UHGV virus genome: UHGV-1517735
DNA length: 20,725 nt
Reading direction: 5' to 3' (one strand)
DNA from: a virus
In this document: positions 1-20,725 of the stretch, one piece after another
Layout of the letters: each line of letters opens with the position of its first letter
Position numbering within the stretch: position 1 is the first letter of the stretch
Notes under the pieces: generated by a model
What the model saw: only the letters and a program-made list of their open reading frames with translations
Database searches by the model: none
Told to the model about the DNA's origin: nothing
Translations under genes and position numbers: made by a program

Positions 1-48
1 TTAACAGCTAACTCATAGCAAATCATTCCTATTCAGACACTAACTCAA

Positions 49-79
49 CCCTCTGTTTTTACAGAGGGTTTTTGTTTTT
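49..79 (+). terminator. Rho-independent terminator-like hairpin
   Basis: CCCTCTG (49-55) / CAGAGGG (62-68) stem, 6-nt loop, followed by TTTTTGTTTTT. Confidence 0.5.
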
Positions 80-135
80 ATGTATTCATTTCTATTCACT
101 CTATACCATATTTTTCGGCGGTACAGGTGACGGTA

Positions 136-150
136 TTACCTTAAAGGTAT
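136..150. promoter_or_regulatory. Operator-like palindrome TTACC-TTAAA-GGTAT (9/10 to TTACC-N5-GGTAA) upstream of integrase
   Basis: Matches the recurring intergenic palindrome; lies 43 bp upstream of the int start. Confidence 0.4.
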
Positions 151-192
151 ACTCTCATACCGTCATGAAAATGGTTTCTATACGGGTGAATT

Positions 193-1443
193 GTGCTTAC
201 CGATACAAAATTAAAAAACCTCAAGCCGCAGGACAAACTATACAAAGTCTCCGATCGTGACGGGCTGTATGTAGCTGTGCTTACGTCAGGTACGGTCTCG
301 TTTCGCTATGACTACCGTATCAACGGTCGCCGCGAAACACTGGTAATCGGGCAGTATGGGCGTGACGGTATCAGCCTGGCAGAAGCGCGGGAAGAACTGA
401 TTGCTGCAAAGAAGCTGCTTAAAGCAGGCCAGTCACCGGCTGCGGCTAAACGTGACGGTATCAAAAAGATTCGTGGTGCCGAGACGTTTGCGGTACATAC
501 CGACAGTTATATGAAACACGTCATCCTGGCTGACAGTACCCGCGCAATGAAACAGGCGGTGATCGACCGTGACATACTTCCGGTTCTTGGCAATAAAATG
601 ATGGCTGAAATTACCACATCGATGGTTCGTGATTTGTGTGACCGGATTGTCGAACGCGGTGGCCGGGCAACAGCAGTGCAGGCCAGGGAGATCATCAGTA
701 GCGTATACCGTCACGCCAATGACCGTGGTCATGGTTTGTTTAATCCTGCGGCTGACATTAAACCTTCGTCTATCGCCATATTTAAACCACGAGAGCGAAC
801 ACTGACACCAGAAGAAATTGGCCTGTTCTTCCGCACGCTGGATGCCATTGGTGCTATGGGCACTATGAAAATGGCTTTAAAACTGGTGCTTATCACTATG
901 GTTCGTAAGGGCGAATTCACCAATGCAACGTGGGATGAAATAGATTTTAAAAAATGGACATGGACAATTCCTCCAGACCGCATGAAGGGAAGCCGGGCGC
1001 ACGTTATTTACCTGCCTAAACAGGCACAGGATATATTGGTCGGGTTGCAGATGTGCGCTGGTGGAAGTGAATATCTGGTTCCTGGTCGTTACAATTTCCG
1101 GAAGCCATTATCTAATGCCGCGCTGAACTCTCTGATCGACAGAACGGTGAAAATAATAAATGAAGATGGTGAGCATATTCAGGACTTCACTGTACATGAT
1201 ATGCGCCGTACAGCCAGTACGTTGTTGCATGAGGCTGGTTATCCTTCAGACTGGATTGAAAAGGCTCTGGCACATGAGCAGAAAGGTGTGCGCGCCGTAT
1301 ATAACAAAGCGGAATACGCCAGACAGCGCGCCTACATGTTGCAGCAGTGGGCCGATATGATTGATTCATGGATTGACGGGGAGCATACGGATCTGATTCC
1401 GTTCTCCCCGTCGAAGTTTGAGAAGTGGATGGCGGGGGAATAA
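193..1443 (+). CDS. int: Tyrosine site-specific integrase (P4-type, DUF4102-like N-terminal domain)
   Basis: 416-aa ORF, GTG start; N-terminus MLTDTKLKNLKP..DGLY typical of P4-family integrases; C-terminal HDMRRT (HxxR) and VRAVYNKAEY catalytic Tyr region. Confidence 0.93.
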   Translation: MLTDTKLKNLKPQDKLYKVSDRDGLYVAVLTSGTVSFRYDYRINGRRETLVIGQYGRDGISLAEAREELIAAKKLLKAGQSPAAAKRDGIKKIRGAETFAVHTDSYMKHVILADSTRAMKQAVIDRDILPVLGNKMMAEITTSMVRDLCDRIVERGGRATAVQAREIISSVYRHANDRGHGLFNPAADIKPSSIAIFKPRERTLTPEEIGLFFRTLDAIGAMGTMKMALKLVLITMVRKGEFTNATWDEIDFKKWTWTIPPDRMKGSRAHVIYLPKQAQDILVGLQMCAGGSEYLVPGRYNFRKPLSNAALNSLIDRTVKIINEDGEHIQDFTVHDMRRTASTLLHEAGYPSDWIEKALAHEQKGVRAVYNKAEYARQRAYMLQQWADMIDSWIDGEHTDLIPFSPSKFEKWMAGE

Positions 1444-1637
1444 CGTTTAATAGTTCTGCTGATTTTCTTCCATCTCTGCTTCTGCTGCCAGTGATTCAAT
1501 TTTGTTTTCGAATATTGCTGACAGTGTTGCAAATTCAGCATCAGTGACAGCGGGAATTGGAACAAACCTGATCCCGCTGTGTGCAAGCATGTTTGCAGTT
1601 TCAAGGCATTTTCTTAAATCTGCTGGTGATGCCCTGT

Positions 1638-2288
1638 TCATGCAGCACGCTCCCGCCCCTGGTTGTCTGTTGGTGACAGCGGAGCATTGCTGAATGCATT
1701 TGTTAATCCGCCAATATCCAACGCGTATCCAGGGTGTAGTTGCACTGCCGGGTCTTCGCACTGATTACCCCAAACATCGAAGCCATGAGACGTCTGGCGG
1801 GCGAACAGTTCAATGCGAGAAACATCGCCTAATAATTGCACAAGTTTTTCACGAACGATATCTGGCTTTCTTGAATGCTCAAGCCGCGGTGCGGTAAATG
1901 ACTGAACGATCCCTGCATTAATGCGCGTAGGTAGTTTTCCCTTTACCGCAAACAGGCAATCTTCACTATTGGCGCGAGTCATGTGTCCCATACCCATAAC
2001 CAGTTTATCTGGTTGTCGACTACCACATTTTATCCACGTGAAGCCCTTCATCGTCATCAGACGGAATCCCCAGGCTTCAACAACTTTTAGTGCTTCGAGT
2101 GGTTGTGTTGGCACCCACCACATGGCCAACAGACAGTTTTCATCGGCCAAATCCCACACAGGAAGGCGGCAGATATCCAGCACACTCATAACCGGATATT
2201 TAAAACCGGCACCGCGATTACCATCTGCGGCTTTGTCCCGGTATACCCAGGGTGGATCTGCATAGATTAGTGTGTATTTCTTAGTCAT
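1638..2288 (-). CDS. MT-A70 family N6-adenine DNA methyltransferase (orphan, no cognate nuclease seen)
   Basis: 216-aa ORF; IYADPPW catalytic motif near N-terminus and EHSRKP motif; start overlaps upstream gene stop. Confidence 0.85.
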   Translation of the reverse strand: MTKKYTLIYADPPWVYRDKAADGNRGAGFKYPVMSVLDICRLPVWDLADENCLLAMWWVPTQPLEALKVVEAWGFRLMTMKGFTWIKCGSRQPDKLVMGMGHMTRANSEDCLFAVKGKLPTRINAGIVQSFTAPRLEHSRKPDIVREKLVQLLGDVSRIELFARQTSHGFDVWGNQCEDPAVQLHPGYALDIGGLTNAFSNAPLSPTDNQGRERAA

Positions 2289-2580
2289 AAACCACCCCGC
2301 AACATCCTATACCGCTATAGTCTCCACGGCGAAGGCCGTTACCTTTTGTGATACATTGGTCCCTGCGAACCGCGATCCTTGCACGCTCAACATCACCAGA
2401 AGCAACATCCATACACTGAAGCCAAAGGTGAGCGGCAATGCGGAACTGCCCTTTTTTCTCTCTTTCAATCGCGCGTTTTTCGATCTCTATCGCCGCAGGA
2501 GTAACGGCGACAATCTTTGACGGACTGCGCATTGAAACCTTATTCATGTGATATTTTTCAAGTCGGCTTAACTTTCTCAC
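2281..2580 (-). CDS. Hypothetical protein (99 aa)
   Basis: ORF with GTG start preceded by AGAGAGGG; stop overlaps the methyltransferase start by 8 nt; no recognisable domain. Confidence 0.5.
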   Translation of the reverse strand: MRKLSRLEKYHMNKVSMRSPSKIVAVTPAAIEIEKRAIEREKKGQFRIAAHLWLQCMDVASGDVERARIAVRRDQCITKGNGLRRGDYSGIGCCGVVYD

Positions 2581-2693
2581 TTAATCCAACCCTCTCTGAA
2601 AATTAATGCCAGCAGATAAAGCCATGCTGAAACAGAGGCCAGGAATAAGTACCATCCTGACCATTTGATCCAGTGCCTTAGCAGCGCACTCAT
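2577..2693 (-). CDS. Small hydrophobic peptide (38 aa, single predicted transmembrane helix)
   Basis: Hand-translated, below ORF-track cutoff: MSALLRHWIKWSGWYLFLASVSAWLYLLALIFREGWIK; ATG overlaps the excisionase stop (ATGA) and its TGA overlaps the GTG start of the next gene (GTGA). Confidence 0.4.
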   Translation of the reverse strand: MSALLRHWIKWSGWYLFLASVSAWLYLLALIFREGWIK

Positions 2694-2938
2694 GCAGCGT
2701 TGCTCACGGGACGATATACACGTTGCTGAACAGGAGGTTTTTTACCCTGGAACTCTGCCGGGCTTGCTGCCTGACGTTCATCAAGCCAACGCTCAACTTC
2801 GTCACGGTTCCATGCGCAGCGTTTGTCAGTGATATACCAGCGTTTAGGAAATTCCCCTGCGCGCTCCATACGGTCGATAGTGCTCCATGACAGTGGCACC
2901 ACCGCCAGGAGTTCCTTCTTACCTAATGCACCTTTCAT
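2690..2938 (-). CDS. AlpA/Xis-family excisionase or DNA-binding regulator
   Basis: 82-aa ORF; LSWSTIDRMERAGEFPKRWYI...CAWNRDEVERWL fits the AlpA/Xis HTH pattern; RBS AGAGAGG; sits between int and the recombination genes. Confidence 0.75.
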   Translation of the reverse strand: MKGALGKKELLAVVPLSWSTIDRMERAGEFPKRWYITDKRCAWNRDEVERWLDERQAASPAEFQGKKPPVQQRVYRPVSNAA

Positions 2939-2987
2939 AAATACCTCTCTTGGTTGCAGTGCGGCGCGTGTGGCACCGCGGTGGTGG

Positions 2988-3869
2988 TTACATAGATGTT
3001 TCGTTTAATTCTTCCCGACGAACGCTGTAAACGTCGGTGGCTTTTGCCAGCAGTTCGTCATCATCTGAAAGTTTTTGTGCAATGTATTTGTAAGCCTTAT
3101 CCAGTTCGGAGACGGTGCTGTAATTCATCGCTGCGCTGGTAAAGGCCATCAGCATTTCTTCTGGATCACGGCTATCCGCTTTACGCGTTTGCTCATCATG
3201 CTTTTTCACTGGTTTAGCGTTGATCAGACTGTTCATTCCCGCAGCAGTAGTCGTTTGCGGAGTAATGTCTCGCTCAACGCGCGGTGCCGTTTCCTGTAAT
3301 TCGTCAGGGGTGTAAACACCGAGAAGCACATCAGGAGCGTGCAGGCGAGCCCATCGTTTCGTGCAAAGATAGGCAAGCTGCTGGCGCGGATCCTGTTCCC
3401 ACAATGGAGAGTTACGCACTCCGGCTTGCGCCATACTGATGGTAAGCTCACGGGGTTCTGCTTCTCCTTTAAGAACTGCTGACACAGTTACCGTCAGATT
3501 CGGTGATTTATCTGTTTTGCCGTTAACATTCGACCAGTCACCGCTCCAGCGATAATTCAGGCGTGTCGCTAGCAGGCTGGAAGAGGATACGACCGCGTTT
3601 ACCAACTGTGCTTCGTAGCCTAACGTTCCGTTTACCACATGCGTTTTCTGCGCCACGGCGAAAGGGTTCATTCCCCACTGTGCCGCCTGCATGGTCACCG
3701 CCAGACAATCGGCAGGTTTGCCTTCAAGATGTTTCGGTACAGTCGCTTTGCTTTGTGACATCAACTCCGCGAAACGCACCAGTTGATTCATGCCCTCCGG
3801 GCTGAAGATTGCCGCAGCAGTACCTACAGTTGCGCCTGGTTGTGATGTGATTGCGATATCATTGCTCAT
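2988..3869 (-). CDS. recT: RecT-family single-strand annealing recombinase
   Basis: 293-aa ORF; RecT-like core; ERDITP segment resembles phage annealing proteins; 4-nt overlap (ATGA) with the upstream exonuclease gene. Confidence 0.8.
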   Translation of the reverse strand: MSNDIAITSQPGATVGTAAAIFSPEGMNQLVRFAELMSQSKATVPKHLEGKPADCLAVTMQAAQWGMNPFAVAQKTHVVNGTLGYEAQLVNAVVSSSSLLATRLNYRWSGDWSNVNGKTDKSPNLTVTVSAVLKGEAEPRELTISMAQAGVRNSPLWEQDPRQQLAYLCTKRWARLHAPDVLLGVYTPDELQETAPRVERDITPQTTTAAGMNSLINAKPVKKHDEQTRKADSRDPEEMLMAFTSAAMNYSTVSELDKAYKYIAQKLSDDDELLAKATDVYSVRREELNETSM

Positions 3870-4687
3870 ACGTACATATCCTGTTTACGTGCCCAGTCAG
3901 GGCGTTTAATAATTTCCACGCCGCCCCATTCATCGTTGATGCGGCATTCGTGATAGGTATTCAGATCCCGGCGGAACAGAGCGTGCCCGGCATCGACATC
4001 CGGCGCATCCAGCTCGAACACGCGTACCGGATACCGACCACAATCAATGCTTTCGCTCACGGCAAGAAAGAAAAAACCATGCGACTGACCAGTAACCCTC
4101 ATCGCTCCTTCGCGGTACATTGCGTCCTGCACGTGGTAGCGGAATTCCTCGATGTGGCGTGCAAAACGATCCATATCTGCAACCTTTTTCACGTCGACGA
4201 TCACGTTGTGCTCGTTCAGCCATTTGTCTGGACGAATGCGGCACAACTCACCAGTCTCTTCATCATTCCAGTACATTGATGCTTCGCAGTAACCAGGTGC
4301 TTCCAGCATCCAGCGTGCCGCCGGGTGAGCCATTGCGCTATCACGCATCAGCTCCAGTTTCCGCCACTGCTCGGCATCAAGTACCGTAATCCCCATATCC
4401 GCTACATCACGAAGAAATGCTTCTTCGTCAGCTTTACCTTGTTTCGTCCGACGATCGAACTTCGGTGAAACAATGAAGCGTTTGTCGAATTCTCCAGGCT
4501 CCAGAAGCAGACAGTGCAATGCGGTTCCCATATCCAGTGCAGACTTTTTCTCTTCGTCTTCTGGTGCTGCCTGAACCCATTTAAGAAGCGCCGGATTCTT
4601 GGCAACCATGTCCAGTTGCGACTTACTCACGCCGTCACCGGCGTGGTAGTCTTCGTTGCTGATGTCGAAATAAATTCCCGGTTTCAT
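3866..4687 (-). CDS. PD-(D/E)XK exonuclease, RecE / exodeoxyribonuclease VIII-like partner of RecT
   Basis: 273-aa ORF; RIRPDKW...IVDVKKV matches the PD-(D/E)XK D..(D/E)xK arrangement; N-terminus GIYFDISNEDYH typical of the family; directly upstream of recT. Confidence 0.75.
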   Translation of the reverse strand: MKPGIYFDISNEDYHAGDGVSKSQLDMVAKNPALLKWVQAAPEDEEKKSALDMGTALHCLLLEPGEFDKRFIVSPKFDRRTKQGKADEEAFLRDVADMGITVLDAEQWRKLELMRDSAMAHPAARWMLEAPGYCEASMYWNDEETGELCRIRPDKWLNEHNVIVDVKKVADMDRFARHIEEFRYHVQDAMYREGAMRVTGQSHGFFFLAVSESIDCGRYPVRVFELDAPDVDAGHALFRRDLNTYHECRINDEWGGVEIIKRPDWARKQDMYV

Positions 4688-4983
4688 GCCGCGTCCCTCT
4701 GCCCATCAAGCTGATCCGCCAGATCCCAGCGGGCGATAATTGCCATTGCCTCGCGCCGGTAGGAATCCATCAGTTCTTCGAACTCAGGGCTGTCTTTAGC
4801 AGCCTCCAGCACTTCCTGACGAACGCCTTTGCCTGTTACAACGTCGAAAGTTGAGGACAGTTGATGAAGTCGGATGCTCTCAATCAGTTCAACTTGTCGG
4901 TCATATAGCTGTTCTGACAGGCGGTAGTCCTTGTCGAATGCCAGCATGATTTTTTGAAGATTTTTCTGCTGATTAACGTTCAT
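4684..4983 (-). CDS. Hypothetical protein (99 aa) upstream of the exonuclease
   Basis: ORF with ATG at 4983 preceded by GGGAGGG; overlaps the exonuclease start (ATGA); no recognisable domain. Confidence 0.6.
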   Translation of the reverse strand: MNVNQQKNLQKIMLAFDKDYRLSEQLYDRQVELIESIRLHQLSSTFDVVTGKGVRQEVLEAAKDSPEFEELMDSYRREAMAIIARWDLADQLDGQRDAA

Positions 4984-4985
4984 TA

Positions 4986-5138
4986 TCAGCCCTCCCATAT
5001 CTCGTTATCGTTGGCCACATCGCGAGCTTCTTTGCTGACGAAAGCCCACTTAATGCCTTCCTGTAAGGTGCGGAACTTCCAGCTCATGAATCCGCATGCA
5101 GTAACGCAGTACCAACCGTTGATGATTTTCCACTGCAT
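4986..5138 (-). CDS. Small hypothetical protein (50 aa), first gene of the leftward operon
   Basis: Hand-translated, below ORF-track cutoff: MQWKIINGWYCVTACGFMSWKFRTLQEGIKWAFVSKEARDVANDNEIWEG; its stop is 2 nt from the next start. Confidence 0.35.
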   Translation of the reverse strand: MQWKIINGWYCVTACGFMSWKFRTLQEGIKWAFVSKEARDVANDNEIWEG

Positions 5139-5157
5139 AACTTGTTACCTCGGTCTG

Positions 5158-5234
5158 TTACCGTTGAGGTAATAATTATGCGTATTTGGTTTGATGTCAA
5201 TAGATATGAGTTAAAAAAATTACCCATTAGGTAA
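5158..5234 (-). promoter_or_regulatory. PL-like leftward early promoter with two flanking operators
   Basis: Operators TTACC-GTTGA-GGTAA (5158-5172) and TTACC-CATTA-GGTAA (5220-5234); minus-strand -35 TTGACA at 5195-5200; AT-rich -10 region around 5172-5180. Confidence 0.55.
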
Positions 5235-5243
5235 TAGTATAGG

Positions 5244-5270
5244 CAATAAAAAAGCCGCCAGAAGGCGGCT
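5244..5270 (-). terminator. Rho-independent terminator downstream of the repressor gene
   Basis: AGCCGCC / GGCGGCT stem with AGAA loop, followed on the minus strand by TTTTTTATT. Confidence 0.6.
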
Positions 5271-5291
5271 TACTTACTGAAAAATATGATT

Positions 5292-5876
5292 TTATTGTTT
5301 GTTTTTTTCGTTCTGGTTGATGACAAATTCAATGTAACTTTCGATCTTTGCTTTCTCAGTTTCGGGTAACAATGCGTAGCGCGAGCGGTCATAGTTGATG
5401 GTCGCAGGGTCGTGCGGGTGAATCAGTAATTCATAGCCGTGACGCCCGAATGCGGATGCAACATTCTCCAGGGTGGAAATGGAAACGCTGACCTCATTGT
5501 TTAACAGGCGGCTGATTGTCACCTGGGCGACGCCGGATGCGCGGTGAAGTTTTCCCTGTGTTGAAAGGTCGCGGCTTTCGCTCATCCAGCGTTCCAGGTT
5601 GTGAGCCGCCAGCTGACCTATATCGCTCGGGCCGACAGGCTGAAAACCTTCCTGAGAAAGCGAGCGATCGATATCAAGCCAGTTACGTGGTTTATTGGCG
5701 GCAGCTTCAATTTTTCGCGCAACCTGGTCGCCGATAACCTTCTTGCCAAGAGCCCAGCGGTTTACCAGATTTGCCTGAGTTCCAAGTTTTTCTGCCATCC
5801 GCGTCTGAACACCATTGAATTCACGGTCGATCAAGTCGTTGAGATTTTGCCTGCGGACGTCCTGGATACTTTTCAT
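5292..5876 (-). CDS. CI-like prophage repressor with two HTH domains and no LexA-like peptidase domain
   Basis: 194-aa ORF divergent from the Cro-like gene; N-terminal HTH (QTRMAEKLGTQANLVNRWALGKK) and a second HTH-like segment (SGVAQVTISRLLNNEVSVSISTLENVASAFG); no S24 peptidase signature. Confidence 0.8.
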   Translation of the reverse strand: MKSIQDVRRQNLNDLIDREFNGVQTRMAEKLGTQANLVNRWALGKKVIGDQVARKIEAAANKPRNWLDIDRSLSQEGFQPVGPSDIGQLAAHNLERWMSESRDLSTQGKLHRASGVAQVTISRLLNNEVSVSISTLENVASAFGRHGYELLIHPHDPATINYDRSRYALLPETEKAKIESYIEFVINQNEKNKQ

Positions 5877-5931
5877 TTTCTGGAAAATCGCCTCATATAT
5901 GAATCAGTAGATGATTCAATTTAAAGCAATA

Positions 5932-6005
5932 TTACCCAACAGGTAAATGCACCTCATAGGTAACTATCCTTGATTTTTGTTACCTTATGGGTGAATATTT
6001 ATTAT
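5932..6005. promoter_or_regulatory. OR-like operator cluster (three sites) with PR-like promoter
   Basis: TTACC-CAACA-GGTAA (5932-5946), GCACC-TCATA-GGTAA (5949-5963), TTACC-TTATG-GGTGA (5980-5994); -35 TTGTTA (5977-5982), 17-bp spacer, -10 TATTAT (6000-6005) so the third operator sits inside the promoter. Confidence 0.6.
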
Positions 6006-6030
6006 CTGAAATAAATATCAGGCAATAGCT

Positions 6031-6261
6031 ATGAGCGATAACGGACATTTCGATTTCAAAAAGCACTGGCTTGCACTTACTCCGGATGAGCGTGAAGCCT
6101 TCGCACAGGAAGCCGGAACGACGAGTCACTATATCCAGACTCACTTAACAGGTAAGCGCAAAATGCCAGGTAAAGTATTGATGAATGGGCTTTTTAAAGC
6201 CTGTAAAACAAGACAATGGCTGCGCTCAAAAGCAGAACTGGCATACTTCTTCTACTCATGA
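6031..6261 (+). CDS. Cro-like HTH regulator
   Basis: 76-aa ORF divergent from the repressor; HTH-like segment EAFAQEAGTTSHYIQTHLTGKRKMP. Confidence 0.65.
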   Translation: MSDNGHFDFKKHWLALTPDEREAFAQEAGTTSHYIQTHLTGKRKMPGKVLMNGLFKACKTRQWLRSKAELAYFFYS

Positions 6262-6282
6262 TATCCAGCTACAACCCTCTGT

Positions 6283-6307
6283 AGACCGCCACCCGGCGGT
6301 CTTTTCA
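6283..6307 (+). terminator. Rho-independent terminator after the Cro-like gene (tR1-like position)
   Basis: 8-bp stem AGACCGCC / GGCGGTCT with ACCC loop, followed by TTTCAT. Confidence 0.65.
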
Positions 6308-6316
6308 TATCTATTC

Positions 6317-6331
6317 GTACCTCAAAGGTAA
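6317..6331. promoter_or_regulatory. Operator-like palindrome GTACC-TCAAA-GGTAA (9/10)
   Basis: Immediately downstream of the post-cro terminator, upstream of the replication genes. Confidence 0.4.
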
Positions 6332-6409
6332 TAAAAAACCAAATCTGGTTGATCAAATTTTCCAATTGTGCAAAATAGCCAATATCAATAACAAAAAGGG
6401 GCGGAAAAA

Positions 6410-6622
6410 TTGAAGATAGTAACCAGAATGGAGGCCGCAAAAGCCGGGTTAAATCGCTATTTCACAGGAAAGCGGTGCCGTCACGGCCATCTCTCTGAAA
6501 GGTATGTTCTGAACGGAACATGTGTTGAATGTGCAATGAATAGCGCCAACCGCCATCGTAATGAATTTGCTTGTGCACTAAAGAGTGCAAGAGGGGAAAC
6601 CTATGGCAAGCAGCTGGATTAA
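6410..6622 (+). CDS. Hypothetical Cys/His-rich small protein (cII position); start uncertain (TTG 6410 or ATG 6428)
   Basis: 70-aa ORF; CRHGH...CVEC...C pattern; AAGGGG upstream of the TTG; overlaps the replication gene start; no similarity to lambda CII noticed. Confidence 0.45.
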   Translation: MKIVTRMEAAKAGLNRYFTGKRCRHGHLSERYVLNGTCVECAMNSANRHRNEFACALKSARGETYGKQLD

Positions 6623-7427
6623 GGTTGAAGTTATCACTCCTGATAAACCTGAAATTTTTCAGATAGCAGAAATTCTGGGTATTGATCCAGATGCTGTTCT
6701 TGGAAAGCTGGTTCGTATATGGGCATGGGCTGACCAGCAAACAATAGACGGTAACGCTGGTAGCGTTACAAAAGGAGTACTTGATAGACTCGCTTTTATT
6801 ACAGGATTTGCTGACGCCCTCATTAGCGTCGGATGGCTTGCTTATCATGACGGCAAACTAATTCTTCCAAACTTTGAGCGACATAATGGAGAATCATCGA
6901 AAAAACGTGCACTTACGAATAGAAGAGTGGCAGAGCATCGAAAACGAGTAACGCAAAAAGTAACGCCAACAGCGTTACAAAAGGAGTTACCAGAGGAAGA
7001 GGAAGATATATATAAAACCCCACACATAGCGCACGTGCGCGAGGGTGCTCCGACCAGTGAAGCGAACAGTACGCCGTTGCAGGTGGCAGAACCTGAATTT
7101 CTGGATGGCCTGAGTGAACCCATCGGGAAATTTCCGATGACAGATGGCTGGCTACCGTCGCCAGATTTTCGGCGGCGTGCTGCGCTGTGGGGAACGGCCC
7201 TGCCGGAACCGGAATTTACACCTGCTGAACTTGCTGCATTCCGGGATTACTGGATGGCTGAGGGCAAAGTGTTCACGCAGGTTCAGTGGGAACAAAAATT
7301 CGCCAGGCACGTAAATCATATCAGGGGAAAATCAAAAAATGCCGGGAAAAGCGATGAGCTTGACTGGAATAACACTGACTGGATAGAAGGGGTGTGGGAT
7401 GAAATCAACTCCAGAACTTCTCAATGA
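6603..7427 (+). CDS. Replication initiation / replisome organiser protein with C-terminal DnaT-like domain
   Basis: ATG at 6603 with RBS GAGGGG; C-terminal GKFPMTDGWLPSPDFRRRAALWGTALPEPEFTPAELAAFRDYWMAEGKVFTQVQWEQKFARH closely parallels the E. coli DnaT C-terminus; iteron-like repeats inside the gene. Confidence 0.8.
   Translation: MASSWIKVEVITPDKPEIFQIAEILGIDPDAVLGKLVRIWAWADQQTIDGNAGSVTKGVLDRLAFITGFADALISVGWLAYHDGKLILPNFERHNGESSKKRALTNRRVAEHRKRVTQKVTPTALQKELPEEEEDIYKTPHIAHVREGAPTSEANSTPLQVAEPEFLDGLSEPIGKFPMTDGWLPSPDFRRRAALWGTALPEPEFTPAELAAFRDYWMAEGKVFTQVQWEQKFARHVNHIRGKSKNAGKSDELDWNNTDWIEGVWDEINSRTSQ
6748..7040. repeat. Putative replication origin: duplicated iteron-like element inside the initiator gene
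   Basis: GTAACGC-N5-GCGTTAC-AAAAGGAGT at 6751-6780 and 6960-6990; extra GTAACGC at 6948-6954; AT-rich GATATATATAAAA and 12-bp palindrome GCGCACGTGCGC (7029-7040) follow. Confidence 0.45.
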
Positions 7428-8175
7428 GTACGATCGCTTACGTGAGCATGGTGTTGCTGTGCATGAAGAGCGGCGTGACAGCAATGGCAAAAAGGAGCAG
7501 GTTGCTAGAATTTTCAATGAACTATTTGTCCAGTTACAGGCTGCATTTCCTGCAAGCGTTTCGACCATAAGGGAGCAGAACAAACTTAATGAATTCCGTA
7601 AGCAATGGATGCTTGCGTTTCTGGAGAATGGGATCACTACAATGGAACAGGTTAACGCTGGTATGCGCCACGCCCGCGCCAGTGAATCTCCGTTCTGGCC
7701 GTCGCCAGGGCAATTCATCAAGTGGTGCAAAGACAGCAAGATGGTTCTTGGCGTCACCATTGACGATGTGATGGCGGAGTTTCACCGGTACAGCAAGGAA
7801 AAAAGTTTATATCCTGGTGGTCCCGAAAGATTCCCGTGGCGGCATCCGGTTATGTACTGGGTCGTATGTGATACCCGTCGTGCAATGTATCAGCGCCAGC
7901 TTAGCGAGAGTGAGGTTGAGAAACACGCGCGCAGGCTGCTCGATGATTGGGCGAAAAAGGTGGCTTCCGGACAGCAGATACCCGATCCGGTGATCAGCAT
8001 ACAGGCAAAGCCAGAGCCCATGAGTACACCTCCGGACACAGGGAGAGACGTTTACCATCCACCAGGGCGAAGTTTCGGGTGCATGCCTAACGCCGCCACC
8101 CTTGGGGGAATAACACCGGCGCAGTGGCTGATGGAGGAATACAGGCGGGGAAAGGCGGCAGGATTTATCAAGTAA
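7399..8175 (+). CDS. Lambda P-like replication protein (helicase loader)
   Basis: 258-aa ORF; AFPASVSTIREQNKLNEFRKQWMLAFLENGITTMEQVNAGMRHARASESPFWPSPGQFIKWCK closely matches the conserved core of lambda P as recalled. Confidence 0.88.
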   Translation: MKSTPELLNEYDRLREHGVAVHEERRDSNGKKEQVARIFNELFVQLQAAFPASVSTIREQNKLNEFRKQWMLAFLENGITTMEQVNAGMRHARASESPFWPSPGQFIKWCKDSKMVLGVTIDDVMAEFHRYSKEKSLYPGGPERFPWRHPVMYWVVCDTRRAMYQRQLSESEVEKHARRLLDDWAKKVASGQQIPDPVISIQAKPEPMSTPPDTGRDVYHPPGRSFGCMPNAATLGGITPAQWLMEEYRRGKAAGFIK

Positions 8176-8180
8176 TACCA

Positions 8181-8200
8181 GCGCGATAGCGCATTTTTTT
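8181..8200 (+). terminator. Weak terminator-like hairpin with T7 tract after the P-like gene
   Basis: GCGC GATA GCGC followed by ATTTTTTT. Confidence 0.35.
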
Positions 8201-8212
8201 ACGCCTCGATAA

Positions 8213-8289
8213 TTACCTGTTAGGTAACAAAATATTATAAACTCTATTGATTTCATGTCTTATGTGGTTTTTAATTACCTCAGAGGTAA
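8213..8289 (+). promoter_or_regulatory. Operator-flanked promoter for the downstream operon
   Basis: TTACC-TGTTA-GGTAA (8213-8227) and TTACC-TCAGA-GGTAA (8275-8289); -35 TTGATT (8247-8252), 17-bp spacer, -10 TTTAAT (8270-8275); same layout as the PL-like promoter. Confidence 0.55.
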
Positions 8290-8292
8290 ATC

Positions 8293-8637
8293 ATGAGAAA
8301 ACAGATACAGGCTCTTGGTCGACTCAAAACAGGCCAGATGAACAAAACTGAATCTGCGTATTGCCAGCACCTTGAGCTGCGTAAACGTGCAGGGGAAATC
8401 GCCTGGTATCGATTCGAGGGTATCAAGCTGCGGTTAGCTGACAACACGTTCTATACGCCAGATTTCGCTGTGATGCTCGCCACCGGAGAGATGGAACTGC
8501 ACGAAGTGAAAGGTTTCTGGACCGACGACGCCAGGGTGAAAACCAAAGTCGCCGCAGATCAGTATCCGTTCCGAATCATCGGGGTAACGGTTAAACCAAA
8601 GAAAGCAGGTGGTGGCTGGAACATCGAAGAGTTCTGA
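8293..8637 (+). CDS. DUF1064-like phage protein (putative PD-(D/E)XK-fold nuclease/resolvase)
   Basis: 114-aa ORF; YTPDFAV...ELHEVKG...KTKVAADQYP pattern as recalled for DUF1064; RBS GAGGT. Confidence 0.7.
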   Translation: MRKQIQALGRLKTGQMNKTESAYCQHLELRKRAGEIAWYRFEGIKLRLADNTFYTPDFAVMLATGEMELHEVKGFWTDDARVKTKVAADQYPFRIIGVTVKPKKAGGGWNIEEF

Positions 8638-8698
8638 ATCGACGATCTTTTTAGTTATCAATGTAATCAATAAGTTATGTGGATAAGCGAGGGTAAAG

Positions 8699-9262
8699 AT
8701 GGAAAGTAATATCAAAGGGTTAGTTGCCGCCGGGCATGAGATGGCTTCGGAACTGAAAGCAGAATGTGGTGCCGTTGATATGCGCAGTGTGGCAAAGCTG
8801 ATCAGCGATTTGGCAACGCAACTGGAAGTGCAACTGGTGCGTGCTAATGCGCTGGCCGAAGACCACCAGAGAGCGACTGAGTCAATTAAGCAGGCTGATT
8901 CGGCTGTTAAGTTGGCGCACGAGAAGTTTTCGGTGCTGGCGGCGGAGAATGCGGGGCTGAAGTCTGGCGCAATGGACGAAATCAAGGTTATCAACCGTGG
9001 AGGGCAGGCATATTGCGTAAAAGATGGAGTGCAAGTTAATCCCATGTATGCAAGAGGGTGGAATGACTATCGCGCAAAGTCTCTGCAATCAGACACCCCG
9101 GCCACCGACGCATTCCTTGCTGAAATTGAACGCAAAGCAATCCGCAAGTTCATTAACAGCATTGAACACATCCTGCGTGACAAGTTGTCACCGTATGACA
9201 CCGAAGAGATGCTTGAAGCTATGCGTATTTTTCTGGAAGAACAGGGAGGTGAGCAAAAATGA
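8699..9262 (+). CDS. Hypothetical protein (187 aa), first gene of accessory operon
   Basis: RBS GCGAGGG before ATG 8699; coiled-coil-like N-terminal half; no recognisable domain. Confidence 0.7.
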   Translation: MESNIKGLVAAGHEMASELKAECGAVDMRSVAKLISDLATQLEVQLVRANALAEDHQRATESIKQADSAVKLAHEKFSVLAAENAGLKSGAMDEIKVINRGGQAYCVKDGVQVNPMYARGWNDYRAKSLQSDTPATDAFLAEIERKAIRKFINSIEHILRDKLSPYDTEEMLEAMRIFLEEQGGEQK

Positions 9263-9564
9263 CGATCACAAAACAACGGGTAGAAGAAATCATATCCCGC
9301 ATTGAAATGTATGGGCATGGCGCAGGGTATACCGCCGAAGAGGTTTATGACCTGGCTGTACTGGCGCTGAATTTATCAAATATCGCAAACCTGAAGCGAT
9401 ACGAGCTTGATATGGGTGGTTGTGACTCGTGCGGTCAGGATTGTGGCGCTGACATGACTGAAGATTCTGATGGCGATTATGTCCTGTTTGATGACGTAGT
9501 TAAGTTGTTTGAGTTTGATACATTCGAAAGCCCAGCAAAGGAGGCAACCAGTGAGCGAAATTAA
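9259..9564 (+). CDS. Hypothetical acidic protein (101 aa) with CDSCGQDC motif
   Basis: ATG overlaps upstream stop (ATGA); no recognisable domain. Confidence 0.6.
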   Translation: MTITKQRVEEIISRIEMYGHGAGYTAEEVYDLAVLALNLSNIANLKRYELDMGGCDSCGQDCGADMTEDSDGDYVLFDDVVKLFEFDTFESPAKEATSERN

Positions 9565-10249
9565 TTACCAGGCACTGCGTGAGGCGGCGGAACGTGCAAT
9601 TCCGGCAATGGAACGCCTGTTAATGTTGCTAGTTGATGATGCTCTGATAAGTGAACAGGAACTTAAAGATTACGGTGTGGATATTGATGCGCTCAACGCC
9701 TTCAAATTTCTGGCCGGACCAGAAACCGTGCTGGCGCTTCTGGATGAACGGGAAAGAAACCAGCAATACATCAAACGCCGCGACCAGGAGAACGAGGAGA
9801 TTGCGCTAACGGTAGGGAAACTGCGTGTTGAGCTTGAAGCAGCAAAATCAAAACTCAACGAGCAGCGTGAATATTACGAGGGAGTAATCGCGGATGGAAG
9901 TAAGCGTATTGCTGAACTGGAGAAAAGCGAAGAGCAACTCATCAATGAGCGTGACCATGCTGAGTCTGCTTTAGATGATATGTACTTTGCAGCAACCGGT
10001 AACAGGCCGGAGTGGAGCAACTGGTTCGGCTTTTCAGATGCTGTCGATGCCGTGGTTGACAGAATTGCTGATTTAGAAGCTAAACAGTCATCGCCAGTAG
10101 TGCCGGAAGGACTGGTTAAAGCAGTGCGCTTCTATGAGCAGGTTAAGCGTGAAAATCCGCCAGTCGAAACCGGAGCATGGAAAGACGCTGTTGACTGGGT
10201 GCTCAAAGAGGCCTGCCAGGTTGTAAACATTGGTACCAAAGGAGATTGA
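9551..10249 (+). CDS. Hypothetical coiled-coil protein (232 aa)
   Basis: GTG at 9551 preceded by AAGGAGG; long heptad-like central region; C-terminal PVVPE module shared with the next gene. Confidence 0.6.
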   Translation: MSEINYQALREAAERAIPAMERLLMLLVDDALISEQELKDYGVDIDALNAFKFLAGPETVLALLDERERNQQYIKRRDQENEEIALTVGKLRVELEAAKSKLNEQREYYEGVIADGSKRIAELEKSEEQLINERDHAESALDDMYFAATGNRPEWSNWFGFSDAVDAVVDRIADLEAKQSSPVVPEGLVKAVRFYEQVKRENPPVETGAWKDAVDWVLKEACQVVNIGTKGD

Positions 10250-10250
10250 T

Positions 10251-10631
10251 ATGAGCACTTTTACCGACAAAGAACTGATTAAAGAAATCAAAGAGCGCAT
10301 AGGCAGTCTGGACGTGCGAGACGATATTGAGCGCCGTGCTTATGAAATTGCTCTGGCATCACTGGAAGCAGAGCCGGTGGCGTGGCTTCATTCAGACAAT
10401 GGCTTAGGTATTCCGGCAATAACGAGGAGTAAAAACATTGCTGACAGTTGGTTATCAAAGGGTTGGTATGTTCAGCCGCTATATATAGCCAAGCCAGTGC
10501 CAGTAGTACCGGAAGAAAAACCAATGCCGAACCCTCTTAGCATGTACGCGGTTGATGCTGTTGCCGCTATTGCAGAGGTGAGAGGCTGGAACGCCTGCCG
10601 TGCCGTCATGCTTCAGGGAGATAAATCATGA
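10251..10631 (+). CDS. Hypothetical protein (126 aa), shares C-terminal PVVPE module with upstream gene
   Basis: ATG 10251 preceded by AAGGAG; AKPVPVVPEE parallels AKQSSPVVPEG in the upstream protein. Confidence 0.65.
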   Translation: MSTFTDKELIKEIKERIGSLDVRDDIERRAYEIALASLEAEPVAWLHSDNGLGIPAITRSKNIADSWLSKGWYVQPLYIAKPVPVVPEEKPMPNPLSMYAVDAVAAIAEVRGWNACRAVMLQGDKS

Positions 10632-11245
10632 TTAATCGTACCAAGCTGGAGCACATCCTCGAATATGCCAGACAGCAGAGGCGCTTTGGTCAGCATTGCA
10701 AAATTCCGCCAGGAGATATGGTTGAAATCGTGGAAATGGCCATGCGTAAGGCTGGCAACCCTCATGTAACCCCGGCTCGCCTGCCTGGTGGTTTCACCAT
10801 TGAGGATGCGAAGGCGTTACATGAAGACCTGGTACGCAGCCACATAAGCCAGGCTTTAAGTGGCGAAAATATGAAAAAGAACGATCGCGATGCTGATTTG
10901 CGCTGGATTCATGGCGTAATAGTTCAGGCAGCGTGGTTTGTAAAAGCATCACTGGAGCAAAATGCGCTATCGGGCAACTCTCCGGTAACTCCGGATGGTT
11001 GGGTTATAGTGCCGAAGAAACTAACCGCTGAGAACGGCGCTAAGGGTGTGCTATCCGGTGAATTTTCAGAAACTACGTTTATAAGCTGCCCGGAATGCTT
11101 TGGCGATGATGATTGCGATACCTGTGACGGGAGCGGACGAATTGAAATTAAAGTACCAGTCACGTGGACGACCATAAAATCCATCTGGGATAAAGGTATT
11201 GCGCATTTTGCAGCAAAACCGCCGCAGGAGGTTAACCGTGGCTAA
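10628..11245 (+). CDS. Hypothetical protein with DnaJ-type zinc-finger motif (205 aa)
   Basis: CPECFGDDDCDTCDGSG fits the CxxCxG...CxxCxGxG pattern of DnaJ cysteine-rich domains; start overlaps upstream stop. Confidence 0.7.
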   Translation: MINRTKLEHILEYARQQRRFGQHCKIPPGDMVEIVEMAMRKAGNPHVTPARLPGGFTIEDAKALHEDLVRSHISQALSGENMKKNDRDADLRWIHGVIVQAAWFVKASLEQNALSGNSPVTPDGWVIVPKKLTAENGAKGVLSGEFSETTFISCPECFGDDDCDTCDGSGRIEIKVPVTWTTIKSIWDKGIAHFAAKPPQEVNRG

Positions 11246-11519
11246 CCTGCAACTTGCCGTCAAAGGTGAATACTTCGATGCCATGATTCGCGGGGAGAAA
11301 ACGGAAGAGTATCGCCTGTGTAATGACTACTGGAAAAAGCGCCTCGTTAACCGTAAGCATGACCGCCTGATTATCACAAAGGGATATCCGAAGCGCGACG
11401 ATTCCAGCCGCAGAATAGACGTCCCGTATGAAGGGTATGAAATCAAGACAATCACACATCCGCACTTCGGCGATAAACCGGTAAAGGTGTTCGCGATAAA
11501 GGTAAATATTGATGGCTAA
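11238..11519 (+). CDS. ASCH-domain-like protein (93 aa)
   Basis: GTG at 11238 preceded by AGGAGG; LQLAVKGEYFDAMIRGEKTEEYR resembles the ASCH N-terminal strand-turn motif. Confidence 0.6.
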   Translation: MANLQLAVKGEYFDAMIRGEKTEEYRLCNDYWKKRLVNRKHDRLIITKGYPKRDDSSRRIDVPYEGYEIKTITHPHFGDKPVKVFAIKVNIDG

Positions 11520-11850
11520 ATCAGCAGCAGAGCGCAAAGCCGCTCAGAGAGCCAGACAAGCTGCATCTGGTGTGCGTAAACTGGAGATTGTGCTTGATGC
11601 TCAGGAAATTGAAATGCTGGAGCGTAACTGTGCCACGCGTCGCCCCGGGCGTGCGCCTTACGAATTTGGTGAGTATATAGCGTTACTGATCCGCCAGGAT
11701 GATGCACGCGTGCGCGGGCGTATAAAATCGATCAGCAGAAAACGTTGCGGTAAGTGCGGAGAGAGAGTTCCAGTTAATTCATGCCCGTGTAATGGTGACT
11801 CGCAATGCTGGGTGACTAAAGGCTGGCATGAAACGAAATTAATAGTGTGA
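11512..11850 (+). CDS. Cys-rich zinc-finger protein (112 aa), candidate late-gene regulator
   Basis: Basic N-terminal segment; C-terminal CGKCG...CPCNGDSQC; last gene before the terminator and operators upstream of terminase. Confidence 0.6.
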   Translation: MAKSAAERKAAQRARQAASGVRKLEIVLDAQEIEMLERNCATRRPGRAPYEFGEYIALLIRQDDARVRGRIKSISRKRCGKCGERVPVNSCPCNGDSQCWVTKGWHETKLIV

Positions 11851-11858
11851 CATGTCAC
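11847..11858. repeat. Perfect 12-bp palindrome GTGACATGTCAC (copy 1)
   Basis: Overlaps the stop of the 11512-11850 gene; second copy at 14111-14122. Confidence 0.5.
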
Positions 11859-11897
11859 GAGTAGATTATGCATGATGAATTTGATGGTTTTGAATAC

Positions 11898-11925
11898 TGC
11901 CGCCAACTATGGCGGCTTTATTTTG
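11898..11925 (+). terminator. Rho-independent terminator upstream of terminase genes (tR-prime-like position)
   Basis: GCCGCC / GGCGGC stem with AACTAT loop, followed by TTTATTTTG. Confidence 0.65.
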
Positions 11926-11934
11926 CATGGTACT

Positions 11935-11967
11935 ATTACCACAACGGTAACTATTACCACGGTGGTT
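11935..11967. promoter_or_regulatory. Two operator-like palindromes immediately upstream of the terminase small subunit
   Basis: TTACC-ACAAC-GGTAA (11935-11949) and TTACC-ACGGT-GGTTA (11953-11967), the second abutting the start codon. Confidence 0.5.
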
Positions 11968-12564
11968 ATGATGCCTGCTGAACCTAAAACCTATAAACGC
12001 AAATCAACGCAATTTAAGCCACTAACAGCAATGCAGGAGGCTTATTGCCAGTCATACATCAAAACGCCTGAAAACCAGACTCAGGCAGCGATTAATGCAG
12101 GATTCTCCCCAAATACAGCGGCAGTTAAAGCCAGTGTCATGATGCGCGATGAACGCATTCAAAAACGGATTGCCGAGTTGATGGAGGAGCGCAACAAACG
12201 AATGCGCGTCAGTGCTGATTACGTTCTCATGCGCCTGGTGGAGATCGACCAGATGGACGTGATCGACATCCTCAACGACGATGGGAGCCTTAAGCCAATC
12301 CGCGAGTGGCCGAAAATCTGGCGCACTACGCTTAGTGGCTTTGATCTGTCATCGACCATCATGAACATGAACGAGGATTCGATAGAGACAATCCTCAAAA
12401 AAATTAAATGGCCTGACAAGGTGAAGAACCTCGAACTGATTGGTAAGCACGTCGACGTCAACGCATTCAAAGAACGCCTGGATGTTAATGTGAATGTGAC
12501 AATTGCTGATCGCATAGCAGCAGCCAGGAAGCGACTCAAAGAACGTCAGGATGGCAATCAGTGA
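11968..12564 (+). CDS. Terminase small subunit (start uncertain; upstream in-frame ATGs rejected because they span the terminator)
   Basis: HTH-like segment TQAAINAGFSPNTAAVKASVMMRDERIQKRI typical of small terminase subunits; directly upstream of and overlapping the large subunit. Confidence 0.7.
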   Translation: MMPAEPKTYKRKSTQFKPLTAMQEAYCQSYIKTPENQTQAAINAGFSPNTAAVKASVMMRDERIQKRIAELMEERNKRMRVSADYVLMRLVEIDQMDVIDILNDDGSLKPIREWPKIWRTTLSGFDLSSTIMNMNEDSIETILKKIKWPDKVKNLELIGKHVDVNAFKERLDVNVNVTIADRIAAARKRLKERQDGNQ

Positions 12565-14036
12565 CAGATGCAGCGTTATCTCCTGAAGAGCAGTTGATCG
12601 AGGATATTGCAGGGTTCACTCACGATCCGCTTGGCTATGCCCTCTATGCGTTCCCGTGGGGGGAAGAGGGGACTGAACTGGCACATGCTACCGGCCCACG
12701 TCAGTGGCAGGCCGATGCGTTCCGAGAGATACGTGATCACCTGCAGAATCCAGAGACGCGCTATCAGCCGCTTATGCTGGCACGCGCTTCTGGTCACGGT
12801 ATTGGTAAATCCGCATTCATCTCAATGCTGATCAACTGGGGCATGTCCACTTGCGAGGATTGTAAGGTCGTGGTGACCGCCAACACCGACAACCAGCTAC
12901 GAACGAAGACCTGGCCGGAAATTATCAAGTGGTCGAACCTTGCTATCACGAAAGACTGGTTTACCTGTACTGCTACCGCGATGTACAGCAATGACCCAGG
13001 GCACGACAAGCGGTGGCGGGCTGACGCAATACCCTGGTCTGAGCACAACACTGAGGCATTCGCCGGACTACACAACGAGCGCAAACGCATCATCGTGGTA
13101 TTCGATGAAGCGTCGAACATTGCGGATTTGGTGTGGGAAGTTGCCGAGGGTGCGCTAACGGACGAAGACACTGAGATTATCTGGGTGGCATTCGGAAACC
13201 CGACGCGTAATACCGGACGTTTCCGCGAATGTTTCCGCAAATATAAACACCGCTGGAAAACTGCGCAGATTGACAGCCGGACGGTGGAAGGCACTAACAA
13301 ACAGCAGTTGCAGAAATGGGTTGATGACTACGGGGAAGACAGCGACTTCGTTAAAATCCGTGTGCGCGGCATATTCCCGGATGCATCTGAATTGCAGTTT
13401 ATCCCTACCGGACTTACTGACGAGGCAATGAAACGGGTGGTCACCGCTGCGCAGGTTGCACATGCTCCGGTGATAATCGGCGTTGACCCGGCATACTCAG
13501 GCGTTGATGACGCGGTGATATACCTGCGGCAGGGGCTGCACAGTAAGGTGCTATGGACTGGTAACAAGACCACCGACGATCTGATTATGGCGAAGCGTAT
13601 CGCTGACTTTGAAGACCAGTACCAGGCTGACGCGGTGTTCATCGACTTCGGTTACGGTACCGGTCTGAAGTCAATCGGTGACGGTTGGGGGCGTACATGG
13701 CAACTTGTTCCGTTCGGTGGCGCGTCTACTGATCCGCAGATGCTTAACAAGCGTGGGGAGATGTTCAACTCATGCAAGACATGGCTGAGGCTGGGCGGCA
13801 TGCTGGATGACCAGGAAACAGCGGACGACCTGTCGGCGGCAGAGTACAAAGTTCGCGTGGACGGTAAAATCGTTATCGAACCGAAGGAAGATATCAAGGA
13901 GCGGCTTGGGCGTTCGCCGGGTAAAGGCGATGCGCTACTGCTGACGTTTGCGTTCCCTGTGTCTAAGCGTCTGCGAATTCCCGGGCAGCAGAACCAGCAA
14001 GGCAAGGCCATCACAGATTACGATCCCTATGCTTAA
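12561..14036 (+). CDS. Terminase large subunit
   Basis: 491-aa ORF, GTG start overlapping upstream stop; Walker A ARASGHGIGKSAF, Walker B-like IIVVFDEASNI, C-terminal nuclease-like IGVDPAYSG..D region. Confidence 0.92.
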   Translation: MTDAALSPEEQLIEDIAGFTHDPLGYALYAFPWGEEGTELAHATGPRQWQADAFREIRDHLQNPETRYQPLMLARASGHGIGKSAFISMLINWGMSTCEDCKVVVTANTDNQLRTKTWPEIIKWSNLAITKDWFTCTATAMYSNDPGHDKRWRADAIPWSEHNTEAFAGLHNERKRIIVVFDEASNIADLVWEVAEGALTDEDTEIIWVAFGNPTRNTGRFRECFRKYKHRWKTAQIDSRTVEGTNKQQLQKWVDDYGEDSDFVKIRVRGIFPDASELQFIPTGLTDEAMKRVVTAAQVAHAPVIIGVDPAYSGVDDAVIYLRQGLHSKVLWTGNKTTDDLIMAKRIADFEDQYQADAVFIDFGYGTGLKSIGDGWGRTWQLVPFGGASTDPQMLNKRGEMFNSCKTWLRLGGMLDDQETADDLSAAEYKVRVDGKIVIEPKEDIKERLGRSPGKGDALLLTFAFPVSKRLRIPGQQNQQGKAITDYDPYA

Positions 14037-14077
14037 TCCGCTTGAGGGGATAATGTCGTTGATATCCTCTGATGAGG

Positions 14078-14106
14078 ATAAAACAAAGCCAGCTCATCGG
14101 CTGGCT
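14078..14106 (-). terminator. Rho-independent terminator downstream of the minus-strand cargo ORF
   Basis: AGCCAGC / GCTGGCT stem with 6-nt loop, followed on the minus strand by TTTGTTTTAT. Confidence 0.5.
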
Positions 14107-14109
14107 GTT

Positions 14110-14123
14110 TGTGACATGTCACA
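14110..14123. repeat. 14-bp palindrome TGTGACATGTCACA (copy 2 of GTGACATGTCAC)
   Basis: Identical 12-bp core to 11847-11858; lies between the cargo ORF stop and its terminator. Confidence 0.5.
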
Positions 14124-14126
14124 GCG

Positions 14127-14546
14127 TTACTTAATGGCATCAAATCCAGCGTTGATGGCTTCCGCAATATTGATGGCACTTGTTTTATCGAATTGCCTAT
14201 TCTGAATAAGCGCCGCATGCAGGCATTGTAACTTCATGTTGTATAAGTGTTCGCTCATGTAATCATTATCACTTTTTGTTTTAGCGCAAACAGAGCGAGA
14301 AATATCAAACACATCGCCTTTTTCCATTTCAGAACGTTGTGCTGTTATCCAGTCATGGAACGTAACGCTAGTACCATGGTCTTCGCTAAGAGTTAACCCG
14401 GCCAGTCCCTCACTCTGAATTACTTCGTAATGCATTTCATTACCAGCAAAAACGCCATAAAAAATGCAGTCTTCAGCCTGAACGATACGAGAATATTTTA
14501 ATGGCCATTCATTTAGATACTTAGCCAACATATCAATTGTCTTCAT
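14127..14546 (-). CDS. Hypothetical cargo/moron protein (139 aa), opposite strand to flanking late genes
   Basis: ORF with RBS AAGGTGA; AT-rich codon usage unlike neighbours; own terminator; no domain recognised, no predicted TM segment. Confidence 0.7.
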   Translation of the reverse strand: MKTIDMLAKYLNEWPLKYSRIVQAEDCIFYGVFAGNEMHYEVIQSEGLAGLTLSEDHGTSVTFHDWITAQRSEMEKGDVFDISRSVCAKTKSDNDYMSEHLYNMKLQCLHAALIQNRQFDKTSAINIAEAINAGFDAIK

Positions 14547-14552
14547 GATCTC

Positions 14553-14580
14553 ACCTTAAAAAAATGCCCGGCGAACCGGG
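14553..14580 (-). terminator. Terminator-like hairpin immediately upstream of the cargo ORF RBS
   Basis: GCCCGG / CCGGGC stem with TTCG-type loop followed on the minus strand by ATTTTTTT, then AAGGTGAGATC-ATG. Confidence 0.55.
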
Positions 14581-14657
14581 CGAACTGGAAGCAATGAGTT
14601 ATGCCTTCCGTGGTTGTACTGGTTTACAGCATGAAGTCATCGCAATGGCGTCCTGCT

Positions 14658-14701
14658 GTAAAAAGGGCGGTGATAGTTCTTCAAGGGAAACCATCACCGC
14701 C
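14658..14701 (-). terminator. Possible terminator hairpin downstream of the tRNA
   Basis: 9-bp stem GGCGGTGAT / ATCACCGCC with 18-nt loop, followed on the minus strand by CTTTTTA. Confidence 0.35.
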
Positions 14702-14744
14702 AAGCCCCTGGAACTTCTGGCATCACGGTCCTTAGGCGTGATTC

Positions 14745-14821
14745 TGGCGTGGCATGCAGGATTCGAACCTGCGACCAACCGCTTAGAAGGCGGTTGCTCT
14801 GTCCAACTGAGCTAATGCCAC
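14745..14821 (-). tRNA. tRNA-Arg, anticodon UCU (argU-like, phage-borne)
   Basis: 77-nt cloverleaf read on the minus strand: acceptor GTGGCAT/ATGCCAC, D-stem GCTC/GAGC, anticodon stem ACCGC/GCGGT with loop CUUCUAA, T-stem GCAGG/CCTGC with TTCGAAT loop, encoded CCA. Confidence 0.92.
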
Positions 14822-15143
14822 AACGCTGAGAGCACTTAGCCTGTTAAGGCGCCACACTTTGTCGCGGCTCCATAAATGCTCTCATCGTTGTACCCTCGTC
14901 TCTTCCGAGGCGTCACACCGAATCGCCGGGATGGTGAATCCCCGTGCGCGGAATAAAACCGCTCGACTTGCACATTCCGGCTACCTGGTTCGTTTGCCCG
15001 AGCAAGGGAGGGTGCCCCTTAAACGTATCCAGACCGCTATCGGCGCATGTGCCAGACGCCGTACTGCTCAAAATAAAAGCTCACTCCACCTGTTCAATTT
15101 AACGACAAGCCAGTCAGGTTAGTAACCGGAATGAACTCTTTGG

Positions 15144-15158
15144 TTACCTGAAAGGTAA
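15144..15158. promoter_or_regulatory. Operator-like palindrome TTACC-TGAAA-GGTAA upstream of the head module
   Basis: Perfect match to the recurring palindrome; intergenic. Confidence 0.5.
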
Positions 15159-15248
15159 TAATTTGTGCGTTAAATGTCAACTACCTACGATAAATAAATC
15201 ATATGTGGTTAAATTGGTAATAATTTAATTGCGTACGGAGTCATTGAT

Positions 15249-15455
15249 ATGTGCATGGGTAGCTCACCATCAGTGCCTGCAACACCAGAAGTTCAGGCAG
15301 CACCACAGGAGCAGGATGCCGCCGTTGTTGATGCCCGCGACGAAGAAACTCGTCGCCGTCGCGCTGCTGCTGGTCGTAGTTCTACGCTGCTTACCGGTTC
15401 TCAGGGCGACACATCAACCGCTAATACCAGCGGTAAAACGCTGCTTGGTCAGTAA
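15249..15455 (+). CDS. Small Ala/Gln/Arg-rich protein (68 aa), possibly a virion internal protein
   Basis: RBS CGGAG; begins MCMGSSPS; located directly upstream of the portal gene; loose resemblance from memory to small podovirus internal proteins. Confidence 0.5.
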   Translation: MCMGSSPSVPATPEVQAAPQEQDAAVVDARDEETRRRRAAAGRSSTLLTGSQGDTSTANTSGKTLLGQ

Positions 15456-15469
15456 CCGGAGTCATTGAA

Positions 15470-17149
15470 ATGGCGGAAACAACTAAAGAGCGATTGAACA
15501 AACAGTTCGCACAACTTGAAAGCGAGCGTCAGTCGTTCGAGCCGCACTGGCGCGAGTTGAGTGATTACATCAACCCGCGTGGTTCCCGCTTTCTGACTTC
15601 TGAGGTCAACCGTAACGATCGACGCAATACACGCATTATTGATTCGACCGGGACTATGGCGGCGCGCACTCTCGCCAGCGGCATGATGTCAGGCATCACA
15701 AGCCCCGCGCGTCCGTGGTTTCGCCTGGCTACGCCAGATCCTGAAATGATGGATTATGGCCCTGTTAAGTTGTGGCTTGAGGCGGTGCAGAACCGCATGA
15801 ACGATATGTTCAATAAGTCGAATCTCTATCAGTCGCTGCCGCAGTTATACGGAAGCCTCGGCACATACAGCACTGGCGCAATGGCGGTGCTGGAGGATGA
15901 CGAGGACATCATTCGTACAATGCCATTCCCGATAGGAAGTTACTACCTGGCTAACTCACCTCGTGGCAGTGTGGACACCTGTTTTCGCAAGTTCTCTATG
16001 ACTGTTCGTCAGCTTGTTCAGGAGTTTGGACTAAATAACGTCAGCGAATCCGTAAAAAGCATGTGGGAAAGCGGCACCTACGAGAGGTGGATTGAAGTGA
16101 TGCATTCGGTTTACCCGAACATTGACCGCGATACATCGAAGCTGGATAGCAAGAACAAGCCATTCAAATCGGTTTATTACGAGGTTGGTGGCGATAACGA
16201 CAAGTTGTTGCGTGAGTCCGGATTCGATGAGTTTCCAATTATGGCTCCGCGCTGGGAAGTTAACGGCGAAGATGTTTATGGATCATCATGCCCGGGTATG
16301 CTGGCGCTTGGACCTGTTAAGGCATTGCAGCTTCTCCAGAAGCGCAAGTCGCAGTTGATTGATAAAGCCACCAATCCGCCGATGGTTGCTCCGACTTCCC
16401 TCAAGAATCAGCGCGCCTCCCTTCTTCCTGGCGACATCACGTATATCGATCAGATTACTGGTCAGGATGGTTTCAGGCCTGCTTATCTGGTTAACCCCAG
16501 TACAGCAGATCTGGTAGCAGACATTCAGGACACTCGTCAAATCATTAACAGCGCCTACTTTGTCGATCTGTTCATGATGTTGCAGAACATCAATACCCGC
16601 TCGATGCCTGTTGAAGCGGTGATTGAAATGAAAGAAGAAAAACTTCTGATGTTGGGTCCGGTTCTGGAGCGTCTGAACGACGAATGTCTTAATCCTCTCA
16701 TTGACCGCGCTTTCTCGATGATGGTGCGTAAAAACATGCTGCCGCCACCGCCTGACGCGATGGAAGGTATGCCCCTGAAGGTCGAATACATTTCCGTCAT
16801 GGCTCAGGCGCAGAAGTCTATCGGCCTGTCCAGTCTGGCATCCACGGTCAACTTCATTGGTCAACTTGCGCAAGCGAAACCAGAAGCTCTCGACAAACTC
16901 AACGTTGATCAGGCGATTGATGCATTTGCTGATATGTCCGGTGTGTCTCCAACCGTCATTGTTCCGCAGGAACAGGTTGAGCAGGCTCGCCAGCAACGGG
17001 CACAGCAGCAACAGCAGCAACAAATGATGGCGATGGGGATGGCAGCGGCACAGGGTGCCAAGACGCTAAGCGAAGCTAAAACTTCGGATCCGAGTGTTTT
17101 GTCAGCTATGGCGAATGCAGTTAGTGGTCAGGGGGGGCAATCACAATGA
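15470..17149 (+). CDS. Portal / head-to-tail connector protein
   Basis: 559-aa ORF in the terminase-portal-scaffold-capsid order; Gln/Ala/Met-rich C-terminal tail (QQRAQQQQQQQMMAMGMAAAQG) reminiscent of podovirus connector proteins. Confidence 0.8.
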   Translation: MAETTKERLNKQFAQLESERQSFEPHWRELSDYINPRGSRFLTSEVNRNDRRNTRIIDSTGTMAARTLASGMMSGITSPARPWFRLATPDPEMMDYGPVKLWLEAVQNRMNDMFNKSNLYQSLPQLYGSLGTYSTGAMAVLEDDEDIIRTMPFPIGSYYLANSPRGSVDTCFRKFSMTVRQLVQEFGLNNVSESVKSMWESGTYERWIEVMHSVYPNIDRDTSKLDSKNKPFKSVYYEVGGDNDKLLRESGFDEFPIMAPRWEVNGEDVYGSSCPGMLALGPVKALQLLQKRKSQLIDKATNPPMVAPTSLKNQRASLLPGDITYIDQITGQDGFRPAYLVNPSTADLVADIQDTRQIINSAYFVDLFMMLQNINTRSMPVEAVIEMKEEKLLMLGPVLERLNDECLNPLIDRAFSMMVRKNMLPPPPDAMEGMPLKVEYISVMAQAQKSIGLSSLASTVNFIGQLAQAKPEALDKLNVDQAIDAFADMSGVSPTVIVPQEQVEQARQQRAQQQQQQQMMAMGMAAAQGAKTLSEAKTSDPSVLSAMANAVSGQGGQSQ

Positions 17150-17442
17150 CAGATTACGAAGATGATCAACTGAAAGAAGAAAGCGCCCGTAAGCAACGTG
17201 ACATGGCACAGCGTGAAATTGATGACATTCGCTTTGTCATGAGCAGTGAACAGGGGCGTCGCGTTGTCTGGTCGGTGCTGGAGAAAGGCCGTGTGTTTTC
17301 CGCTATCTCACCGATGGACGCTATGGCAATGGCATTTAATGAGGGGCAACGCAATCTGGCGCTGGAACTGTTTCAGCGCGTTATGGCGCATTGCCCTGAA
17401 CAGTATTTGAAGATGGCCAAAGAGGCCAGTGAACAGGAGTGA
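17146..17442 (+). CDS. Hypothetical head-module protein (98 aa)
   Basis: ATG overlaps portal stop (ATGA); between portal and scaffold. Confidence 0.6.
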   Translation: MTDYEDDQLKEESARKQRDMAQREIDDIRFVMSSEQGRRVVWSVLEKGRVFSAISPMDAMAMAFNEGQRNLALELFQRVMAHCPEQYLKMAKEASEQE

Positions 17443-17444
17443 TC

Positions 17445-18140
17445 ATGAGTTTATTTGAGCGTTTGCTGTATCGCCGTCTTTGCAATGAGCAACCAGTCGA
17501 TGGTGGAGCAGCTCCGGCTGCGTCAGAACCGTCAGCGCCTGCAGGTGATAACCCTGCTCCAGTTGGTGATCCATCACAACAGGAAGGTGATAAGCCACAA
17601 CCTGTTGCTGATGGCGATAAACCTGCTGATGACAAAAAGCCTGAAAACGATAAGCAGGATGAAAAAAAGGACGGCGATAAACCAGAGGGTGCGCCTGAGA
17701 AGTACGAGTTTCAGGCTGCCGAAGGCGTAGAGCTGGATACAGAAGCGTTGAAGGAATTCGAGCCGGTGGCGCGAGAACTTAACCTGACCAACGAGCAAGC
17801 GCAAAAGCTGGTTGATGCTTATCCGAAGATTCTGGCAGGTGTTCAGCAGCGCCAGGCAGAAGCCTGGCAGAAAACGACCGAGCAGTGGGCTGCTGATGTA
17901 AAAGCCGACAAAGAAATCGGTGGCGACAAGTTGATTTCTAACCTTAGCGCCGCACAGCGTGCGCTTGACCAGTTCGGGACACCTGAACTCAAAGAATATC
18001 TGAACACCACCGGGCTGGGTAATCACCCTGACCTGGTCAAAACGTTCGTGAAAATCGGAAAGGCGATGTCTGAAGATGGCATGGTCACCGGTGGTAATGA
18101 AGGCCAGCGTAGTGCGGCCGAAGTGCTCTATGGCAAATAA
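17445..18140 (+). CDS. Putative scaffolding protein
   Basis: RBS AGGAG 5 nt before ATG 17445; disordered Pro/Ala/Asp/Lys-rich N-terminal half and helical C-terminal half; directly upstream of the capsid gene. Confidence 0.6.
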   Translation: MSLFERLLYRRLCNEQPVDGGAAPAASEPSAPAGDNPAPVGDPSQQEGDKPQPVADGDKPADDKKPENDKQDEKKDGDKPEGAPEKYEFQAAEGVELDTEALKEFEPVARELNLTNEQAQKLVDAYPKILAGVQQRQAEAWQKTTEQWAADVKADKEIGGDKLISNLSAAQRALDQFGTPELKEYLNTTGLGNHPDLVKTFVKIGKAMSEDGMVTGGNEGQRSAAEVLYGK

Positions 18141-18154
18141 GAGAGGAAATAACA

Positions 18155-19141
18155 ATGGCTGTTAAAGGCTTAACTGCGCTAACGCTGGCTGACTGGGGTA
18201 AGCGCGTCGATCCAAACGGGAAAGTCGATAAGATTATCGAGCTTCTCGGTCAAACTAACCCGATCCTTCAGGATATGCCTTTTGTCGAAGGGAACCTTCC
18301 TACCGGACACCGAACCACCATTCGTTCTGGTTTACCTTCTGCTACCTGGCGTTTGTTGAACTATGGCGTACAACCAAGCAAATCAACCACAGTGCAGGTC
18401 ACCGATCCCGTTGGCATGTTGGAAACCTATGCTGAAGTCGATAAGTCACTGGCTGATCTGAACGGCAATACCGCCGAATTCCGCCTGTCTGAAGACCGAG
18501 CATTTATTGAAGCGATGAATCAGCAGATGGCGCAGACGCTGTTTTATGGTGATTCCAGCGTTAACCCTCAGCAGTTTATGGGACTGTCCTCCCGCTATTC
18601 CAGCCTGTCTGCGGGTAATGCTCAGAACATCATTGATGCTGGTGGCACGGGTACAGATAACACCTCAATCTGGTTAGTAGTGTGGGGCGAAAACACCGTG
18701 CATGGCATCTTCCCGAAAGGGCAGAAGGCTGGCATTCAGATGGAAGATAAAGGCCAGGTGACACTGGAAGATGCTAATGGCGGCAAGTACGAAGGCTATC
18801 GCACCCATTACAAATGGGACAACGGACTTGCTCTGCGTGACTGGCGTTATGTTGTTCGCATTGCAAACATCGATGTCAGCAATCTTTCAGAACCTTCCTC
18901 TGCCGCAAATATTGCGAAGTTGATGGTTAAAGCACTGCATCGCATTCCAAACCGTGGCATGGGCCGCCCGGTGTTCTACATGAACCGCACTGTAGGCCAG
19001 GCTCTTGATCTGCAGTCTCTGGAGAAAACATCTCTGGCTATCAGCGTAAAAGAGACTGAAGGCGAGTGGTGGACTTCATTCCGTGGTGTACCAATCCGTG
19101 AAACTGATGCGCTTCTGGAAACAGAAGCCCGCGTGGTGTAA
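18155..19141 (+). CDS. Major capsid protein
   Basis: 328-aa ORF with RBS GAGAGGA; follows the scaffold gene; followed by an intercistronic hairpin; call based on position and size, no specific motif recognised. Confidence 0.7.
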   Translation: MAVKGLTALTLADWGKRVDPNGKVDKIIELLGQTNPILQDMPFVEGNLPTGHRTTIRSGLPSATWRLLNYGVQPSKSTTVQVTDPVGMLETYAEVDKSLADLNGNTAEFRLSEDRAFIEAMNQQMAQTLFYGDSSVNPQQFMGLSSRYSSLSAGNAQNIIDAGGTGTDNTSIWLVVWGENTVHGIFPKGQKAGIQMEDKGQVTLEDANGGKYEGYRTHYKWDNGLALRDWRYVVRIANIDVSNLSEPSSAANIAKLMVKALHRIPNRGMGRPVFYMNRTVGQALDLQSLEKTSLAISVKETEGEWWTSFRGVPIRETDALLETEARVV

Positions 19142-19157
19142 CGCCTGTTATTAACCT

Positions 19158-19177
19158 GTGGGTCGTAACAGACCCAC
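19158..19177 (+). promoter_or_regulatory. Intercistronic stem-loop after the capsid gene (no U-tract)
   Basis: GTGGGTC / GACCCAC stem with 6-nt loop between the capsid stop and the next RBS. Confidence 0.4.
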
Positions 19178-19192
19178 TAATGGAGAAAGAAG

Positions 19193-19630
19193 ATGATCAC
19201 CGACAAACTGTTGATGTTCTCCGAAGCACAGGCGGTAACTGATACCGCGGCTTCTACTGACGTAATCGATCTCGGCCCAATTGATGGAAACCGTCGCGAT
19301 ATCGGCGTGGGTTACCCGCTTGAGTTTTGGGCGCTGGTTAACGAAGCCGCCACGGCAAGTGGTGAGGCAACTGTAAACATCCAGTTGCAGACGAGTGAGA
19401 ATAACAGCTCTTGGACCACTATTTATGATAGTGGCGCACTGGCAAAGGCCACCCTGACAGCAGGTAAACGAGTTGTTTCTGCAAAGGTGCCTGCCGGTGT
19501 TCAGCGATATTTGCGTGTTAACTACTCCGTCGCAACTGGCCCACTAACGGCCGGCAAATTCACTGCGGGTATCAGTCTGGATGTTGATGCCAATACACCG
19601 TACCCGATCCGCTCAAAAATAACTGGTTAA
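19193..19630 (+). CDS. Hypothetical head protein (145 aa), possible capsid decoration/accessory protein
   Basis: RBS GGAGAAAG; Thr/Ser/Gly/Ala/Val-rich composition suggestive of a beta-rich surface protein; immediately after the capsid gene. Confidence 0.6.
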   Translation: MITDKLLMFSEAQAVTDTAASTDVIDLGPIDGNRRDIGVGYPLEFWALVNEAATASGEATVNIQLQTSENNSSWTTIYDSGALAKATLTAGKRVVSAKVPAGVQRYLRVNYSVATGPLTAGKFTAGISLDVDANTPYPIRSKITG

Positions 19631-19640
19631 GGTGATATCG

Positions 19641-19976
19641 ATGTCTGGTGAGAAACCAAGATACCGCGTTCTGCGCCTCTCTCATATCCATAACACACTG
19701 TGGACGGAGGGAGCAGAAATCGAATACGAAGGTGAGCCTGGTAGCGCACTGGAACCTGTTAACGATGCAGCCAGACAGGCAAAAGCAAAAGTTGCAGGAA
19801 AGGTGTCAATGGCAGCAACCAGCACCAAAATCATCAACGATGTGTCAGATGATGGTGAACTGGATAAGCTCCGTGAAGAGTACGAATTGCTCTTTAACGA
19901 GAAGCCACACCATAACGCCAAAGCAGAAACGCTCCGCGAGAAGATCGCAGATAAGCGTAAAGAACTGGGCGTGTAA
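19641..19976 (+). CDS. Hypothetical head-module protein (111 aa)
   Basis: ATG 19641 preceded by AAGGTGA; followed by a terminator-like hairpin. Confidence 0.55.
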   Translation: MSGEKPRYRVLRLSHIHNTLWTEGAEIEYEGEPGSALEPVNDAARQAKAKVAGKVSMAATSTKIINDVSDDGELDKLREEYELLFNEKPHHNAKAETLREKIADKRKELGV

Positions 19977-19993
19977 GCCTCGCGAATCAGACA

Positions 19994-20015
19994 AGGGGCT
20001 TCGGCCCCTTTATTG
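19994..20015 (+). terminator. Terminator-like hairpin with weak U-tract
   Basis: AGGGGC / GCCCCT stem with TTCG loop, followed by TTATTG. Confidence 0.45.
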
Positions 20016-20026
20016 CAGGAGTGTAT

Positions 20027-20350
20027 ATGGAACTCGTAAACCTCAAAACCGGCACTGACAGCTACCAGGATGAGAGCGGAGAAACCAGAACTCGCGATGA
20101 ATACCCGTGGGGGCTGTGCATCACTCTTAATAACGACACATTGAATAAGCTGAAGGCGCAACCTCAGGGCGTCGGAACGGAAGTGATGATAACTGCAAAG
20201 GCTGTTATTCGAGGCCTGTCTGCCAGAGAAACTGACGATGGCGTTAATCGCAGCGCCGATCTGCAGATCACTGATATGGCGATCGCTCCTGTTTCCGGGG
20301 ATGTAGAAAAATCAGCGGCTGAAACTCTGTACGGTAACGGAGGTGAGTGA
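20027..20350 (+). CDS. Hypothetical structural protein (107 aa)
   Basis: RBS AGGAG 5 nt before ATG 20027; stop overlaps next start (TGATG). Confidence 0.55.
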   Translation: MELVNLKTGTDSYQDESGETRTRDEYPWGLCITLNNDTLNKLKAQPQGVGTEVMITAKAVIRGLSARETDDGVNRSADLQITDMAIAPVSGDVEKSAAETLYGNGGE

Positions 20351-20725
20351 TGGCCTCTGTAGTAGAGATCTGTAATCGTGCGCTGTCCAATATTGGCAAC
20401 AGCCGCAGCATTAACAGCCTGACGGAAGCCAGCAAGGAAGCGGGGGAATGTTCGCTGCACTTTGAGGCCTGCCGTGATGCTGTGCTTTCTGATTTTGACT
20501 GGAACTTTGCTACCAAACGCGTGGCGCTTGCAGATACGAGCAATCCACCGCCTGACTGGGAATATGCGTACCAGTACCCGTCAGATTGTCTGCGCATTAC
20601 TGAAATTATGCTTCCTGGTGTACGCAATCCAACAGCAGCAATGCGCGTTCAGTACGAAGTTGGTGCAGACACCAACGGAACAGGAAAGTTGATCTACACA
20701 GACCAGCCTCAGGCATGGCTCAAGT
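20350..20725 (+). CDS. Putative head-to-tail adaptor / tail tubular protein A-like (5' part; runs off window end)
   Basis: Hand-translated open frame from ATG 20350 with no stop before 20725: MASVVEICNRALSNIGNSRSINSLTEASKEAGE...; N-terminus resembles podovirus gp11-type adaptors from memory. Confidence 0.5.
   Translation, partial: MASVVEICNRALSNIGNSRSINSLTEASKEAGECSLHFEACRDAVLSDFDWNFATKRVALADTSNPPPDWEYAYQYPSDCLRITEIMLPGVRNPTAAMRVQYEVGADTNGTGKLIYTDQPQAWLK

Follow-up and report, generated by a model that had tools for sequence, protein, structure and literature searches.

Palindromic sites and the promoters they accompany

The DNA analysed here (the window, 20,725 nt) is a Uetakevirus prophage of the ε15/phiV10/SPC32H group, 99.6% identical to vB_EcoP_ZX5. 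It carries divergent genes for an immunity repressor (Rep) and a Cro-like protein, int, replication genes, an operon starting at 8293, terminase and head genes, and a tRNA-Arg (Table 1). The promoters of these units are accompanied by a recurrent palindrome, TTACC-N5-GGTAA.

Table 1. Genes, promoters and palindromic sites discussed in the text (window coordinates)
Feature	Position	Strand	Description	Basis
O_int	136..150	.	TTACCTTAAAGGTAT	one mismatch, 19.5 bits
O_L proximal	5158..5172	.	centred near +1 of leftward early promoter PL	exact match
PL core promoter	5172..5200	-	TTGACA-17-AATTAT	10/12 consensus matches
O_L distal	5220..5234	.	centred near -62 of PL	exact match
Rep	5292..5876	-	immunity repressor, 194 aa	PDB 5D50 homology, E 4e-42
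O_R3	5932..5946	.	closest operator to rep	exact match
O_R2	5949..5963	.	GCACCTCATAGGTAA	two mismatches, 11.3 bits
O_R1	5980..5994	.	TTACCTTATGGGTGA, within PR core promoter	one mismatch
Cro-like protein	6031..6261	+	small HTH protein, 76 aa, AGTTSHYIQTHLTGKRKMP	phrog_35 'transcriptional repressor', E 5.6e-13
O_D	6317..6331	.	GTACCTCAAAGGTAA, ahead of replication genes	one mismatch
O_E distal	8213..8227	.	centred near -62 of 8.2-kb promoter	exact match
P_E core promoter	8247..8275	+	TTGATT-17-TTTAAT	read from sequence
O_E proximal	8275..8289	.	centred near +1 of P_E	exact match
Intrinsic terminator	11899..11916	+	ends early-right operon, just 5' of terS operators	
Candidate extended -10	11928..11936	+	TGgTACTAT, terminase operon	read from sequence
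O_F1	11936..11950	.	upstream of terS	exact match; ε15 site 12-27 annotated 'repressor'
O_F2	11954..11968	.	TTACCACGGTGGTTA	one mismatch, 11.2 bits
tRNA-Arg(UCU)	14745..14821	-		73 bits
O_G	15144..15158	.	between tRNA-Arg unit and head operon	exact match; ε15 site 2931-2947 annotated 'repressor'
Candidate leftward promoter	15152..15180	-	TTGACA-17-TACCTT	read from sequence
Putative rightward head promoter	15202..15214	+	TATGTGGTT element and extended -10-like TGgTTAAAT	proposed function

The whole window contains seven exact matches to TTACCNNNNNGGTAA, as against 0.00 in 100 dinucleotide shuffles; the analytic chance expectation for a perfect palindrome, 20725 x 4^-10, is 0.02, the value already given in the initial annotation. 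Five degenerate copies bring the total to 12, four with one mismatch (GGTAT at 136, GGTGA at 5980, GTACC at 6317 and GGTTA at 11954) and one with two (GCACC at 5949). Eight further two-mismatch matches all fall in coding DNA and are at chance level (5.6 expected). A 21-bp weight matrix built only from ε15, Tyrion and BUCT711 sites gave the 12 sites 11.2-23.9 bits, and the best remaining match in the window, inside the terL coding sequence, 6.4 bits; at a threshold of 10 it recovers just these 12, as against 0.23 in Markov shuffles. As had been claimed, all 12 are non-coding: they fall in the 8.2% of positions 1-20350 (1,661 bases) that is outside coding sequence (chance about 9e-14), and equal motif density in coding or shuffled DNA was not found. 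Two of the coordinates first assigned were off by one, 11935 and 11953 being 11936 and 11954. We read the sites as operators because of their positions at promoters, their conservation and the annotation of ε15.

Two of them had been described as flanking the leftward promoter and three as lying between the divergent repressor and Cro-like genes, and both placements are correct. The O_L pair brackets the PL core, whose -35 is kept in all lineages compared and whose -10, AATTAT (5177-5172, minus strand), ends at the first T of the proximal site; the two operators are 62 bp apart, a spacing that ε15, SPC32H and Tyrion share; in BUCT711 it is 63 bp. The three O_R sites cover PR/PRM, with TTGATT at 5970-5975 or TTGTTA-17-TATTAT at 5977-6005 as candidates for PR. 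O_R2 lies 17 bp from O_R3, and its GCACC variant recurs in Tyrion, whereas ε15, SPC32H and BUCT711 have a perfect site.

The remaining palindromes do precede the int, replication, 8293, terminase and head units. The right half of O_int, GGTAT, overlaps the int -10 (TATACT, 148-153), a deviation kept in all five lineages that yields TATAAT in ε15. O_D, found in Tyrion and BUCT711 and missing from ε15 and SPC32H, comes after the cro terminator (6283-6302); 17 bp separate it from a -35-like TTGATC (6349-6354) farther downstream. P_E shows a PL-like layout in all five lineages: the T that ends it also opens O_E proximal, and the distal site is again 62 bp away. The ATG at 8293 takes its Shine-Dalgarno sequence (GAGGT) from the right half of O_E proximal. 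In front of terS, the extended -10 candidate ends at the first T of O_F1, its TG and TACTAT being kept in ε15, SPC32H and Tyrion; O_F2 lies 18 bp from O_F1 and 2 bp 5' of the terS ATG (11971).

The tRNA-Arg gene, followed by a strong terminator (14701-14666, minus strand), is probably driven by the candidate leftward promoter overlapping O_G, whose -10 coincides with an O_G half-site; ATTGACA-N16-TTACC is kept in four lineages, the N16 itself being variable. The site at 15144 does precede the head module, as stated earlier, but it probably also controls this leftward promoter, directed towards the tRNA-Arg gene, which had been missed. On the rightward side, the TATGTGGTT/extended -10 block is invariant in five lineages, and TGGTTAAATTGGTAA (15206-15220) forms a half-operator 62 bp from O_G. 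The start sites of the terS and head promoters are guesses, since no consensus sigma-70 -35 is recognisable in the sequence of either.

Operators overlap the -10 or the start at PL, P_E, P_int, PR, the terS promoter and the leftward tRNA-Arg promoter, whereas at the replication (6317) and rightward head (15144) promoters the likely start is some 60-70 bp downstream of the operator. A lone repressor at the latter distance would not obviously block RNA polymerase. Every operon is closed by a terminator, and transcription restarts at an operator-bearing promoter.

Rep, the Cro-like protein and related phages

Residues 1-190 of Rep align to residues 2-197 of SPC32H Rep (PDB 5D50), which makes it a full-length homologue. 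It comprises an N-terminal Cro/YdaS-type HTH, a middle HTH_3-like dimerisation domain and a C-terminal domain for tetramerisation and Ant binding, and its C-terminal half aligns to the tetramerisation region of SPC32H Rep. The protein is 100% identical to ZX5 ORF21 and 42% identical to both ε15 gp38 and SPC32H Rep. A domain search of Rep returned HTH families only, with no match to Peptidase_S24. A RecA-cleaved repressor of the λ CI type was considered and rejected, given the missing S24 domain and the homology to SPC32H Rep. The earlier label "CI-like" consequently misdescribes the mechanism, and "dimeric" is too simple for a family whose members are tetramers disabled by an antirepressor. 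These tetramers bind palindromic sites and are taken apart by Ant (PMC9638917, a secondary account), and they are built of a DBD, an MDD and a p53-like "TetDloop" tetramerisation domain (PMC9986798, likewise secondary). Overexpression of Rep in ZX5 abolished free phage and lowered endolysin and holin transcripts by 99.97-99.99% (PMC9782041); the effect on the lysis genes is possibly indirect. ZX5 also encodes a homologue of Ant and contains the LexA box CTGTATATTTATACAG, Ant being encoded outside the window.

The recognition helix of Rep, (A/Q)NLVNRW, is invariant in five lineages despite 42% overall identity, which matches the unchanged half-sites; in PseuP_224 the helix differs and the operator motif is absent. 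The Cro-like protein is 59-84% identical across the genus, as against 42-78% for Rep. As the two are always found together, phyletic patterns cannot tell which of them reads the non-immunity sites. The Cro-like protein probably uses at least the O_R sites in lytic growth.

Orthologous sites occupy the same positions in ε15, SPC32H, Tyrion, ZX5 and Klebsiella phage BUCT711, with conserved geometry (62-bp pairs, a triplet spaced by 17/30-31 bp, an 18-bp pair). It is scarcely credible that the immunity sites alone are functional and the others are inert copies left by duplication of a promoter module. PL and P_E are clearly one such module, so duplication did occur, but half-sites have stayed 96% identical across lineages at every site class while flanks (64%) and N5 spacers (52%) have diverged, and individual weak variants are conserved too. 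An equally slight probability attaches to the view that the palindromes act as hairpins in RNA, for attenuation, processing or termination, or that they are recognised by a recombinase, a host factor or packaging proteins. They are inverted repeats, several lie just past terminators and beside start codons, and the terS pair could in principle mark a packaging site. The hairpins, however, are weak (-2 to -7 kcal/mol) and lack a T-tract, and GGTGA, GCACC, GTACC, GGTAT and GGTTA break the pairing without ever being compensated, yet are conserved. Transcripts from the promoter concerned would not include several of the sites, which precede its -35, and both leftward and rightward units are served. 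Finally, the motif tracks phages with Rep and the Cro-like protein, and is altered in pOW20-A and Mcat9, which both carry divergent versions of the two.

The repressor-operator system as such is already known. The ε15 genome (AY150271 / NC_004775) has the same motif, ATTACC-N5-GGTAAT, at orthologous positions, and its record marks "protein_bind, repressor, lysogeny" before terS, the head gene gp3, the tail fibre, PL and the gp43 operon, thus including terminase, head and tail; the counterpart of the tail-fibre region falls outside the window. The record leaves the three O_R sites, the second gp43-promoter site and the int site without annotation. Compared with ε15, the window has an additional operator 3' of the cro terminator (6317) and lacks the third PL operator. 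The same motif and layout occur in the genome of SPC32H, the phage of the Rep/Ant switch (PDB 5D50, 5D4Z).

The prophage system resembles λ in its divergent repressor and cro genes, its three graded OR operators and its operators at PL, and a λ-like OL-OR interaction is possible over the roughly 710 bp between them. It differs from λ in the missing S24 autocleavage domain, in its expected induction by an antirepressor, and in carrying further operators at its promoters for int, replication and middle genes and for the terminase, head, tRNA, tail and lysis units; each operon has its own terminator, and no Q-type antiterminator was recognised. Psychrobacter phage pOW20-A encodes a homologous Cro-like protein and a repressor with a related N-terminal HTH, and its operators share the core TACC-N5-GGTA and the 17-bp adjacent spacing at OR. 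It differs in its S24-type CI, ATACC/GGTAT half-sites and Q-like antiterminator, and its operators are limited to the immunity region (four exact core matches in 40.8 kb).

Scattered operators are also known from mycobacteriophage L5, where gp71 binds "stoperators" throughout the genome and silences the prophage beyond the early promoters. These are asymmetric 13-mers, oriented with transcription, often inside operons, and they act on elongation. A network of this type was rejected for the window, whose sites are symmetric, strictly intergenic and at promoters.

Probable direct silencing of prophage units by Rep

We consider it probable (about 80%) that the TTACC-N5-GGTAA sites are operators of Rep, a member of the SPC32H/ε15 family, able to silence each prophage unit directly. 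Their identification as immunity-repressor operators, proposed in the initial annotation, is supported by placement, conservation in five lineages and the ε15 record. A pair of N-terminal HTH domains would occupy each 15-bp palindrome, whose half-sites have their centres 10 bp apart. As the tetramer has two HTH pairs, one Rep could grip two operators at once, either neighbours (spaced by 17-18 bp, at O_R3/O_R2 and terS) or distant ones (62 bp, about six helical turns, at PL and P_E). At the longer spacing the tetramer would hold the core promoter as in a clamp, with one site near -62 and the other over +1. Because each operon restarts at an operator-bearing promoter, Rep in a lysogen could silence every transcription unit directly, beyond PL and PR. 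Induction would be expected through the small LexA-controlled antirepressor Ant.

What the analysis demonstrates is the sites, with their statistics, placement and conservation, and the homology of Rep. We infer direct gating of the late operons, as well as Rep binding, looping and repression at the upstream-only sites. A similar protein is Rco of the Bacillus plasmid pLS20, one of the TetDloop repressors, which likewise joins an N-terminal HTH to a p53-like tetramerisation domain. DNA looping through this domain, countered by an anti-repressor, has been proposed for Rco (PMC9986798); its replicon, operators and host all differ from those of Rep, for which looping is likewise a proposal.

Another explanation, which we regard as unlikely, is that Rep uses the immunity sites and that those outside serve mainly the Cro-like protein or positive control, the -62 site being a class I activator position from which RNA polymerase would be recruited to middle and late promoters. 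The better conservation of the Cro-like protein, like that of the half-sites, the upstream-only position of 6317 and of 15144 (rightward), and late promoters that have no good -35 and carry a separate conserved TATGTGGTT, suggesting activator dependence, all favour it. However, the operator lies over -10/+1, a repressing position, at PL, P_E, terS, P_int and the leftward tRNA promoter, and at PL and P_E each distal site keeps a fixed distance of 62 bp from such a proximal one. In addition, the ε15 annotators gave the sites to the repressor, and overexpressed Rep shuts off lysis-gene transcripts (PMC9782041). Control of the sites by Rep is therefore the reading we prefer.

A possible flat regulatory design

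It is possible, though we put this forward tentatively, that Uetakevirus prophages follow a "flat" design in which one looping tetramer clamps all units, one antirepressor frees them all and a second element sets the timing, the whole having spread from the immunity module. Such a design would involve some 15 operators, distributed over at least nine promoters (among them those of int, tRNA, terminase, head, tail and lysis), a p53-like looping domain, and a conserved clamp formed by two operators centred at -62 and +1. A second, uncharacterised element (AWCCATATRTGGTT / TATGTGGTT), present at middle and late promoters, would set the temporal order. The comparison with pOW20-A leads us to propose that a classical immunity-region module may have spread throughout the genome after the loss of Q-type late control.

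The initial annotation, a reading of the letters without tools, correctly recovered the complete repressor regulon. No new question is opened by this, since ε15 was already annotated likewise, but an operator map is now supplied for phiV10-type prophages, whose database records have none. The first 400 bases of the window (the attachment-site side and the start of int) had a match in about 10% of complete E. coli genomes. The map should help in the engineering of phiV10/SPC32H reporter phages, and likewise in the prediction of cross-immunity between ε15-like phages, which all have the same half-sites. It also points to a temperate-phage design unlike that of λ, in which operons are insulated by terminators and each is restarted by an operator-bearing promoter.

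Probable operator sites and their conservation

Region 4900-8400 shares 99.6% identity with Escherichia phage vB_EcoP_ZX5 (ZX5) and 97-98% with phiV10 and TL-2011b; these phages are Uetakeviruses, i.e. temperate podophages of the ε15 group. The gene order runs from int through a leftward early operon (RecE/RecT, AlpA-like, PerC-like, Dam methylase), the repressor gene rep (5292-5876, minus strand), a Cro-like gene (6031-6261), the replication genes and an operon beginning at 8293 to terS/terL, one leftward gene and the head genes. Of 5,426 complete E. coli genomes, 549 have matches to the first 400 bases, which span the attachment-site side and the start of int. The attP core reported from ZX5, phiV10 and ε15 is attgagtgggaatgatt; the first nine bases of its reverse complement (aatcattcc) recur within 21-37 (aatcattcctattcaga), after which the two sequences differ. 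This pattern suggests that the window starts at a prophage-host junction beside int.

A search of the window for TTACCNNNNNGGTAA returned seven exact matches, while 100 dinucleotide-preserving shuffles gave none. Together with four one-mismatch sites and one two-mismatch site, this confirms the seven perfect and five degenerate sites of the initial annotation, whose coordinates hold for ten of them and are one base off for two (11936 instead of 11935, and 11954 instead of 11953). The remaining eight two-mismatch matches are in line with the chance expectation of 5.6. A 21-bp weight matrix, trained solely on sites from other phages (ε15, Tyrion and BUCT711), picks exactly the same 12 sites (11.2-23.9 bits), the next best score being 6.4 bits, within the large terminase gene. 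The shuffle control proposed in the initial annotation yielded 0.23 sites at a threshold of 10, against 12 observed. As had also been claimed, all 12 sites are intergenic, in the non-coding 8.2% of the window (P ~1e-13).

Motif sites and features of the tRNA-Arg region
Feature	Position or number of sites	Strand	Remarks
Exact operators, window	5158, 5220, 5932, 8213, 8275, 11936, 15144		
One-mismatch operators, window	136, 5980, 6317, 11954		
Two-mismatch operator, window	5949		
tRNA-Arg(UCU) gene	14745-14821	-	ARAGORN; Rfam 73 bits
Strong terminator after tRNA-Arg	14701-14666	-	14-bp stem
ε15 genome	11 exact, 4 one-mismatch		0.6 expected
ZX5 genome	10 exact, 4 one-mismatch		
SPC32H and Tyrion genomes			Sites present in motif scan
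Klebsiella phage BUCT711 genome			Sites present in motif scan

The motif is also over-represented in ε15, ZX5, SPC32H, Tyrion and BUCT711, and its sites are orthologous in position between these phages. In pairwise comparisons among four lineages, the ten positions of the half-sites are 96% identical, as against 64% for the 10-bp flanks and 52% for the N5 spacer; the spacers of the ε15 type are richer in A/T than those of the window. Even deviations from the consensus are conserved: GGTAT of the int site in all lineages, GCACC and GGTGA of the rep/cro operators O_R2 and O_R1 in the phiV10/Tyrion branch, and GTACC at 6317. In no case does the opposite arm compensate a conserved deviation and, since folding energies are also weak, the possibility that the palindromes act as RNA hairpins was rejected.

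The constancy of the half-sites is explained by the recognition helix of Rep, (A/Q)NLVNRW, which is unchanged despite only 42% overall protein identity. The repressors of ε15, SPC32H and BUCT711 share 42-45% identity with Rep, yet have the same helix and half-sites, which predicts operator-level cross-recognition among Uetakeviruses of E. coli, Salmonella, Enterobacter and Klebsiella. Covariation of operator and helix is uninformative within the genus, both being constant in every Uetakevirus examined; variant operators accompany variant proteins only in the distant phages pOW20-A and Mcat9.

Anatomy of the operator-bearing promoters

The leftward early promoter (PL) and the 8.2-kb promoter (P_E) share one module, composed of a terminator, a distal operator, approximately 19 A/T-rich bp, a -35 box (TTGACA or TTGATT), 17 bp and a -10 box that shares its last T with the start of the proximal operator. 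This layout places the operators near -62 and +1, i.e. 62 bp (about six helical turns) apart, and the spacing stays at ~62 across lineages. The proximal operator of P_E doubles as the ribosome-binding site for ATG 8293. A candidate minus-strand promoter within P_E (AAGACA-16-TATAAT, 8261-8234) shows no conservation in the other lineages and was taken as chance. Extra lone half-sites flank PL at 5132-5152 (cagaccgaGGTAAcaag on the transcribed, minus strand), where ε15, SPC32H and BUCT711 have a complete third PL operator immediately before the start codon of the first gene.

Three operators with spacings of 17 and 31 bp occupy the rep-cro interval, and O_R1 lies within the PR core promoter. At int, the right operator half fuses with the -10 box (TATACT in the window, TATAAT in ε15), which accounts for the conserved GGTAT. 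The 6317 site lies between the cro terminator and a conserved TTGATC, 17 bp short of the latter. Ahead of terS, downstream of a terminator (11899-11916), a conserved putative extended -10 (TGgTACTAT) ends on the first T of the first of two operators spaced by 18 bp, the second of which ends 2 bp short of the ATG.

The 15144 site had been assigned to the head module. The head operon does lie rightward, behind an invariant block. This block combines TATGTGGTT with TGgTTAAAT, which resembles an extended -10, and with a half-operator (TGGTTAAATTGGTAA) at a distance of exactly 62 bp to the full operator. However, this picture is incomplete: the minus strand carries a perfect TTGACA, followed after 17 bp by TACCTT, which is the operator half-site, and the tRNA-Arg gene lies leftward. 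Four lineages share ATTGACA-N16-TTACC but differ in the N16. The tRNA gene, overlapped by a mechanically called ORF (14564-14815, plus strand; a hypothetical protein in the ZX5 annotation), is shared with ZX5, SPC32H and BUCT711 but not with ε15 and Tyrion. The non-coding block of ~240 bp between tRNA and operator (~14830-15070; e.g. CCTCGTCTCTTCCGAGG, GGACCGCTNCGGCACATGTGCCATATGCCGTAC) is kept in all five lineages, including the tRNA-less ones; it matched no Rfam family, and neither strand yielded a convincing structure with RNAalifold and z-scores.

The TATGTGGTT element, a quasi-palindrome AWCCATATRTGGTT (perfect, AACCAAATCTGGTT, at 6337-6350), recurs at 8261-8269 and 15202-15210, in ZX5 at 2469 and 5899, and in ε15 at 2990, 24753 and 35955. 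It occurs at middle, head, tail-fibre and lysis promoters, where an operator precedes it by 46-58 bp. The exact 8-mer AACCACAT is the reverse complement of ATGTGGTT and hence the core of TATGTGGTT; all three ZX5 copies are intergenic. The generic palindrome AACCA-N4-TGGTT, at two mismatches or fewer, was not significantly enriched. A late regulator may bind this element. The last gene ahead of the terS operators (11509-11850, plus strand) encodes a conserved Cys-rich protein (CGKCG...CPC...GDS.CW) of phrog_536, 'transcriptional regulator', without a Pfam family; its gene's location and a zinc-finger-like motif mark it out as a possible activator of late genes.

The repressor and the proposed silencing of separate operons

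For Rep (194 aa), the alignment to its counterpart in Salmonella phage SPC32H (PDB 5D50; E 4e-42) covers the entire protein, and no S24 peptidase domain was found in it. SPC32H Rep comprises an N-terminal DNA-binding, a middle dimerisation and a C-terminal p53-like tetramerisation domain, and acts on palindromic sites as a tetramer, in which the DNA-binding pairs come from different dimers; the tetrameric antirepressor Ant dismantles it (PMC9638917; PMC9986798; bioRxiv 2025.11.27.690993). The ZX5 Rep is 100% identical to that of the window, and its overexpression abolished free phage and reduced endolysin and holin transcripts by 99.97-99.99% (PMC9782041). Outside the window, ZX5 carries an unannotated homologue of the small SPC32H Ant (2089-2346, minus strand), preceded by a perfect LexA box CTGTATATTTATACAG (2368-2383); the ZX5 study tested another candidate, the Bro-N 'anti-repressor' ORF4 (PMC9782041).

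Most probably, Rep tetramers would sit on the operators in the lysogen, so that most promoters would have their -10 or +1 occluded, and the two DNA-binding units of each tetramer may bridge adjacent or 62-bp-spaced operators by looping. Repression from upstream-only sites is proposed as well, with a real alternative that these are used by the Cro-like protein or have a positive role. That protein belongs to phrog_35 ('transcriptional repressor') and carries a λ-Cro-like HTH (AGTTSHYIQTHLTGKRKMP); it always co-occurs with Rep, so that phyletic distribution cannot tell the two apart. Under repression by Rep, each operon would be silenced on its own, because a terminator closes each of them and transcription resumes at an operator-bearing promoter, and SOS-induced Ant would free them all.

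Prior annotation and the distribution of the operator system

The ε15 GenBank/RefSeq record holds 'protein_bind: repressor (lysogeny)' features on the same motif, before terS, head gene gp3, the tail fibre and gp43, with three in the PL region. Phage-wide operators have thus already been proposed for the type phage of this genus, and a solved structure and a characterisation exist for Rep of its sister phage SPC32H. A full-text literature search for ATTACC/GGTAAT returned nothing relevant. In the phiV10 record, the stretch corresponding roughly to window 1-11850 has terminators as its sole annotated features; the present map is therefore new only as annotation for that lineage. The operator system is already known: the observation is confirmed, and its interpretation as repressor operators is supported, with refinements, by site placement, Rep homology, conserved orthologous sites and the ε15 annotation.

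Psychrobacter phage pOW20-A encodes a homologous Cro-like protein, a CI of the S24 type whose N-terminal HTH is related, and a Q-like antiterminator, and Moraxella phage Mcat9 has a further operator variant. The pOW20-A operators (ATACC-N5-GGTAT) are limited to the immunity region, whereas those of the Uetakeviruses are spread genome-wide. Judged from these sequences, the genome-wide spread of operators is therefore a Uetakevirus feature, on top of a classical immunity module.

Follow-up and report, generated by a model that had tools for sequence, protein, structure and literature searches.

A conserved gene for a predicted small membrane protein between alpA and a perC-like gene in phiV10/epsilon15-like prophages

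We examined a 38-codon open reading frame (ORF) on the minus strand of a viral genome, UHGV-1517735, whose full stretch of 20,725 nucleotides is hereafter called the window. Judged by its conservation among related phages and prophages, this small ORF is a real, conserved gene. With moderate confidence, we lean towards the view that it is a translated gene for a 38-residue single-pass inner-membrane protein, which would act during early lytic development through helix-helix binding to a larger membrane protein. The gene lies between an alpA-family gene and a perC-like gene and shares four bases with each of them.

Organization of the locus

The small gene, its two neighbors and the junctions between them are as follows.

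2690..2938, minus strand: gene for an AlpA-family excisionase/transcriptional regulator, 82 aa (Pfam Phage_AlpA, 24.2 bits with a cut-off of 21; phrog_66 'excisionase and transcriptional regulator', E=2e-16)
2577..2693, minus strand: small membrane-protein gene, 38 codons (ORF and translation; match to PHROG 17484)
2281..2580, minus strand: gene for a PerC-like transcriptional activator, 99 aa, GTG start (Pfam PerC, 30.1 bits with a cut-off of 22.6; phrog_868, E=5.7e-62, residues 1-99 of a 99-position profile)
2690..2693, minus strand: ATGA, in which the ATG of the small gene is shared with the TGA of the AlpA-family gene (the plus strand reads tcat)
2577..2580, minus strand: GTGA, in which the TGA of the small gene is shared with the GTG of the PerC-like gene (the plus strand reads tcac)

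The product of the small gene is MSALLRHWIKWSGWYLFLASVSAWLYLLALIFREGWIK (38 aa). Its coordinates and both four-base overlaps, as described in the initial annotation, could be read directly in the sequence, and the upstream gene, which had been called an excisionase, was assigned to the AlpA family by both Pfam Phage_AlpA and phrog_66. The GTG proposed as the start of the next gene also held up: the match to phrog_868 is full-length, and the N-terminus of the PerC-like protein (xKLxRLEKYH) is conserved in relatives from the overlapping start codon onwards. Other neighbors include an MT-A70 methylase, a DUF1382 protein, RecT and a PD-(D/E)XK exonuclease upstream, and a P4-type integrase gene converging on the operon. 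This gene layout, together with the profile matches, is in agreement with the earlier placement of the small ORF in a leftward phage operon, in which recombination genes (exonuclease, RecT) and an AlpA-type gene are present. The same mode of coupling, which had also been claimed, recurs along the operon, with four-base ATGA junctions at orf104/exo, exo/recT, alpA/small gene and MTase/DUF1382 and a GTGA junction at small gene/perC; one 8-base and one 13-base gene overlap are present as well. Among relatives, the AlpA-small-PerC trio stays contiguous, whereas the flanking genes vary.

Taken alone, the length and hydrophobicity of the small ORF are no more than expected by chance. The first 8 kb of the window contain 104 ORFs of at least 30 aa, and the small ORF ranks 5th of 74 small ATG-ORFs in the window with regard to its most hydrophobic stretch. 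Because size and hydrophobicity are unremarkable, the reality of the ORF has to be judged from its relatives, and it is the conservation described below that, on comparison of these sequences, raises it above chance.

Source phage and known relatives

Nucleotide matches identify the window as an Escherichia coli prophage of the phiV10/epsilon15-like (Uetakevirus) type. The region containing the small gene matched 561 E. coli records with 95-100% identity (558 of 5426 complete E. coli genomes), as well as the temperate podophages phiV10, vB_EcoP_PAS61, ZX5 and TL-2011b. It was 65-80% identical to the corresponding region of epsilon15, SPN1S, SPC32H, Enterobacter phage Tyrion and several Klebsiella phages, all of which belong to Uetakevirus. 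The attP core of phiV10/epsilon15 as quoted in the literature (PMC9782041) was absent from the window.

The small protein matched phrog_17484, 'membrane protein', over its entire length (E=2.5e-26, 92.3 bits, residues 1-38 of a 38-position profile). In tblastn searches it was 100% identical to its counterpart in vB_EcoP_PAS61, 97% identical to PhiV10p35 of phiV10 and 82% identical to that of epsilon15. The same 90% cluster holds the small protein and its phage relatives, with exact sequences present in NCBI and UniProt (Q286Y2, Q858E3). The three features that define the phiV10 gp35/epsilon15 gp32 family (PHROG 17484), i.e., a full-length profile match, a position between the AlpA and PerC-like genes with four-base overlaps and one predicted transmembrane helix, were all found, and on these features the small ORF is a member of this family. 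PhiV10p35 (YP_512290.1), epsilon15 gp32 (AAO06095.1, Q858E3), SPN1S_0036, Tyrion gp33 and phrog_17484 represent the same gene (82-100% identical). The copies of phiV10, epsilon15, SPN1S and Tyrion share length, position and four-base overlaps with the window copy and show no substantive difference from it; the window allele has I9 where phiV10 has S9.

The gene is thus already known as an annotated hypothetical membrane protein, for which GenBank phage entries date back years. It is called in the records of phiV10 (PhiV10p35), epsilon15 (gp32), SPN1S (SPN1S_0036) and Tyrion (gp33), and the phiV10 record describes PhiV10p35 as 'membrane protein; one C terminal transmembrane helix predicted; similar to epsilon15p32'. 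The term 'unannotated', used for this ORF in the initial annotation, is therefore accurate for the ORF track and for PGAP but not for GenBank phage records, UniProt or PHROGs. In the PGAP/RefSeq annotation of E. coli, a feature for the small ORF was absent from the 25 matches listed and from one locus inspected. A literature search with the identifiers of the protein returned no paper naming it, and a phmmer search of 1.84 billion representative proteins returned five relatives, none of them from outside its own family, together with a spurious hit to one repeat protein.

Conservation and selection

Comparison loci were found through the neighboring AlpA protein and consisted of 10 informative species-representative prophages and 80 IMG/VR contigs, with phage records in addition. 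Because these loci were chosen through a neighboring gene, the sample is unbiased with regard to the small ORF. We found that a frame of 38 or 39 codons, both overlaps and the AlpA-small-PerC gene order were kept in at least nine enterobacterial genera (Escherichia, Salmonella, Enterobacter, Klebsiella, Citrobacter, Superficieibacter, Pseudocitrobacter, Scandinavium and Kluyvera), down to 58% identity. The two most distant relatives were metagenomic sequences encoding 39 aa (58% and 63% identical), which also retained both overlaps and were located between AlpA and PerC-like genes. An intact small ORF was present in 78 of 80 IMG/VR loci and in all 80 metagenome loci, the latter having been picked by the N-terminal motif of the peptide. 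Relatives use either ATG or GTG as the start codon, overlapping the AlpA stop. In all full-length relatives, including the 80 metagenome loci, the AlpA/small gene junction has an unchanged position and reads either ATGA or GTGA. Outside E. coli, the junction with the PerC-like gene is ATGA instead of GTGA.

Pairwise Nei-Gojobori estimates of dN/dS were 0.28 for the small ORF, 0.13 for alpA and 0.14 for the PerC-like gene, i.e., purifying selection is weaker on the small gene than on its neighbors. In contrast, the shifted frames had dN/dS values of 1.0 and 1.6 and contained stop codons in many versions. A tree-based count gave 105 synonymous versus 128 non-synonymous events, with 23% of sites being synonymous (omega ~0.36, p=4e-14, a rough value as the neighbor-joining tree with parsimony ancestors, built for 47 distinct intact versions, ignores transition bias and recombination). 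The same count revealed no synonymous excess in the other frames. Within E. coli, the constraint was weak, with 13 non-synonymous and 9 synonymous polymorphisms. Eleven alignment columns were invariant: M1, W11, S12, G13, L18, A23, W24, L27, I31, G35 and W36.

An Rfam search and RNA folding over the region yielded no RNA family and no unusual fold. Since the reading frame is under selection and no RNA element was found that could explain the conservation, the conservation is at the protein level, and the gene is real. Loss of the frame in relatives, named in advance as the observation that would speak against a gene, was looked for and not borne out; purifying selection has preserved the frame in different genera.

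Putative promoter and operators, and the possibility of expression in lysogens

The following signals were found upstream of the leftward operon.

5172..5200, minus strand: sigma-70-like promoter, TTGACA-17-AATTAT (10 of 12 consensus matches; the only strong minus-strand match upstream)
5158-5172 and 5220-5234, no strand assigned: operator-like palindromes TTACC-N5-GGTAA bracketing the promoter, both perfect copies
5252..5271, minus strand: terminator-like hairpin ending the repressor transcript (in the phiV10 record, the corresponding site carries a rho-independent terminator)
5292..5876: repressor gene, the transcript of which ends at the hairpin at 5271..5252

Transcription of the leftward operon, which includes the small gene and extends from about 5138 to 1447, probably begins from the promoter-like site at 5172..5200, and a scan predicted no minus-strand terminators between this site and the small gene. 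The repressor terminator precedes the operon. The palindrome TTACC-N5-GGTAA occurs 11 times in the window compared to 0.27 expected, and, besides the copies that bracket the promoter, two more lie in the divergent repressor/cro-like intergenic region (5932 and 5980); we infer from this arrangement that the palindromes are repressor operators. Because such operator-like sites bracket the promoter, the operon would be repressed in a lysogen and switched on after induction or infection.

This putative mode of control bears on the idea that the peptide is made in lysogens and serves in superinfection exclusion or in O-antigen (serotype) conversion, as modelled on Iap of phage D3. Epsilon15 and phiV10 are serotype-converting phages, and the 'transacetylase repressor' conversion gene of epsilon15 is located at the far end of the same leftward block. 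Iap, the inhibitor of alpha-polymerase, is likewise very small and hydrophobic, comes from a temperate phage that converts serotype, and acts on a host membrane protein, inhibiting the host O-antigen polymerase (PMC4815439). However, the small gene, with its promoter flanked by operator-like palindromes, is probably silent in lysogens. It also differs from the D3 gene in lying away from any phage polymerase gene; no polymerase gene adjoins it, and it is conserved across genera whose O antigens are unrelated and whose O-antigen polymerases differ. In addition, the peptide had no match among the PADLOC defence models (E up to 1). We regard a role in conversion or exclusion as extremely improbable.

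Probable translational coupling

One further signal lies within the small gene itself.

2590..2597, minus strand: Shine-Dalgarno-like run AGAGAGGG for the PerC-like gene, within codons 33-35 (R-E-G) of the small gene

A good Shine-Dalgarno-like run, AGAGAGG, the same as that at 2590..2597, precedes the ATG of alpA. The corresponding sequence of the small gene (GTGAG/GAG, about 9-10 bases upstream) is weak and poorly conserved, and since the site is weak, ribosomes likely enter the small gene by re-initiation after terminating on alpA. For the PerC-like gene, relatives keep GA[GA]GG at codons 33-35 while the synonymous bases vary. As these codons carry the Shine-Dalgarno-like run, the conservation of the R-E-G tail may be shared in part with a nucleotide signal. 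Besides encoding a peptide, the small ORF thus probably serves to pass ribosomes on to the PerC-like gene.

A stronger version of this idea is that what matters is the passage of ribosomes through these 117 bases, which would connect alpA with the PerC-like gene and its poorly spaced ribosome-binding site, and that the peptide is a by-product. The four-base overlaps at both ends of all full-length copies are as expected for such a relay, as is the location of AGAGAGGG inside the small ORF, ending 10 nucleotides before the GTG of the PerC-like gene. Moreover, the PerC-like gene of E. coli starts with GTG, a weak codon, and in a lineage that lost the tail of the small ORF, GAGAGGA stands in a spacer of its own ahead of the PerC-like gene. 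On the other hand, a relay needs neither the hydrophobic helix, which is found in every lineage, nor conservation of amino acids to the extent observed (dN/dS 0.28-0.36, p=4e-14, invariant helix residues). Even in the tail, the E and G codons vary synonymously (GAG/GAA and GGT/GGC/GGG/GGA) and the residues are constant. A relay without a functional peptide is therefore quite improbable in our estimate.

Predicted product

The hydrophobic part of the product is encoded by the following segment.

2598..2654, minus strand: predicted transmembrane core, codons 14-32, WYLFLASVSAWLYLLALIF (Kyte-Doolittle 1.92; AlphaFold2 helix)

Five of the 38 residues are Trp. The best 19-residue Kyte-Doolittle window covers residues 14-32 (mean 1.92), and AlphaFold2, run with no alignment, predicted a single helix for residues 3-37 with a mean pLDDT of 86, reaching 95 in residues 21-30. 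The description of the product as one Trp-rich hydrophobic helix is thereby corroborated by hydropathy and by the structure model, and agrees with the helix prediction noted in the phiV10 record. The hydrophobic core of 18-19 residues contains no charged residue and is flanked by Trp8, Trp11 and Trp14 on one side and Trp36 on the other. Basic residues occur in the N-terminal flank (R6, H7 and K10), and the C-terminal tail, REGWIK, is approximately neutral overall. The positive-inside rule, applied to these flanks, predicts an N-in/C-out topology. On a helical wheel, most of the conserved core positions fall on one arc of 160 degrees with the variable ones opposite, although the pattern is not clean; the conserved face comprises W11, W14, L18, V21, L25, L28 and A29. 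Sequence searches with the peptide against Pfam (E up to 0.1), NCBIfam and PDB gave no meaningful match.

A small hydrophobic peptide from a prophage could also be a membrane-damaging toxin or a lysis-timing peptide (type I toxin, holin or viroporin), the oligomers of which would depolarise or permeabilise the inner membrane. TisB, Hok, Ldr, BsrG, TxpA and other type I toxins are small hydrophobic peptides, many of them encoded in prophages, and the size, single hydrophobic helix and prophage location of the small protein resemble those of TisB, Hok and BsrG (PMC12648545). The small ORF differs from these systems in the lack of an antisense RNA, of its own promoter and of a charged residue in the helix, and in being embedded in an operon by overlaps with its neighbors: promoter-like sites on either strand and Rfam matches were looked for near 2577-2693 and none were found. 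The core also lacks strongly polar residues, and its polar positions, S20 and S22, vary among relatives. No match was obtained to known toxin families (Hok/Gef, Ldr, TisB, Ibs, ShoB and others) in Pfam/NCBIfam or to a holin family in Pfam, and the lysis genes of phiV10 (Rz-like spanins) are located outside the operon, across the integrase gene. A toxin or lysis function appears highly improbable.

Truncated and diverged copies

A few copies of the small gene are broken. In K. pneumoniae ATCC 13883 a deletion begins midway through the ORF and reaches into the PerC-like gene, and 2 of the 80 IMG/VR copies are truncated. A near-identical 32-residue variant, MTALKKHIGRWSDVYMYLAVVAYLMWLAAVIS, which ends at a stop codon in place of codon 33, is shared by Enterobacter phage BUCT554 and a Candidatus Erwinia dacicola prophage; in the E. 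dacicola copy, a 10-base deletion additionally removes the normal start. In BUCT554, where the tail is lost, GAGAGGA is retained in the spacer before the PerC-like gene. A comparison of this lineage with the main family gave pN/pS of 0.7-1.0; the copy is either decaying or evolving fast. As BUCT554 is an isolated, virion-forming phage with a truncated and strongly diverged copy, the full-length peptide is dispensable for growth.

Possible modes of action

Helix-helix binding appears to be the most likely action of the peptide because its sequence is selected, helix positions are invariant, the core is uncharged and there is no enzymatic capacity. Binding to a larger membrane protein is a common mode of action of small membrane proteins, MgtS and MgtR being examples (PMC12648545). 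Like the small protein, such proteins have 30-50 residues, one transmembrane helix, no catalytic capacity and conservation within the helix. Unlike proteins of the MgtS/MgtR type, the small protein is phage-encoded and translationally coupled in an operon, and it has no homology to them. Further small membrane proteins that regulate larger membrane proteins are AcrZ, MgrB and SidA.

In the sequence of events that we consider, leftward transcription would cover the recombination genes, alpA, the small gene, the perC-like gene, the methylase gene and the DUF1382 gene as one operon, which would be off in the lysogen and turned on upon induction or infection. Ribosomes terminating on alpA would re-initiate at ATGA and then be passed to the PerC-like gene at GTGA or ATGA. 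The peptide would insert with its basic N-terminus (R6, H7 and K10) in the cytoplasm and its 6-residue tail in the periplasm, and would bind a larger, conserved inner-membrane protein of either the host or the phage in early lytic development.

The initial annotation had pointed to host-killing or division-inhibiting factors of the Kil kind. Such a host-takeover factor would, on induction, block division or an envelope process and would be toxic when expressed alone. The location of the gene in a leftward operon, beside recombination genes and xis, is that of lambdoid kil genes; Kil, KilR and DicB are also encoded by small, non-essential genes of leftward early operons near recombination/excision genes. 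The gene is conserved in hosts belonging to different genera, in agreement with a conserved host target, and small transmembrane division inhibitors exist, including Caulobacter SidA and gp56 of phage SPO1. The PHROGs category of the family is 'moron, auxiliary metabolic gene and host takeover', a label attached to the entry 'membrane protein' as a category. However, lambda Kil itself is not known to be a transmembrane peptide, so that the analogy with Kil concerns operon position only. The small protein did not match Lambda_Kil or other families in Pfam (E up to 0.1) and had no detectable homology to Kil among the 1.84 billion representatives, and the existence of a viable phage with a truncated and diverged copy indicates a dispensable function. 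We think a Kil-like role unlikely; it is a special case of binding to a larger membrane protein and does not contradict that explanation.

A broader and still doubtful proposal is that the AlpA-peptide-PerC trio forms a single regulatory device, with the peptide as its effector on a conserved inner-membrane target (division, envelope-synthesis or FtsH-type), through which induced Uetakevirus prophages would reprogram the host. If this were true, the family would constitute a new family of phage small transmembrane inhibitors present in ~10% of complete E. coli genomes. In biological terms the gain is modest: the gene encodes a conserved small membrane protein of phages, in a class with few characterised members, and a defined host target, should there be one, would add a new small-peptide inhibitor.

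Consequences for annotation

The practical point of these findings is annotation. PGAP omits the small gene from the E. coli chromosomes examined, and the region is held by 558 of 5426 complete genomes. Detection of the ORF was a correct catch of a gene missed by PGAP, which would be no surprise to a specialist in these phages. Two other readings of the region were tried and rejected. An antisense ORF had a dN/dS of 0.42 and contained stops in 4 of 13 versions; because its third codon positions are shared with those of the sense frame and stops are present, the low dN/dS was treated as a mirror effect. The region was also considered as an N-terminal extension of the PerC-like gene, but that frame contained stops in 7 of 13 versions and had a dN/dS of ~1.5. 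We also observed that the start of the PerC-like gene is annotated in different ways: PGAP places it too late relative to the overlapping GTG, and in Klebsiella phages, PAT1 and VB_ST_E15 an extended PerC-like annotation runs in the wrong frame across the small gene.

Start of the PerC-like gene

Annotations disagree on where the PerC-like gene, which lies directly downstream of the small gene (the 38-codon ORF encoding a predicted one-helix membrane peptide), begins:

2281..2580, minus strand of the window: PerC-like gene
3469-3720 of a PGAP-annotated E. coli chromosome locus (L006): PerC-like gene
2954-3220 of the phiV10 record (L001): PerC-like gene

The PGAP start is an internal ATG giving a protein of 83 aa, and the phiV10 RefSeq start is another internal ATG giving 88 aa. 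Initiation at the GTG or ATG that overlaps the stop codon of the small gene yields a PerC-like protein of 99 aa; we found that this form matched phrog_868 over residues 1-99 of the 99-position profile, and that its N-terminus was conserved in all relatives. A sub-threshold match of the PerC-like protein (window 2284..2580, minus strand) to NCBIfam NF033650, ANR (AraC negative regulator), was also observed; it spans residues 35-77 and scores 23.6 bits, below the cut-off of 32.

In four relatives (L007-L010), a still longer PerC-like ORF of 122-124 aa was annotated, which begins within the small gene in another frame and masks it:

1539-1913 of L007-L010 (Klebsiella phages ST512-KPC3phi13.3 and BUCT711, Salmonella PAT1 and VB_ST_E15): extended PerC-like ORF

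This N-terminal extension is probably an annotation artefact, because 7 of 13 versions were interrupted by stop codons in its frame, where dN/dS was about 1.5.

Diverged and broken copies of the small gene

A strongly diverged, truncated variant of the peptide (32 residues), ending where codon 33 is replaced by a stop codon, was found in two relatives, and a deletion affected the small gene in a third:

L107 1389-1487, Enterobacter phage BUCT554: truncated variant
L018 about 1745-1835, Candidatus Erwinia dacicola prophage: truncated variant
L015 about 1745-1900, Klebsiella pneumoniae ATCC 13883 prophage: deletion junction of the small ORF and PerC-like gene

In BUCT554, 13 bases lie between the truncated variant and the PerC-like gene, and this spacer contains a GAGAGGA of its own. 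The E. dacicola copy carries a 10-base deletion at its start, and a relic (...EVWIK) remains 3' of the stop codon. In the ATCC 13883 prophage, the deletion fuses the small ORF and the PerC-like gene, each interrupted in its middle; this prophage copy is therefore decaying.

Repeats and other features of the window

The palindrome TTACC-N5-GGTAA was present in 11 copies in the window, compared with 0.27 expected (at most 1 mismatch):

Window positions 136, 5158, 5220, 5932, 5980, 6317, 8213, 8275, 11936, 11954 and 15144: TTACC-N5-GGTAA copies, 15 bases each

Copies flank the leftward promoter-like site on both sides and also occur in the repressor/cro-like intergenic region, with further ones in or near several other plus-strand inter-ORF gaps (e.g., 8176-8292 and 15123-15228). 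The palindrome is probably bound by a phage regulator, either the repressor or an activator, governing several promoters.

Another element was located between recT and alpA:

2939-2987, minus strand: GC-rich 7-bp hairpin, GCGGUGC-CACAC-GCGCCGC

This hairpin has no U tract, and its folding energy was ordinary relative to shuffles (z=-0.7). The equivalent hairpin is labeled “stem-loop; transcriptional pausing” in the epsilon15 record.

The attP core of phiV10, epsilon15 and ZX5, ATTGAGTGGGAATGATT (PMC9782041), was not found anywhere in the window, even at 2 mismatches; the P4-type integrase gene starts at window position 193. The attachment site either lies beyond the window or has a different sequence.

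Exonuclease (273 aa) and RecT (293 aa) are encoded in the window by separate genes with an ATGA overlap (2988..4687), whereas a single fused “recET” gene of 1761 bases is annotated in the phiV10 record (L001 753-2513). Either the fusion is genuine, or one of the two sequences carries a frameshift.

What the first reader, a model, noticed from the sequence alone, without database searches (positions are those of the whole stretch)
5292..5876. CI-like repressor has two HTH domains and no autocleavage domain
The 194-aa protein shows an N-terminal Cro/CI-type HTH and a second HTH-like segment but nothing resembling the LexA-type S24 peptidase (no Ala-Gly/Ser...Lys pattern). Induction is then unlikely to be RecA-mediated self-cleavage and would need an antirepressor or another signal. 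No antirepressor and no LexA box (CTGT-N8-ACAG) was found in the window. The palindromic operators with 5-bp spacers fit a dimeric HTH binder.
Basis: partly seen in the sequence, partly recalled or inferred. Interest (0 to 1): 0.5.

Follow-up and report, generated by a model that had tools for sequence, protein, structure and literature searches.

The report
Known antirepressor-controlled prophage repressor (SPC32H type)

Summary
The 194-aa ORF at 5292..5876 (-) is real. It has an N-terminal Cro/CI-type HTH and a second HTH_3-like segment, and it has no S24 peptidase. It matches PDB 5D50/5D4Z along its whole length (E 4e-42). Those entries are Rep of Salmonella phage SPC32H, solved with its antirepressor Ant. 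The protein is 100% identical to ORF21 of E. coli phage vB_EcoP_ZX5, which was shown by overexpression to shut down lytic genes.

In the solved homologue, as a later paper summarises it, the second HTH-like segment is a dimerisation domain. A third C-terminal module makes tetramers and binds Ant.

The window is the left half of a Uetakevirus prophage inserted after guaA. It contains no Ant homologue and no credible LexA box. The single literal CTGT-N8-ACAG, at 19156, lies inside a GC-rich hairpin.

In all four relatives I examined, an 85-86-aa ant gene sits upstream of the tailspike gene with a near-consensus LexA box (ZX5, SPC32H, the E22 prophage). That position would be about 12 kb beyond the window's end.

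TTACC-N5-GGTAA operators are strongly enriched and lie at the same positions as in SPC32H.

Interest is low.

The parts
5292..5876 (-). rep: 194-aa lysogeny repressor, including its stop codon
   Evidence: ORF. Full-length match to PDB 5D50_A Rep of SPC32H, E 4e-42. 100% identical to ZX5 ORF21, the phiV10 repressor and others.
5661..5876 (-). Residues 1-72: N-terminal Cro/CI-type HTH DNA-binding domain. Helices 24-31 and 35-43; recognition helix NLVNRW.
   Evidence: Pfam YdaS_toxin/DUF739 at 20-61. PHROG repressor families at 1-76. AF2 helices. N36, L37, R40 and W41 are invariant in alignment A2, which includes SPC32H Rep; N36, R40 and W41 are also invariant across the 28 family members of A1. 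53% identical to SPC32H Rep.
5421..5612 (-). Residues 89-152: second HTH_3-like domain. It corresponds to the middle dimerisation domain (MDD) of SPC32H Rep.
   Evidence: Pfam HTH_3 at 106-147, E 1.2e-9. Match to 5D4Z, Rep 92-198, E 4e-20. Foldseek TM 0.73 normalised to the target. Domain role taken from PMC9986798.
5295..5420 (-). Residues 153-194: C-terminal module corresponding to the CAD/TetDloop of SPC32H Rep (tetramerisation and Ant binding)
   Evidence: Aligned with 5D50/5D4Z to residue 190. 47% identical to SPC32H. Conserved Y162, D163, L170, P171, K175, F184. Role taken from PMC9986798.
5932..5946 (.). Operator, exact TTACC-caaca-GGTAA, in the rep/cro intergenic region
   Evidence: Aligned column for column with the SPC32H site at 34390.
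5949..5963 (.). Operator, 2 mismatches: GCACC-tcata-GGTAA
   Evidence: Aligned with the SPC32H exact site at 34407.
5980..5994 (.). Operator, 1 mismatch: TTACC-ttatg-GGTGA. It overlaps the spacer and -10 of the rightward promoter.
   Evidence: Aligned with the SPC32H site at 34437. Promoter scan.
5970..6005 (+). Candidate rightward promoter for the cro-like gene. Conserved TTGATT -35 at 5970-5975; the scan also finds TTGTTA-17-TATTAT at 5977-6005.
   Evidence: TTGATT is conserved with SPC32H. Consensus match only; function is inferred.
6031..6261 (+). Divergent cro-like gene, 76 aa
   Evidence: phrog_35 transcriptional repressor, E 5.6e-13. Syntenic with SPC32H_042.
5252..5271 (-). Intrinsic terminator-like hairpin just after the rep stop codon
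5220..5234 (.). Operator, exact, upstream of the -35 of the leftward early promoter
   Evidence: Conserved with SPC32H 33666.
5172..5200 (-). Candidate leftward early promoter, TTGACA-17-AATTAT (10 of 12)
   Evidence: The TTGACA block is conserved with SPC32H. Consensus match only; function is inferred.
5158..5172 (.). Operator, exact, abutting the -10 of the leftward promoter and 62 bp from the 5220 site

Best explanation
The ORF is the immunity (lysogeny) repressor of an epsilon15-like (Uetakevirus) prophage inserted after guaA. It is a member of the SPC32H Rep family.

Shown here:
- It is colinear with the solved SPC32H Rep and identical to the ZX5 repressor.
- It lacks any S24 peptidase.
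- It sits back to back with a cro-like gene.
- TTACC-N5-GGTAA palindromes lie at the same positions as in SPC32H: three between rep and cro, overlapping the rightward promoter, and two 62 bp apart bracketing the leftward early promoter.

Inferred from the homologue:
- The N-terminal HTH reads the TTACC half-sites.
- The second HTH-like domain dimerises the protein.
- The C-terminal module joins two dimers into the tetramer that is the DNA-binding form.
- On DNA damage, LexA cleavage derepresses a small ant gene. In relatives this gene lies divergent from the tailspike gene, about 12 kb past the end of this window.
- Tetrameric Ant binds the C-terminal modules of two Rep dimers and breaks up the tetramer. 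Rep leaves the operators and the lytic genes switch on.
- Rep itself is not cleaved.
For: Sequence and fold:
- PDB sequence search: 5D50_A 'Repressor', E 4e-42, residues 1-190; 5D4Z, E 4e-20, residues 89-190.
- Foldseek top hits are 5D50/5D4Z.
- Rep is 100% identical in ZX5, phiV10 and 11 further phage records, and 42% identical to SPC32H and epsilon15 Rep.

Experiments on the identical ZX5 protein:
- Overexpression abolished free phage and cut endolysin mRNA by 99.99% (PMC9782041).
- Mitomycin C raised the lysogen's free-phage titre from 1e7 to 1e9.

Published domain roles and mechanism.

No self-cleavage machinery: no S24 in Pfam and an all-helical model.

Operators: enriched in the window, in SPC32H (18 against 0.66 expected) and in ZX5 (14 against 0.55). 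They align site for site with SPC32H.

Ant with a LexA box in relatives:
- SPC32H ant is annotated at 19676..19936 with a 25.4-bit box.
- ZX5 has a homologue at 2089..2346 with a 28.6-bit box.
- The E22 prophage has a homologue at 34269..34526 with TACTGTATATTTATACAGT.
- 16 of the 17 phage records with at least 95% identical Rep have an Ant hit.
- rep is in 537 of 5426 complete E. coli genomes and the ant region is in 529.
Against: - The ant gene and its LexA box are not in the window, so for this particular genome the partner is assumed, not seen.
- Rep is only 42% identical to the solved protein. The C-terminal module is 47% identical and the middle domain 34%. Oligomeric state and Ant binding are therefore extrapolated.
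- The primary SPC32H papers (PMC4983836, PMC3807360) are not in the library. Their content is cited through later papers and, for LexA control of ant, partly from my memory of the abstracts.
- The ZX5 paper tested a different, BRO-N-type antirepressor (ORF4), not the small Ant.
- The rep and ant genome counts were not matched genome by genome.
Confidence: 0.9

Rival explanations
1. Rep is a lambda CI/LexA-like repressor that is inactivated by RecA-stimulated self-cleavage through a cryptic peptidase.
For: Its position and divergent orientation against cro resemble a lambdoid cI. A ZX5 lysogen is mitomycin C inducible.
Against: - No Peptidase_S24 hit at E <= 10.
- No Ala-Gly or Cys-Gly dipeptide in the sequence.
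- The model is all-helical, whereas S24 is a beta fold.
- Fold matches are Rep and XRE HTH proteins only.
- The whole length is accounted for by the solved three-module Rep.
Confidence: 0.02
2. The second HTH-like domain (residues 89-152) is a working second DNA-binding domain, so Rep reads a bipartite or second operator motif.
For: - This domain is the stronger Pfam HTH_3 match (E 1.2e-9).
- It keeps the canonical XRE motif G-x-x-Q-x-T-I-S-R, with Q118 and R123 invariant in 28 homologues.
- Its structural neighbours are DNA-binding HTH proteins such as SinR, NHTF and C.AhdI.
Against: - The solved homologue's middle domain is described as a dimerisation domain, with the DNA-binding domain at the N-terminus.
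- This domain is the less conserved one against SPC32H: 34% overall and 26% across the HTH itself, against 53% for the N-terminal domain. The operator half-sites, by contrast, are identical in the two phages.
- No second conserved motif is visible next to the operators.
Confidence: 0.07
3. In this particular prophage, induction runs through another antirepressor or not through SOS at all. Candidates are a BRO-N/Ant-domain fusion like ZX5 ORF4, or an Ant supplied in trans by another prophage, because the small ant has been lost.
For: - The ant locus is outside the window.
- ZX5 carries a second, BRO-N-type antirepressor whose C-terminus is 38% identical to Ant. Its overexpression reduced lysogens.
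- rep is found in slightly more E. coli genomes (537) than the ant region (529).
- Antirepressor cross-talk between prophages is documented in Salmonella.
Against: - 16 of 17 phage records with this Rep have the small Ant.
- The genome counts are nearly equal, including 3 plasmid places each.
- The mechanism would still be Ant-type antirepression of the same Rep.
Confidence: 0.08
4. The protein is not the immunity repressor. It is some other XRE-family regulator, for example a toxin-antitoxin antidote, as one record annotates it.
For: One phage record labels the identical protein 'plasmid maintenance system antidote protein VapI' (H8). There is a weak Pfam hit to YdaS_toxin.
Against: - No adjacent toxin gene.
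- It has a divergent cro-like partner and shared operators.
- There is experimental repression by the identical ZX5 protein.
- It is homologous to a solved repressor.
Confidence: 0.01

Closest known systems
Rep of Salmonella phage SPC32H (PDB 5D50 Rep-Ant complex; 5D4Z Rep 92-198), with the near-identical repressors of SPN1S and SPN9TCW and the closely related one of epsilon15
   Same: - Colinear over the whole length (E 4e-42).
- Same three modules and same genus (Uetakevirus).
- Same divergent cro-like partner.
- Same TTACC-N5-GGTAA operators at the same positions.
- The partner Ant is 88% identical in close relatives of this prophage.
   Different: Only 42% amino-acid identity (N-terminal domain 53%, middle domain 34%, C-terminal module 47%). 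Operator spacers contain G/C here and are A/T-only in SPC32H. The host is E. coli and the insertion site is guaA.
ORF21 repressor of Escherichia phage vB_EcoP_ZX5 (MW722083; PMC9782041); also phiV10 and TL-2011b
   Same: 100% identical to ZX5 and phiV10 and 98.5% to TL-2011b. The flanking DNA is 98-99% identical, and the guaA integration site is the same.
   Different: None for the protein. The window's prophage differs from ZX5 only in mosaic segments at about 8857-9817, 10255-11511 and 14130-14548. The ZX5 paper did not connect ORF21 to SPC32H Rep or to the small LexA-controlled Ant.
Antirepressor-induced repressors of coliphage 186 (CI/Tum) and of the Gifsy and Fels-2 prophages
   Same: Same logic: a non-cleavable repressor, with a LexA-controlled antirepressor linking SOS to induction.
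   Different: I did not test for homology to these repressors or antirepressors. From my memory of the Kim & Ryu 2013 abstract, Ant of SPC32H was described as structurally distinct from them. The Rep architecture of HTH plus HTH-like dimeriser plus TetDloop is specific to this family.
Rco of Bacillus plasmid pLS20 (with its antirepressor Rap)
   Same: N-terminal XRE DNA-binding domain plus a C-terminal p53-like tetramerisation domain (TetDloop), and repression relieved by a protein partner.
   Different: Rco lacks the middle HTH-like dimerisation domain. It regulates plasmid conjugation, not a phage switch.
Lambda CI, P22 C2 and LexA (HTH plus S24 self-cleaving repressors)
   Same: The N-terminal Cro/CI-type HTH, the position in the genome, and the divergent arrangement against cro.
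   Different: No S24 peptidase and no cleavage site. The C-terminal oligomerisation part is built from an HTH-like domain plus a small tetramerisation module.

Membership tests
SPC32H/epsilon15-type Rep (antirepressor-controlled Uetakevirus repressor) | Full-length, colinear sequence homology to the solved Rep | tested here: met
   phmmer against PDB: 5D50_A, E 4e-42, query 1-190 against chain 2-197. tblastn to SPC32H rep: 41.8% identity over 98% of the query, E 2e-42.
SPC32H/epsilon15-type Rep (antirepressor-controlled Uetakevirus repressor) | N-terminal XRE/Cro-CI HTH DNA-binding domain | tested here: met
   Pfam and PHROG hits at 1-76. HTH helices 24-31 and 35-43 in the model. Recognition-helix residues N36, L37, R40 and W41 are invariant in the alignment that includes SPC32H Rep.
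SPC32H/epsilon15-type Rep (antirepressor-controlled Uetakevirus repressor) | Middle HTH-like dimerisation domain plus C-terminal tetramerisation and Ant-binding module | tested here: met
   Homology to 5D4Z (Rep 92-198), E 4e-20. Foldseek TM 0.73 normalised to the target. The domain definitions come from PMC9986798. The actual oligomeric state cannot be tested here.
SPC32H/epsilon15-type Rep (antirepressor-controlled Uetakevirus repressor) | Arrays of TTACC-N5-GGTAA operators at the rep/cro switch and the leftward early promoter | tested here: met
   20 sites against 5.6 expected; 0 of 100 shuffles reach 20. Site-for-site alignment with SPC32H. Binding itself was not tested.
SPC32H/epsilon15-type Rep (antirepressor-controlled Uetakevirus repressor) | Cognate small Ant gene whose promoter carries a LexA box | tested here: inconclusive
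   Absent from the window, which ends about 12 kb before the expected position. Present, with 25-29-bit LexA boxes, in SPC32H and ZX5, and with TACTGTATATTTATACAGT in the E22 prophage. 16 of 17 phage records with this Rep have an Ant hit.
SPC32H/epsilon15-type Rep (antirepressor-controlled Uetakevirus repressor) | Rep is not cleaved during SOS and is released from DNA by Ant binding | not testable with these tools
   Needs a Western blot after mitomycin C, Rep-Ant pull-down and EMSA. Published only for SPC32H.
LexA / lambda CI-type self-cleaving repressors | C-terminal Peptidase_S24 domain with a Ser-Lys dyad | tested here: not met
   No S24 hit at E <= 10. All-helical model. No S24 structure among the 50 Foldseek rows listed.
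LexA / lambda CI-type self-cleaving repressors | Ala-Gly or Cys-Gly cleavage site in the linker | tested here: not met
   The translated sequence contains neither dipeptide.
Uetakevirus (epsilon15-like) prophage at guaA | Gene order and nucleotide identity with known members, and insertion after guaA | tested here: met
   98-99% nucleotide identity to ZX5, TL-2011b and phiV10. Window bases 1-190 match the DNA directly after guaA in E. coli E22. The guaA attB is described for ZX5.

The most novel reading that the evidence does not exclude
The most novel reading not excluded concerns how far Rep acts. Rep may not be a local switch protein only. It may be a genome-wide clamp whose tetramers bridge operator pairs set exactly 62 bp apart around promoters. 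Such pairs occur at 5158/5220 and 8213/8275, with the same spacing in SPC32H and ZX5. Rep may also occupy single sites in front of int, terS, the portal operon and ant itself. In addition, the well-conserved second HTH-like domain may keep some DNA-contacting role. A related possibility follows from Ant being 88% identical across phages whose Reps are only 42% identical: Ant may act as a cross-inducing signal between different Uetakevirus prophages.
Probability: 0.2. Interest if true: 0.35.

Novelty: already known. Interest (0 to 1): 0.1.

Why it matters
It matters little as a discovery. The identical protein has been tested as the repressor of phage ZX5, and the family's structure and antirepressor mechanism were published for SPC32H in 2013 and 2016.

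Practical value:
- The gene is annotated only as 'helix-turn-helix domain-containing protein', and the small ant as 'hypothetical protein', in the E. coli genome records listed here. rep occurs in 537 and the ant region in 529 of 5426 complete genomes. Transferring the Rep/Ant annotation would correctly mark these prophages as SOS-inducible through LexA.
- The ZX5 study did not recognise the small LexA-controlled Ant next to the antirepressor it tested.

Tried and rejected
- **Primary papers.** I tried to read the SPC32H papers (DOIs and PMC4983836, PMC3807360) and the epsilon15 genome paper (PMC2698709). None is held. The mechanism is therefore cited through later papers and through PDB entry titles.
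- **Antirepressor in the window.** tblastn with SPC32H Ant gave only noise. PHROG scans of 28 ORFs gave no antirepressor family.
- **LexA box in the window.** The literal pattern gives one exact hit, at 19156. I rejected it because it is the stem of a GC-rich hairpin and falls below the 6-bit listing threshold on the matrix. No window site exceeds 10.2 bits. The matrix was built from 19 E. coli SOS boxes recalled from memory, so the scores are only indicative. It does pick out exactly one strong site in each of ZX5 and SPC32H, directly upstream of ant.
- **Source genome.** The best E. coli genome covers 91% of the window, so the window's own ant locus could not be read. I did not run collection scans, because a 10-kb flank would not bridge the distance from the window's end to ant.
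- **rep's own promoter.** I found no convincing sigma-70 match upstream of rep on the minus strand (and reading the sequence by eye). It is left unassigned.
- **C-terminal module.** The monomer AlphaFold model predicts it as helix with low confidence (pLDDT 54-76). It cannot show the strand-containing tetramer fold described for the crystal structure.

Full report
**1. The observation**

The window has an ATG-initiated ORF of 194 codons on the minus strand at 5292..5876.

- Pfam gives a significant HTH_3 match (E 1.2e-9, 38.5 bits against a cut-off of 23, two stretches, best at residues 106-147). HTH_26, LacI and HTH_31 cover the same stretch.
- Pfam gives only sub-threshold Cro/CI-type matches at residues 20-61 (YdaS_toxin 3e-4, DUF739 0.13).
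- PHROG repressor families cover residues 1-76 (E 3e-11 and 4e-10), and phrog_8 covers nearly the whole protein (E 4.5e-27).
- No Peptidase_S24 match appears even at E <= 10. The sequence has no Ala-Gly or Cys-Gly dipeptide.

**2. What the element is**

The DNA around the gene is 98-99% identical to E. coli Uetakevirus (epsilon15-like) phages: vB_EcoP_ZX5, TL-2011b, phiV10 and others. The protein is 100% identical in 13 phage records. It is 75-78% identical in Enterobacter phages, 45% in Klebsiella phages, and 42% in Salmonella phages epsilon15, SPN1S and SPC32H.

The first ~190 bases of the window match the DNA that directly follows guaA in E. coli E22. An integrase gene comes next. ZX5 is reported to integrate at the 3' end of guaA. 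The window is therefore the left half of a prophage: attL, int, the early-left genes (recET), rep, cro, replication, terminase, portal and capsid.

**3. Match to a solved, characterised protein**

A sequence search of the PDB gives a full-length match to 5D50 chain A, 'Repressor' (E 4e-42, residues 1-190). It also matches 5D4Z (E 4e-20, residues 89-190). The Foldseek output titles these entries 'Crystal structure of Rep-Ant complex from Salmonella-temperate phage' and 'Crystal structure of Repressor from Salmonella-temperate phage'.

An AlphaFold model built from 28 homologues (pLDDT 78) is all-helical. Two four-to-five-helix bundles are separated by a disordered linker at 74-83. Its structural neighbours are 5D50/5D4Z and then XRE-type HTH proteins (NHTF, SinR, C.AhdI, the P22 C2 N-terminal domain, Stl). 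No S24 fold appears among the rows listed.

The primary papers are not in the library. Later papers summarise them as follows.
- Rep of SPC32H has an N-terminal DNA-binding domain, a middle dimerisation domain (MDD), and a C-terminal module (CAD, a p53-like 'TetDloop'). The C-terminal module makes tetramers and binds the antirepressor Ant.
- Rep binds DNA as a tetramer. The two DNA-binding domains that read one palindrome are proposed to come from different dimers.
- Tetrameric Ant binds two Rep dimers and breaks the tetramer.
- In several Salmonella prophages, with this system cited among them, LexA self-cleavage leads to synthesis of the antirepressor.

From my memory of the Kim & Ryu 2013 abstract: Rep is not cleaved on SOS induction, and a point mutation in the LexA box of the ant promoter makes the phage virulent.

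Mapping this onto the window protein gives:
- residues 1-72: DNA-binding domain;
- residues 89-152: the 'second HTH', equivalent to the dimerisation domain;

**4. Direct experimental evidence on the identical protein**

In ZX5, overexpressing ORF21, which is identical to the window protein, eliminated free phage. It reduced endolysin and holin transcripts by 99.99% and 99.97%. A ZX5 lysogen released about 1e7 PFU/ml spontaneously and 1e9 after mitomycin C. A BRO-N-type 'anti-repressor' (ORF4) reduced the number of lysogens when overexpressed.

**5. The missing antirepressor and LexA box**

In SPC32H, ant is annotated at 19676..19936, divergent from the tailspike gene. Its upstream region contains CACTGTATAAACATACAGTA.

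- tblastn with Ant finds nothing in the window. PHROG scans of 28 window ORFs find no antirepressor family.
- Ant homologues 87-88% identical to SPC32H Ant are present in 16 of the 17 phage records whose Rep is at least 95% identical to the window's.
- In ZX5 the homologue (2089..2346, annotated 'hypothetical protein') is preceded by TACTGTATAAATATACAGT.
- In the E22 prophage (Rep 193/194 identical) it lies at 34269..34526, preceded by TACTGTATATTTATACAGT. That corresponds to about 12 kb beyond the end of the window.

A LexA weight matrix built from 19 boxes recalled from memory scores these sites at 28.6 bits (ZX5) and 25.4 bits (SPC32H). Each is the only strong site in its genome. The best site in the window scores 10.2 bits, below the weakest training box at 13.1.

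The one literal CTGT-N8-ACAG in the window (19156..19171) is part of the hairpin GTGGGTC-gtaaca-GACCCAC after the capsid gene. It is not a LexA site.

In complete E. coli genomes, rep occurs in 537 of 5426 and the ant-plus-promoter segment in 529 of 5426. Each has three places on plasmids. This is consistent with the two travelling together, but I did not match the lists genome by genome.

**6. Operators and switch anatomy**

TTACC-N5-GGTAA is strongly over-represented in the window: 20 sites with up to 2 mismatches against 5.6 expected, and 7 exact. The same holds in SPC32H (18 sites against 0.66 expected at up to 1 mismatch) and in ZX5 (14 against 0.55).

- Three sites lie between rep and cro: 5932, 5949 and 5980. 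The last overlaps the spacer and -10 of a rightward promoter whose -35, TTGATT, is conserved with SPC32H.
- After the rep terminator (5252..5271), two exact sites 62 bp apart (5220 and 5158) bracket a good leftward promoter, TTGACA-17-AATTAT.
- The sites align column for column with those of SPC32H, although the surrounding DNA has diverged.
- The recognition-helix residues N36, L37, R40 and W41 are invariant in the alignment that includes SPC32H Rep; N36, R40 and W41 are also invariant across the 28 family members. This fits the unchanged half-site.
- Paired sites at a fixed 62 bp, about six helical turns, fit a tetramer that holds two palindromes. That is an inference.

**7. Mechanism, and how much of it is shown**

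Shown here:
- identity and homology of the protein;
- absence of S24;
- operator arrays and their positions relative to promoter-like sequences;
- ant with a LexA box in relatives;
- absence of both from the window.

Taken from the literature:
- repression by the identical protein;
- mitomycin C inducibility;
- tetrameric DNA binding and disassembly by Ant in the 42%-identical homologue.

Inferred:
- the source genome carries ant;
- this Rep forms the same tetramer and binds this Ant;
- the two promoter assignments.

**8. Rivals**

- RecA-stimulated self-cleavage is essentially excluded by the lack of any peptidase fold.
- A genuine DNA-binding role for the second HTH-like domain cannot be excluded. 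It keeps the canonical Q-x-T-I-S-R motif, with Q118 and R123 invariant. However, it is the less conserved domain, while the operators are unchanged between phages. The solved homologue uses it for dimerisation.
- Loss of ant, or use of another Ant-domain protein in this particular prophage, is possible but would not change the kind of mechanism.

**9. Comparison and novelty**

This is a member of the SPC32H/epsilon15 Rep family and is identical to the ZX5 and phiV10 repressor. It works like the other LexA-antirepressor switches (186 Tum, Gifsy and Fels-2) and shares the TetDloop idea with pLS20 Rco.

Nothing about the finding is new. The residual points of mild interest are listed under the things noticed in passing:
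- the genome-wide distribution and fixed spacing of the operators;
- the contrast between a highly conserved Ant and a divergent Rep;
- the Ant-domain fusion in ZX5 ORF4;
- the poor database annotation of both genes.

Noticed in passing
window 8213..8227 and 8275..8289; also 136..150, 6317..6331, 11936..11950, 11954..11968, 15144..15158: Rep-type operators (TTACC-N5-GGTAA) occur well outside the rep/cro switch. A second pair exactly 62 bp apart brackets a promoter-like TTGATT in front of the DUF1064/resolvase-like gene at 8293. Single or tandem sites precede int, ORF 6410, terS and the small ORF ahead of the portal gene. SPC32H and ZX5 have the same sites at the same places, including one upstream of ant. 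This suggests Rep represses most transcription units directly.
   Followed up: partly
L002 (ZX5) 2089..2346 and L001 (SPC32H) 19676..19936, compared with window 5292..5876: Ant is 88% identical between the E. coli and Salmonella phages, while their Reps are only 42% identical (N-terminal domain 53%, middle domain 34%, C-terminal module 47%). Either the Ant-binding surface is a small conserved patch or the late-region module carrying ant has been exchanged. Cross-induction between these prophages looks possible.
   Followed up: partly
L002 (ZX5) 1078..1773 (-): The BRO-N 'anti-repressor' ORF4 tested in the ZX5 paper carries a C-terminal domain 38% identical to the small SPC32H-type Ant. It lies downstream of the small ant on the same strand. 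Several E. coli phage records show 2-3 Ant-like places. The E22 prophage lacks this gene.
   Followed up: partly
window 14745..14821 (-): A tRNA-Arg (anticodon TCT) lies between the terminase and portal genes, as in SPC32H and the E22 prophage. It overlaps the mechanical ORF 14564..14815, which matches a PHROG family and is annotated as a CDS in ZX5. That CDS may be a mis-call.
   Followed up: no
window 1..192: The first ~190 bases are host DNA directly after the guaA stop codon, including the guaA terminator hairpin (CCCTCTGTTTTTACAGAGGG). They place the prophage's left junction at the window's edge.
   Followed up: partly
window 19158..19177: A GC-rich hairpin, GTGGGTC-gtaaca-GACCCAC, lies between the major capsid gene and the next head gene. 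It contains the only literal CTGT-N8-ACAG of the window. It may be an attenuator or an RNA-stability element.
   Followed up: no
window 8857..9817, 10255..11511, 14130..14548: These segments are not shared with ZX5 at the nucleotide level (mosaic nin-like region and a 139-aa minus-strand ORF after the terminase). All their ORFs fall in PHROG families of unknown function, apart from 11509..11850 (phrog_536, transcriptional regulator), of which only the first bases lie in a segment not shared with ZX5.
   Followed up: no
E. coli complete genomes: About 10% of complete E. coli genomes carry this rep gene (537 of 5426), and nearly as many carry the ant promoter region (529). In the rows listed, the two genes are annotated only as 'helix-turn-helix domain-containing protein' and 'hypothetical protein'.
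   Followed up: partly

Follow-up and report, generated by a model that had tools for sequence, protein, structure and literature searches.

The spacer between the lambda-P-like replication gene and the DUF1064 gene of the virus genome UHGV-1517735 (positions 8181-8292 of the 20,725-nucleotide stretch that was analyzed here as a whole and is called the window below) raises the question of whether the genes that follow it possess a repressed promoter of their own or are reached by transcription from PR. An earlier reading of the sequence alone had described a terminator-like hairpin and, downstream of it, a promoter flanked by two perfect operators in the geometry of the PL-like promoter, and had proposed that the operon beginning with a DUF1064-like nuclease gene is gated independently of PR. 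In the present work, this proposal was followed up by comparison of the spacer with the other operators of the window, with complete genomes of related phages, and with a large set of similar cassettes from viral contigs. The observation on which the sequence-only reading was based is confirmed by our analyses, and its interpretation is supported in every part that is accessible to computational testing. Hence, it is likely, in our view, that positions 8181-8292 constitute a self-contained, repressor-gated boundary between transcription units of a Uetakevirus prophage.

Identity of the phage and organization of the window

The window shares 97-99% identity with the temperate podophages vB_EcoP_ZX5 (ZX5 below), HEMP4, and TL-2011b along most of its sequence, and with phiV10 along part of it only. 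By these sequence comparisons, the window is identified as belonging to a temperate phage of E. coli of the epsilon15/phiV10 type, in the genus Uetakevirus (epsilon15 group). The gene order and the features that are relevant to the spacer are summarized in Table 1.

Table 1. Features of the window that are discussed in the text, with positions counted from its first nucleotide.
Feature	Position	Strand	Description
Integrase gene	193-1443		First in the gene order, followed by the leftward early operon
PL-like cassette	5158..5234	-	Operator, 19 bp, TTGACA, 17 bp, AATTAT overlapping the second operator
Repressor gene	5292..5876	-	194 aa; homolog of SPC32H Rep
Small gene at the cro position	6031-6261		
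DnaT-like gene and lambda-P-like gene	6585-8175		Replication module 5' of the spacer
Lambda-P-like replication gene	7399..8175	+	Pfam Phage_lambda_P, E 5e-56; stop codon at 8173-8175
Terminator-like hairpin	8181..8200	+	GCGC (8181-8184), GATA loop, GCGC (8189-8192), A, T7 (8194-8200)
Operator 1 (distal)	8213..8227		TTACCTGTTAGGTAA; perfect palindrome; homologous epsilon15 site is annotated
A/T-rich stretch	8228..8246	+	19 bp from operator 1 to the -35 hexamer; same length as in PL
Leftward promoter-like match	8234..8261	-	AAGACA (8261-8256), 16 bp, TATAAT (8239-8234); between the operators
Candidate -35 hexamer	8247..8252	+	TTGATT, 4/6 of consensus; followed by a 17-bp spacer and the -10
Candidate -10 hexamer	8270..8275	+	TTTAAT, 5/6 of consensus; T instead of A at position 2
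Operator 2 (proximal)	8275..8289		TTACCTCAGAGGTAA; perfect palindrome; covers the expected start site at ~8282
DUF1064 gene	8293..8637	+	114 aa; predicted PD-(D/E)XK nuclease
Same-strand gene run 3' of the DUF1064 gene	8699..11850	+	Eae-like, Ead/Ea22-like and unknown genes (ORFs, Pfam, co-linear ZX5 annotation)
Strong terminator	11899-11916		Closes the accessory gene run; terminase and head genes beyond

Sequence elements of the spacer

The hairpin that had been noticed after the P-like gene is present on the plus strand, but it is weak, with a stem of only four G-C pairs followed by T7 and a folding energy of -8.4 kcal/mol (z -2.0), whereas the terminators at 6283 and 11899 reach -15 and -16. 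Because the terminator scan of the window requires at least five pairs, the hairpin does not appear in its list. The homologous hairpin is labeled as a putative terminator in the GenBank record of phiV10, and we regard the element as a weak, intrinsic-terminator-like structure.

Downstream of the hairpin, two perfect 15-bp palindromes, TTACCTnnnAGGTAA, are located at 8213-8227 and 8275-8289, and the hexamers TTGATT and TTTAAT, separated by 17 bp, can be read directly between them, exactly as they had been described. The -10 hexamer carries a T at its second position, which accounts for the absence of this hexamer pair from the list returned by a consensus promoter scan of the window. The sequence was also inspected for an extended -10 (TGn), and it contains no register in which a TG is properly placed 5' of a usable hexamer. 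The same TTGATT hexamer occurs in the PR region as well (5970-5975). The A/T-rich DNA that separates operator 1 from the -35 hexamer could possibly serve as an UP element or as bendable DNA within a loop. Besides the short stem and the T at position 2 of the -10, a third detail of the earlier description has to be corrected, viz. the distance of 3 bp, which had been given as that between the second operator and the ribosome-binding site; it is the end of operator 2 and the ATG at 8293 that are 3 bp apart, and the Shine-Dalgarno sequence GAGG (8283-8286) lies inside the operator. The notion that the operator 2 palindrome folds in read-through mRNA and thereby hides the ribosome-binding site was rejected, as the segment 8270-8300 folds with -4.6 kcal/mol (z -1.2) and leaves the palindrome unused.

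The proposed likeness to the PL-like promoter is borne out in full. The PL-like promoter was matched by the promoter scan at 5200..5172 (10/12), with operators at 5158 and 5220, and both cassettes present the same order of operator, 19 bp, -35, 17 bp, and -10, in which the final T of the -10 hexamer serves at the same time as the opening T of the second operator. The centers of the two operators are 62 bp apart in both cases, and the register of the spacer cassette is identical to that of PL base for base. The two sequences are identical at 46 of 77 positions, and at 26 of 57 when the operator half-sites are set aside.

A separate similarity involves the octamer ATGTGGTT, which is found at 8262-8269 and at 15203-15210 and at each place lies directly 5' of a -10-like A/T hexamer. 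The copy at 15203-15210 precedes the portal operon, and the pattern T.TGG.T is conserved across the cassette family that is described below.

A genus-wide set of repressor operators

In the window, the operator sequence TTACCTNNNAGGTAA is matched perfectly at three positions (8213, 8275, and 15144), and if up to three mismatches are allowed the number of matches is 16, compared with 5.0 expected, a count that is reached in none of 100 shuffles. For the core TTACC-N5-GGTAA, with at most one mismatch, 11 sites are present in the window (0.75 expected), and the two sites of the spacer show zero mismatches to it. To the window were added the complete genomes of epsilon15, SPC32H, Tyrion, and BUCT554 and the circular record of ZX5, and each of these six Uetakevirus members was found to contain 11-18 copies of the core with at most one mismatch, where about one is expected. 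In ZX5 all 14 sites are intergenic, and the non-coding part of that genome amounts to 8.6%.

The sites occupy homologous places in the six genomes. PL has two or three of them and PR has three, two precede the small terminase gene, and further sites precede the portal operon, the lysis genes, and int or lie in the tail-fibre/antirepressor region. The pair that precedes the gene following the replication module is 62 bp apart in every one of the six genomes; the cassette region is only 74-80% identical between genomes, yet the 62-bp pair is kept. In the epsilon15 GenBank record (NC_004775), seven of the homologous places are annotated as 'protein_bind: repressor', and one of these (35906-35922) is the homolog of operator 1 of the window. 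At this locus, the same record carries no annotation of the proximal operator (35969-35983), of promoter hexamers, or of a terminator. The epsilon15 site at 35969-35983 is a perfect operator, TTACCTGAGAGGTAA, at a distance of 62 bp from the annotated one and with 3 bp between it and the start codon of the resolvase gene downstream. The sequence comparisons support the membership of the two spacer sites in a genus-wide set of Rep operators of the form ATTACC-N5-GGTAAT, and the distribution of this set suggests direct control by the repressor of almost every transcription unit, as is annotated for epsilon15.

Further operator-like sequences of the window include a perfect site at 15144-15158 upstream of the portal operon, a pair at 11936-11950 and 11954-11968 that is 18 bp apart and lies between the strong terminator and the small terminase gene, a site at 6317-6331 after the terminator that follows the gene at the cro position, and a site at 136-150 upstream of int.

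Our survey of the literature covered phiV10 and epsilon15, the repressors of Uetakevirus, and SPC32H, and did not take in the primary epsilon15 genome paper (said to be that of Kropinski et al. in 2007) or the primary papers on the SPC32H Rep/Ant lysis-lysogeny switch (reportedly those of Kim and Ryu in 2013 and Kim et al. in 2016, with PDB entries 5D50 and 5D4Z); within this range, we found neither a mapping of the operators nor any footprint, reporter measurement, or mapped transcript 5' end for 8181-8292. The multi-site repressor design, including the distal site, is already annotated for epsilon15, as is the terminator for phiV10, and the nuclease that is discussed below has long had a superfamily assignment. 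No annotation was found for the proximal operator, for the hexamers of the promoter, for the register shared with PL, or for the mosaic exchange that takes place at the cassette.

Conservation of the cassette and exchange of the adjoining genes

Viral contigs were searched for two operators with 47 bp between them, and this search yielded 166 cassettes at about 80 loci, corresponding to 122 distinct sequences. The cassettes fall into two families, viz. a PL type (T-run, TTGACA, 17 bp, AATTAT) and the type that is found in the spacer (AAAATAT, TTGAWW, 17 bp, TT(T/A)AAT), which has 60-65 distinct members. Within the latter family, several blocks are near-invariant: the hairpin GCGC-N4-GCGC-A-T7, of which only the loop varies (65 distinct cassettes), the operator half-sites ATTACC...GGTAAT, the sequence CTATTGA, and a 3' block of the form T.TGG.TTT.AATTACCT.AG.GGTAAA.CATG. 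The -10 hexamer TT(T/A)AAT is held at a fixed 17-bp register, and the 19-bp stretch is partly conserved as AAAAtAT...CTA. The center of operator 1 varies freely, and that of operator 2 is held to AGAGG or AGGGG, a constraint that is expected if this operator doubles as the ribosome-binding site. The search pattern required both operators, and the conservation of the operators within the set of about 60 cassettes is therefore circular, whereas that of the hexamers, the hairpin, and the ribosome-binding site is not; sets that are independent of the motif are provided by the six whole genomes and by 32 records derived from BLAST searches.

The members of the family differ in the quality of their hexamers. 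A T at position 2 of the -10 in every plausible register is a property of the subtype to which the window belongs (32 of 60 cassettes), and the epsilon15-type cassettes (12/60) carry TTGAAA, 18 bp, and TAAATT, which pass strict promoter criteria.

The genes on the two sides of the cassette have been exchanged. The upstream gene, which always lies on the same strand, has at least five unrelated C-termini among 59 related loci. The downstream gene encodes a DUF1064 protein in most relatives and a RuvC-type resolvase of 153-154 aa in about fifteen, among them epsilon15, Tyrion, and PAT1. One and the same cassette subtype can be followed by either gene (RuvC-type in epsilon15, DUF1064 in SPC32H), which places the point of exchange at the start codon. 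As a related observation, the window segment 8293-8637 stands to epsilon15 35987-36451 and to positions 37345-37809 of another co-linear phage in the relation of a non-orthologous replacement. The cassette (window 8170-8300) was also sought in 5426 complete E. coli genomes, of which 355 contain it, among them those of Combat2C1 and SF-468, nearly always as a single, chromosomal copy.

A homolog of the SPC32H repressor

A phmmer search against PDB with the repressor of the window gave a full-length match to the crystal structure 5D50 'Repressor' with an E of 4e-42 over residues 1-190, and the identity to SPC32H Rep, as counted by hand in the phmmer alignment, is about 40-45%. The co-linear CDS of ZX5, which lies in a region of 99.6% identity, is annotated as 'repressor', and its overexpression has been reported to block lytic growth and to lower the transcripts of lysis genes by more than 99.9% (PMC9782041). 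The same study predicted four promoters, for which no coordinates are given in its text or legends (PMC9782041). In a published summary, the Rep of SPC32H is described as a tetramer on DNA, of which one is enough for repression, with DNA-binding pairs that are drawn from different dimers and with a small antirepressor that releases it (PMC9638917). A review-type comparison with other regulators states that the C-terminal domain of SPC32H Rep folds like that of tetrameric regulators which form loops and that its two middle-domain pairs are ~100 Å apart, and it notes that the way in which this protein represses has not been characterized well (PMC9986798).

The strongest Pfam helix-turn-helix match of the window repressor is HTH_3 at residues 106-147, and this match coincides with the middle dimerization domain as it is described for SPC32H Rep. 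The N-terminal DNA-binding region (residues 21-61) gives a weak match of the YdaS type only.

The predicted nuclease of the DUF1064 gene

The assignment of the downstream gene to DUF1064 is borne out by a domain search, in which the product matches PF06356 with 31.0 bits against a gathering threshold of 24.7 (E 3.7e-7); its homologs are named DUF1064, and the family comprises 4659 representatives at E up to 0.001. In an alignment of 80 sequences, no variation is seen at E20, D57, and G74, and E71 and K73 come close to this (at least 90% conserved). D57 forms part of the motif YTPDF, and E71 and K73 of HEVKG, and these motifs align weakly with the active site of T7 endonuclease I (E 0.22). A structural model based on the 80-sequence alignment has a pLDDT of 87.9, compared with 35.7 for a single-sequence model, which is useless, and a Foldseek search with the former returned nuclease folds at high probability, none of them below an E of 1e-3. 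By its sequence motifs and its modeled fold, which is of the restriction-endonuclease-like alpha/beta kind and closest to that of the Hjc resolvases, the product is a PD-(D/E)XK nuclease; the assignment of DUF1064 to this superfamily was published in 2005 (PMC1189080). The junction-resolving enzymes of the PD-(D/E)XK class, viz. Hjc and T7 endonuclease I, are among the nearest known systems, and the product is most likely a resolvase of Holliday junctions or branched DNA. The best argument for this role is an indirect one, namely that in relatives the same slot is occupied by a RuvC-type resolvase.

Promoter activity and alternative explanations

From the sequence, we infer that TTGATT, 17 bp, and TTTAAT at 8247-8275 make up a rightward promoter of the sigma-70 type, since the hexamers have been conserved at a fixed register even though the genes on both sides were exchanged. 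The hairpin upstream is weak, so that some read-through from PR is likely, and the independence from PR that had been claimed for this operon may be partial.

The same weakness gives room to a different explanation, in which no promoter is present and the operators act as repressor roadblocks or loop anchors behind a leaky terminator. Bound repressor would then keep polymerases that come from PR or from a host promoter out of the accessory block in the lysogen, and the lytic expression of the DUF1064 gene would depend on PR transcripts that pass the hairpin. In favor of such an arrangement, the terminator-like element has a stem of only 4 bp and a z of -2.0, other single operators are located directly 3' of terminators (6317, 11936/11954), and the -10 hexamer, which was not called by the scan, lacks the A at position 2 that is the most critical base for sigma-70. 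Furthermore, the upstream gene has the same orientation in all of the 59 related loci, and hence there is no context that forces the presence of a promoter. A pure roadblock, however, has no need of a conserved -35 hexamer at a fixed distance, and what is near-invariant in this family, viz. CTATTGA and TT(T/A)AAT, stands exactly at the register of the PL promoter, with an A/T-rich stretch 5' of the -35 as in PL. The epsilon15-type members, moreover, have a canonical hexamer pair at this place. On balance, a cassette without a promoter is unlikely. An upstream gene on the opposite strand, which would have been a context of the forcing kind, was also sought and occurs in 0 of the 59 loci.

It has also to be considered that the operator pair controls a leftward promoter, either alone or back-to-back with the rightward one, from which an RNA antisense to the P-like gene would be made in the manner of lambda oop, with operator 1 lying over its start site. 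The leftward match between the operators has the top score in the promoter scan of the window (10/12), and AAGACA, 16 bp, and TAGAAT or TATAAT are present in 22 of 60 distinct cassettes. These cassettes, however, are confined to the phiV10-type subfamily; the corresponding -10 reads GCGCAT in cassettes of the epsilon15 type, and positions -11 and -12 are variable across the family. Neither a minus-strand terminator nor a small ORF is present nearby in the ORF list and the terminator scan, and A/T-rich regions are prone to matches of this kind, the scan of the whole window having given 13 matches compared with 22 in shuffles. Control of a leftward promoter by the operator pair is thus quite improbable, and as a feature of the whole family the leftward promoter was rejected, given its restriction to the 22 phiV10-type cassettes.

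Lastly, the view that palindromes and hexamers arose in the spacer by chance and have no regulatory role can appeal to nothing except the general A/T richness of the spacer, and its probability is negligible in view of the shuffles, none of which reaches the observed motif count, the excess of sites (11-18 per genome where about one is expected), the recurrence of these sites in homologous intergenic places of six genomes, and the spacing of exactly 62 bp in 6/6 of them.

Proposed mechanism

The repressed rightward promoter, which we consider to be the best explanation of the locus, leads to the following model. The weak intrinsic terminator would end, or at least attenuate, the transcript of the replication genes. 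The promoter would start transcription at ~8282 and produce a leader of 11 nt with the Shine-Dalgarno sequence at its 5' end. Rep would bind to the two palindromic operators, whose separation of 62 bp corresponds to ~5.9 helical turns, so that both would face the same side of the DNA. Rep at the proximal operator would cover the final base of the -10, the expected start site, and the ribosome-binding site, all of which this operator overlaps, and the distal operator is located 19 bp 5' of the -35. In the lysogen, one Rep tetramer would probably occupy both sites and form a small loop that shuts the promoter, with the -35 region looped out, and the bound Rep would also stop polymerases that read through the weak terminator. 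Upon induction, an antirepressor would dismantle Rep and allow the promoter to fire, and the DUF1064 nuclease and the accessory genes up to 11850 would be expressed.

A broader interpretation, which we put forward tentatively and hold to be doubtful, is that the cassette is a portable insulator module, clamped by one Rep tetramer in a 62-bp micro-loop, that also acts as a recombination joint. The layout of such a module may be that of terminator, operator, 19 bp, -35, 17 bp, and a -10 that overlaps the second operator, with copies at PL and in the spacer, and the joint may be the place where DUF1064 and RuvC-type genes on the one side and unrelated replication modules on the other are swapped, with the start codon as the exact point of exchange. 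The module of the phiV10-type subfamily may also include a leftward promoter, placed back-to-back with the rightward one and controlled by this clamp as well.

Comparison with known systems

Among the phages of the same genus, epsilon15 shares with the window the consensus ATTACC-N5-GGTAAT, a site between the replication and resolvase genes, and a cassette that can be aligned as a whole; it differs in having a RuvC-type resolvase downstream and a DnaT-like rather than a P-like gene upstream. SPC32H has an operator pair that is 62 bp apart (35972 and 36034) before its DUF1064 gene and a homologous repressor, which, according to the published summary, is a tetramer on DNA and is countered by a small antirepressor (PMC9638917). 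The antirepressor of the ZX5 type is unlike this small protein in being larger and belonging to the Bro family (PMC9782041).

The resemblance to the PL/OL and PR/OR regions of lambda consists in palindromic operators that overlap an early lytic promoter, in divergent PL and PR promoters that flank the repressor gene, and in the replication genes, which include a P homolog. In lambda, however, each promoter has three adjacent operators and only two lytic promoters are repressed, and the genes of the nin region (among them those for the Rap and RusA-type resolvases) are reached from PR by N antitermination and have no repressed promoter of their own. The window, in contrast, has operators before nearly every transcription unit, and a pair of them brackets the candidate promoter at 62 bp. 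The C1 operators of P1 and the gp71 stoperators of mycobacteriophage L5 are other examples in which one repressor acts at many sites in short intergenic regions and silences several units directly. Those sites are asymmetric, and the stoperators of L5 depend on orientation and block elongation, whereas the sites of the window are symmetric and are paired around a promoter at PL and, by our interpretation, in the spacer.

A parallel for the suggested loop is provided by Rco of pLS20, a TetDloop tetramer that loops two operators 75 bp apart which flank a promoter (PMC9986798). Like SPC32H Rep, Rco combines an N-terminal DNA-binding domain with a p53-like tetramerization domain (PMC9986798). Rco acts through arrays of direct repeats that are bound by several tetramers, unlike the 62-bp pair of single palindromes in the window, at which Rep would form the proposed loop.

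The silencing of these common prophages would thus differ from that of lambda in that nearly every transcription unit appears to own a site for the repressor, and the block of accessory and resolvase genes appears to have an operator-bracketed promoter instead of antitermination from PR. This information should be useful for the annotation of prophages, for the engineering of reporter phages of the phiV10 type, and for the design of work on repression by tetrameric Rep. The cassette is real but ordinary, as its essentials are annotated for the type phage of the genus, and no novel type of biology follows from it.

Other features of the window

An Rfam scan of the window returned nothing except a tRNA, and this gene, tRNA-Arg(TCT), was identified by both ARAGORN and Rfam at 14745-14821 on the minus strand. 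Between the tRNA-Arg side and the operator of the portal operon lie ~320 nt without an annotated gene (14822-15143). The corresponding region of the epsilon15 record bears annotated sites for RNase III and IHF.

Follow-up and report, generated by a model that had tools for sequence, protein, structure and literature searches.

The window analysed here, 20,725 nucleotides of UHGV virus genome UHGV-1517735, comes from a temperate Uetakevirus podophage (epsilon15/phiV10-like) of E. coli. Its best genome matches are the Uetakevirus phages PAS61, ZX5, phiV10 and TL-2011b, in which the flanks of the interval described below are alike, and its capsid protein matches GP7 at 5.5e-149. Between positions 8699 and 11850, all on the + strand, lie seven ORFs that we call p1 (8699..9262; 187 aa), p2 (9259..9564; 101 aa), p3 (9551..10249; 232 aa), p4 (10251..10631; 126 aa), p5 (10628..11245; 205 aa), p6 (11238..11519; 93 aa) and p7 (11512..11850; 112 aa). 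The tight coupling of these ORFs, proposed in a preliminary description made from the sequence alone, was confirmed, each gene overlapping or abutting the next. The p1/p2 and p4/p5 junctions are 4-nt ATGA overlaps, p2 and p3 overlap by 14 nt, p3 and p4 are separated by a gap of 1 nt, and overlaps of 8 nt join p5 to p6 (GTGGCTAA) and p6 to p7 (ATGGCTAA). GTG is the start codon of p3 and p6, and AGGAGG-type Shine-Dalgarno sequences are found upstream of p2, p3, p4, p5 and p6. Annotations of homologues in RefSeq and GenBank have starts that agree with the seven ORFs, and on two metagenome contigs that share exactly this p1-p7 arrangement, independent gene calling yields identical products for all seven. 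When compared with homologues, p1-p4, p6 and p7 had pN/pS values of 0.12-0.48, and these six of the seven genes are under purifying selection; the value for p5 derives from a single low-divergence segment and is hence uninformative.

The interval occupies a slot between replication and packaging genes, as had been noted previously. Upstream are genes for a DnaT-like O protein, a lambda-P-like protein and a DUF1064 protein, the last of these being the left neighbor of the slot; on the right is the small terminase gene, terS, with the packaging genes downstream. The DUF1064 gene (8293..8637, + strand) encodes a PD-(D/E)XK, Holliday-junction-resolvase-like protein (Pfam DUF1064, 3.7e-07; PHROG 190 'Holliday junction resolvase', 7e-43) and borders the variable slot on the left as its constant flank. 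It was found in 58 of 62 related IMG/VR loci and is 97-100% identical in nine of the ten loci that were aligned, the remaining one having a frameshift. Directly 3' of the P-like gene there is a short GC hairpin (GCGC-gata-GCGC) with a T7 run (8181..8200, + strand), whose phiV10 counterpart is annotated as a putative rho-independent terminator; this hairpin probably delimits the accessory transcription unit on its upstream side. A consensus scan missed it because the 4-bp stem is too short, and the same scan found no promoter-like or terminator-like sites on the + strand from 8261 to 11847. The accessory unit is closed by an intrinsic terminator (GCCGCCA-acta-TGGCGGC followed by TTTATTTT; 11899..11925, + strand), which falls within the longest terS ORF and lies in a region with a z-score of -3.3. 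The DUF1064 gene and the seven ORFs would then form one translationally coupled string, bounded by a weak terminator past the P-like gene and a strong one past p7. That this simple scan predicted no internal promoters or terminators suggests expression of the string as part of the early operon.

Pfam and PHROG searches bore out the view that domains for replication, lysis or morphogenesis are absent from p1-p7. They did, however, place most of the proteins in families. The p1 product, which is acidic and has an N-terminal coiled coil, is an EaE/Oad2-family protein that matches PHROG 492 and PHROG 614 (E 1.9e-34 for the latter); HK446 gp27/Oad2 (8e-53) and P22 EaE (4.6e-55) match PHROG 614 as well. 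BLASTP aligned p1 with Oad2 over its full length (residues 14-186, 28% identity, E 4e-13), and the motifs LAAENAG(L/M)KS and TPATDAFLAE are common to both; the alignment with P22 EaE was limited to a 17-residue motif. Unlike Oad2, p1 begins with about 50 residues that are a constant segment specific to Uetakevirus, the remainder being variable, and the left mosaic breakpoint of the interval (approximately 8856-8961) falls inside this gene. Oad2 of HK446, the sole family member for which this activity is established, inhibits the OLD defence nuclease of P2, and a homologue of 54% identity fails against OLD (bioRxiv 10.64898/2026.07.10.737580). Since p1 is only 28% identical and even the 54%-identical homologue is inactive, the target of p1 probably differs from OLD, and transfer of the target from Oad2 to p1 is a weak argument. 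By analogy, p1 is nevertheless a candidate anti-defence gene and a modest lead; its product might act as an inhibitor of a defence protein, of the OLD type or another.

The small acidic protein encoded by p2 (pI 4.1) matches PHROG 3126 at 8e-63 and PHROG 3323 weakly, and its N-terminal leader is similar to EaA-type leaders. An acidic protein with a CxxCxxxC motif had been noticed in the preliminary description; the motif is indeed present in p2, but its middle Cys (C58) is polymorphic (C/F) and, since Phe replaces it in roughly half of the homologues, a metal site is improbable.

By its sequence, p3 is a member of the Ead/Ea22 family. It scores 122.6 bits against Pfam PF13935 (cutoff 27, E 2.3e-35, model positions 1-139), and PHROG 250 is common to p3, lambda Ea22 and P22 EaD. 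In tblastn searches residues 1-127 were 64% identical to lambda Ea22 (E 1.35e-40), the alignment ending at residue 127, and residues 62-178 were 41% identical to P22 EaD. The protein thus has the Ea22 N-terminus and coiled coil, consistent with the long coiled coils noted earlier, but a different C-terminal domain (residues ~144-232, PHROG 26213), and no PDB sequence match to the lambda Ea22 C-terminal domain solved by NMR was found at E values up to 1. The C-terminal domains are reported to vary between members of this family, which has a mosaic architecture (PMC10834534), so a non-lambda C-terminal domain is compatible with membership of p3. In having a fixed scaffold and an exchangeable C-terminal domain, p3 follows the plan published for lambda Ea22 and P22 EaD, whereas the gene location differs: p3 is in the rightward operon past the replication genes and lambda ea22 is in the leftward exo-xis region. 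A pro-lysogenic effect has been reported for the Ea22 family (PMC7093339), and the lambda C-terminal domain by itself is insufficient for the phenotype. By analogy, p3 could be an oligomeric scaffold that tilts the lysis-lysogeny outcome.

The next two genes resemble P22 EaA. The p4 product, an EaA-type module protein, matches PHROG 5117 (4e-40) and PHROGs 660, 60 and 3323, all common to P22 EaA, and p5 likewise matches the same PHROGs as that protein; in tblastn searches against P22 EaA the E values were 7.5e-4 for p4 (residues 33-84) and 9.4e-5 for p5. The p5 product has three modules, namely an N-terminal module, a middle module and, following a GNSPVTPDGW linker, a C-terminal module. The last of these contains two repeats of a DnaJ-like pattern, CxxCxGxxxCxxCxGxG (CPECFGDDDCDTCDGSG), which is the DnaJ-type zinc-finger motif that had been recognised before. 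The Pfam DnaJ CXXCXGXG model (PF00684) gave no match at E values up to 0.1, and the J domain is absent; some homologues are called 'molecular chaperone DnaJ' at NCBI, a name that derives from the motif. Leaders, middle modules and linker are shared by p4 and p5 with P22 EaA and with DUF550/DUF551 proteins (PHROG 60, 660, 924, 5117), but here the modules are spread across two genes. The head also differs, a DnaJ-like double CxxCxG zinc-knuckle standing in p5 at the position of DUF551 in EaA-type relatives, and the DUF550 pyrophosphohydrolase domain is missing; neither a DUF550 nor a DUF551 Pfam domain was detected in p4 or p5 at E values up to 0.1. In 3472 partial homologues of p5 these modules recur joined to DUF550, DUF551 or Ea22 parts. 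A conserved 30-bp joint within p5 (10973..11002, + strand), encoding SPVTPDGWVI, is the exchange point of the C-terminal module: it is 89-97% identical in eight of the ten aligned loci, and its flanks are unrelated. In the protein alignment (A2) G116, P119, T121, P122, D123 and W125 of the linker are invariant, and what follows it is either the Zn-finger module or a DUF551 module.

The basic 93-aa p6 product is predicted to be a minimal ASCH-fold protein. The ASCH-like fold had been suspected from the sequence, and it was verified by an AF2 model (pLDDT 89.5) whose top Foldseek PDB matches are all ASCH proteins (3iuw, probability 1.0; PH0355, PF0470, ZmASCH and YqfB), with TM values of 0.49-0.59 and probabilities up to 1.0. 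GxKxxExR is the signature motif of the ASCH family, and its counterpart in p6 (G19, K21, E24, R26) is invariant in 36 homologues. p6 resembles E. coli YqfB, an ac4C amidohydrolase, the Zymomonas ASCH protein and TRIP4 ASCH in its beta-barrel fold and in this motif, but it differs from them in consisting of the bare domain core and in its Pfam sequence score, which is under the gathering threshold for ASCH (PF04266; 15.1 bits, E 0.039, where 21.2 bits are required); a precomputed Pfam match was present for none of the 120 p6 homologues listed. With this PUA-like fold, p6 is probably an RNA- or nucleotide-binding protein. The gene is carried by about 64% of relatives (8/10, 40/62 and 41/64 in three sets). 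Its position is held by NinX in ZX5 and by a DUF2591 protein in TL-2011b; RefSeq puts NinX-like proteins in the DUF2591 family.

Found in 62 of 64 relatives (97%), the last gene, p7, is a near-core gene of Uetakevirus-like phages. Its product (pI 9.8) has no Pfam match. Residues ~20-74 are modelled as strand-helix-helix with a basic N-terminal arm in front, i.e. a predicted ribbon-helix-helix (RHH) fold, and a Cys-rich, zinc-ribbon-like tail (CxxC...C...C) follows at the C-terminus. Overlapping the p7 stop codon is a perfect 12-bp palindrome, GTGACATGTCAC (11847..11858), that is a candidate operator. The palindrome is unchanged in four unrelated genomic contexts, in which the downstream sequence diverges immediately, and a related palindrome, CGTGAC-CT-GTCACG, spans the stop codon of a 61%-identical p7 homologue. 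A second exact copy (14111..14122; 14 bp, TGTGACATGTCACA) lies just 3' of terL and a bidirectional terminator hairpin. In no fewer than 54 of 76 related loci, and likewise in a Klebsiella relative, one copy stands on each side of terS-terL. The strand-helix-helix and the adjoining perfect palindrome are reminiscent of the Arc, Mnt, CopG and AmrZ regulators, although classical RHH repressors lack the Cys-rich tail and the sites of such regulators are located at promoters, whereas the candidate site here is at the 3' end of the gene. p7 is most likely a DNA-binding protein that acts on this palindrome, both at its own stop codon and behind terL. The protein and its candidate site are a modest lead.

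Comparison of related phages showed that the slot is seldom the same twice. Among the 62 related IMG/VR loci there are 61 distinct slot sequences, 1.6-4.2 kb in length, and the complete seven-gene set occurs in none of them; near-full copies were found of p1 in five loci and of p2 in four, but of p3, p4 and p5 in none, p4 being represented by fragments only. In searches of 5,426 E. coli genomes and 50,697 phage records, no single entry reached 80% coverage of the interval. Homology across the ten aligned loci is patchy with sharp breakpoints, and a 596-bp piece of p4/p5 is itself a mosaic of lambdoid-phage and plasmid pieces. Single modules also occur in other phage types and at other genome positions. 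ORF27-31 of ZX5, which occupy the same slot, have been described as varying among relatives (PMC9782041). All of p1-p5 are drawn from the lambdoid 'Ea' pool: p1 from EaE/Oad2, p3 from Ea22/EaD, p4 and p5 from EaA modules, together with the small, acidic p2. The interval is thus a hypervariable early-accessory slot in which known Ea-type modules have been reshuffled, followed by two conserved small genes; 8699-11850 is an ordinary mosaic accessory region whose combination is new and whose Ea-type modules were already known. The suggestion that the operon is a single undescribed system did not hold, given the survey results above and the fact that five of the seven proteins are recognisable members or modules of long-known lambdoid Ea families. 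The matches are nevertheless to ea proteins that are not well-characterised housekeeping proteins, and the homology of p1 to Oad2 and the Ea22-family membership of p3 agree with the expectation that slots of this type hold host-interaction genes.

Taken as a whole, the interval is probably best explained as a hypervariable array of independently exchangeable cassettes in the early unit of a Uetakevirus phage. It would represent the accessory segment of the rightward early transcription unit, at a position equivalent to the lambda nin region, and its cassettes would not form a co-adapted machine. The proteins p1-p5 would each consist of an N-terminal helical or coiled-coil scaffold, short conserved linkers and interchangeable C-terminal heads. 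Homologous recombination at the linkers (GNSPVTPDGW, 10973-11002) and at gene junctions ((A/G)TGGCTAA, PPQEVNRG*) could then generate a different combination in nearly every phage. By analogy with the two characterised relatives, p1-p5 may act singly, binding proteins of the host or of rival elements stoichiometrically soon after infection or induction.

The location of the slot raises the question of nin-like helpers of replication, recombination or packaging, comparable to NinB/Orf, NinG/Rap and NinH. As in the nin regions of lambda and P22, small, tightly packed, non-essential-looking genes lie 3' of a terminator, past the replication genes and ahead of the late and packaging genes. The adjoining resolvase-like DUF1064 gene, the nucleic-acid-binding fold of p6, and the DNA-binding fold of p7 with a palindrome that flanks the terminase genes are all in keeping with such a role. 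However, p1-p7 have no sequence relation to NinB-NinI, NinX, NinY or NinZ, no nin match was found for the seven proteins in the lambda and P22 genomes (tblastn E >= 0.2), and p1-p5 belong to Ea families. Helpers of core processes would not be expected to vary so extremely in presence, and p7 with its palindrome is also found in lambdoid nin regions where the terminase genes are distant. We regard this explanation as unlikely.

As the last early gene, p7 could also be imagined to encode the missing late-gene regulator, playing the part that Q has in lambda. A Q homologue was not seen anywhere in the window, p7 is nearly universal among the relatives, and it is followed by a promoter-like sequence (GTGACA-18-CATGAT, 11847-11876), the 11899-11925 terminator and terS, a layout similar to P-late and t-late of P22. 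The promoter-like site, however, matches at only 9 of 12 positions, and such sites are no more frequent than in shuffled sequence. Salmonella and Edwardsiella have lambdoid prophages with Q genes and separate late operons of their own, and the nin regions of these prophages contain homologues 78-81% identical to p7; upstream of a 45%-identical homologue in a phage there is likewise a Q gene. The predicted RHH fold has no relation to the known Q proteins, and no Pfam match to the Q-type late antiterminators (PF06323, PF06530, PF03589) was obtained. A Q-like function for p7 is quite improbable.

Since defence genes are common in hypervariable prophage regions and this slot is variable, the block could in principle consist of morons, expressed from the prophage, that shield the lysogen by superinfection exclusion or anti-phage defence. 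Yet in the consensus scan the genes showed no promoter or terminator of their own; they are oriented as the lytic early genes are and translationally coupled to them. No membrane-protein or nuclease/ATPase effector domains were found in p1-p7, matches to PADLOC-DB defence models were of the coiled-coil type only and amount to noise (E >= 0.0019 for p3 and 0.018 for p5, above 1e-3), and the characterised relatives work for the phage in infection. We consider this very improbable.

The idea that all seven genes work together as one multi-component system, directed at host takeover, anti-defence or exclusion, is largely refuted by the co-occurrence survey and extremely improbable, for its supporting observations (tight translational coupling on a single strand, fusions of a p1-like N-terminus to Ea22 in PHROG 250, and recurrence of the exact arrangement on the two metagenome contigs) are set against the absence of the full set elsewhere and the occurrence of individual modules in other phages and positions, and both recurrences look like a single phage lineage. 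p2 was found in five of the ten aligned loci and four of the 62, in each case with the full-length p1 type, and among the loci seen p2 and the C-terminal part of p1 are invariably found together; they may be an example of a small linked pair.

The seven-gene operon between the replication and packaging genes, mysterious at first sight, is a fresh mix of long-known, poorly characterized lambdoid Ea modules in an epsilon15-like phage. The phage is a temperate podophage and belongs to the epsilon15/phiV10-like genus Uetakevirus. The best BLASTN matches to 8200-12000 were PAS61, ZX5, phiV10, TL-2011b, the O157 typing phages 9 and 10 and many E. coli prophages; the annotated maps of these matches share the gene order repressor, cro-like gene, DnaT-like O, lambda-P-like gene, DUF1064 gene, small genes, terS, terL. 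The corresponding genes in the window are the repressor (5292-5876, - strand), O (6585-7427), P (7399-8175), DUF1064 (8293-8637), terS (11872/11968-12564) and terL (12561-14036), with a capsid gene of the epsilon15 GP7 type at 18155-19141. An integrase with an Arm-binding domain is encoded at 193-1443. A leftward early operon (1638-2288, 2988-3869 and 3866-4687, all on the - strand) carries an MT-A70-type adenine methyltransferase and a recombination pair consisting of RecT and a DUF3799 (PD-(D/E)XK exonuclease-like) protein. The sole Rfam match within the window is a tRNA-Arg (anticodon TCT; 14745-14821, - strand) located between the terminase genes and the portal gene, which is kept in related prophages.

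The seven tightly coupled ORFs of the preliminary description were found precisely where it had placed them, all on the + strand: p1 (8699-9262), p2 (9259-9564), p3 (9551-10249), p4 (10251-10631), p5 (10628-11245), p6 (11238-11519) and p7 (11512-11850). The p1/p2 and p4/p5 junctions are 4-nt ATGA overlaps, p2 and p3 overlap by 14 nt, p3 and p4 are separated by 1 nt, and there are 8-nt overlaps at p5/p6 (GTGGCTAA) and p6/p7 (ATGGCTAA). Good Shine-Dalgarno sequences precede p2 through p6. Independent gene calls gave the identical arrangement, with products of 187, 101, 232, 126, 205, 93 and 112 aa, on two metagenome contigs, one of 40,302 bp (about the full extent of a Uetakevirus genome) and the other a 24-kb scaffold from another sample. 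Against homologous segments, pN/pS was 0.44 for p1, 0.48 for p2, 0.26 for p3, 0.35 for p4, 0.23 for p6 and 0.12 for p7; for p5 the comparison comprised one segment that has hardly diverged.

A consensus scan of 8261-11847 found no promoter-like or terminator-like site on the + strand. This interval is flanked by a short GC hairpin with a run of seven T residues after the P-like gene (8181-8200), the equivalent of which is annotated as a putative terminator in phiV10, and by a clear intrinsic terminator after p7 (11899-11925). The predicted transcription unit is therefore better described as the DUF1064 gene plus the seven genes. By analogy, the region would work as a lambda nin region merged with the exo-xis/ea regions of lambdoid phages; it is a dispensable-looking, terminator-bounded stretch of the early operon with exchangeable small genes. 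The terminator at 11899-11925 falls within the longest terS ORF (ATG at 11872, the start chosen by some gene callers), while the 198-aa terS annotated in ZX5 and TL-2011b would begin downstream of it, at ATG 11968; thus the longer annotated terS starts are probably wrong.

The same slot was compared among relatives. No record covered at least 80% of 8200-12000, either among 50,697 phage records (best 49%) or among 5,426 complete E. coli genomes (best 66%); partial matches occurred in 604 phage records and 4,377 E. coli genomes, so that pieces of the interval are found in about 80% of the latter. Ten annotated relatives have between 6 and 14 annotated CDS features in the slot. The identity of DUF1064 is 97-100% in nine of these loci, the TL-2011b copy being frameshifted; p7 reaches 97-100% at every locus, and terS is 99.5-100% identical in eight and 90% in one more (L005), the phiV10 locus stopping before terS. 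p6 is present in eight of these loci; its place is taken in ZX5 by NinX and in TL-2011b by a DUF2591 protein. p1 to p5 gave only patchy matches with sharp edges. ORF27-31 of ZX5, which occupy this slot, have been reported to differ from those of other Uetakeviruses (PMC9782041). The mEpimmI paper (PMC11893012) was set aside as a comparison; it deals with an unrelated siphovirus group.

The 62 IMG/VR contigs containing both DUF1064 and p7 had 61 distinct slot sequences of 1.6-4.2 kb (2.9 kb in the window). Near-full copies (at least 80% coverage and at least 80% identity) of p1 were found in 5 of these contigs, of p2 in 4, of p6 in 40, and of p3, p4 and p5 in none; all seven genes together were on none of the 62. 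The co-occurrence samples used here comprise 62-76 loci, and IMG/VR and RefSeq hold hundreds of Uetakevirus-like prophages. The proposal that the seven genes form one undescribed system was accordingly abandoned: this combination is new, but its kind is well known and is already so annotated in related genomes. A stretch of 596 bp across the p4/p5 boundary (10380-10975), missing from the first ten loci, is itself mosaic, with pieces in HK022, Stx phages, other prophages and plasmids. A 94-kb E. coli plasmid has a DUF551 gene with 95% identity to part of this stretch, and 450 of the 2,808 places matching the segment are on plasmids, so that plasmids or phage-plasmids share in the module pool.

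All seven proteins were assigned to phage families by PHROGs. Pfam recognized only p3 (Ead_Ea22, 122.6 bits), beside a sub-threshold ASCH match of p6; PDB sequence searches with all seven proteins returned nothing usable, and NCBIfam and PADLOC scans gave no meaningful match. A scan of reference proteins linked the PHROG families of the slot to the classical lambdoid ea genes. PHROG 614/492 is common to p1, P22 EaE and HK446 gp27; PHROG 250 to p3, lambda Ea22 and P22 EaD; and PHROGs 60, 660, 5117, 924, 12449 and 24004 to p4, p5 and P22 EaA. PHROG 250 also includes fusions joining a p1-like N-terminus to Ea22. In tblastn searches, p3 residues 1-127 matched lambda Ea22 at 64% identity (E 1e-40) and residues 62-178 matched P22 EaD at 41%, while p4 (E 7.5e-4) and p5 (9e-5) matched different parts of P22 EaA. 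p1 aligned with HK446 gp27 over its whole length (28% identity, E 4e-13). By these similarities, p3 is an Ea22-family member with a non-lambda C-terminal domain (CTD), p1 a member of the EaE/Oad2 family, and p4 and p5 are EaA-type module proteins without DUF550 and DUF551. p2 is a small acidic protein (pI 4.1, PHROG 3126) with a leader weakly like those of the EaA type. Its CxxCxxxC motif, pointed out previously, is present but not conserved, and a metal site was rejected as unlikely, the middle Cys (C58) being Phe in about half of the homologues. There was no nin homology by tblastn against lambda and P22, and the seven include no nin protein, no Q protein and no known defence protein. The Ea reading of the slot is useful for annotation and is not surprising.

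Residues 113-171 of p3 (9887-10063) match PHROG 4790, a family labelled 'host RecBCD nuclease inhibitor' (E 3e-8). This family differs from lambda Gam (PHROG 259) and P22 Abc2 (PHROG 656), and p3 has no similarity to Gam. RecBCD inhibition by p3 was kept as a weak lead only, and the match probably reflects a shared mosaic module.

The manner in which modules are exchanged could be followed in p5, which has 3,472 partial homologues. In an alignment of p5 and homologues, residues G116, P119, T121, P122, D123 and W125 within a linker, GNSPVTPDGW, were invariant. N-terminal to the linker there is a p5-type leader, a DUF550 domain, an Ea22 scaffold or nearly nothing; C-terminal to it there is either a zinc-knuckle module (VIVPKKL...CPECFGDDDCDTCDGSGRIEIKV...) or a DUF551 module. 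Proteins of either type terminate in PPQEVNRG, and the DNA encoding this end overlaps the ribosome-binding site of the following gene as well as its start. The linker DNA (10973-11002) is 89-97% identical in eight of ten loci with unrelated neighbouring sequence, and a similar short island (10346-10378) corresponds to the ALASLEAEP end of the p4 leader. We infer that homologous recombination at such short conserved joints would shuffle the modules. Recombination of this type is the classic account of lambdoid mosaicism. Published Ea22 proteins have a shared N-terminus and coiled coil followed by unrelated, portable C-terminal domains, one of which is DUF551 (PMC10834534), and this architecture matches the module pattern of the slot proteins. 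The 8-nt overlaps at p5/p6 (11238-11245) and p6/p7 (11512-11519) have the common motif (A/G)TGGCTAA, and in relatives the gene preceding p7, which may encode ASCH, NinX, DUF2591 or a 101-106-aa protein, has the same overlap. Its recurrence with different preceding genes suggests a conserved cassette joint.

By analogy with characterized relatives, p1 to p5 would each act singly, be expressed early and bind host or competitor proteins; their extreme turnover fits an arms race. When ea22 is deleted from lambda or Phi24B, fewer host cells survive infection, and the gene promotes lysogeny (PMC7093339). The Ea22 protein of lambda and a variant from an Stx phage (P27) are tetrameric, and the CTD has been proposed to contact a host protein (PMC10834534). 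That p3 influences the lysis-lysogeny outcome would be in keeping with these data, and we give it somewhat less than an even chance. p1 falls in the one Ea family for which an anti-defence member has been demonstrated: HK446 gp27 (Oad2) binds the P2 OLD nuclease and blocks OLD activation, and in its published description it is a relative of P22 EaE that in some cases is fused to EaD/Ea22 (bioRxiv 10.64898/2026.07.10.737580). A homologue from HK75, 54% identical to Oad2, gave no protection in the same study. At 28% identity, specific targets are not transferable to p1. Inhibition of some defence protein by p1 is a tentative suggestion that we consider less likely than not. The occurrence of pieces of the interval in most E. 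coli genomes makes the Ea modules of this pool a large reservoir of candidate defence inhibitors. The leads that may be worth a small experiment are the p1/Oad2 link and the p7-palindrome pair described below, not the operon itself.

The ASCH-like fold noted earlier was borne out for p6, despite a Pfam score below threshold. A model built from 36 homologues (pLDDT 89.5) had ASCH proteins as all of its best PDB neighbours (3iuw, PH0355, PF0470, Zymomonas ASCH and the E. coli ac4C amidohydrolase YqfB), and G19, K21, E24 and R26, the ASCH GxKxxExR motif, were invariant among the homologues. As modelled, p6 is an ASCH-fold protein. It is present in 41 of 64 terL-anchored loci, a set not biased towards p7, and p7 lies directly upstream of terS in 62 of the 64. 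The other two, the IMG/VR relatives L142 and L165, have p6 without a full-length p7 upstream of terS and may be natural p7 deletions or replacements.

p7 is, as modelled from 59 sequences (pLDDT 93), an RHH-fold protein without a named family. In its C-terminal tail C79 and C82 are invariant and C99 is nearly so. The family is small (154 clusters at 50% identity among 1.8 billion representatives), and the 120 closest clusters bearing a source name are all from Enterobacterales. A BFVD fold search with p7 returned only a 46-residue fragment of the same family, automatically named 'ubiquitin-binding zinc finger'.

A perfect palindrome, GTGACATGTCAC (11847-11858), encloses the stop codon of p7; the candidate p7 site is TGTGACATGTCACA. 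The palindrome at p7 is invariant in the Uetakevirus-type loci of E. coli and Klebsiella and in lambdoid loci of Salmonella and Edwardsiella, in all of which the sequence beyond it diverges wholly within a few bases. A 61%-identical p7 homologue has CGTGAC-CT-GTCACG across its stop codon, and the palindrome is absent at a 45%-identical homologue. A second exact copy (14111-14122) directly follows terL and a bidirectional terminator hairpin. In at least 54 of 76 related loci, terS-terL is enclosed by the two copies, as it also is in a Klebsiella relative. A copy with one mismatch is found at 17198-17209. An RHH protein adjoining a conserved palindrome suggests an operator-regulator pair. This near-core RHH-zinc protein is accompanied by the invariant palindrome in phages whose backbones are unrelated, and the two make a concrete protein-site pair to test.

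A more elaborate proposal is that GNSPVTPDGW and the junction sequences are dedicated recombination joints of a binder library with a scaffold and exchangeable heads, the heads neutralizing different host defences and p1 inhibiting an OLD-family (ABC-ATPase/TOPRIM) nuclease other than P2 OLD; as a separate matter, p7 and the two palindromes would form an undescribed early-to-late or packaging boundary regulator in Uetakeviruses, which lack a recognizable Q. We regard this as doubtful. That p7 is a Q-like late regulator is improbable. As the last early gene, with a promoter-like site and then a terminator close behind it, p7 recalls P22 gene 23 with P-late and t-late. However, p7 homologues of 78-81% identity occur within the nin regions of lambdoid prophages from Salmonella and Edwardsiella, each of which possesses a Q gene as well as separate operons for lysis and terminase, and a further homologue, 45% identical, belongs to a phage in which a Q gene lies upstream. 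On these grounds the Q-like role was rejected as the main reading. In the Edwardsiella and Salmonella lambdoid prophages (L014, about 6470-6490, and L015, about 6490-6510), SOS-box-like sequences, CTGT-N8-ACAG, are located after the p7 homologue and before a DinI-like or Rem-like gene.

Follow-up and report, generated by a model that had tools for sequence, protein, structure and literature searches.

In phage lambda, the small regulator gene Q, with its elements qut, PR' and tR', is the last one before the late genes, and an intrinsic terminator comes next. In mycobacteriophage L5 and phage P1, a single prophage repressor (gp71 with its 'stoperators' and C1, respectively) has sites scattered over short intergenic regions, including some before late genes. 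To our knowledge, it has not been established how epsilon15-like podoviruses turn on their late and packaging genes. Rep, the repressor of the related phage SPC32H, is a tetramer that binds palindromic sites (PMC9638917). On the host side, the matS site of Escherichia coli is a 13-bp sequence, GTGAC[AG]N[TC]GTCAC, and true 13-bp matS copies are avoided by prophages (PMC3603311).

Here, these systems are compared with a locus of the virus genome UHGV-1517735, of which a stretch of 20,725 nucleotides (the window) was analysed. A first-pass annotation had seen in the region preceding the terminase genes a parallel to the lambdoid Q/tR' arrangement. On balance, and with some reserve, we favour an account in which a ribbon-helix-helix (RHH) protein with a zinc module would bind at operon boundaries, while operators of the prophage repressor would hold the terminase small subunit gene (terS) off.

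Identity of the phage and position of the region

The 1.4 kb around the locus show 97% nucleotide identity to E. coli O157 typing phages 9/10 and to phage PAS61; TL-2011b and phiV10 are close relatives of this stretch, and epsilon15, SPN1S and Tyrion more distant ones. Since the 1.4 kb match typing phages 9/10, PAS61, TL-2011b, phiV10 and epsilon15, the window is a Uetakevirus prophage, i.e., that of an epsilon15/phiV10-like temperate podovirus. Of 5426 complete E. coli genomes, 637 contain the 456-bp region studied here, and epsilon15-like phages are therefore common.

In the records of phiV10 and epsilon15, the homologue of the gene at 11512-11850 is the last gene and terS the first, so that it is here that the rightward early (early-right) operon gives way to the packaging operon (Table 1). 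The first-pass annotation had already recognised this gene as the last before packaging, and its coordinates were right within 1-2 bases. Physical genome ends at this place, which the phiV10 and SPN1S records might suggest by beginning at this position, were rejected: these record starts were judged arbitrary, and the large terminase is P1 PacB-like. The epsilon15 genome, moreover, was reportedly called 'nonredundant' in the paper describing it, which also speaks against ends here.

Table 1. Coordinates of the features of the window that are discussed in the text
Feature	Position	Strand	Remarks
Prophage repressor gene (HTH_3)	5292..5876	-	Presumed binder of TTACC-N5-GGTAA, from the domain match and the epsilon15 annotation
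Last gene of the early-right operon	11512..11850	+	112-aa basic protein; PHROG 536; homologous to epsilon15 gp49, phiV10 p55 and N15 gp46
Perfect 12-bp palindrome GTGACATGTCAC	11847..11858		Overlaps the stop codon of 11512-11850; missed by the first-pass annotation
Mini-ORF (M-H-DEFDGF), remnant of a 70-aa moron ORF	11872..11897	+	Full ORF in relatives with a 308-bp spacer
Intrinsic terminator ending the early-right operon	11899..11925	+	Also annotated there in the epsilon15 and phiV10 records
Repressor operator TTACCACAACGGTAA, exact consensus	11936..11950		Homologous epsilon15 site 12-27 annotated 'protein_bind: repressor'
Second repressor operator TTACCACGGTGGTTA, 1 mismatch	11954..11968		Overlaps the Shine-Dalgarno sequence and ATG of terS
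Terminase small subunit gene terS	11968..12564	+	PF03592, E 1e-29; start 11968/11971
Hairpin terminator	14087..14106	-	Between terL and the convergent (-) moron gene 14127-14546; good T-tract on the - strand only
Second copy of palindrome GTGACATGTCAC	14111..14122		Flanked by the 3' end of the (-) strand gene and that gene's terminator

Repressor operators before the terminase genes

Two exact direct repeats of ACTATTACCAC, located at 11932 and 11950 and thus 18 bp apart, were returned by a repeat finder upstream of terS. They are better described as two 15-bp TTACC-N5-GGTAA palindromes, and correspond to the pair of operators that the first-pass annotation had placed against the terS start. 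By their sequence they would be operators of the epsilon15 type: the site at 11936 (exact) and that at 11954 (with one mismatch) match those flanking the repressor gene, which are found at 5932 and 5980 on the OR (cro) side and at 5158 and 5220 on the OL side, the motif being therefore that of the immunity region. Further copies of the 15-bp palindrome are located at 8213/8275, 6317 and 15144, and seven exact ones exist in the 20.7-kb window.

The same pattern extends over whole genomes. That of phiV10 has eight exact copies against 0.04 expected, or 14 with at most one mismatch against 1.1 expected, all of them intergenic. They lie on both sides of the repressor gene and in front of terS, the head operon, the antirepressor, the tail fibre and lysis genes, int, p42 and p45. 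The operator map of epsilon15 is the same, with operators before its head, tail-fibre, lysis and int units as well, and its sites, including one 20 bp before terS, are annotated as 'protein_bind: repressor' in the GenBank record, which also lists the terminator after gp49. In divergent relatives (L172, L174, L177 and L181), the palindromes before terS have unchanged half-sites and a varying centre of five bases, as is expected of an operator. The occurrence of operators in pairs fits the tetrameric nature of SPC32H Rep.

Terminator, moron slot and start of terS

The strong intrinsic terminator described in the first-pass annotation is real: a G+C-rich hairpin followed by a T-tract is found at the end of the transcription unit. 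Its stem (11899-11916) consists of seven pairs, six of them G-C, with a loop ACTA, and is followed by TTTATTTT; the RNA fold has an energy of -16.4 kcal/mol (z = -3.75), and none of 200 shuffled sequences was as stable. Different, unrelated terminators occupy the equivalent position in other lineages. The search for known RNAs in 11400-12200 gave only a sub-threshold match to rseX, which was rejected, being mostly driven by the terminator hairpin.

Close relatives of the window exist in two forms, with a spacer of either 122 or 308 bp. In the long form there is a 70-aa ORF with YDEFDGL at its end, and the short form, to which the window belongs, retains only M-x-DEFDGF. In the window, a 1-nt deletion has taken out the stop of this remnant, resulting in an in-frame fusion with terS (ORF 11872-12564). 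Other relatives have in the same slot a UmuD-like gene controlled by a LexA box; in these the terminator is absent and the operators are retained. Since the 70-aa ORF and the UmuD-like gene come and go there, the stretch between the 12-bp palindrome and the operators is a moron slot, of which palindrome and operators are the invariant flanks.

It had been proposed in the first-pass annotation that late expression would need either antitermination through the terminator or derepression at 11935-11967. Derepression is a sensible proposal for terS, because the palindromes carry the motif of the immunity region and the homologous site of epsilon15 is annotated as repressor-binding. Antitermination as a general requirement has to be abandoned, taking into account that the relatives with the UmuD moron keep the operators and have no terminator.

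With regard to the promoter, no sigma-70 consensus promoter was found by a promoter scan between the terminator and terS. A weak candidate, TTGCAT and GGTAAC separated by 17 bp, fails this consensus scan; it may nevertheless serve terS by analogy with the other operator-overlapped promoters of the phage, such as that consisting of TTGATT, 17 bp and TTTAAT before the DUF1064 gene (8293-8637 in the window; p45 in phiV10). The order terminator, operator(s) and gene recurs before p42 and p45 of phiV10. Thus, the operators and the terminator are ordinary for this group of phages and were already annotated in epsilon15, nothing essential being different in the window.

The RHH-zinc protein

The product of the gene 11512-11850 is, as initially noted in the first-pass annotation, a basic protein with a Cys cluster. 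It has 112 aa, a pI of 9.78, 23 K+R against 13 D+E, and six Cys residues, at positions 40, 79, 82, 91, 93 and 99; it is assigned to PHROG 536, 'transcriptional regulator'. An exhaustive search over 1.8 billion representatives resulted in only 154 homologue clusters, 59 of which were aligned. In this alignment C79 and C82 are invariant, C99 is invariant or nearly so, and a fourth Cys appears at about 90-93, some ten residues past C82. Residues R8 and R13 of the basic N-terminus, E54 and L59 of the core, and P87 and G95 are nearly invariant.

The AlphaFold2 model of the protein (pLDDT 93) contains a helix at 5-19, an extended segment at 20-29, helices at 30-42 and 52-74, the Cys region and a last helix at 100-108. 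The protein models as an RHH core preceded by a basic N-terminal helix and followed by a C-terminal Cys zinc module, and the predicted strand-helix-helix fold, of the kind that dimerises through the strand, places it in the RHH (CopG/Arc/MetJ) superfamily. A Foldseek comparison of the model with the PDB gave no significant match, and a profile search of the PDB only weak ones, in which the C-terminal half resembled TraR and YbiI (E 0.02-0.04). No family passed the threshold for the 112-aa protein in Pfam, NCBIfam and PADLOC scans, by which Ogr and other named regulators were discarded, and no Pfam family did so among the 59 homologues. Two distant homologues used as queries against viral contigs gave no match.

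The listed hosts of the homologues are Escherichia, Salmonella, Klebsiella, Yersinia, Pectobacterium, Vibrio and Aeromonas, and the genes surrounding them vary. In ZF40 the homologue is gp22, located upstream of NinB and of gp25 (annotated as Q-like); in N15 it is gp46, downstream of gp40 (annotated as 'late transcription activator'). A further homologue follows gpA in a P2-like Yersinia phage, others are found in Vibrio phages, that of Chlobot is located upstream of xis-int, and in a large group of viral contigs cox/xis and int are the next genes. The setting shared by the homologues is therefore the neighbourhood of the distal end of an early operon, rather than a place before the packaging genes. 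This variety of settings (ZF40, N15, P2-like, Vibrio, cox/int and Chlobot) disfavours a general role as a late switch.

A palindrome linked to the gene

The 12-bp palindrome at the end of the gene (Table 1) has the form GTGAC-NN-GTCAC. In the loci retrieved through the protein (58 clusters, 320 kb), it occurs 57 times against 0.3 expected. It is located within -12..+40 of the stop in 38 of the 58 protein clusters, within 160 bp in two more, and after an inserted ORF in several of the remaining ones; about a quarter of the clusters have no palindrome near the gene. Uetakeviruses, the cox/int group, ZF40, N15 and Chlobot all have it at the stop or within about 25 bp, often as CCGTGACNNGTCACGG in the cox/int group and as GTGACTGGTCAC in N15, and the linkage to the gene persists in homologues with as little as about 32% identity. 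In loci with an upstream TAA stop, the palindrome is retained a few bases downstream, and it is thus not a by-product of coding. A reverse search with CGTGACATGTCACG, in which 20 of 80 viral stretches also had a homologue within the short stretch fetched, was set aside as evidence of linkage: the stretches are short, and a few hundred chance occurrences of a 14-mer are expected at the size of the collection.

The genomes of phiV10, epsilon15, ZF40, N15 and Vibrio phage K308 each contain precisely three exact copies, where about 0.04 are expected. In phiV10 and epsilon15 one copy follows the RHH-zinc gene, another follows terL and the third stands where the long structural operon ends; read along the transcription, each of the three is preceded by the 3' end of a gene and followed by an intrinsic terminator, the putative site being 22-50 bp upstream of the terminator. 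The copy at 14111 follows this order on the minus strand, to which both its gene and its terminator belong, and this copy after terL is kept in phiV10 and epsilon15 and in seven more divergent prophages (L174, L171, L161, L008, L177, L169 and L176). One copy of N15 is likewise flanked by a gene end and a terminator, and another is inside repA; one of those of K308 is found 19 bp before terS, and two of the three in ZF40 are inside coding regions. The copies inside genes in ZF40 and N15 indicate that the operon-end/terminator pattern is not general for the family.

The two central bases are uniform among the copies within phiV10, epsilon15, ZF40 and N15 and differ between lineages (AT, TG/CA, AC); in K308 they are AC, AC and GC. 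The variation is confined to these two bases, the half-sites being constant. Because the half-sites are fixed and only the centre varies, this sequence pattern is the signature of a site on DNA, presumably read by a symmetric dimer, and not that of an RNA stem. Taken from the sequences, the RHH-zinc protein probably binds the GTGAC-NN-GTCAC palindrome. No mention of the palindrome sequence was found in a literature search, and it has no annotation in the epsilon15, phiV10 and N15 records. The module formed by protein and palindrome is widespread and appears to be undescribed.

Proposed functioning of the boundary and its alternatives

From the features described above, we infer the following sequence of events for the binding of the palindromes, its effect and the transcription of terS. 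Late in the early phase, the RHH-zinc protein, which is of a dimeric type, would bind the palindromes, and once bound it could act on what crosses the operon boundaries, as a roadblock, as an insulator or through another modulation of the adjacent terminator. The zinc domain might link separate palindrome sites. Early transcription ends at the terminator 11899-11925. In the lysogen, Rep bound to its two operators would cover both the weak promoter candidate and the terS ribosome-binding site, and the terminase genes would be held off by Rep whatever transcription does upstream. After induction, the expression of terS-terL could result from the loss of Rep together with leak-through of the terminator and/or initiation at the weak TTGCAT/GGTAAC promoter, and a low level of terS-terL expression would suit a catalytic enzyme.

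As an alternative, the protein and its three palindromes could constitute a MatP/matS-like organiser of DNA, which would bridge or condense the phage DNA, or interfere with host MatP, MukBEF or another SMC, without any direct role in transcription. The palindromes have the half-sites of matS unchanged, and in each of five unrelated phage types the genome has exactly three sites, of which some lie within genes. The listed hosts fall in what we take to be the bacterial group having MatP. The avoidance of 13-bp matS by prophages would also fit an orthogonal site used by the phage. However, the homology to MatP is not significant (hhalign against E. coli MatP, E 0.076, probability <1%), neither the four-helix bundle nor the coiled coil is present, the spacer differs, and the tight adjacency of palindromes and terminators in Uetakeviruses is left without explanation. 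We regard this alternative as unlikely.

The Q parallel drawn in the first-pass annotation fares worse. In that model, the zinc protein would be a functional analogue of lambda Q, which would load on RNA polymerase close to its DNA site, allow the polymerase to read through 11899-11925 into terS and thereby be the late switch. The gene is the last early one in every Uetakevirus seen, genomes in which no Q homologue is annotated, and its putative site stands just upstream of the terminator at three operon ends. In addition, a promoter-like match (GTGACA, 18 bp, CATGAT) would have the palindrome as its -35 element, and the zinc region has the weak profile match, already mentioned, to proteins that bind RNA polymerase (TraR and YbiI, E 0.02). 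Against this, no Q family appeared at E up to 1 in Pfam, either with the protein or with the 59 homologues, and no Q structure in the PDB profile or fold searches; the model is one of RHH and zinc, and the homologues coexist with annotated late regulators in ZF40 (gp25) and N15 (gp40) and occur in a P2-like phage. A Q-type antiterminator was rejected on these grounds. The promoter-like match, with nine of 12 positions, is at chance level (two such matches against 2.4 expected), and the 308-bp variant, L174 and L181 have not conserved it. The variants with the UmuD moron dispense with the terminator altogether, and the other late units each have an operator of their own together with a conserved CATATGTGGTT element, with no palindrome adjacent to them. 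Nor is the layout special to terS, and the Cys spacing is unlike that of the DksA/TraR finger. A Q analogue is quite improbable here.

Equally doubtful is that the palindrome is a mosaic-boundary or recombination sequence, or an mRNA hairpin affecting stability or the translation of the next gene, perhaps via the arginine-rich N-terminus, whose RKxxQRxR presumably resembles the arginine-rich motifs of N proteins: the similarity between relatives does break exactly at the palindrome, with morons (the 70-aa ORF, the UmuD-like gene) inserted right behind, and in many phages it directly adjoins the next gene's Shine-Dalgarno sequence, but the stem is invariant and the centre variable, with no compensatory change as in an RNA stem, its perfect two-fold symmetry suits a dimeric RHH protein, copies exist on either strand and inside genes, and its persistence with proteins of only about 32% identity calls for selection in addition to a history of recombination.

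Significance

The present analysis removes an attractive but mistaken analogy with Q and shows the terminase genes to lie behind the own operators of the prophage repressor. The probable site of a small, conserved DNA-binding protein would mimic the half-sites of host matS and mark the ends of operons. It is tempting to consider the RHH-zinc protein and the palindromes as an unrecognised phage counterpart of MatP/matS, present in at least five unrelated temperate lineages, in which they would work either as terminator-coupled insulators or in DNA bridging or interference with host MatP/SMC; this broader proposal is tentative, and we hold it rather unlikely. If true, a boundary or DNA-organising module would represent a new regulatory layer common to lambdoid, N15-like, P2-like, epsilon15-like and Vibrio phages.

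Comparison with known systems

The operators before terS have the same sequence, (A)TTACC-N5-GGTAA(T), as those of epsilon15 and SPC32H Rep, and the repressor of the window belongs to the same HTH type. The two sites before terS are unusually near each other, their starts being 18 bp apart where 48 or 62 bp are found elsewhere, and they extend over the ribosome-binding site. As in L5 and with P1 C1, repressor sites are scattered and late genes would be silenced directly, not merely by a missing activator. Unlike those systems, the sites are symmetric palindromes, located mostly at promoters that follow terminators, and a roadblock role is only a candidate one.

The arrangement shares with lambda Q and its qut/PR'/tR' elements a small regulator gene placed last before the late genes and an intrinsic terminator next to it. 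It differs from it in the lack of any relation of sequence or fold and of a conserved promoter with a Q-binding element, and in that terminator and operators recur at other transcription units that are not late.

Like P2 Ogr, P4 Delta and DksA/TraR, the protein would be a small phage or plasmid product with a Cys4 zinc site, as modelled, and a function in the control of transcription. Membership of the DksA/TraR C4 zinc-finger family was rejected on account of the Cys spacing and the strongly basic N-terminus, and no match to Pfam zf-dskA_traR appeared in any of the 59 members. The spacing is CxxC-N17-CxxC in DksA/TraR and CxxC-N8/9-C-N6/8-C in the phage protein (C79-x2-C82 ... C~91 ... C99). 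Moreover, DksA/TraR proteins enter the secondary channel of RNA polymerase with an acidic-tipped helix or coiled coil, whereas the phage protein has a basic N-terminus and a predicted RHH domain.

The comparison with MatP/matS shows both likeness and distance. By profile, architecture and 13-bp cognate site the protein falls outside the MatP family: no Pfam MatP match was obtained with it or the 59 homologues, a Cys zinc module stands in place of the four-helix bundle and coiled coil of MatP, the phage site is 12 bp long and has a 2-bp spacer, where matS has 13 bp and a 3-bp spacer, and 13-bp matS copies are absent from ZF40 and N15 and number one (GTGACACCGTCAC) in K308. In common with MatP/matS, the phage module has a DNA-binding core modelled as RHH, GTGAC/GTCAC half-sites, several dispersed sites per replicon and what appears to be the same host range. 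The likeness to matS may therefore be, by analogy, a resemblance in the way of working, rather than a sign of membership.

A Promoter-Region Element as Candidate for Late Expression

A conserved element, CATATGTGGTT(T), is located 30-45 bp 3' of a repressor operator and directly 5' of the -10 region in the prophage window and in the related phages phiV10 and epsilon15 (table). The units preceded by it are the head, tail-spike and lysis operons, together with the DUF1064/RuvC early unit, and the -35 hexamers of the head, tail-spike and lysis operons are poor. It is a candidate for a promoter specific to the phage or for a late-activator element. The first-pass annotation had placed a candidate late switch at the zinc-protein gene, terminator and operators immediately upstream of terS; CATATGTGGTT(T) is a likelier location in which to search for the real one.

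The operators themselves (TTACC-N5-GGTAA) are paired at fixed start-to-start distances, and the 62-bp distance, used twice in the window, is also found in phiV10 and epsilon15. The repressor presents two separate HTH match regions (residues 21-61 and 104-147), consistent with the phiV10 annotation "two helix-turn-helix motifs".

Features and their positions (L numbers denote relatives' genomes or loci)
Feature	Genome	Position	Remark
CATATGTGGTT(T) element	window	15200-15210, 8259-8269	
CATATGTGGTT(T) element	phiV10 (L185)	3308, 20921, 24739, 35116	
CATATGTGGTT(T) element	epsilon15 (L197)	2988, 19940, 24751, 35953	
Operator pair	window	5158/5220	62 bp
Operator pair	window	8213/8275	62 bp
Operator pair	window	5932/5980	48 bp, repressor/cro side
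Operator pair	window	11936/11954	18 bp, before terS
Repressor gene	window	5292-5876 (-)	
rseX match	window	11839-11923 (+)	
Mini-ORF/terS frame	window	11872-12564	
70-aa slot ORF	L019	3357-3569	also other 308-bp-spacer relatives
Palindrome, copies 1 and 3	phiV10 (L185)	39100/1, 19493	19.5 of 39.1 kb
Palindrome, copies 1 and 3	epsilon15 (L197)	39612, 19517	20.1 of 39.7 kb
Palindrome, exact copies	N15 (L320)	28550, 33237, 39269	
Palindrome, exact copies	ZF40 (L318)	5125, 7622, 14944	
Palindrome, exact copies	Vibrio K308 (L319)	21342, 33227, 35942	

The Region Upstream of terS

Between the palindrome (GTGAC-NN-GTCAC), at or near the stop of the RHH-zinc protein gene, and the terminator, many relatives carry a 70-aa ORF (MPKIRYDLEDMRDNSANFPKEV...YDEFDGL). 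In others (L171, L161, L008) this slot is occupied by a UmuD-like gene, which has a LexA box and a TTGACT promoter of its own; these relatives have kept the operators and lost the terminator. Where most relatives read GATGGNTTTTGA, the window has GATGGTTTTGA, a 1-nt deletion through which the stop of an M-x-DEFDGF mini-ORF is lost. Thus, terS is in frame with ATG 11872, and the reading frame spans the terminator and both operators. Among about 80 close relatives, this fusion is confined to 3 (the window, L038 and L085).

A full-length Rfam match to rseX, an Hfq-binding sRNA, is sub-threshold (29.6 bits against a gathering score of 50; E 0.06-0.15) and probably not meaningful, since a similar terminator hairpin is the main source of its score. 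A short RNA running from the palindrome region as far as the terminator is conceivable.

Six independent viral contigs in which homologues of the RHH-zinc protein are linked to cox/int (L095, L102, L115, L120, L141, L142) stop 242-243 bp past the homologue's stop codon, the contig end adjoining two genes, one cox-like and one for an integrase. This common end probably marks a prophage or att boundary that the six share, and not a packaging end.

The Palindrome in Other Phages

Copies 1 and 3 of the palindrome are nearly diametrically opposed on the circular maps of phiV10 and epsilon15, which may be a coincidence, because this placing is absent in N15, ZF40 and Vibrio K308. Each of these three unrelated phages contains exactly three exact copies. 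One of those of N15 lies within repA, and the immunity region of ZF40 is flanked by two, located within early genes that belong to the leftward and rightward operons.

Follow-up and report, generated by a model that had tools for sequence, protein, structure and literature searches.

The window analysed here is the whole stretch of 20,725 nucleotides of the virus genome UHGV-1517735, an epsilon15/phiV10-like phage that carries a backward-facing cassette between its terminase and portal genes. In the gap between these two genes (14037-15469) there are also roughly 430 nt of non-coding sequence that is conserved, and a 68-aa plus-strand ORF (phrog_831); transcription of this ORF and of the portal gene (15249..17149) heads away from the cassette promoter. 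Read along the minus strand, the cassette (14087-15180) comprises an operator-overlapped promoter, a leader RNA of about 240 nt (15062-14822), an optional tRNA-Arg(UCU), the terminator T1, a second leader that closes with the terminator hairpin T2, a U-run and a Shine-Dalgarno (SD) sequence, then the cargo gene (ORF139) and the terminator T3 (Table 1). An earlier note on this DNA, made from the letters alone, had placed a minus-strand 139-aa ORF and a minus-strand tRNA-Arg(UCU) between TerL and portal and had credited the ORF with its own ribosome-binding site and flanking terminators. Both genes lie exactly where it put them, the tRNA being recognised by ARAGORN as well as by Rfam, and the translation signal and the hairpins T1, T2 and T3 are all present.

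Table 1. Positions in the window of the features found at the terminase-portal slot
Feature	Position	Strand	Remarks
TerL (terminase large subunit)	12561..14036	+	Left border of the slot; matching genes annotated so in PAS61 and phiV10
Terminator T3	14106-14087	-	-13.0 kcal/mol, then UUUGUUUU; closes the cassette, faces the TerL end
ORF139, cargo gene	14127..14546	-	139 aa, ATG start; PHROG 4846
Second leader, conserved	14547..14659	-	T2, U7 run and SD; abuts the cargo ATG
SD/RBS AAGGTGA	14557-14551	-	4 nt ahead of the ORF139 ATG
Terminator hairpin T2	14581-14566	-	-12.7 kcal/mol, then AUUUUUUU
Terminator T1	14660..14701; hairpin 14701-14666	-	After the tRNA; 14-bp stem, -23.2 kcal/mol, then CUUUUU
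tRNA-Arg(UCU)	14745..14821	-	ARAGORN anticodon tct; Rfam RF00005, 73.3 bits, full length, cloverleaf
Leader RNA 3' hairpin P6	14822..14890	-	Inverted repeat I1; its end coincides with the 5' end of the tRNA
Leader RNA core	14891..15062	-	Helices P1, P2, P4, P5 and a pseudoknot of the P4 loop with downstream GGUG
Second promoter-like site TTGAAC-16-TATTTT	15070..15097	-	Operator-free, just 5' of the RNA core; weakly supported
Operator-like palindrome TTACCTGAAAGGTAA	15144..15158		Overlaps the -10 TACCTT (15157-15152, minus strand)
Cassette promoter -35 TTGACA	15175..15180	-	Read from the sequence; 17 nt to TACCTT
gp3-like 68-aa ORF	15249-15455	+	phrog_831; right border of the slot together with portal
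Portal	15470..17149	+	PF12236, E 2e-187; right border of the slot

ORF139 is a real gene under selection and is confined to the TerL-portal slot. That it is a real gene follows from a dN/dS of 0.27 against its PAS61 homologue and from the existence of 103 homologues in Enterobacteriaceae (55-99% identity), those of Leclercia, Klebsiella and Cronobacter sitting in the same slot. The relatives retrieved by a word-indexed search, likewise from Enterobacteriaceae, are annotated only as 'hypothetical'. The family is mostly found in prophages of sequenced genomes. The gene is indeed AT-rich, with GC and GC3 of 0.40 and 0.38 versus 0.47-0.57 and 0.41-0.62 in 14 other ORFs of the window; its neighbours have a GC3 of about 0.5-0.6, and a 200-nt GC profile gives 0.41 over it and 0.53-0.57 to either side. 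Its product is, as had been described, mildly acidic (pI 5.1), devoid of a membrane helix (maximum KD19 0.54) and free of recognised domains. It matches the PHROG 4846 profile over its full length (E 5.7e-88, residues 1-139 against positions 1-139 of 140). No match was obtained in Pfam at E <= 0.1 or even at E <= 10, in NCBIfam, or among the PADLOC-DB defence-protein profiles at E <= 1, and the Pfam profiles PF13876 and PF11195, which are considered below, gave none either. A sequence profile search of the PDB found nothing, and an exhaustive HMMER search of 1.84 billion representatives returned 41 clusters of the family, none of them informative.

A monomer model of ORF139 is moderately confident (pLDDT 67.7), its N-terminal domain being poorly modelled; the predicted fold is a small beta-meander with helices and a helical hairpin at the end, for which a fold comparison gave no meaningful or confident structural match. 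The family is modular: the N-terminal domain is variable, the C-terminal helical hairpin (residues ~93-137) is conserved, and modules are shuffled with others of unknown function. The variable domain would probably confer specificity and the helical hairpin would probably provide oligomerisation or a shared contact. Assignment of the helical module to Sequestin (PF21825) or to another Pfam family was rejected, as it has no match even at E <= 10. A possible pairing of the cargo start codon with the upstream hairpin (inverted repeat I16) was judged to be due to chance, because it needs codons that are specific to the ORF139 cargo.

The earlier note took the gene and the tRNA to have been inserted between two normally adjacent genes. 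This picture has to be revised: the region is one conserved accessory cassette of the Uetakeviruses (the epsilon15/phiV10 group) and not a one-off insertion. The slot is present in 105/105 non-redundant Uetakevirus-type loci surveyed and is thus a fixed feature of the genus, in which the coding sequence alone is replaced. Homology with phiV10 (96-99%) extends up to 14129 and begins again at 14546, i.e. it breaks at the stop and start codons of the cargo, so that the replaced segment is exactly 14130-14545. A different minus-strand ORF occupies the slot in each of phiV10, TL-2011b, epsilon15, Tyrion, PAT1 and Klebsiella phi13.3. The sequences around the cargo stay in place: the second leader retains 80-83% identity in epsilon15, Tyrion and Klebsiella phi13.3 despite their differing cargo, the stem of T2 shows a compensatory change (GCCCGG/CCGGGC versus GCCCAC/GTGGGC) and the phiV10 site equivalent to T3 is annotated as a rho-independent terminator. 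The note had also proposed that related prophages be compared for an empty terminase-portal junction. The 105 loci all have the slot, and the ORF in it varies instead of being shared by all relatives, which favours an accessory role. Literature searches did not find any prior description of the slot or of the leader RNA.

The cargo families were grouped from the conserved junction that precedes them (consensus GCCCGGTTCGCCGGGCATTTTTTTAAGGTGAGATyATG, i.e. terminator hairpin, U-run and SD). This junction is recognisable in 55 of the 105 non-redundant slot loci and is followed by at least 15 unrelated families of first cargo gene, in agreement with the idea of an exchangeable cargo gene that has its own translation signals and terminators. 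The commonest cargo, that of the phiV10 type, belongs to PF13876 (E 3e-34), and another allele, of 98 aa, is Tad2-like (PF11195, E 3e-24). These two families correspond respectively to Acb4, an anti-CBASS sponge, and to Tad2, an anti-Thoeris sponge (bioRxiv 10.1101/2024.12.30.630793; 10.1101/2025.07.12.664507). Since the same slot and the same signals carry Acb4 and Tad2-like genes in relatives, the best reading of ORF139, by association only, is that it would be another counter-defence protein, from a family without known relatives. The sponge genes of the sister phages share with it the promoter, the leader, the terminator-SD junction and the closing terminator, and their products are likewise small, cytoplasmic, non-essential and fast diverging, whereas neither sequence nor profile comparison links ORF139 to Tad2 or to Acb4 (the 'N4 gp49 / Sf6 gene 66' family). 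Sponges of this functional class are small homo-oligomers whose interfaces form pockets for an immune nucleotide signal. Among the functions that had been suggested for the gene (lysogenic conversion, defence or anti-defence), anti-defence is therefore the best supported, on account of the Acb4 and Tad2-like alleles of the slot, and defence found no counterpart in PADLOC.

Other cargo of the slot includes an HNH endonuclease, membrane protein(s) and a repeat protein, none of which is known as anti-defence, so the slot may hold mixed functions. ORF139 could then act inside the phage or in host takeover (replication, packaging or host physiology), the slot being a convenient recombination hotspot. 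Such a role would fit these other alleles, the lack of recognisable sponge features or matches in ORF139 and the shuffling of its modules with others of unknown function. It is nevertheless unlikely: because the alleles replace one another at identical boundaries, none of them is essential to the phage, the narrowness of the family (41 clusters) and its fast divergence are typical of arms-race genes, and both cargo alleles that match a functionally characterised family are counter-defence genes. A counter-defence role thus stays the preferred reading of ORF139.

The signals upstream of the cassette bear on the time at which this cargo would be expressed. The motif TTACC-N5-GGTAA occurs at 11 sites of the window (with up to one mismatch) versus 0.27 expected, and four of these sites flank the repressor gene (5292..5876). 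The operator motif is found within 260 nt upstream of the leader RNA in 96/102 Uetakevirus-slot loci versus 0/157 other contexts, and the equivalent site is annotated in the epsilon15 record as a repressor binding site, adjoining an IHF site. All 96 operator-bearing non-redundant loci carry a -35 hexamer (TTGACA in 68, TTGACC in 23, TTGACT in four and CTGACA in one) that is spaced 17 nt from a TACCnn embedded in the operator. A consensus promoter scan did not call any promoter at the cassette, the -10 TACCTT of which is weak. Because this -10 lies inside an operator common to the flanks of the repressor gene, repression in the lysogen is predicted. From these sequence features, the expression of the cassette is probably lytic and early: it would be silent in the lysogen and would fire early after infection or induction, once the repressor leaves the operator. 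The earlier expectation that a gene of this kind is expressed from the prophage does not agree with this arrangement, in which the ORF is moreover separated from the promoter by two intrinsic terminators.

The cargo could still be a moron in the classical sense, which the prophage would express and which would provide the lysogen with a defence, superinfection-exclusion or conversion function. As in lambdoid morons and in the hotspots of P2 and P4, the cassette is a transcription unit in its own right, with a promoter and a terminator; it differs in base composition from the essential genes between which it lies and is oriented opposite to them, and its content varies among relatives. ORF139 in particular is AT-rich, points the opposite way to the structural genes and is equipped with separate terminators, and most members of its family reside in prophages. 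The operator-free promoter-like site (15097-15070) could moreover allow some expression in the lysogen; it belongs to a stretch of about 75 nt that is missing from some relatives, in which the operator promoter abuts the RNA element. Unlike in morons and hotspots, however, the slot is fixed, its expression signals are conserved and the exchange affects the coding sequence alone, from its ATG to its stop codon. An immunity operator covers the conserved promoter, which predicts expression in the lytic phase and not from the prophage, ORF139 is preceded by two intrinsic terminators and has no PADLOC match, and the slot alleles that could be identified are counter-defence sponges, which are needed during infection and not during lysogeny. 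A moron of this prophage-expressed kind is quite unlikely, and lytic, early expression is retained in what follows.

The tRNA is an optional module of the cassette: it is present in 55/105 Uetakevirus-slot loci and lies next to the RNA element in seven other loci. Stx phages carry argU-like tRNA-Arg(UCU) genes that are likewise intact and found in temperate enterobacterial phages, but here the tRNA is fused to the 3' end of the leader RNA, is optional and meets no codon need in the genes of the window. In these genes AGA codons occur at a rate of only 2.1 per 1000, and ORF139 and the genes for terminase, portal, scaffold and capsid have none, so codon usage does not support codon supplementation as the purpose of this tRNA. 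It is accordingly very improbable that the cassette exists for the sake of the tRNA, which would serve the translation of AGA, a rare codon, in phage or host genes, and that the ORF is incidental, even though the tRNA is intact, high-scoring and kept beside the element in all of the loci just counted: half of the slots lack the tRNA and still keep leader and cargo.

Neither the optional nature of this tRNA nor the structured leader RNA upstream of it figured in the earlier note, which did not mention the 68-aa ORF or the conserved non-coding sequence of the gap either. The leader is a widespread structured RNA without an Rfam entry. When 42 diverse copies are aligned, 95.6% of the cells are paired versus 30-43% in slid controls, and compensatory changes affect 17 pairs, a number that was reached by 0/500 shuffles. 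The covariance model R1 matches the core of the leader in the window with 134.7 bits (E 8e-42). The 3' hairpin P6 folds with an energy of -31.6 kcal/mol (z -4.55), its base being conserved and its tip variable among relatives. Many G-U pairs fit only the strand analysed (U-G at 30-84 in 42/42 copies, G-U at 4-20 in 19 and G-U at 129-143 in 16); a signal on the opposite strand was rejected, as many of these pairs would turn into A-C. A protein-coding region was ruled out by indels that are not multiples of three and by the strong covariation, and a fragment of tRNA, tmRNA, 6S RNA or RNase P RNA found no support from ARAGORN or Rfam. Rfam 15 gave no match to the leader at its gathering thresholds, none at E <= 5 over 14822-15062 and none at E <= 1 over the copies of four other loci (L007, L008, L010 and L013).

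The element is not restricted to Uetakeviruses. It stands first in the PL operons of lambdoid phages in which no N gene is apparent, among them Stx2a, Stx2c and Stx2k converting phages, and the ban operon of P1 contains it as well. In many phages it lies 5-40 nt downstream of an operator-overlapped promoter; in mEp460, a PL-like promoter is located about 35-40 nt upstream of it and the first genes of the PL operon are not N-like. A sense intrinsic terminator follows the element within about 700 nt in 85/91 Uetakevirus and 62/63 lambdoid loci, versus 2/91 and 0/63 in antisense controls. In P1, the element is in the middle of the operon, which has further RNA genes there, namely a dicF-like region and tRNAs; a terminator follows it in one of the seven P1-type loci, and none was detected in P1 itself. 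Epsilon15 has kept the T2-SD junction and an Acb4-type cargo and has lost the tRNA and most of the leader, which means that the leader cannot be strictly required there.

Taken together, these features suggest that the leader may be an antiterminator comparable to put. The put RNAs, which are about 70 nt long and form two stem-loops, are cis-acting processive antiterminators; their suppression of termination is factor-independent and needs the zinc-binding domain of the RNA polymerase beta' subunit. The leader would work in the manner of the HK022 put RNA, in cis and on the RNA polymerase that is transcribing it; transcription could then continue through T1 and T2 into the cargo and, in the lambdoid PL operons, through the equivalent terminators. 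Like the put RNAs of HK022 and the putL-like RNA of HK639, it is a structured RNA located directly downstream of a repressor-controlled early promoter, in sense orientation, with intrinsic terminators before the first genes, and its carriers include lambdoid phages in which no N gene is seen. Unlike put, it is about 170-240 nt long (about three times put), has at least five helices and pseudoknot(s), is found once per genome with no putR equivalent, and extends to podoviruses (Uetakevirus) and to the ban operon of P1. No search placed the leader among the put RNAs: blastn found no similarity to put, and the covariance model R1, run with filters on and off (loci L009 and L279), gave no significant match to HK022 putL and putR or to the HK639 putL-like RNA. 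By eye, the two show a short colinear likeness, ACGGCG...CAUGCGUCG (5-bp stem) and AAUG(N)UGC.

Alternatively, the leader could be a separate non-coding RNA, made in abundance and working in trans: it might, for example, titrate a host protein or RNA as a decoy or sponge, or counter a defence system. RNase P cleavage at the tRNA 5' end would free it, or the downstream terminator would end it, and the cargo would be expressed by leaky readthrough only. The exact coincidence of the end of P6 with the tRNA and the terminator found after the element in most loci, which would set a discrete RNA, agree with such a product. So do its invariant loops and pseudoknots, typical of partner-binding RNAs, the persistence of the epsilon15 cargo despite the loss of most of the leader, the place of the P1 element among RNA genes in mid-operon, and the failure of the covariance model to match put. 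On the other hand, the element always has the sense of the operon, forms its extreme 5' end in two unrelated groups of phages, in which terminators precede the first genes, heads lambdoid operons for which no N gene is shown, and bears a short put-like motif in its P1 helix. An RNA acting in trans is therefore considered a tangible possibility, if a minority one, and the cis-acting antiterminator remains the proposal adopted here.

Taken as a whole, the functioning of the cassette can be viewed as follows. In the lysogen, the repressor would hold the promoter closed; after infection or induction, the leader would be transcribed early and would carry RNA polymerase through T1 and T2, so that the counter-defence cargo of the moment would be produced in the lytic phase. 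This complete account, in which a conserved cassette, a counter-defence cargo, lytic timing and an antiterminator leader all hold together, has about an even chance of being right. The joint claim that ORF139 (PHROG 4846) founds a new anti-defence family and that the leader founds a new class of RNAs conferring termination resistance on RNA polymerase is more doubtful and is put forward tentatively.

The operator map indicates that the repressor of the Uetakevirus group probably controls many scattered promoters, as C1 does in P1, and this changes the reading of 'reverse-oriented' genes in such prophages. The slot also offers a positional route to new counter-defence genes, as an ORF located behind the terminator-U7-SD junction takes the place of an Acb4 or Tad2 sponge; this position makes ORF139 and a dozen other families prime candidates. 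If the counter-defence reading is true, the slot and its at least 15 cargo families would be a catalogue of undiscovered counter-defence genes. The leader, if it acts in trans, would be a new early phage non-coding RNA. If it acts in cis, it would be a new class of RNA, of greater size than put and showing no detectable relationship with it, that is shared by Uetakeviruses, P1-like phages and N-less lambdoid phages. For lambdoid phages without N, specialists have guessed at a put-type mechanism (PMC12315714). An antiterminator leader would answer this question and explain the expression of their early-left operon, and RNA-only processive antitermination would then reach well beyond the small put family.

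The window, 20.7 kb long, represents part of a Uetakevirus genome (epsilon15/phiV10 group), and its nearest records are the Escherichia phages HEMP4, PAS61 and phiV10. All of the features that the earlier note had described between the large terminase subunit gene (TerL) and the portal gene, i.e. a minus-strand ORF (ORF139), a tRNA, the TerL and portal flanks, AT-richness, a Shine-Dalgarno sequence (SD) and terminators, were found. ORF139 has a GC content of 0.40 and a GC3 of 0.38, versus GC3 values of 0.41–0.62 for 14 other ORFs. A 68-aa plus-strand ORF (phrog_831, 15249–15455, N-terminus MCMGSS) directly precedes the portal gene and is kept in all relatives. An 83-aa plus-strand ORF (14564–14815), antisense to the tRNA and to the second leader that holds T2 and the SD, is almost certainly spurious; its equivalents PhiV10p04 (phiV10) and gp24 (TL-2011b) are annotated as hypothetical.

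Features of the TerL–portal interval and operator-like sites of the window
Feature	Position	Strand	Remarks
ORF139	14127–14546	minus	139 aa
tRNA-Arg(UCU)	14745–14821	minus	ARAGORN; Rfam 73.3 bits
TerL	12561–14036		one flank of ORF139 and tRNA
Portal	15470–17149		other flank; PF12236, E 2e-187
SD of ORF139 (AAGGTGA)			4 nt upstream of ATG
Terminator hairpin T1	14701–14666	minus	-23.2 kcal/mol, followed by U-run
Terminator hairpin T2	14581–14566	minus	-12.7 kcal/mol, followed by U-run
Terminator hairpin T3	14106–14087	minus	-13.0 kcal/mol, followed by U-run
TTACC-N5-GGTAA sites	136, 5158, 5220, 5932, 5980, 6317, 8213, 8275, 11936, 11954, 15144		

Comparison with relatives does not bear out the claim that the cargo gene was inserted between terminase and portal: the slot is fixed and only its coding sequence is exchanged. 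The 96–99% identity between the window and phiV10 stops at 14129 and restarts at 14546 (pairwise blastn), and the swap therefore covers the coding sequence exactly, with the ATG and the stop codon as its limits. In this position, phiV10 and epsilon15 carry minus-strand ORFs (gp03 and gp50) of the N4 gp49/Sf6 gene 66 family and TL-2011b another that encodes a repeat protein (gp23), while the cargo is a DUF2829 protein in Klebsiella phi13.3, three small ORFs in Tyrion and a 143-aa ORF in PAT1. In the Tyrion locus (L010), an int-alpA RNA (RF02996; 44 bits for a gathering score of 35.8, Rfam) lies between the cargo ORFs at 3208–3272 (+). Loci gathered by exact match to a conserved 19–20-mer of the leader RNA amount to 264 after removal of redundancy, including 105 Uetakevirus slots with TerL and/or portal adjoining. 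In 55 slot loci, a junction GCCCGGTTCGCCGGGC-AUUUUUUU-AAGGUGA-N4-AUG, whose stem shows compensatory variants, is recognisable, and at least 15 unrelated families of first cargo lie behind it. Some of the region is matched by 1096 of 5426 complete E. coli genomes; matches that cover 80% or more, and thus include the ORF139 allele, are limited to 114. The most fitting description of the feature is a conserved cassette whose CDS can be swapped precisely and which is probably under repressor control.

The tRNA-Arg(UCU) is intact but optional, being found in 55 of 105 slots. AGA codons are rare in the window genes (2.1 per 1000) and absent from ORF139 and the structural genes sampled; supplementation of this codon is therefore not an evident reason for the tRNA within the window.

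The commonest cargo allele (18 of 55 loci) matches PF13876 (E 3e-34) and another matches PF11195, "Thoeris anti-defense 2-like" (E 3e-24); an HNH_3 endonuclease also occurs. Two preprints assign PF13876 to Acb4, a family of sponges for cyclic oligonucleotides that block CBASS, and PF11195 to Tad2, and describe such sponges as short, homo-oligomeric products of early infection (10.1101/2024.12.30.630793; 10.1101/2025.07.12.664507). Thus, both functionally characterised cargo families, as assigned from these profile matches, are counter-defence sponges.

ORF139 is a real gene: it has 103 homologues with 55–99% identity and a dN/dS of 0.27 relative to that of PAS61. Among sequenced phages, its family is restricted to Uetakeviruses, and the same TerL–portal slot is where its Leclercia, Klebsiella and Cronobacter homologues are all located. 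The protein is soluble, mildly acidic (pI 5.1) and devoid of hydrophobic segment. It belongs to PHROG 4846 (E 6e-88), a narrow family with only 41 clusters among 1.84 billion representatives; no match was found in Pfam, NCBIfam, PADLOC or PDB sequences, and no relative beyond this family was detectable in any of these sets. Its AlphaFold2 model (pLDDT 67.7) combines a poorly defined N-terminal beta-meander plus helices with a confident C-terminal helical hairpin (residues 93–137), and fold searches with it returned generic helical matches only. The family is modular, the hairpin being its conserved part: the latter also stands alone as a 65-aa ORF, follows a different N-terminal domain in the 123-aa Cronobacter/Tyrion type and is fused to further modules in other homologues (P0012, P0067, P0103, locus L160), which explains their length of 161–204 aa. 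One of these, with the motif PLIKYLxENHNPHxSVII...AELV, is also the C-terminal part of a 122-aa cargo that is otherwise unrelated. Small modules appear to be shuffled within the slot. Because Acb4 and Tad2 alleles share this slot and the ORF139 family has no outside relatives, ORF139 probably represents a new family of counter-defence proteins, an assignment that derives from slot association and from no property of the protein itself. The earlier view of ORF139 as accessory cargo of unknown function stands, and an anti-defence role is plausible by association.

The same note had proposed expression from the prophage, which is unsupported and against which the promoter argues. The palindrome TTACC-N5-GGTAA (at most one mismatch) occurs 11 times in the window, versus 0.27 expected. 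Two copies lie on each side of a repressor-like gene (5292–5876, phrog_8), six (136, 6317, 8213, 8275, 11936 and 11954) at intergenic promoters and one (15144–15158) between the cassette and the gp3-portal genes. On the minus strand, TTGACA (15180–15175) and a 17-nt spacer precede TACCTT (15157–15152); the -10 box, directed into the cassette, therefore lies inside the operator. Of 102 slot loci, 96 have an operator no more than 260 nt upstream of the leader, versus 0 of 157 loci in other contexts, with TTGACA, TTGACC, TTGACT or CTGACA at the -35 position in 96/96. In the epsilon15 record, sites for a repressor and for IHF are annotated at the corresponding position. This -10 is weak, and no promoter was called by a consensus scan. 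An operator-free promoter-like site (TTGAAC-16-TATTTT, 15097–15070) lies in a stretch of about 75 nt missing from some relatives. The overlap of -10 and conserved operator predicts, from sequence, that the cassette would be off in the lysogen and on after infection or induction; such lytic firing fits a counter-defence role. The number and scatter of these sites suggest a repressor regulon with many operators, in the manner of P1 C1, and not one immunity region of the lambda type. Motifs 11936 and 11954 fall within the initial ~30 codons of TerS as listed, where the sequence has an odd "TITTTVTITTVV" run (11872–11970). This 230-aa ORF is longer than the annotated TerS genes of relatives, and the true start is probably downstream, near MMPAEPKTYKRK; if so, 11872–11970 would act as a promoter from which the packaging genes are expressed under repressor control.

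Directly 5' of the tRNA, the cassette includes a structured leader RNA (15062 to 14822, minus strand), overlooked in the earlier note. It matches hundreds of E. coli records with ~83% identity, nothing being annotated there, and is spread over Enterobacteriaceae and Erwiniaceae. It occurs in three contexts, always in sense orientation: (i) the Uetakevirus slots; (ii) directly 3' of a lambdoid cI-type repressor gene and PL-like promoter, in mEp460, cdtI, 2H10, Ayreon, Stx2a, Stx2c and Stx2k phages and in prophages with yfdP-yfdT (CPS-53/KpLE1-type) genes; (iii) the trnI-ban gap of the C1-controlled ban operon of P1, P7, D6, SJ46 and RCS47. In P1 (L008), the element core occupies an unannotated gap (2501–2669) of an operon that also has a dicF-like region and three tRNAs.

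A structure with helices P1, P2, P4 and P5 and two candidate pseudoknots, PK1 (P1 loop GCACAU with downstream AUGUGC) and PK2 (P4 loop with downstream GGUG), was assigned to 42 aligned, diverse copies. In these copies, 95.6% of cells are paired versus 30–43% with slid partners, and 17 of 34 pairs show compensatory changes; the observed values were reached by none of 500 shuffles. PK2 has one covarying pair (three sequences), whereas PK1 lacks covariation support because it is invariant. Invariant or frequent G-U pairs (30-84, 4-20, 129-143) fit the analysed strand only. The 3' part of the element is formed by a long hairpin, P6 (-31.6 kcal/mol, z -4.55). The window copy scores 134.7 bits with the leader covariance model, and none of the copies matched any Rfam family. 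In one lambdoid subgroup (Stx2a_1447, L012, ~2190–2260; L114), P6 is replaced by a tRNA-like T-arm sequence (GCTGGTTCAATTCCAGAC) in which ARAGORN found no tRNA; the element may have been fused here to what remains of a tRNA.

In many phages the element begins 5–40 nt downstream of operator-overlapped promoters. Over the next ~700 nt, 85/91 Uetakevirus and 62/63 lambdoid (yfdP-type) loci have a strong intrinsic terminator on the sense strand, versus 2/91 and 0/63 for antisense controls; among P1-type loci, only 1/7 does. This order of early promoter, structured RNA and terminators is that of HK022 put (PMC9378689), with which the element also shares a short colinear similarity (ACGGCG...CAUGCGUCG, giving the same 5-bp stem, and AAUG(N)UGC). 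A put-type mechanism was suggested for N-less lambdoid phages, among which LLS has a Q protein whose closest relative is that of 2H10 (PMC12315714); 2H10 has the leader element. The genes that open the mEp460 PL operon are not N-like. In this locus (L007, ~2885–3030), two long-loop terminator-like hairpins missed by a simple terminator scan (GGCGGTACCAG...CTGGTACCGC-UCUUUUU and CAGAGAAGA...TTCTTCTCTG-UUUUG) separate the leader from the first PL-operon gene. At 206–394 (-), within or beside a Rha/antirepressor gene, mEp460 also has matches to C4 antisense RNA (83.6 bits) and to isrK (67 bits); the arrangement resembles the immI module for antirepressor control of P1, here in a lambdoid phage.

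The element has about three times the size of put and is present in one copy per genome, and the leader covariance model detected neither HK022 putL and putR nor the annotated HK639 putL-like RNA, even with filters off. Furthermore, the T2-SD junction and a cargo of Acb4 type persist in epsilon15 despite the loss of the tRNA and most of the leader, which counts against membership of the put family. In its locus (L006, 1530–1730), a deletion from within P2 through tRNA and T1 joins the P1 hairpin to the second leader and cargo; part of this region is annotated as an RNase III site. The leader is thus not a demonstrable put member, and that it works like put is a tentative analogy to which we give somewhat less than an even chance. 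Its chief competitor is the reading as a discrete early RNA that acts in trans, either ended by a terminator or freed by an RNase P cut at the tRNA, whose 5' end coincides exactly with the end of P6.

Taken as a whole, three things are new: the ORF139 family, as a candidate anti-defence family; the slot, as a handle for discovery; and, above all, the leader, a widespread and previously undescribed structured RNA that heads the cassette.

Follow-up and report, generated by a model that had tools for sequence, protein, structure and literature searches.

On the minus strand of the window, i.e. the whole stretch of 20,725 nt of viral DNA that was analysed (UHGV virus genome UHGV-1517735), a Rho-independent terminator (T2) is fused directly to the Shine-Dalgarno sequence (SD) of a promoterless cargo gene. 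This reusable socket of terminator and SD, into which promoterless cargo is placed, is a neat arrangement that has previously gone unremarked, and no description of the T2-SD junction was found in the literature searched. It is likely, although some way from certain, that the system consists of tandem terminators with constitutive partial read-through, which is gated by a repressor at the promoter. The cargo is probably made at a low level only, via read-through from a repressor-controlled tRNA operon.

The window belongs to an epsilon15/phiV10-like temperate podophage of the genus Uetakevirus. Its segment from 13900 to 15500 shares 95.6% identity with Escherichia phage HEMP4 and 98% identity, over 74% of its length, with phiV10. 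According to the annotations of phiV10 and PAS61, the large terminase gene (12561-14036) and the portal gene (15470-17149) are encoded on the plus strand, and the tRNA/cargo unit is located between them on the minus strand. The region is matched in 1075 of 5426 complete E. coli genomes, judging by which the tRNA-T2-cargo arrangement is common. When species-representative genomes were scanned with the leader core, only two loci emerged. Diversity was therefore taken from viral contigs, from which about 200 loci were gathered by scanning with two conserved strings of the tRNA/cargo unit. No transcript mapping was found in the literature on transcription in Uetakevirus or phiV10.

The T2 terminator and its junction with the cargo gene

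T2 is located downstream of a tRNA-Arg gene on the same strand (14558-14581, minus strand) and was delimited by sequence, terminator scan, folding, and conservation. Its stem-loop GCCCGG-UUCG-CCGGGC (14581-14566) consists of six base pairs closed by a UUCG tetraloop and is followed by A14565 and by seven U residues (14564-14558), which complete the terminator on the minus strand; the plus-strand version has no U-tract. The original prediction of a terminator hairpin in front of the cargo ribosome-binding site, at 14553-14580, is correct to within 1 nt. In a generic scan, T2 is reported as terminator-like, all of its pairs being G-C (6/6), and the hairpin folded alone reaches -11.2 kcal/mol with an ensemble frequency of 96%. 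For a loose terminator pattern, the window shows hardly any enrichment (27 sites found versus 20.5 ± 3.5 expected). A strict pattern (six Watson-Crick pairs, of which at least five are G-C, a loop of 3-6 nt, and a T run of at least six) occurs twice versus 0.003 times per window in 300 dinucleotide shuffles, and the two sites are T2 and the terminator after the repressor gene. By its anatomy, T2 is a genuine, canonical Rho-independent terminator far beyond chance, and it presumably terminates transcription in vivo. By itself it is an ordinary, standard element.

The SD of the cargo gene had been placed about 6 nt after the hairpin, but it follows directly on the U-tract (0-2 nt). The SD AAGGUGA (14557-14551) and the start codon (14546-14544) form a junction (14544-14557, minus strand) that belongs to a conserved platform, with four bases between SD and AUG and 11 nt between the last U of T2 and the cargo ATG. 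The suggestion that no obvious promoter lies between hairpin and gene holds, as this interval comprises these 11 nt only and a lenient sigma-70 scan of the stretch from T1 to the ATG yielded nothing usable. Lacking its own promoter, the cargo can be transcribed only past T2.

Organization of the unit upstream of T2

The nearest credible promoter for the cargo is the promoter of the tRNA, which is located about 600 nt upstream. The proposed coupling of the cargo to tRNA transcription is thus borne out as a physical one. This promoter, the only strong one on the strand, and its operator (15143-15180, minus strand) represent the best sigma-70 match there (9/12), with the -35 hexamer TTGACA (15180-15175), a 17-nt spacer, and the -10 hexamer TACCTT (15157-15152), which has only 3/6 of the consensus. 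The -10 hexamer is the left half of an operator palindrome GTTACC-N5-GGTAAT (15143-15159), which overlaps both the -10 region and the start site. In 85/85 loci, no change occurs in either promoter hexamer or in the operator half-sites, whereas the promoter spacer and the operator centre are variable. Hexamers and half-sites are also retained in the distant Salmonella phage SPN9TCW and Enterobacter phage Tyrion, with different, unrelated spacers.

Between promoter and tRNA lies a structured untranslated leader RNA of about 320 nt (14822-15145, minus strand) with a conserved core (about 15065-14876) that was found in 174 loci. The leader ends in a helix formed by AACGAUGAGAGC and GCUCUCAGCGUU around a hypervariable hairpin, and this helix abuts the 5' end of the tRNA. 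An RNAalifold consensus from ten divergent sequences contains 44 pairs, nine of which have compensatory changes. No Rfam family matched the leader, even at E ≤ 10. The leader is followed by a tRNA-Arg with the anticodon UCU (14745-14821, minus strand), which was identified with ARAGORN and scores 73.3 bits against the Rfam tRNA family, and, immediately 3' of it, by a trailer hairpin AUCACG-N9-CGUGAU (14722-14742, minus strand). In an alignment of 127 distinct trailer sequences, this hairpin is essentially invariant, with 99.9% of cells paired. Tyrion, in which the tRNA is absent or replaced, retains both the leader and the trailer hairpin.

A second terminator (T1; 14660-14701, minus strand), which the original prediction had missed, was detected upstream of T2 by the terminator scan. 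It consists of a 14-bp stem (14701-14666) followed by CUUUUU and folds with -22.4 kcal/mol (z = -7.8); its outer helix covaries, with A-U replaced by G-C in 55 sequences. In two loci (L150 and L151), ORFs are inserted between the tRNA and T1, which indicates that the tRNA unit is used as a polycistronic carrier.

The 5' end of an invariant 40-nt element UUUACAGCAGGACGCCAUUGCGAUGACUUCAUGCUGUAAA (14623-14662, minus strand) overlaps the U-tract of T1. This element, with its core CGCCAUUGCGAUGAC at 14650-14636, is near-invariant across phages of E. coli, Klebsiella, Salmonella, and Enterobacter, and is the best conserved part of the region outside the tRNA. A 9-bp inverted repeat within the element was considered as an RNA helix and rejected, as it exhibits no covariation and two of its pairs are broken in about 20 sequences. 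In the alignment, the element behaves as a conserved sequence and not as a proven helix. Between the element and T2, folding predicts a small variable hairpin GGAAGGC...GCUUCC (14587-14609, minus strand) with no compensatory changes. This hairpin is deleted in PAS61 (L002) and L032, which retain T2 and the cargo, and is therefore dispensable.

The degree of conservation between T1 and T2 is a point in favour of a different role for T2, in which its hairpin and U-tail, a possible Hfq-binding module, would form the 3'-terminal part of a regulatory RNA about 100 nt long that derives from the tRNA trailer or from the T1-T2 interval. Such an RNA would carry the invariant 40-nt element, and translation of an ORF from rare read-through would be secondary. 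A precedent is provided by E. coli, where tRNA 3' trailers with a terminator at their end can be regulatory RNAs, as in the case of 3'ETS-leuZ. The only near-match of CGCCAUUGCGAUGAC in the window is antisense to the SD and ATG of the portal gene, and the complementarity to the portal start region comprises 13 Watson-Crick pairs and one G-U pair out of 15 positions. However, in about 25 of 112 loci the portal region has changed and the element has not; the pairing is not conserved, and the portal start was rejected as a target on this ground. In addition, no promoter precedes the interval, so that T1 would need to leak, and the fusion of a strong SD and of ORFs to the U-tract in 107 loci would be left unexplained. 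A regulatory RNA ending at T2 is therefore regarded as quite unlikely.

Conservation of T2 across related loci

The conservation of T2 was assessed in 155 loci, namely those containing the invariant element plus enough downstream sequence. The hairpin is present in 150 of them and has a perfect 6-bp stem in 148. Seven T residues follow in 135 of the 150 loci, the range in this set being 5-8; a single variant with ten T residues occurs in another set of loci. The stem is found in the versions GCCCGG/CCGGGC (116 loci), GCCCAC/GUGGGC (27 loci), and GCCCGC/GCGGGC (3-4 loci), and further variants comprise one inverted loop and several loop variants. In L099, the 5' arm of the hairpin has been lost by a natural deletion. 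In the alignment of trailer sequences mentioned above, 99.1% of the T2 cells are paired. At two of the six positions of the stem, both partners are exchanged, from G-C to A-U in 22 sequences and from G-C to C-G in 26. These changes are clear in direction and suggest that T2 is selected for structure and not for sequence, with few independent events behind this signal, as the compensatory stem versions trace to only about two to three lineages.

In L162 and L163, which have neither cargo nor T3 (see below), T2 abuts the stop codon of the terminase gene. This indicates that T2 is the natural end of the unit in these two loci.

The variation around T2 also bears on the question of whether the cargo is driven by a cryptic promoter, which might coincide in part with T2 or be situated in the T1-T2 spacer and would depend on an activator or on another sigma factor. 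The consensus scans are limited to sigma-70-type promoters, the invariant element could serve as an activator binding site, and a predicted 'transcriptional regulator' encoded at 11509-11850 (phrog_536) is without an assigned target. Nevertheless, a tool scan and a lenient scan (at least 7/12) revealed no usable sigma-70 promoter between T1 and the cargo ATG, with no hexamer pair reaching 7/12. Moreover, element and ATG are not at a fixed distance, with a change of 31 nt in PAS61 and L032 and one of 6 nt in Klebsiella-type loci, the T2 stem, into which the -10 region would have to fall, differs between lineages, and only 11 nt are available between U-tract and ATG. A cryptic promoter is accordingly considered very unlikely.

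The cargo slot and its contents

The cargo ORF of the window (14127-14546, minus strand, from the ORF list) encodes a protein of 139 aa that matches no Pfam family and falls into PHROG 4846, which is annotated as 'unknown function'. The 103 homologues of this protein, mostly 139-142 aa long, occur in four genera and are all annotated as hypothetical; 17 residues are invariant in the family. Neither a PDB nor a PADLOC match was obtained, and the AlphaFold (AF2) model (pLDDT 67, pTM 0.33) was too poor for a fold search. Compared with PAS61, the gene has 44 replacement versus 26 synonymous codon differences, which suggests that the window cargo evolves fast.

Homology between the phages stops at the U-tract of T2 and the SD. 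In 107 of 150 loci, a start codon lies at most 20 nt from the T-run, with neither operator nor promoter in between, and in about 100 of 150 loci the T-run is followed by AAGGTG, which precedes unrelated ORFs. At least eight unrelated ORF families, including that of the window cargo, are placed 11-16 nt behind the U-tract and are promoterless. The ORF in the slot of phiV10 belongs to the N4 gp49/Sf6 gp66 family (Pfam E = 6e-35), and that of a Klebsiella phage contains a Tad2-like Thoeris anti-defence domain (E = 4e-26). Empty slots retain T2, SD, and ATG with a stub of eight codons, followed by the downstream terminator.

On its right side, the slot is bordered by the perfect palindrome GTGACATGTCAC (14111-14122), which is located just past the stop codons of different cargo genes and is also present in empty sites. 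It is followed by the terminator T3 (14080-14106, minus strand), which was detected by the terminator scan and consists of AGCCAGC-CGAUG-AGCUGGCU and UUGUUUU, with a folding energy of -11.5 kcal/mol. In the annotation of phiV10, T3 is listed on the plus strand, where it is taken to terminate the large terminase gene.

A contrasting class of loci carries membrane-like cargo of 200-300 aa, which is separated from T2 by a spacer of about 60 nt holding its own promoter (GTGACT-17-TAAGAT, ATGACC-17-TATAAT, or GTGACT-17-TAATAT) as well as the phage operator. Thus, a promoter can exist in the slot, yet the class with direct fusion to the SD has none.

The borders of the slot might also be taken to indicate that the juxtaposition of T2 and SD is an accident of cassette insertion and that the cargo is effectively silent, because the borders of recombination coincide with the T2-SD junction on one side and with GTGACATGTCAC on the other, and because the cargo is fast-evolving, as illustrated by the excess of replacement over synonymous differences to PAS61. 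This is highly improbable in view of the length that is maintained among the homologues in four genera, their invariant residues, the conservation of a strong SD at optimal spacing, and the use of the same socket by functional families such as the Tad2-like one.

Proposed control at the promoter by the phage repressor

Operators of the type ATTACC-N5-GGTAAT occur at 10 sites in the window versus 0.52 expected, and at 18 sites in the whole genome of SPN9TCW versus 0.82 expected. In the window, the operator is found beside the divergent genes for an HTH repressor protein (5292-5876) and a Cro-like protein (6031-6261), with two weaker copies following, and it also flanks a leftward promoter of like design (TTGACA-17-AATTAT). 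In both genomes, operators cluster between the repressor and cro-like genes and are also located on the promoter of the tRNA unit. SPN9TCW has three tandem operators between the two regulatory genes, three in the leftward early region, and one on the tRNA-unit promoter, the others being located before terminase, tailspike, lysis, and integrase genes.

The simplest reading of this distribution is a many-operator repressor regulon, of which the tRNA/cargo unit would be one member. That the repressor binds this palindrome is suggested only by where the operator lies and by its enrichment. The original prediction had proposed conditional expression of the cargo. The conditionality that is visible appears to reside at the promoter, where the predicted repressor operator overlaps the -10 region, while the notion of T2 as a switch found no support, since no antiterminator helix, N or Q protein, or boxA within the transcript was detected.

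Search for a regulated switch at T2

The minimum free energy and centroid structures of the RNA from T1 to the cargo ATG consist of independent hairpins, and no antiterminator helix involving the 5' arm of T2 was found in them. An upstream complement to GCCCGG was not found either, nor one that covaries with the GCCCAC or GCCCGC versions of the stem; the 31 nt just upstream of T2 are deleted in PAS61 and L032. A sensor in the form of a leader peptide was not apparent, the only candidate being a 13-codon ORF in the spacer that has no SD, and attenuation via this ORF was rejected because its frame and stop codon are not conserved between lineages. No Rfam riboswitch was matched, and at the gathering threshold the tRNA is the only Rfam family found. 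Additional hits at E ≤ 10 were discarded as chance-level matches to terminator shape, e.g. RyhB with 18 bits compared to a gathering score of 55.

Searches of 16 early and regulatory ORFs with Pfam and PHROGs revealed no N or Q antiterminator, a result from which very divergent proteins could escape, and no N-terminal arginine-rich motif was seen. No boxA is present in the transcript; the only (C/T)GCTCTT(T/A)A strings are located at 15492 on the minus strand, which is upstream of the promoter, and at 19888 on the plus strand. A paper on Nus-dependent non-lambdoid coliphages was set aside because it concerns an unrelated group of siphoviruses. Regulated antitermination at T2 is unsupported by these searches. 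Of the earlier proposal that the cargo can be expressed only by read-through or antitermination, the part that stands is that the promoterless cargo has to be reached past T2; parts of an antitermination system were not found.

A supply of codons does not account for the association of cargo and tRNA either, and this idea was discarded, as the cargo contains no AGA and only one AGG codon, so that the link between the two is transcriptional. AGA codons occur mainly in early genes.

Regulated processive antitermination, in which polymerases starting at the tRNA promoter are made resistant to T1 and T2 and switch on the cargo at a specific stage, was also considered. In its absence, a widely used socket behind two terminators would yield very little product. 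Resistance could be conferred in cis by the structured leader, in the manner of HK022 put RNA, or else by a phage protein that has escaped recognition. The leader fits this idea as a structured RNA close to the promoter that is conserved, has compensatory changes, and is kept in the tRNA-less Tyrion. However, N/Q homologues, an arginine-rich motif, a boxA within the transcript, and Rfam matches were all not found, and a multi-operator repressor that controls many operons directly removes the need for an antitermination cascade. Furthermore, the upkeep of intact T1 and T2 in 150 of 155 loci would serve no obvious purpose if the polymerases were resistant, since there is no other promoter upstream on this strand. 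Regulated antitermination is thus thought to be unlikely.

Proposed mode of cargo expression

According to the favoured reading of constitutive read-through, the tandem of T1 and T2 would close an early, repressor-controlled minus-strand unit composed of promoter/operator, leader, tRNA-Arg(UCU), and trailer. Originally, T2 may have served to end transcription of this unit short of a head-on collision with the convergent terminase gene. Into the space between the T2-SD junction and the palindrome with T3, accessory ORFs would have been introduced as bare cassettes; they would reuse the conserved strong SD AAGGUGA and bring no promoter with them. The cargo would be transcribed only by the minority of polymerases from the tRNA promoter that escape both T1 and T2. 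This read-through is presumably partial and unregulated, and being constitutive would represent an attenuation of level, while on and off would be set by the phage repressor at the promoter, i.e. off in the lysogen and on once the phage has infected a cell or been induced. Translation of the read-through mRNA may also benefit from the U-rich tract 5' of the SD.

Some observations do not fit easily into this model. Two tandem terminators could leave very little mRNA, which is odd for a position used by many cargo families, and the low amount of mRNA to be expected leaves room for an undiscovered antitermination factor or for a role of the leader. In addition, read-through explains neither the 40-nt element nor the conserved structured leader.

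A further reading takes up these parts and regards the 600 nt from promoter to T2 as an undescribed RNA scaffold, which is composed of the structured leader, exchangeable slots for tRNAs or tRNA-like elements, the invariant trailer element, and the tandem terminators. The scaffold would set or gate read-through, either by cis antitermination or by processing-dependent stabilisation, and the T2-SD junction would be a dose-limited early port. This is a speculative proposal that is improbable at present; if it were true, phages would swap anti-defence and other accessory ORFs into the T2-SD port.

Comparison with known systems

Intrinsic terminators that act partially within operons are known from rplL-rpoB in the rplKAJL-rpoBC operon, from T1 between rpsU and dnaG, and from T-phi before genes 11-12 of phage T7. 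The unit described here resembles these internal attenuators in that an intrinsic terminator is located between a highly expressed upstream product and a promoterless gene and would fix a lower level for the latter. It differs from them in that the upstream product is a tRNA together with structured non-coding RNA, in that the terminators are arranged in tandem, and in that the downstream position is a hypervariable socket for unrelated ORFs. Attenuators of the riboswitch type are a different case, since T2 has neither an alternative helix nor a sensor.

In the late region of the Stx phage 933W, Q and PR' are followed by tR', the tRNA genes ileZ-argN-argO, and stxAB, and in phage lambda N/nut and Q/qut each combine a dedicated antiterminator with its site. 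As in Stx phages, downstream cargo shares a transcription unit with phage tRNA genes, among them one for a tRNA-Arg that reads AGA; as in Stx phages and lambda, a terminator is placed between promoter and cargo, and expression would be tied to the loss of repression. In contrast to these phages with their known Q or N proteins, no N, Q, nut, or qut was found here, and control appears to be exerted by an operator at the promoter and not by antiterminators. The placement of the terminator also differs, being before the tRNAs in Stx phages and after the tRNA in the window.

Co-transcripts of tRNA and mRNA are likewise established for thrU-tyrU-glyT-thrT-tufB of E. coli and for the tRNA region of phage T4. 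The window shares with them an ORF downstream of a tRNA in one unit, but in those cases there are no terminators between tRNA and ORF.

Morons as described by Hendrix and Juhala consist of a promoter, an ORF, and a terminator that are inserted between genes adjacent in relatives. Similarly, the cargo is located between genes that are adjacent in the cargo-less loci L162 and L163, is followed by a terminator of its own (T3), and differs strongly among phages that are otherwise alike. It is not a moron in the strict sense, because it has no promoter of its own. Moreover, unlike a moron, it is predicted to be off in the lysogen, as the only promoter carries the predicted repressor operator.

The arrangement is therefore a tidy variant of a known design and not a new mechanism: an ordinary element in a new arrangement.

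Implications for temperate phages

The tRNA/cargo unit illustrates how an accessory gene that is exchanged rapidly can be expressed in a temperate phage family although it is not equipped with a promoter. The sequence T2-U7-AAGGUG provides a rule by which the cargo of such slots can be found. Expression of the cargo is predicted to be low in dose and restricted to the lytic phase. The genes in the slot, including the Tad2-like anti-Thoeris gene, are thus likely to function in early counter-defence or takeover of the host and not as lysogenic-conversion genes.

Leader RNA and tRNA slot

Upstream of the tRNA gene, the minus strand encodes a conserved structured leader RNA (14822-15145, core about 14876-15065). 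Its consensus comprises 44 base pairs, of which nine show compensatory changes, and the loops UGGCACAUG, UCACCA, and GAAGAGA are invariant. The core was found in 174 phage loci, and the Enterobacter phage Tyrion has retained the leader though its tRNA is absent. A comparison with Rfam yielded no match, and the leader is possibly an undescribed class of phage RNA.

The adjacent tRNA slot (14745-14821) is filled by non-tRNA inserts in many relatives, among them Tyrion (L006), L131, L147, L164, L180, and L190. These inserts are bordered by the acceptor-stem-like sequences GUGGUG...CACCAC-AACC, and some relatives have several tandem slots, with a copy of the repeated GAGAGCAUU-hairpin-AGUGCUCU..CGUUG unit ahead of every slot. 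Because both the borders and the repeat-preceded tandem slots suggest it, RNase P-type processing as in the P1 c4 RNA and the P4 CI RNA might be put forward, purely as an idea, for the non-tRNA RNAs of the slot.

Region of the tandem terminators

The two terminators T1 and T2, the latter located directly before the cargo gene, are separated on the minus strand by a near-invariant 40-nt element (14623-14662, core 14636-14650); its 5' end and the U-tract of T1 overlap. Its near-invariance spans phages of E. coli, Salmonella, Klebsiella, and Enterobacter. No covariation was detected within the element, which argues for conservation of a sequence rather than of a helix. In E. coli-type phages, the core is complementary to the region from the Shine-Dalgarno sequence to the ATG of the portal gene (15461-15475), with 13 Watson-Crick pairs and one G-U pair at 15 positions. 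This match is probably coincidental, since it is lost in Salmonella-type phages.

In some relatives (L130, L135, L140, L142, L147, L150, L174, and L201), the element and T2 are exchanged for another long structured module downstream of T1. This module contains a helix formed by CACAACUGAAAGCGCG and CGCGCUCCCAAUUGUG with the motif GUCGUUAAAU, a motif that the window leader also has in its 5' part (15097-15106). The cargo behind this module is a different one (MTNTQNVTELQP...). Natural variants without T2 exist as well: L099 has lost the 5' arm of T2 through a deletion between GTTCG repeats, L051 carries a replacement of T2, and L136 lacks the entire T1-T2 module. These three loci represent ready-made controls for the effect of T2 on cargo expression.

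Cargo gene and its right border

The C-terminal third of the cargo protein (14127-14290), about 50 residues with the pattern ENLYxxKLQCL...AINAxFDxI, is confidently predicted to form a helical hairpin. It is common to the cargo proteins of Tyrion (gp53), L190, and L099, while the N-terminal parts otherwise differ, a distribution that indicates mosaic recombination within the cargo gene. Directly after the stop codon lies the perfect 12-bp palindrome GTGACATGTCAC (14111-14122), which is kept behind unrelated cargo genes and at empty sites and might mark a border of recombination or serve as a binding site for a protein.

Putative operator palindromes

The palindrome ATTACC-N5-GGTAAT occurs in 10 copies in the window versus 0.52 expected (135-151, 5157-5173, 5219-5235, 5931-5947, 6316-6332, 8212-8228, 8274-8290, 11935-11951, 11953-11969, and 15143-15159). 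Copies cluster between the repressor and cro-like genes, where weaker ones at 5949 and 5979 accompany that at 5931-5947, and several promoters carry or adjoin a copy. Salmonella phage SPN9TCW has 18 copies versus 0.82 expected, at equivalent positions. The set looks like a many-operator repressor regulon spanning the genome, whose organization would resemble that of P1 more closely than that of lambda.

On the plus strand, the first 100 nt of the called small-terminase ORF (11872-12564) contain, at 11899-11969, two tandem operator palindromes and a strong terminator-like hairpin (GCCGCCAACTATGGCGGC, then TTTATTTT). The terminase ORF of SPN9TCW likewise carries an operator at its positions 40-56. 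The true start of the small terminase may lie further downstream than called, with a putative repressor-controlled promoter at 11899-11969.

Occurrence of the tRNA unit elsewhere

Parts of the tRNA unit are also present in phage PH444 (114.9 kb), in a Punavirus match, and at 276 places on E. coli plasmids, which might be P1-like phage-plasmids. It is possible that the module passes from one phage family to another.

Follow-up and report, generated by a model that had tools for sequence, protein, structure and literature searches.

The locus and its composition

What, if anything, is encoded in the stretch at 14822-15143 that precedes the only tRNA gene of an ε15-like phage genome? The window, that is, the whole 20,725-nt stretch of viral DNA analysed here, is ~99% identical to the podophages TL-2011b, phiV10 and ZX5 (genus Uetakevirus). 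Its sole tRNA, tRNA-Arg(UCU), lies inside a small minus-strand cassette flanked by plus-strand genes for the terminase (12561-14036) and the portal protein (15470-17149), and because the tRNA is encoded on the minus strand, 14822-15143 is upstream of it on that strand only. A preliminary description had seen here unusually GC-rich DNA with several imperfect hairpins and no convincing ORF, which might hold either the promoter and leader of the tRNA or a structured non-coding RNA. The stretch is as described, although it is only moderately GC-rich overall (54.0%; the window averages 49.7%, 322-nt windows have an sd of 3.8%, and 12.8% of these are as GC-rich or richer) and clearly above the adjoining intergenic DNA at 15144-15248 (29.5%). 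The 179-nt core of the element described below has a GC content of 60.3%. The hairpins go beyond chance, with the minus strand of 14822-15143 folding better than shuffled controls (z = -2.3) and one hairpin (hairpin A) reaching z = -5.95 with a minimum free energy of -35.8 kcal/mol.

The tRNA shares 92.9% identity over a 56-nt stretch with an annotated E. coli tRNA-Arg gene, which bears only indirectly on the earlier proposal of an argU-like body with a distinct acceptor stem. The proposal that it supplies AGA decoding for the late genes finds no support in the window, because AGA codons are absent from the genes for the terminase, portal and head (12561-19630), and all 20 in the window belong to other genes, most of them at 6585-11850. 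Rather, the tRNA looks like one of several cargos that replace one another in this leader RNA. The covariance-model search suggested earlier recovers this tRNA and assigns 14822-15143 to no known family: the tRNA is the only match of Rfam 15 in the whole window at the gathering threshold, and a search of 14500-15300 at E values up to 10 gave nothing relevant in 14822-15143. Weak matches to RyhB, sau-6072 and anti-hemB were discarded, as they consist of the hairpin of terminator T2 alone. The features of the unit are listed in Table 1.

Table 1. Features of the minus-strand unit around 14822-15143 (window coordinates).
Feature	Position	Strand	Description and basis
Putative early promoter	15152-15181	minus	TTGACA (15181-15176), 18-nt spacer, TACCTT (15157-15152); read from sequence
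Operator-like palindrome	15144-15158		TTACCTTTCAGGTAA; overlaps the -10 hexamer and the predicted transcription start; sequence
Accessory hairpin A0	15077-15138	minus	GAGUUCAUUCC...GGAGUGAGCUU; fold z = -3.17
RNA-family core	15064→14886	minus	Covariance model R1, 141.5 bits, E = 1.5e-42
H1 of core	15061-15057 with 15045-15041	minus	Loop UCUGGCACAUG
H2 base of core	15033-15030 with 14987-14984	minus	
Invariant sequence of core	14985-14967	minus	GGUAGCCGGAAUGUGCAAG
P4 of core	14942-14939 with 14931-14928	minus	Loop UUCACCA
Pseudoknot PK2 of core	14936-14933 with 14919-14916	minus	CACC with GGUG
P5 of core	14910-14906 with 14898-14894	minus	Loop GAAGAGA
Accessory hairpin A	14820-14891	minus	15-bp stem ACAACGAUGAGAGCA / UGCUCUCAGCGUUGU, variable apex
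tRNA-Arg (anticodon UCU)	14745-14821	minus	Encoded CCA; ARAGORN; Rfam tRNA, 73.3 bits
Small hairpin	14722-14742	minus	AUCACG-N9-CGUGAU, directly after the cargo; fold
Intrinsic terminator T1	14666-14701	minus	14-bp stem, then CUUUUU; terminator scan, fold
Intrinsic terminator T2	14566-14581	minus	GCCCGGUUCGCCGGGC, then AUUUUUUU; terminator scan
p03	14127-14546	minus	139 aa, phrog_4846, function unknown; ORF list, PHROGs, phiV10 annotation

A conserved RNA family with a pseudoknotted core

Homologues of the stretch were found in many phages (see below), and 163 unique cores of 152-182 nt were extracted. An alignment of 39 diverse homologues (A2) served to build the covariance model R1, which matches the window once only, over model positions 1-162 and with H1, H2, P4, PK2 and P5 all intact; the window core is also recovered by nhmmer (E = 3e-34). 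In A2, the 5' part of the core consists of H1 (CGGCR/YGYCG) with the loop UAUGGCACAUG, followed by AGCGGUC, which stands directly after H1 in the window core as well, and by H2, a helix of variable length with the closing pairs CYGG/CCRG. The nearly invariant GGUAGCCGGAAUGUGCAAG and a variable H3 region come next, and the 3' part is made up, in order, of P4 (with the 7-nt loop YUCACCA), GGCGAUAC, GGUG, UGAC and P5 (CCUCG-GAAGAGA-CGAGG). The GGUG segment pairs with CACC of the P4 loop, forming the H-type pseudoknot PK2.

The family has five helices supported by covariation, the pseudoknot among them. Among the 39 homologues, 98.2% of cells are paired on the proposed structure and compensatory changes occur at 12 of 28 pairs (81 cells); the observed pairing and covariation are reached by none of 500 shuffles, and slid controls pair at 25-50%. 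The P4 stem, for example, occurs as GCGA/UCGU, GGGA/UCCC, ACGU/GCGU, ACGC/GCGU, UUGA/UCAA and other variants, while PK2 is CACC/GGUG in 121 unique cores, AACC/GGUU in 24 and mixed in none, a perfect covariation across 145 cores. The minus strand can be assigned as the RNA strand, because G·U pairs (39/39 at the H2 base and 17-19/39 in H1 and P4) would be A·C mismatches on the opposite strand. The stretch is thus a member of a conserved, covarying family of structured RNAs, which is strongly supported and bears out the structured non-coding RNA considered at the outset. The preliminary description had named the lack of a secondary structure conserved across homologues, together with the lack of any transcript other than the tRNA precursor, as refuting its idea; such a structure is present in the 39 examined.

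About 60 nt of the core are nearly invariant and mostly unpaired in phages that have nothing else in common, the pattern expected of an RNA that contacts a conserved host machine. A second pseudoknot, PK1, is possible between GCACAU of the H1 loop and AUGUGC, two segments that are fully conserved and never vary. A further pairing, GUAGCC with GGCGAU, was dropped, since natural GUAACC variants are uncompensated.

The same comparisons bear on the idea that the stretch is a non-functional spacer carrying only the tRNA promoter, or that it encodes a small protein. An 87-aa plus-strand ORF with a TTG start does exist at 14859-15122, and some records annotate hypothetical proteins over homologous DNA; these differ in strand and frame, the frame of the 87-aa ORF is not conserved, and no reading frame on either strand is open across the homologues. 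The two variable hairpins change in length in all three classes modulo 3. A protein-coding reading was rejected on these grounds, and with ~80% identity across unrelated phage types and abundant compensatory base changes, either form of the idea can hardly be correct.

Distribution of the element

By blastn against phage genomes, ~245 bp (14818-15062) are ~82% identical to unannotated DNA of unrelated siphoviruses, comprising cdtI, mEp460, 2H10, Ayreon and a dozen Stx2c-converting phages, and ~165 bp are ~80% identical to P1, P7, D6, SJ46 and RCS47. Shorter matches occur in Klebsiella, Enterobacter and Salmonella phages and in phages deposited as Stenotrophomonas phages. The copies thereby span ε15/phiV10-like podophages, N-less lambdoid and Stx2c phages, and P1-like phage-plasmids; the element is also present in a virulent Klebsiella phage, and in Klebsiella phage SopranoGao it is positioned after the lysis genes. 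Exact-pattern scans yielded more than 200 further copies, from IMG/VR and from 22 Enterobacteriaceae and Erwiniaceae genomes (one per species). Two additional scan matches, in contigs of Oscillospiraceae and Bacillota, resemble sample contamination or are not accompanied by the rest of the element. With the core alone as blastn query, matches were found in 1840 of 5426 complete E. coli genomes (34%), with a maximum of four copies in one genome and with 554 of the places on plasmids, and in 591 PLSDB plasmids, mostly P1-like; the core match is unannotated in every E. coli and PLSDB record listed.

In the annotated contexts, the neighbouring genes are always on the strand equivalent to the minus strand of the window. 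The lambdoid copies lie behind cI, and each of these phages has a single one, confined to the PL side: in mEp460, a single match was obtained over 20.5 kb spanning both early operons, and a second, diverged copy sought there in the PR operon was not found. One IMG/VR prophage (L030) contains two cores ~700 bp apart, at 3997-4154 and ~4822-4950, the second visibly degenerate. In P1 (L005 2900-3260), the core lies 12-15 nt past tRNA-Ile(CAU) and ~90 nt ahead of the start codon of ban, internal to the ban operon, in a stretch that is unannotated in the P1 record. In ε15 itself (L006 2487-2632), what is left is hairpin A0 with the initial ~50 nt of the core, and the tRNA is absent.

A literature search in a full-text library, covering put-like RNAs, N-independent lambdoids, the P1 ban leader, mEp phages and processive antitermination, returned no description of the element, and the exact 19-mer was absent. 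A preprint on the Pas sRNA, considered as a possible earlier description, concerns an unrelated RNA. We rate the element as a new structural class within a known kind, the regulatory RNA of phage early leaders, with a putative function.

Promoters, operators and hairpin A0

The putative promoter of the unit lies at or beyond the edge of 14822-15143, partly outside it, and falls below the threshold of a consensus promoter scan. Many ε15-like loci have TTGACA-N17/18-TACCTT and a TTACC...GGTAA palindrome upstream of the element; near-identical palindromes precede it in L127, L150, L153, L157, L235 and others, and in the ε15 record the position equivalent to the palindrome of the window carries an annotated repressor-binding site. 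Judged from the promoter sequence, transcription would start near 15145, so that 14822-15143 would be almost exactly the 5' leader of the tRNA precursor, extending from this predicted start to the predicted RNase P cleavage site at 14822. The preliminary description was thus right about the leader position; the likely promoter is at or beyond the edge, and the RNA is not a tRNA-specific leader, because 133 of 192 contexts have no detectable tRNA.

Upstream sequences across the family form 94 clusters, with varied promoter and operator types that end 4-55 nt before the core. The promoters in front of the element are usually right behind the terminator of a repressor gene and represent at least 10 operator/promoter (immunity) types, and the genes upstream of the element are mostly divergent. 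In cdtI, for example, the cI stop codon is followed by an intrinsic terminator, the promoter TTGACA-16-CATAAT, ~45 nt and then the core, and the promoter is overlapped by a 17-bp operator also found at OR. The annotators of Ayreon independently marked a promoter and a terminator at the equivalent spots. P1 is the exception to this promoter-proximal position.

Hairpin A0, between the putative promoter and the core, has a conserved apical motif (CUUGUCGUUAAAU), and other loci have homologous hairpins before or after the core. The ε15 record labels this hairpin as an RNase III processing site on the plus strand, that is, on the opposite strand.

Hairpin A, cargo, terminators and the first gene

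Downstream of the core, the stem of hairpin A is conserved and covarying (GAUGAGAGCA/UGCUCUCAGC versus AGGUAAGAGCA/UGCUCUUUCC), its apex differs among loci, and its last two pairs use nucleotides 1-2 of the tRNA. The apex was considered as the specificity loop of an antisense regulator, and this was rejected, as it has no significant complement in the window (the best antisense match is 11 nt, with ~0.35 such matches expected by chance by our own estimate). Its 3' strand resembles boxA (UGCUCUUU in 28 contexts); the corresponding sequence of the window, UGCUCUCAG (UGCUCUC), is base-paired within the hairpin and off the consensus GCUCUUUA. Three related contexts (L092, L162/L036 and L049) have a canonical boxA (GCUCUUUAA) at a distance of 28-34 nt from the 3' end of the core. 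In these, the rrn-type boxA (UGCUCUUUAACAA in L092, 3330-3385) stands after a hairpin that doubles as the terminator of a convergent membrane-protein gene.

The slot behind hairpin A is occupied by tRNA-Arg(UCU) in 44 of 192 contexts and elsewhere by a tRNA-like fold or an unrelated structure. ARAGORN reports a tRNA in 59 of 193 context records, namely the 44 with tRNA-Arg downstream and 15 from P1-like phages with tRNA-Ile(CAU) upstream, and detects none in 133 of 192 contexts. A hidden tRNA array as the general cargo was dismissed, since most loci lack an ARAGORN tRNA and some cargos are merely tRNA-like. In 77 of 192 contexts the cargo is framed by GUUGUGG...CCACAAC stems. The cargo framed in this way varies among L019, L047, L080, L191 and L001: that of L191 is a tRNA-like fold with D and T arms, that of L080 has a T-arm only, and that of L019 includes an arm with the loop CUUUUAA, resembling the anticodon loop of tRNA-Lys(UUU). 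None of these five is called a tRNA by ARAGORN, and they could be decoys for anticodon nucleases. The AUCACG...CGUGAU hairpin recurs downstream of the element in 80 of 192 contexts.

Two intrinsic terminators, T1 and T2, separate the cargo from p03, the first protein gene of the unit. The U-tract of T2 runs directly into the ribosome-binding site AAGGUGAGAUC and the AUG (14546) of p03, leaving too small a gap for a promoter of its own. In close relatives (L097, L106, L054 and others), the p03 slot holds swapped genes, including members of the Sf6 gp66/N4 gp49 family and, in some, Tad2-like proteins (anti-Thoeris, that is, directed against the Thoeris defence), which suggests an early accessory or anti-defence slot expressed by read-through. 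Across the family, 98 of 128 contexts have their first downstream ORF on the strand of the element. Of 111 distinct first-gene contexts, 87 have one or more hairpin-plus-U-run terminators on the way from the core to the first same-strand ORF, often ending ~18 nt ahead of the start codon of genes from many families, and no terminator was found before the first ORF in the remaining 24. Terminators occur on the sense strand in 59% of contexts versus 40% on the antisense strand, a modest excess among contexts that are phylogenetically related. The cdtI leader contains ~600 nt of strongly structured RNA (z = -5.1), including a hairpin-plus-U-run before the first ORF, and the Ayreon record marks a terminator within the early-left operon. 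P1 has no terminator separating the core from ban, and in P1, L073 and similar contexts the core is directly followed by a ribosome-binding site and an ORF.

Relation to known leader and phage RNAs

The closest analogy is to putL and putR of phage HK022, which suppress distant terminators through the zinc-binding domain of the RNA polymerase beta-prime subunit. The element shares with them a cis-encoded structured RNA situated just after a repressor-controlled early promoter of an N-less lambdoid phage, with terminators downstream; the order cI terminator, operator-bearing promoter and, within ~45 nt, the element, as found in cdtI, mEp460, Ayreon and the Stx2c phages, corresponds to the put niche. 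Stem I of putL and the H1 stem of the element are alike (CGGCG/CGUCG, with CAUG before and AGCG after). By eye, HK022 (L158) 28230-28310 and window 15041-15064 have ACGGCG...CAUGCGUCG..AGCG in common. This resemblance could be due to chance, convergence or a trace of common ancestry, and homology is unsupported by profile searches: nhmmer gave no match to the element in HK022, and the covariance model, run with filters off, gave none at putL (~28230-28310) or putR (~29450-29530). The HK022 put RNAs are ~70 nt long with two stem-loops, whereas the core of the element is 152-182 nt long and comprises five helices and one or more pseudoknots. In HK022, the PL and the PR operon each contain a put site, whereas the element is single and on the PL side, and unlike put it also occurs in P1-like and ε15-like phages and in a virulent Klebsiella phage. 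Membership of the put family, for which only the first hairpin is alike by eye, was therefore rejected on account of the different size and architecture, the absence of profile similarity and the single copy.

Among non-phage leaders, the eps-associated RNA (EAR) of Bacillus is, like the element, a pseudoknotted leader RNA of ~120-160 nt ahead of intra-operon terminators. The two differ in phylum, sequence and fold, and EAR is chromosomal where the element is phage-borne; the EAR model is presumably unmatched, because no Rfam model matches the element. The nut sites of lambda and the boxB-boxA-boxC leaders of rrn operons share with the element the position at the start of an early operon (nut) and, in three contexts, a canonical boxA after the core; the boxA-like sequence of hairpin A is base-paired in the window. 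The carriers have no annotated N gene and no boxB/N pair, and the core has no counterpart in nut or rrn leaders.

The C4 RNA of P1 and P7, the CI RNA of P4 and the CA RNA of N15 are likewise small phage RNAs derived from an early or immunity leader with the involvement of RNase P, and P1 carries both a C4-type element and the RNA-family core. They are ~70-90 nt antisense RNAs with phage-specific loops, whereas the core is invariant between heteroimmune phages, and the Rfam C4 family does not match the element. GOLLD and ROOL are complex phage ncRNAs of unknown function that, like the element, are often located beside tRNA genes. They are considerably larger (~580-800 nt), come chiefly from Firmicutes and other phyla and lack a regular place next to a promoter, and their Rfam models are unmatched here.

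Possible function as a terminator-resistance leader

The reading that we favour, tentatively and at less than even confidence, is that 14822-15143 is a cis-acting leader RNA that makes RNA polymerase terminator-resistant or counteracts pausing. A little more tentatively, the core may be a new structural class of RNA-polymerase-modifying, processive antitermination RNA, a protein-free equivalent of lambda N. The stretch would form the minus-strand 5' leader of a small repressor-controlled early transcription unit comprising, in order, the promoter/operator, A0, the 179-nt core, hairpin A, tRNA-Arg, the small hairpin, T1, T2 and p03. The nascent core would fold co-transcriptionally into a compact pseudoknotted domain and stay on the elongating RNA polymerase, directly or via Nus factors, and a polymerase bearing this domain would resist pausing and termination. 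Transcription from the early promoter could then pass T1 and T2 in the window, and in N-less lambdoids the same RNA would carry transcription past the terminators within the early-left operons. The leader may later be freed when RNase P cuts at the 5' end of the tRNA. If so, the function would be like that of HK022 put or Bacillus EAR, and the sequence and fold of a different class.

This antitermination reading is favoured because, in phages in which N is unannotated, early transcripts begin with a conserved RNA and have terminators behind it, which is the niche of putL. A suggestion by Casjens and colleagues that a put-like RNA, none having been identified, may serve the N-less relatives of mEp460 and 2H10 also speaks for it, and how N-less lambdoid phages antiterminate has been raised as a question (PMC12315714). 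No N is annotated in the carrier lambdoid phages, and Pfam and PHROGs searches of the first downstream ORFs returned no antiterminator domain or N-like protein. We also count in its favour that the RNA is real and strand-specific, that its invariant nucleotides are unpaired, that it is promoter-proximal in at least 10 operator/promoter types, and that terminators precede the first genes, N is unannotated and boxA or boxA-like sequences occur. Counted against it are the lack of an nhmmer or covariance link to putL or putR, the single PL-side copy, the internal position of the core in P1 with no terminator before ban, the 24 of 111 contexts without a terminator, and the modest sense-strand excess of terminators in related contexts. 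In addition, most of the core is gone from ε15 although the gene downstream of it is still there, and the layout of promoter, element and terminator fits a stand-alone ncRNA gene equally well.

In a rather unlikely alternative, the core, with or without the accessory hairpins, is excised as a stable trans-acting ncRNA (the cut being made, say, at a terminator or by RNase P where the tRNA begins) and acts as a sponge or decoy for a host protein or a defence component. It would then belong to an early counter-defence package, the other parts of which are the cargo, tRNA or tRNA-like, and the variable gene behind it. With a promoter just in front and a terminator 75-400 nt behind, the element has the typical layout of an ncRNA gene, and in L092, L036 and L049 the core is immediately followed by the terminator of a convergent gene. 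The cargos (tRNA-Arg(UCU), tRNA-like folds and the look-alike of the tRNA-Lys(UUU) anticodon arm) and the Tad2-like next gene of some relatives would suit such a package; strongly invariant unpaired nucleotides suit protein binding, and one copy per genome is enough for action in trans. This alternative leaves unexplained the terminators immediately before start codons, no partner is known, and the apex of hairpin A has no significant antisense target in the window. Moreover, the only promoter between cI and the early-left genes of the lambdoids is upstream of the element, and because it is the sole promoter, these genes must be transcribed through the element.

An improbable role is that of a scaffold for processing, folding or stabilisation, which would protect the 5' end or guide an RNase in releasing the cargo. 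It would account for the element adjoining the tRNA in the window, where hairpin A ends on tRNA nucleotides 1-2, for its location after tRNA-Ile in P1, for the GUUGUGG...CCACAAC stems around the cargo in 77 of 192 contexts and for the neighbouring hairpin that the ε15 annotators read as an RNase III site, but not for the 133 of 192 contexts with no detectable tRNA, nor for P1, L073 and similar loci with a ribosome-binding site and an ORF directly after the core. A 160-nt pseudoknotted domain with ~60 invariant nt would also seem to exceed the usual needs of 5' protection or RNase recognition. It is less probable still that the core is the aptamer of a riboswitch-like sensor that sets the expression of the early operon via the downstream hairpins and terminators. 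The 5' leader position, the compact pseudoknotted fold with invariant joining regions, and the variable sequence 3' of the conserved domain are reminiscent of an aptamer with its expression platform, and the ACAAC/GUUGU repeats could pair alternatively; however, no known aptamer class is matched, the terminators are 220-320 nt from the core, too distant for a simple switch between mutually exclusive hairpins, and the downstream genes have no common function hinting at a ligand.

Whatever its function, the element is a 160-nt pseudoknotted RNA missing from Rfam and from genome annotation, which heads a slot carrying a tRNA in the window, and tRNA-like RNAs and a Tad2-like gene in some relatives. 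Should the antitermination reading be correct, control of polymerase processivity by RNA alone would be a common strategy of temperate enterobacterial phages, beyond HK022 alone, with Shiga-toxin phages and P1-like phage-plasmids among its users. It would also answer the question of how N-less lambdoid phages antiterminate (PMC12315714), and explain the passage of terminators in N-less lambdoid and Stx2c phages, in ε15-like phages and in the ban operon of P1. As a separate observation, the ~100-nt minus-strand segment bounded by T1 and T2 (14566-14665) folds strongly (z = -3.56), and could be a separate small RNA.
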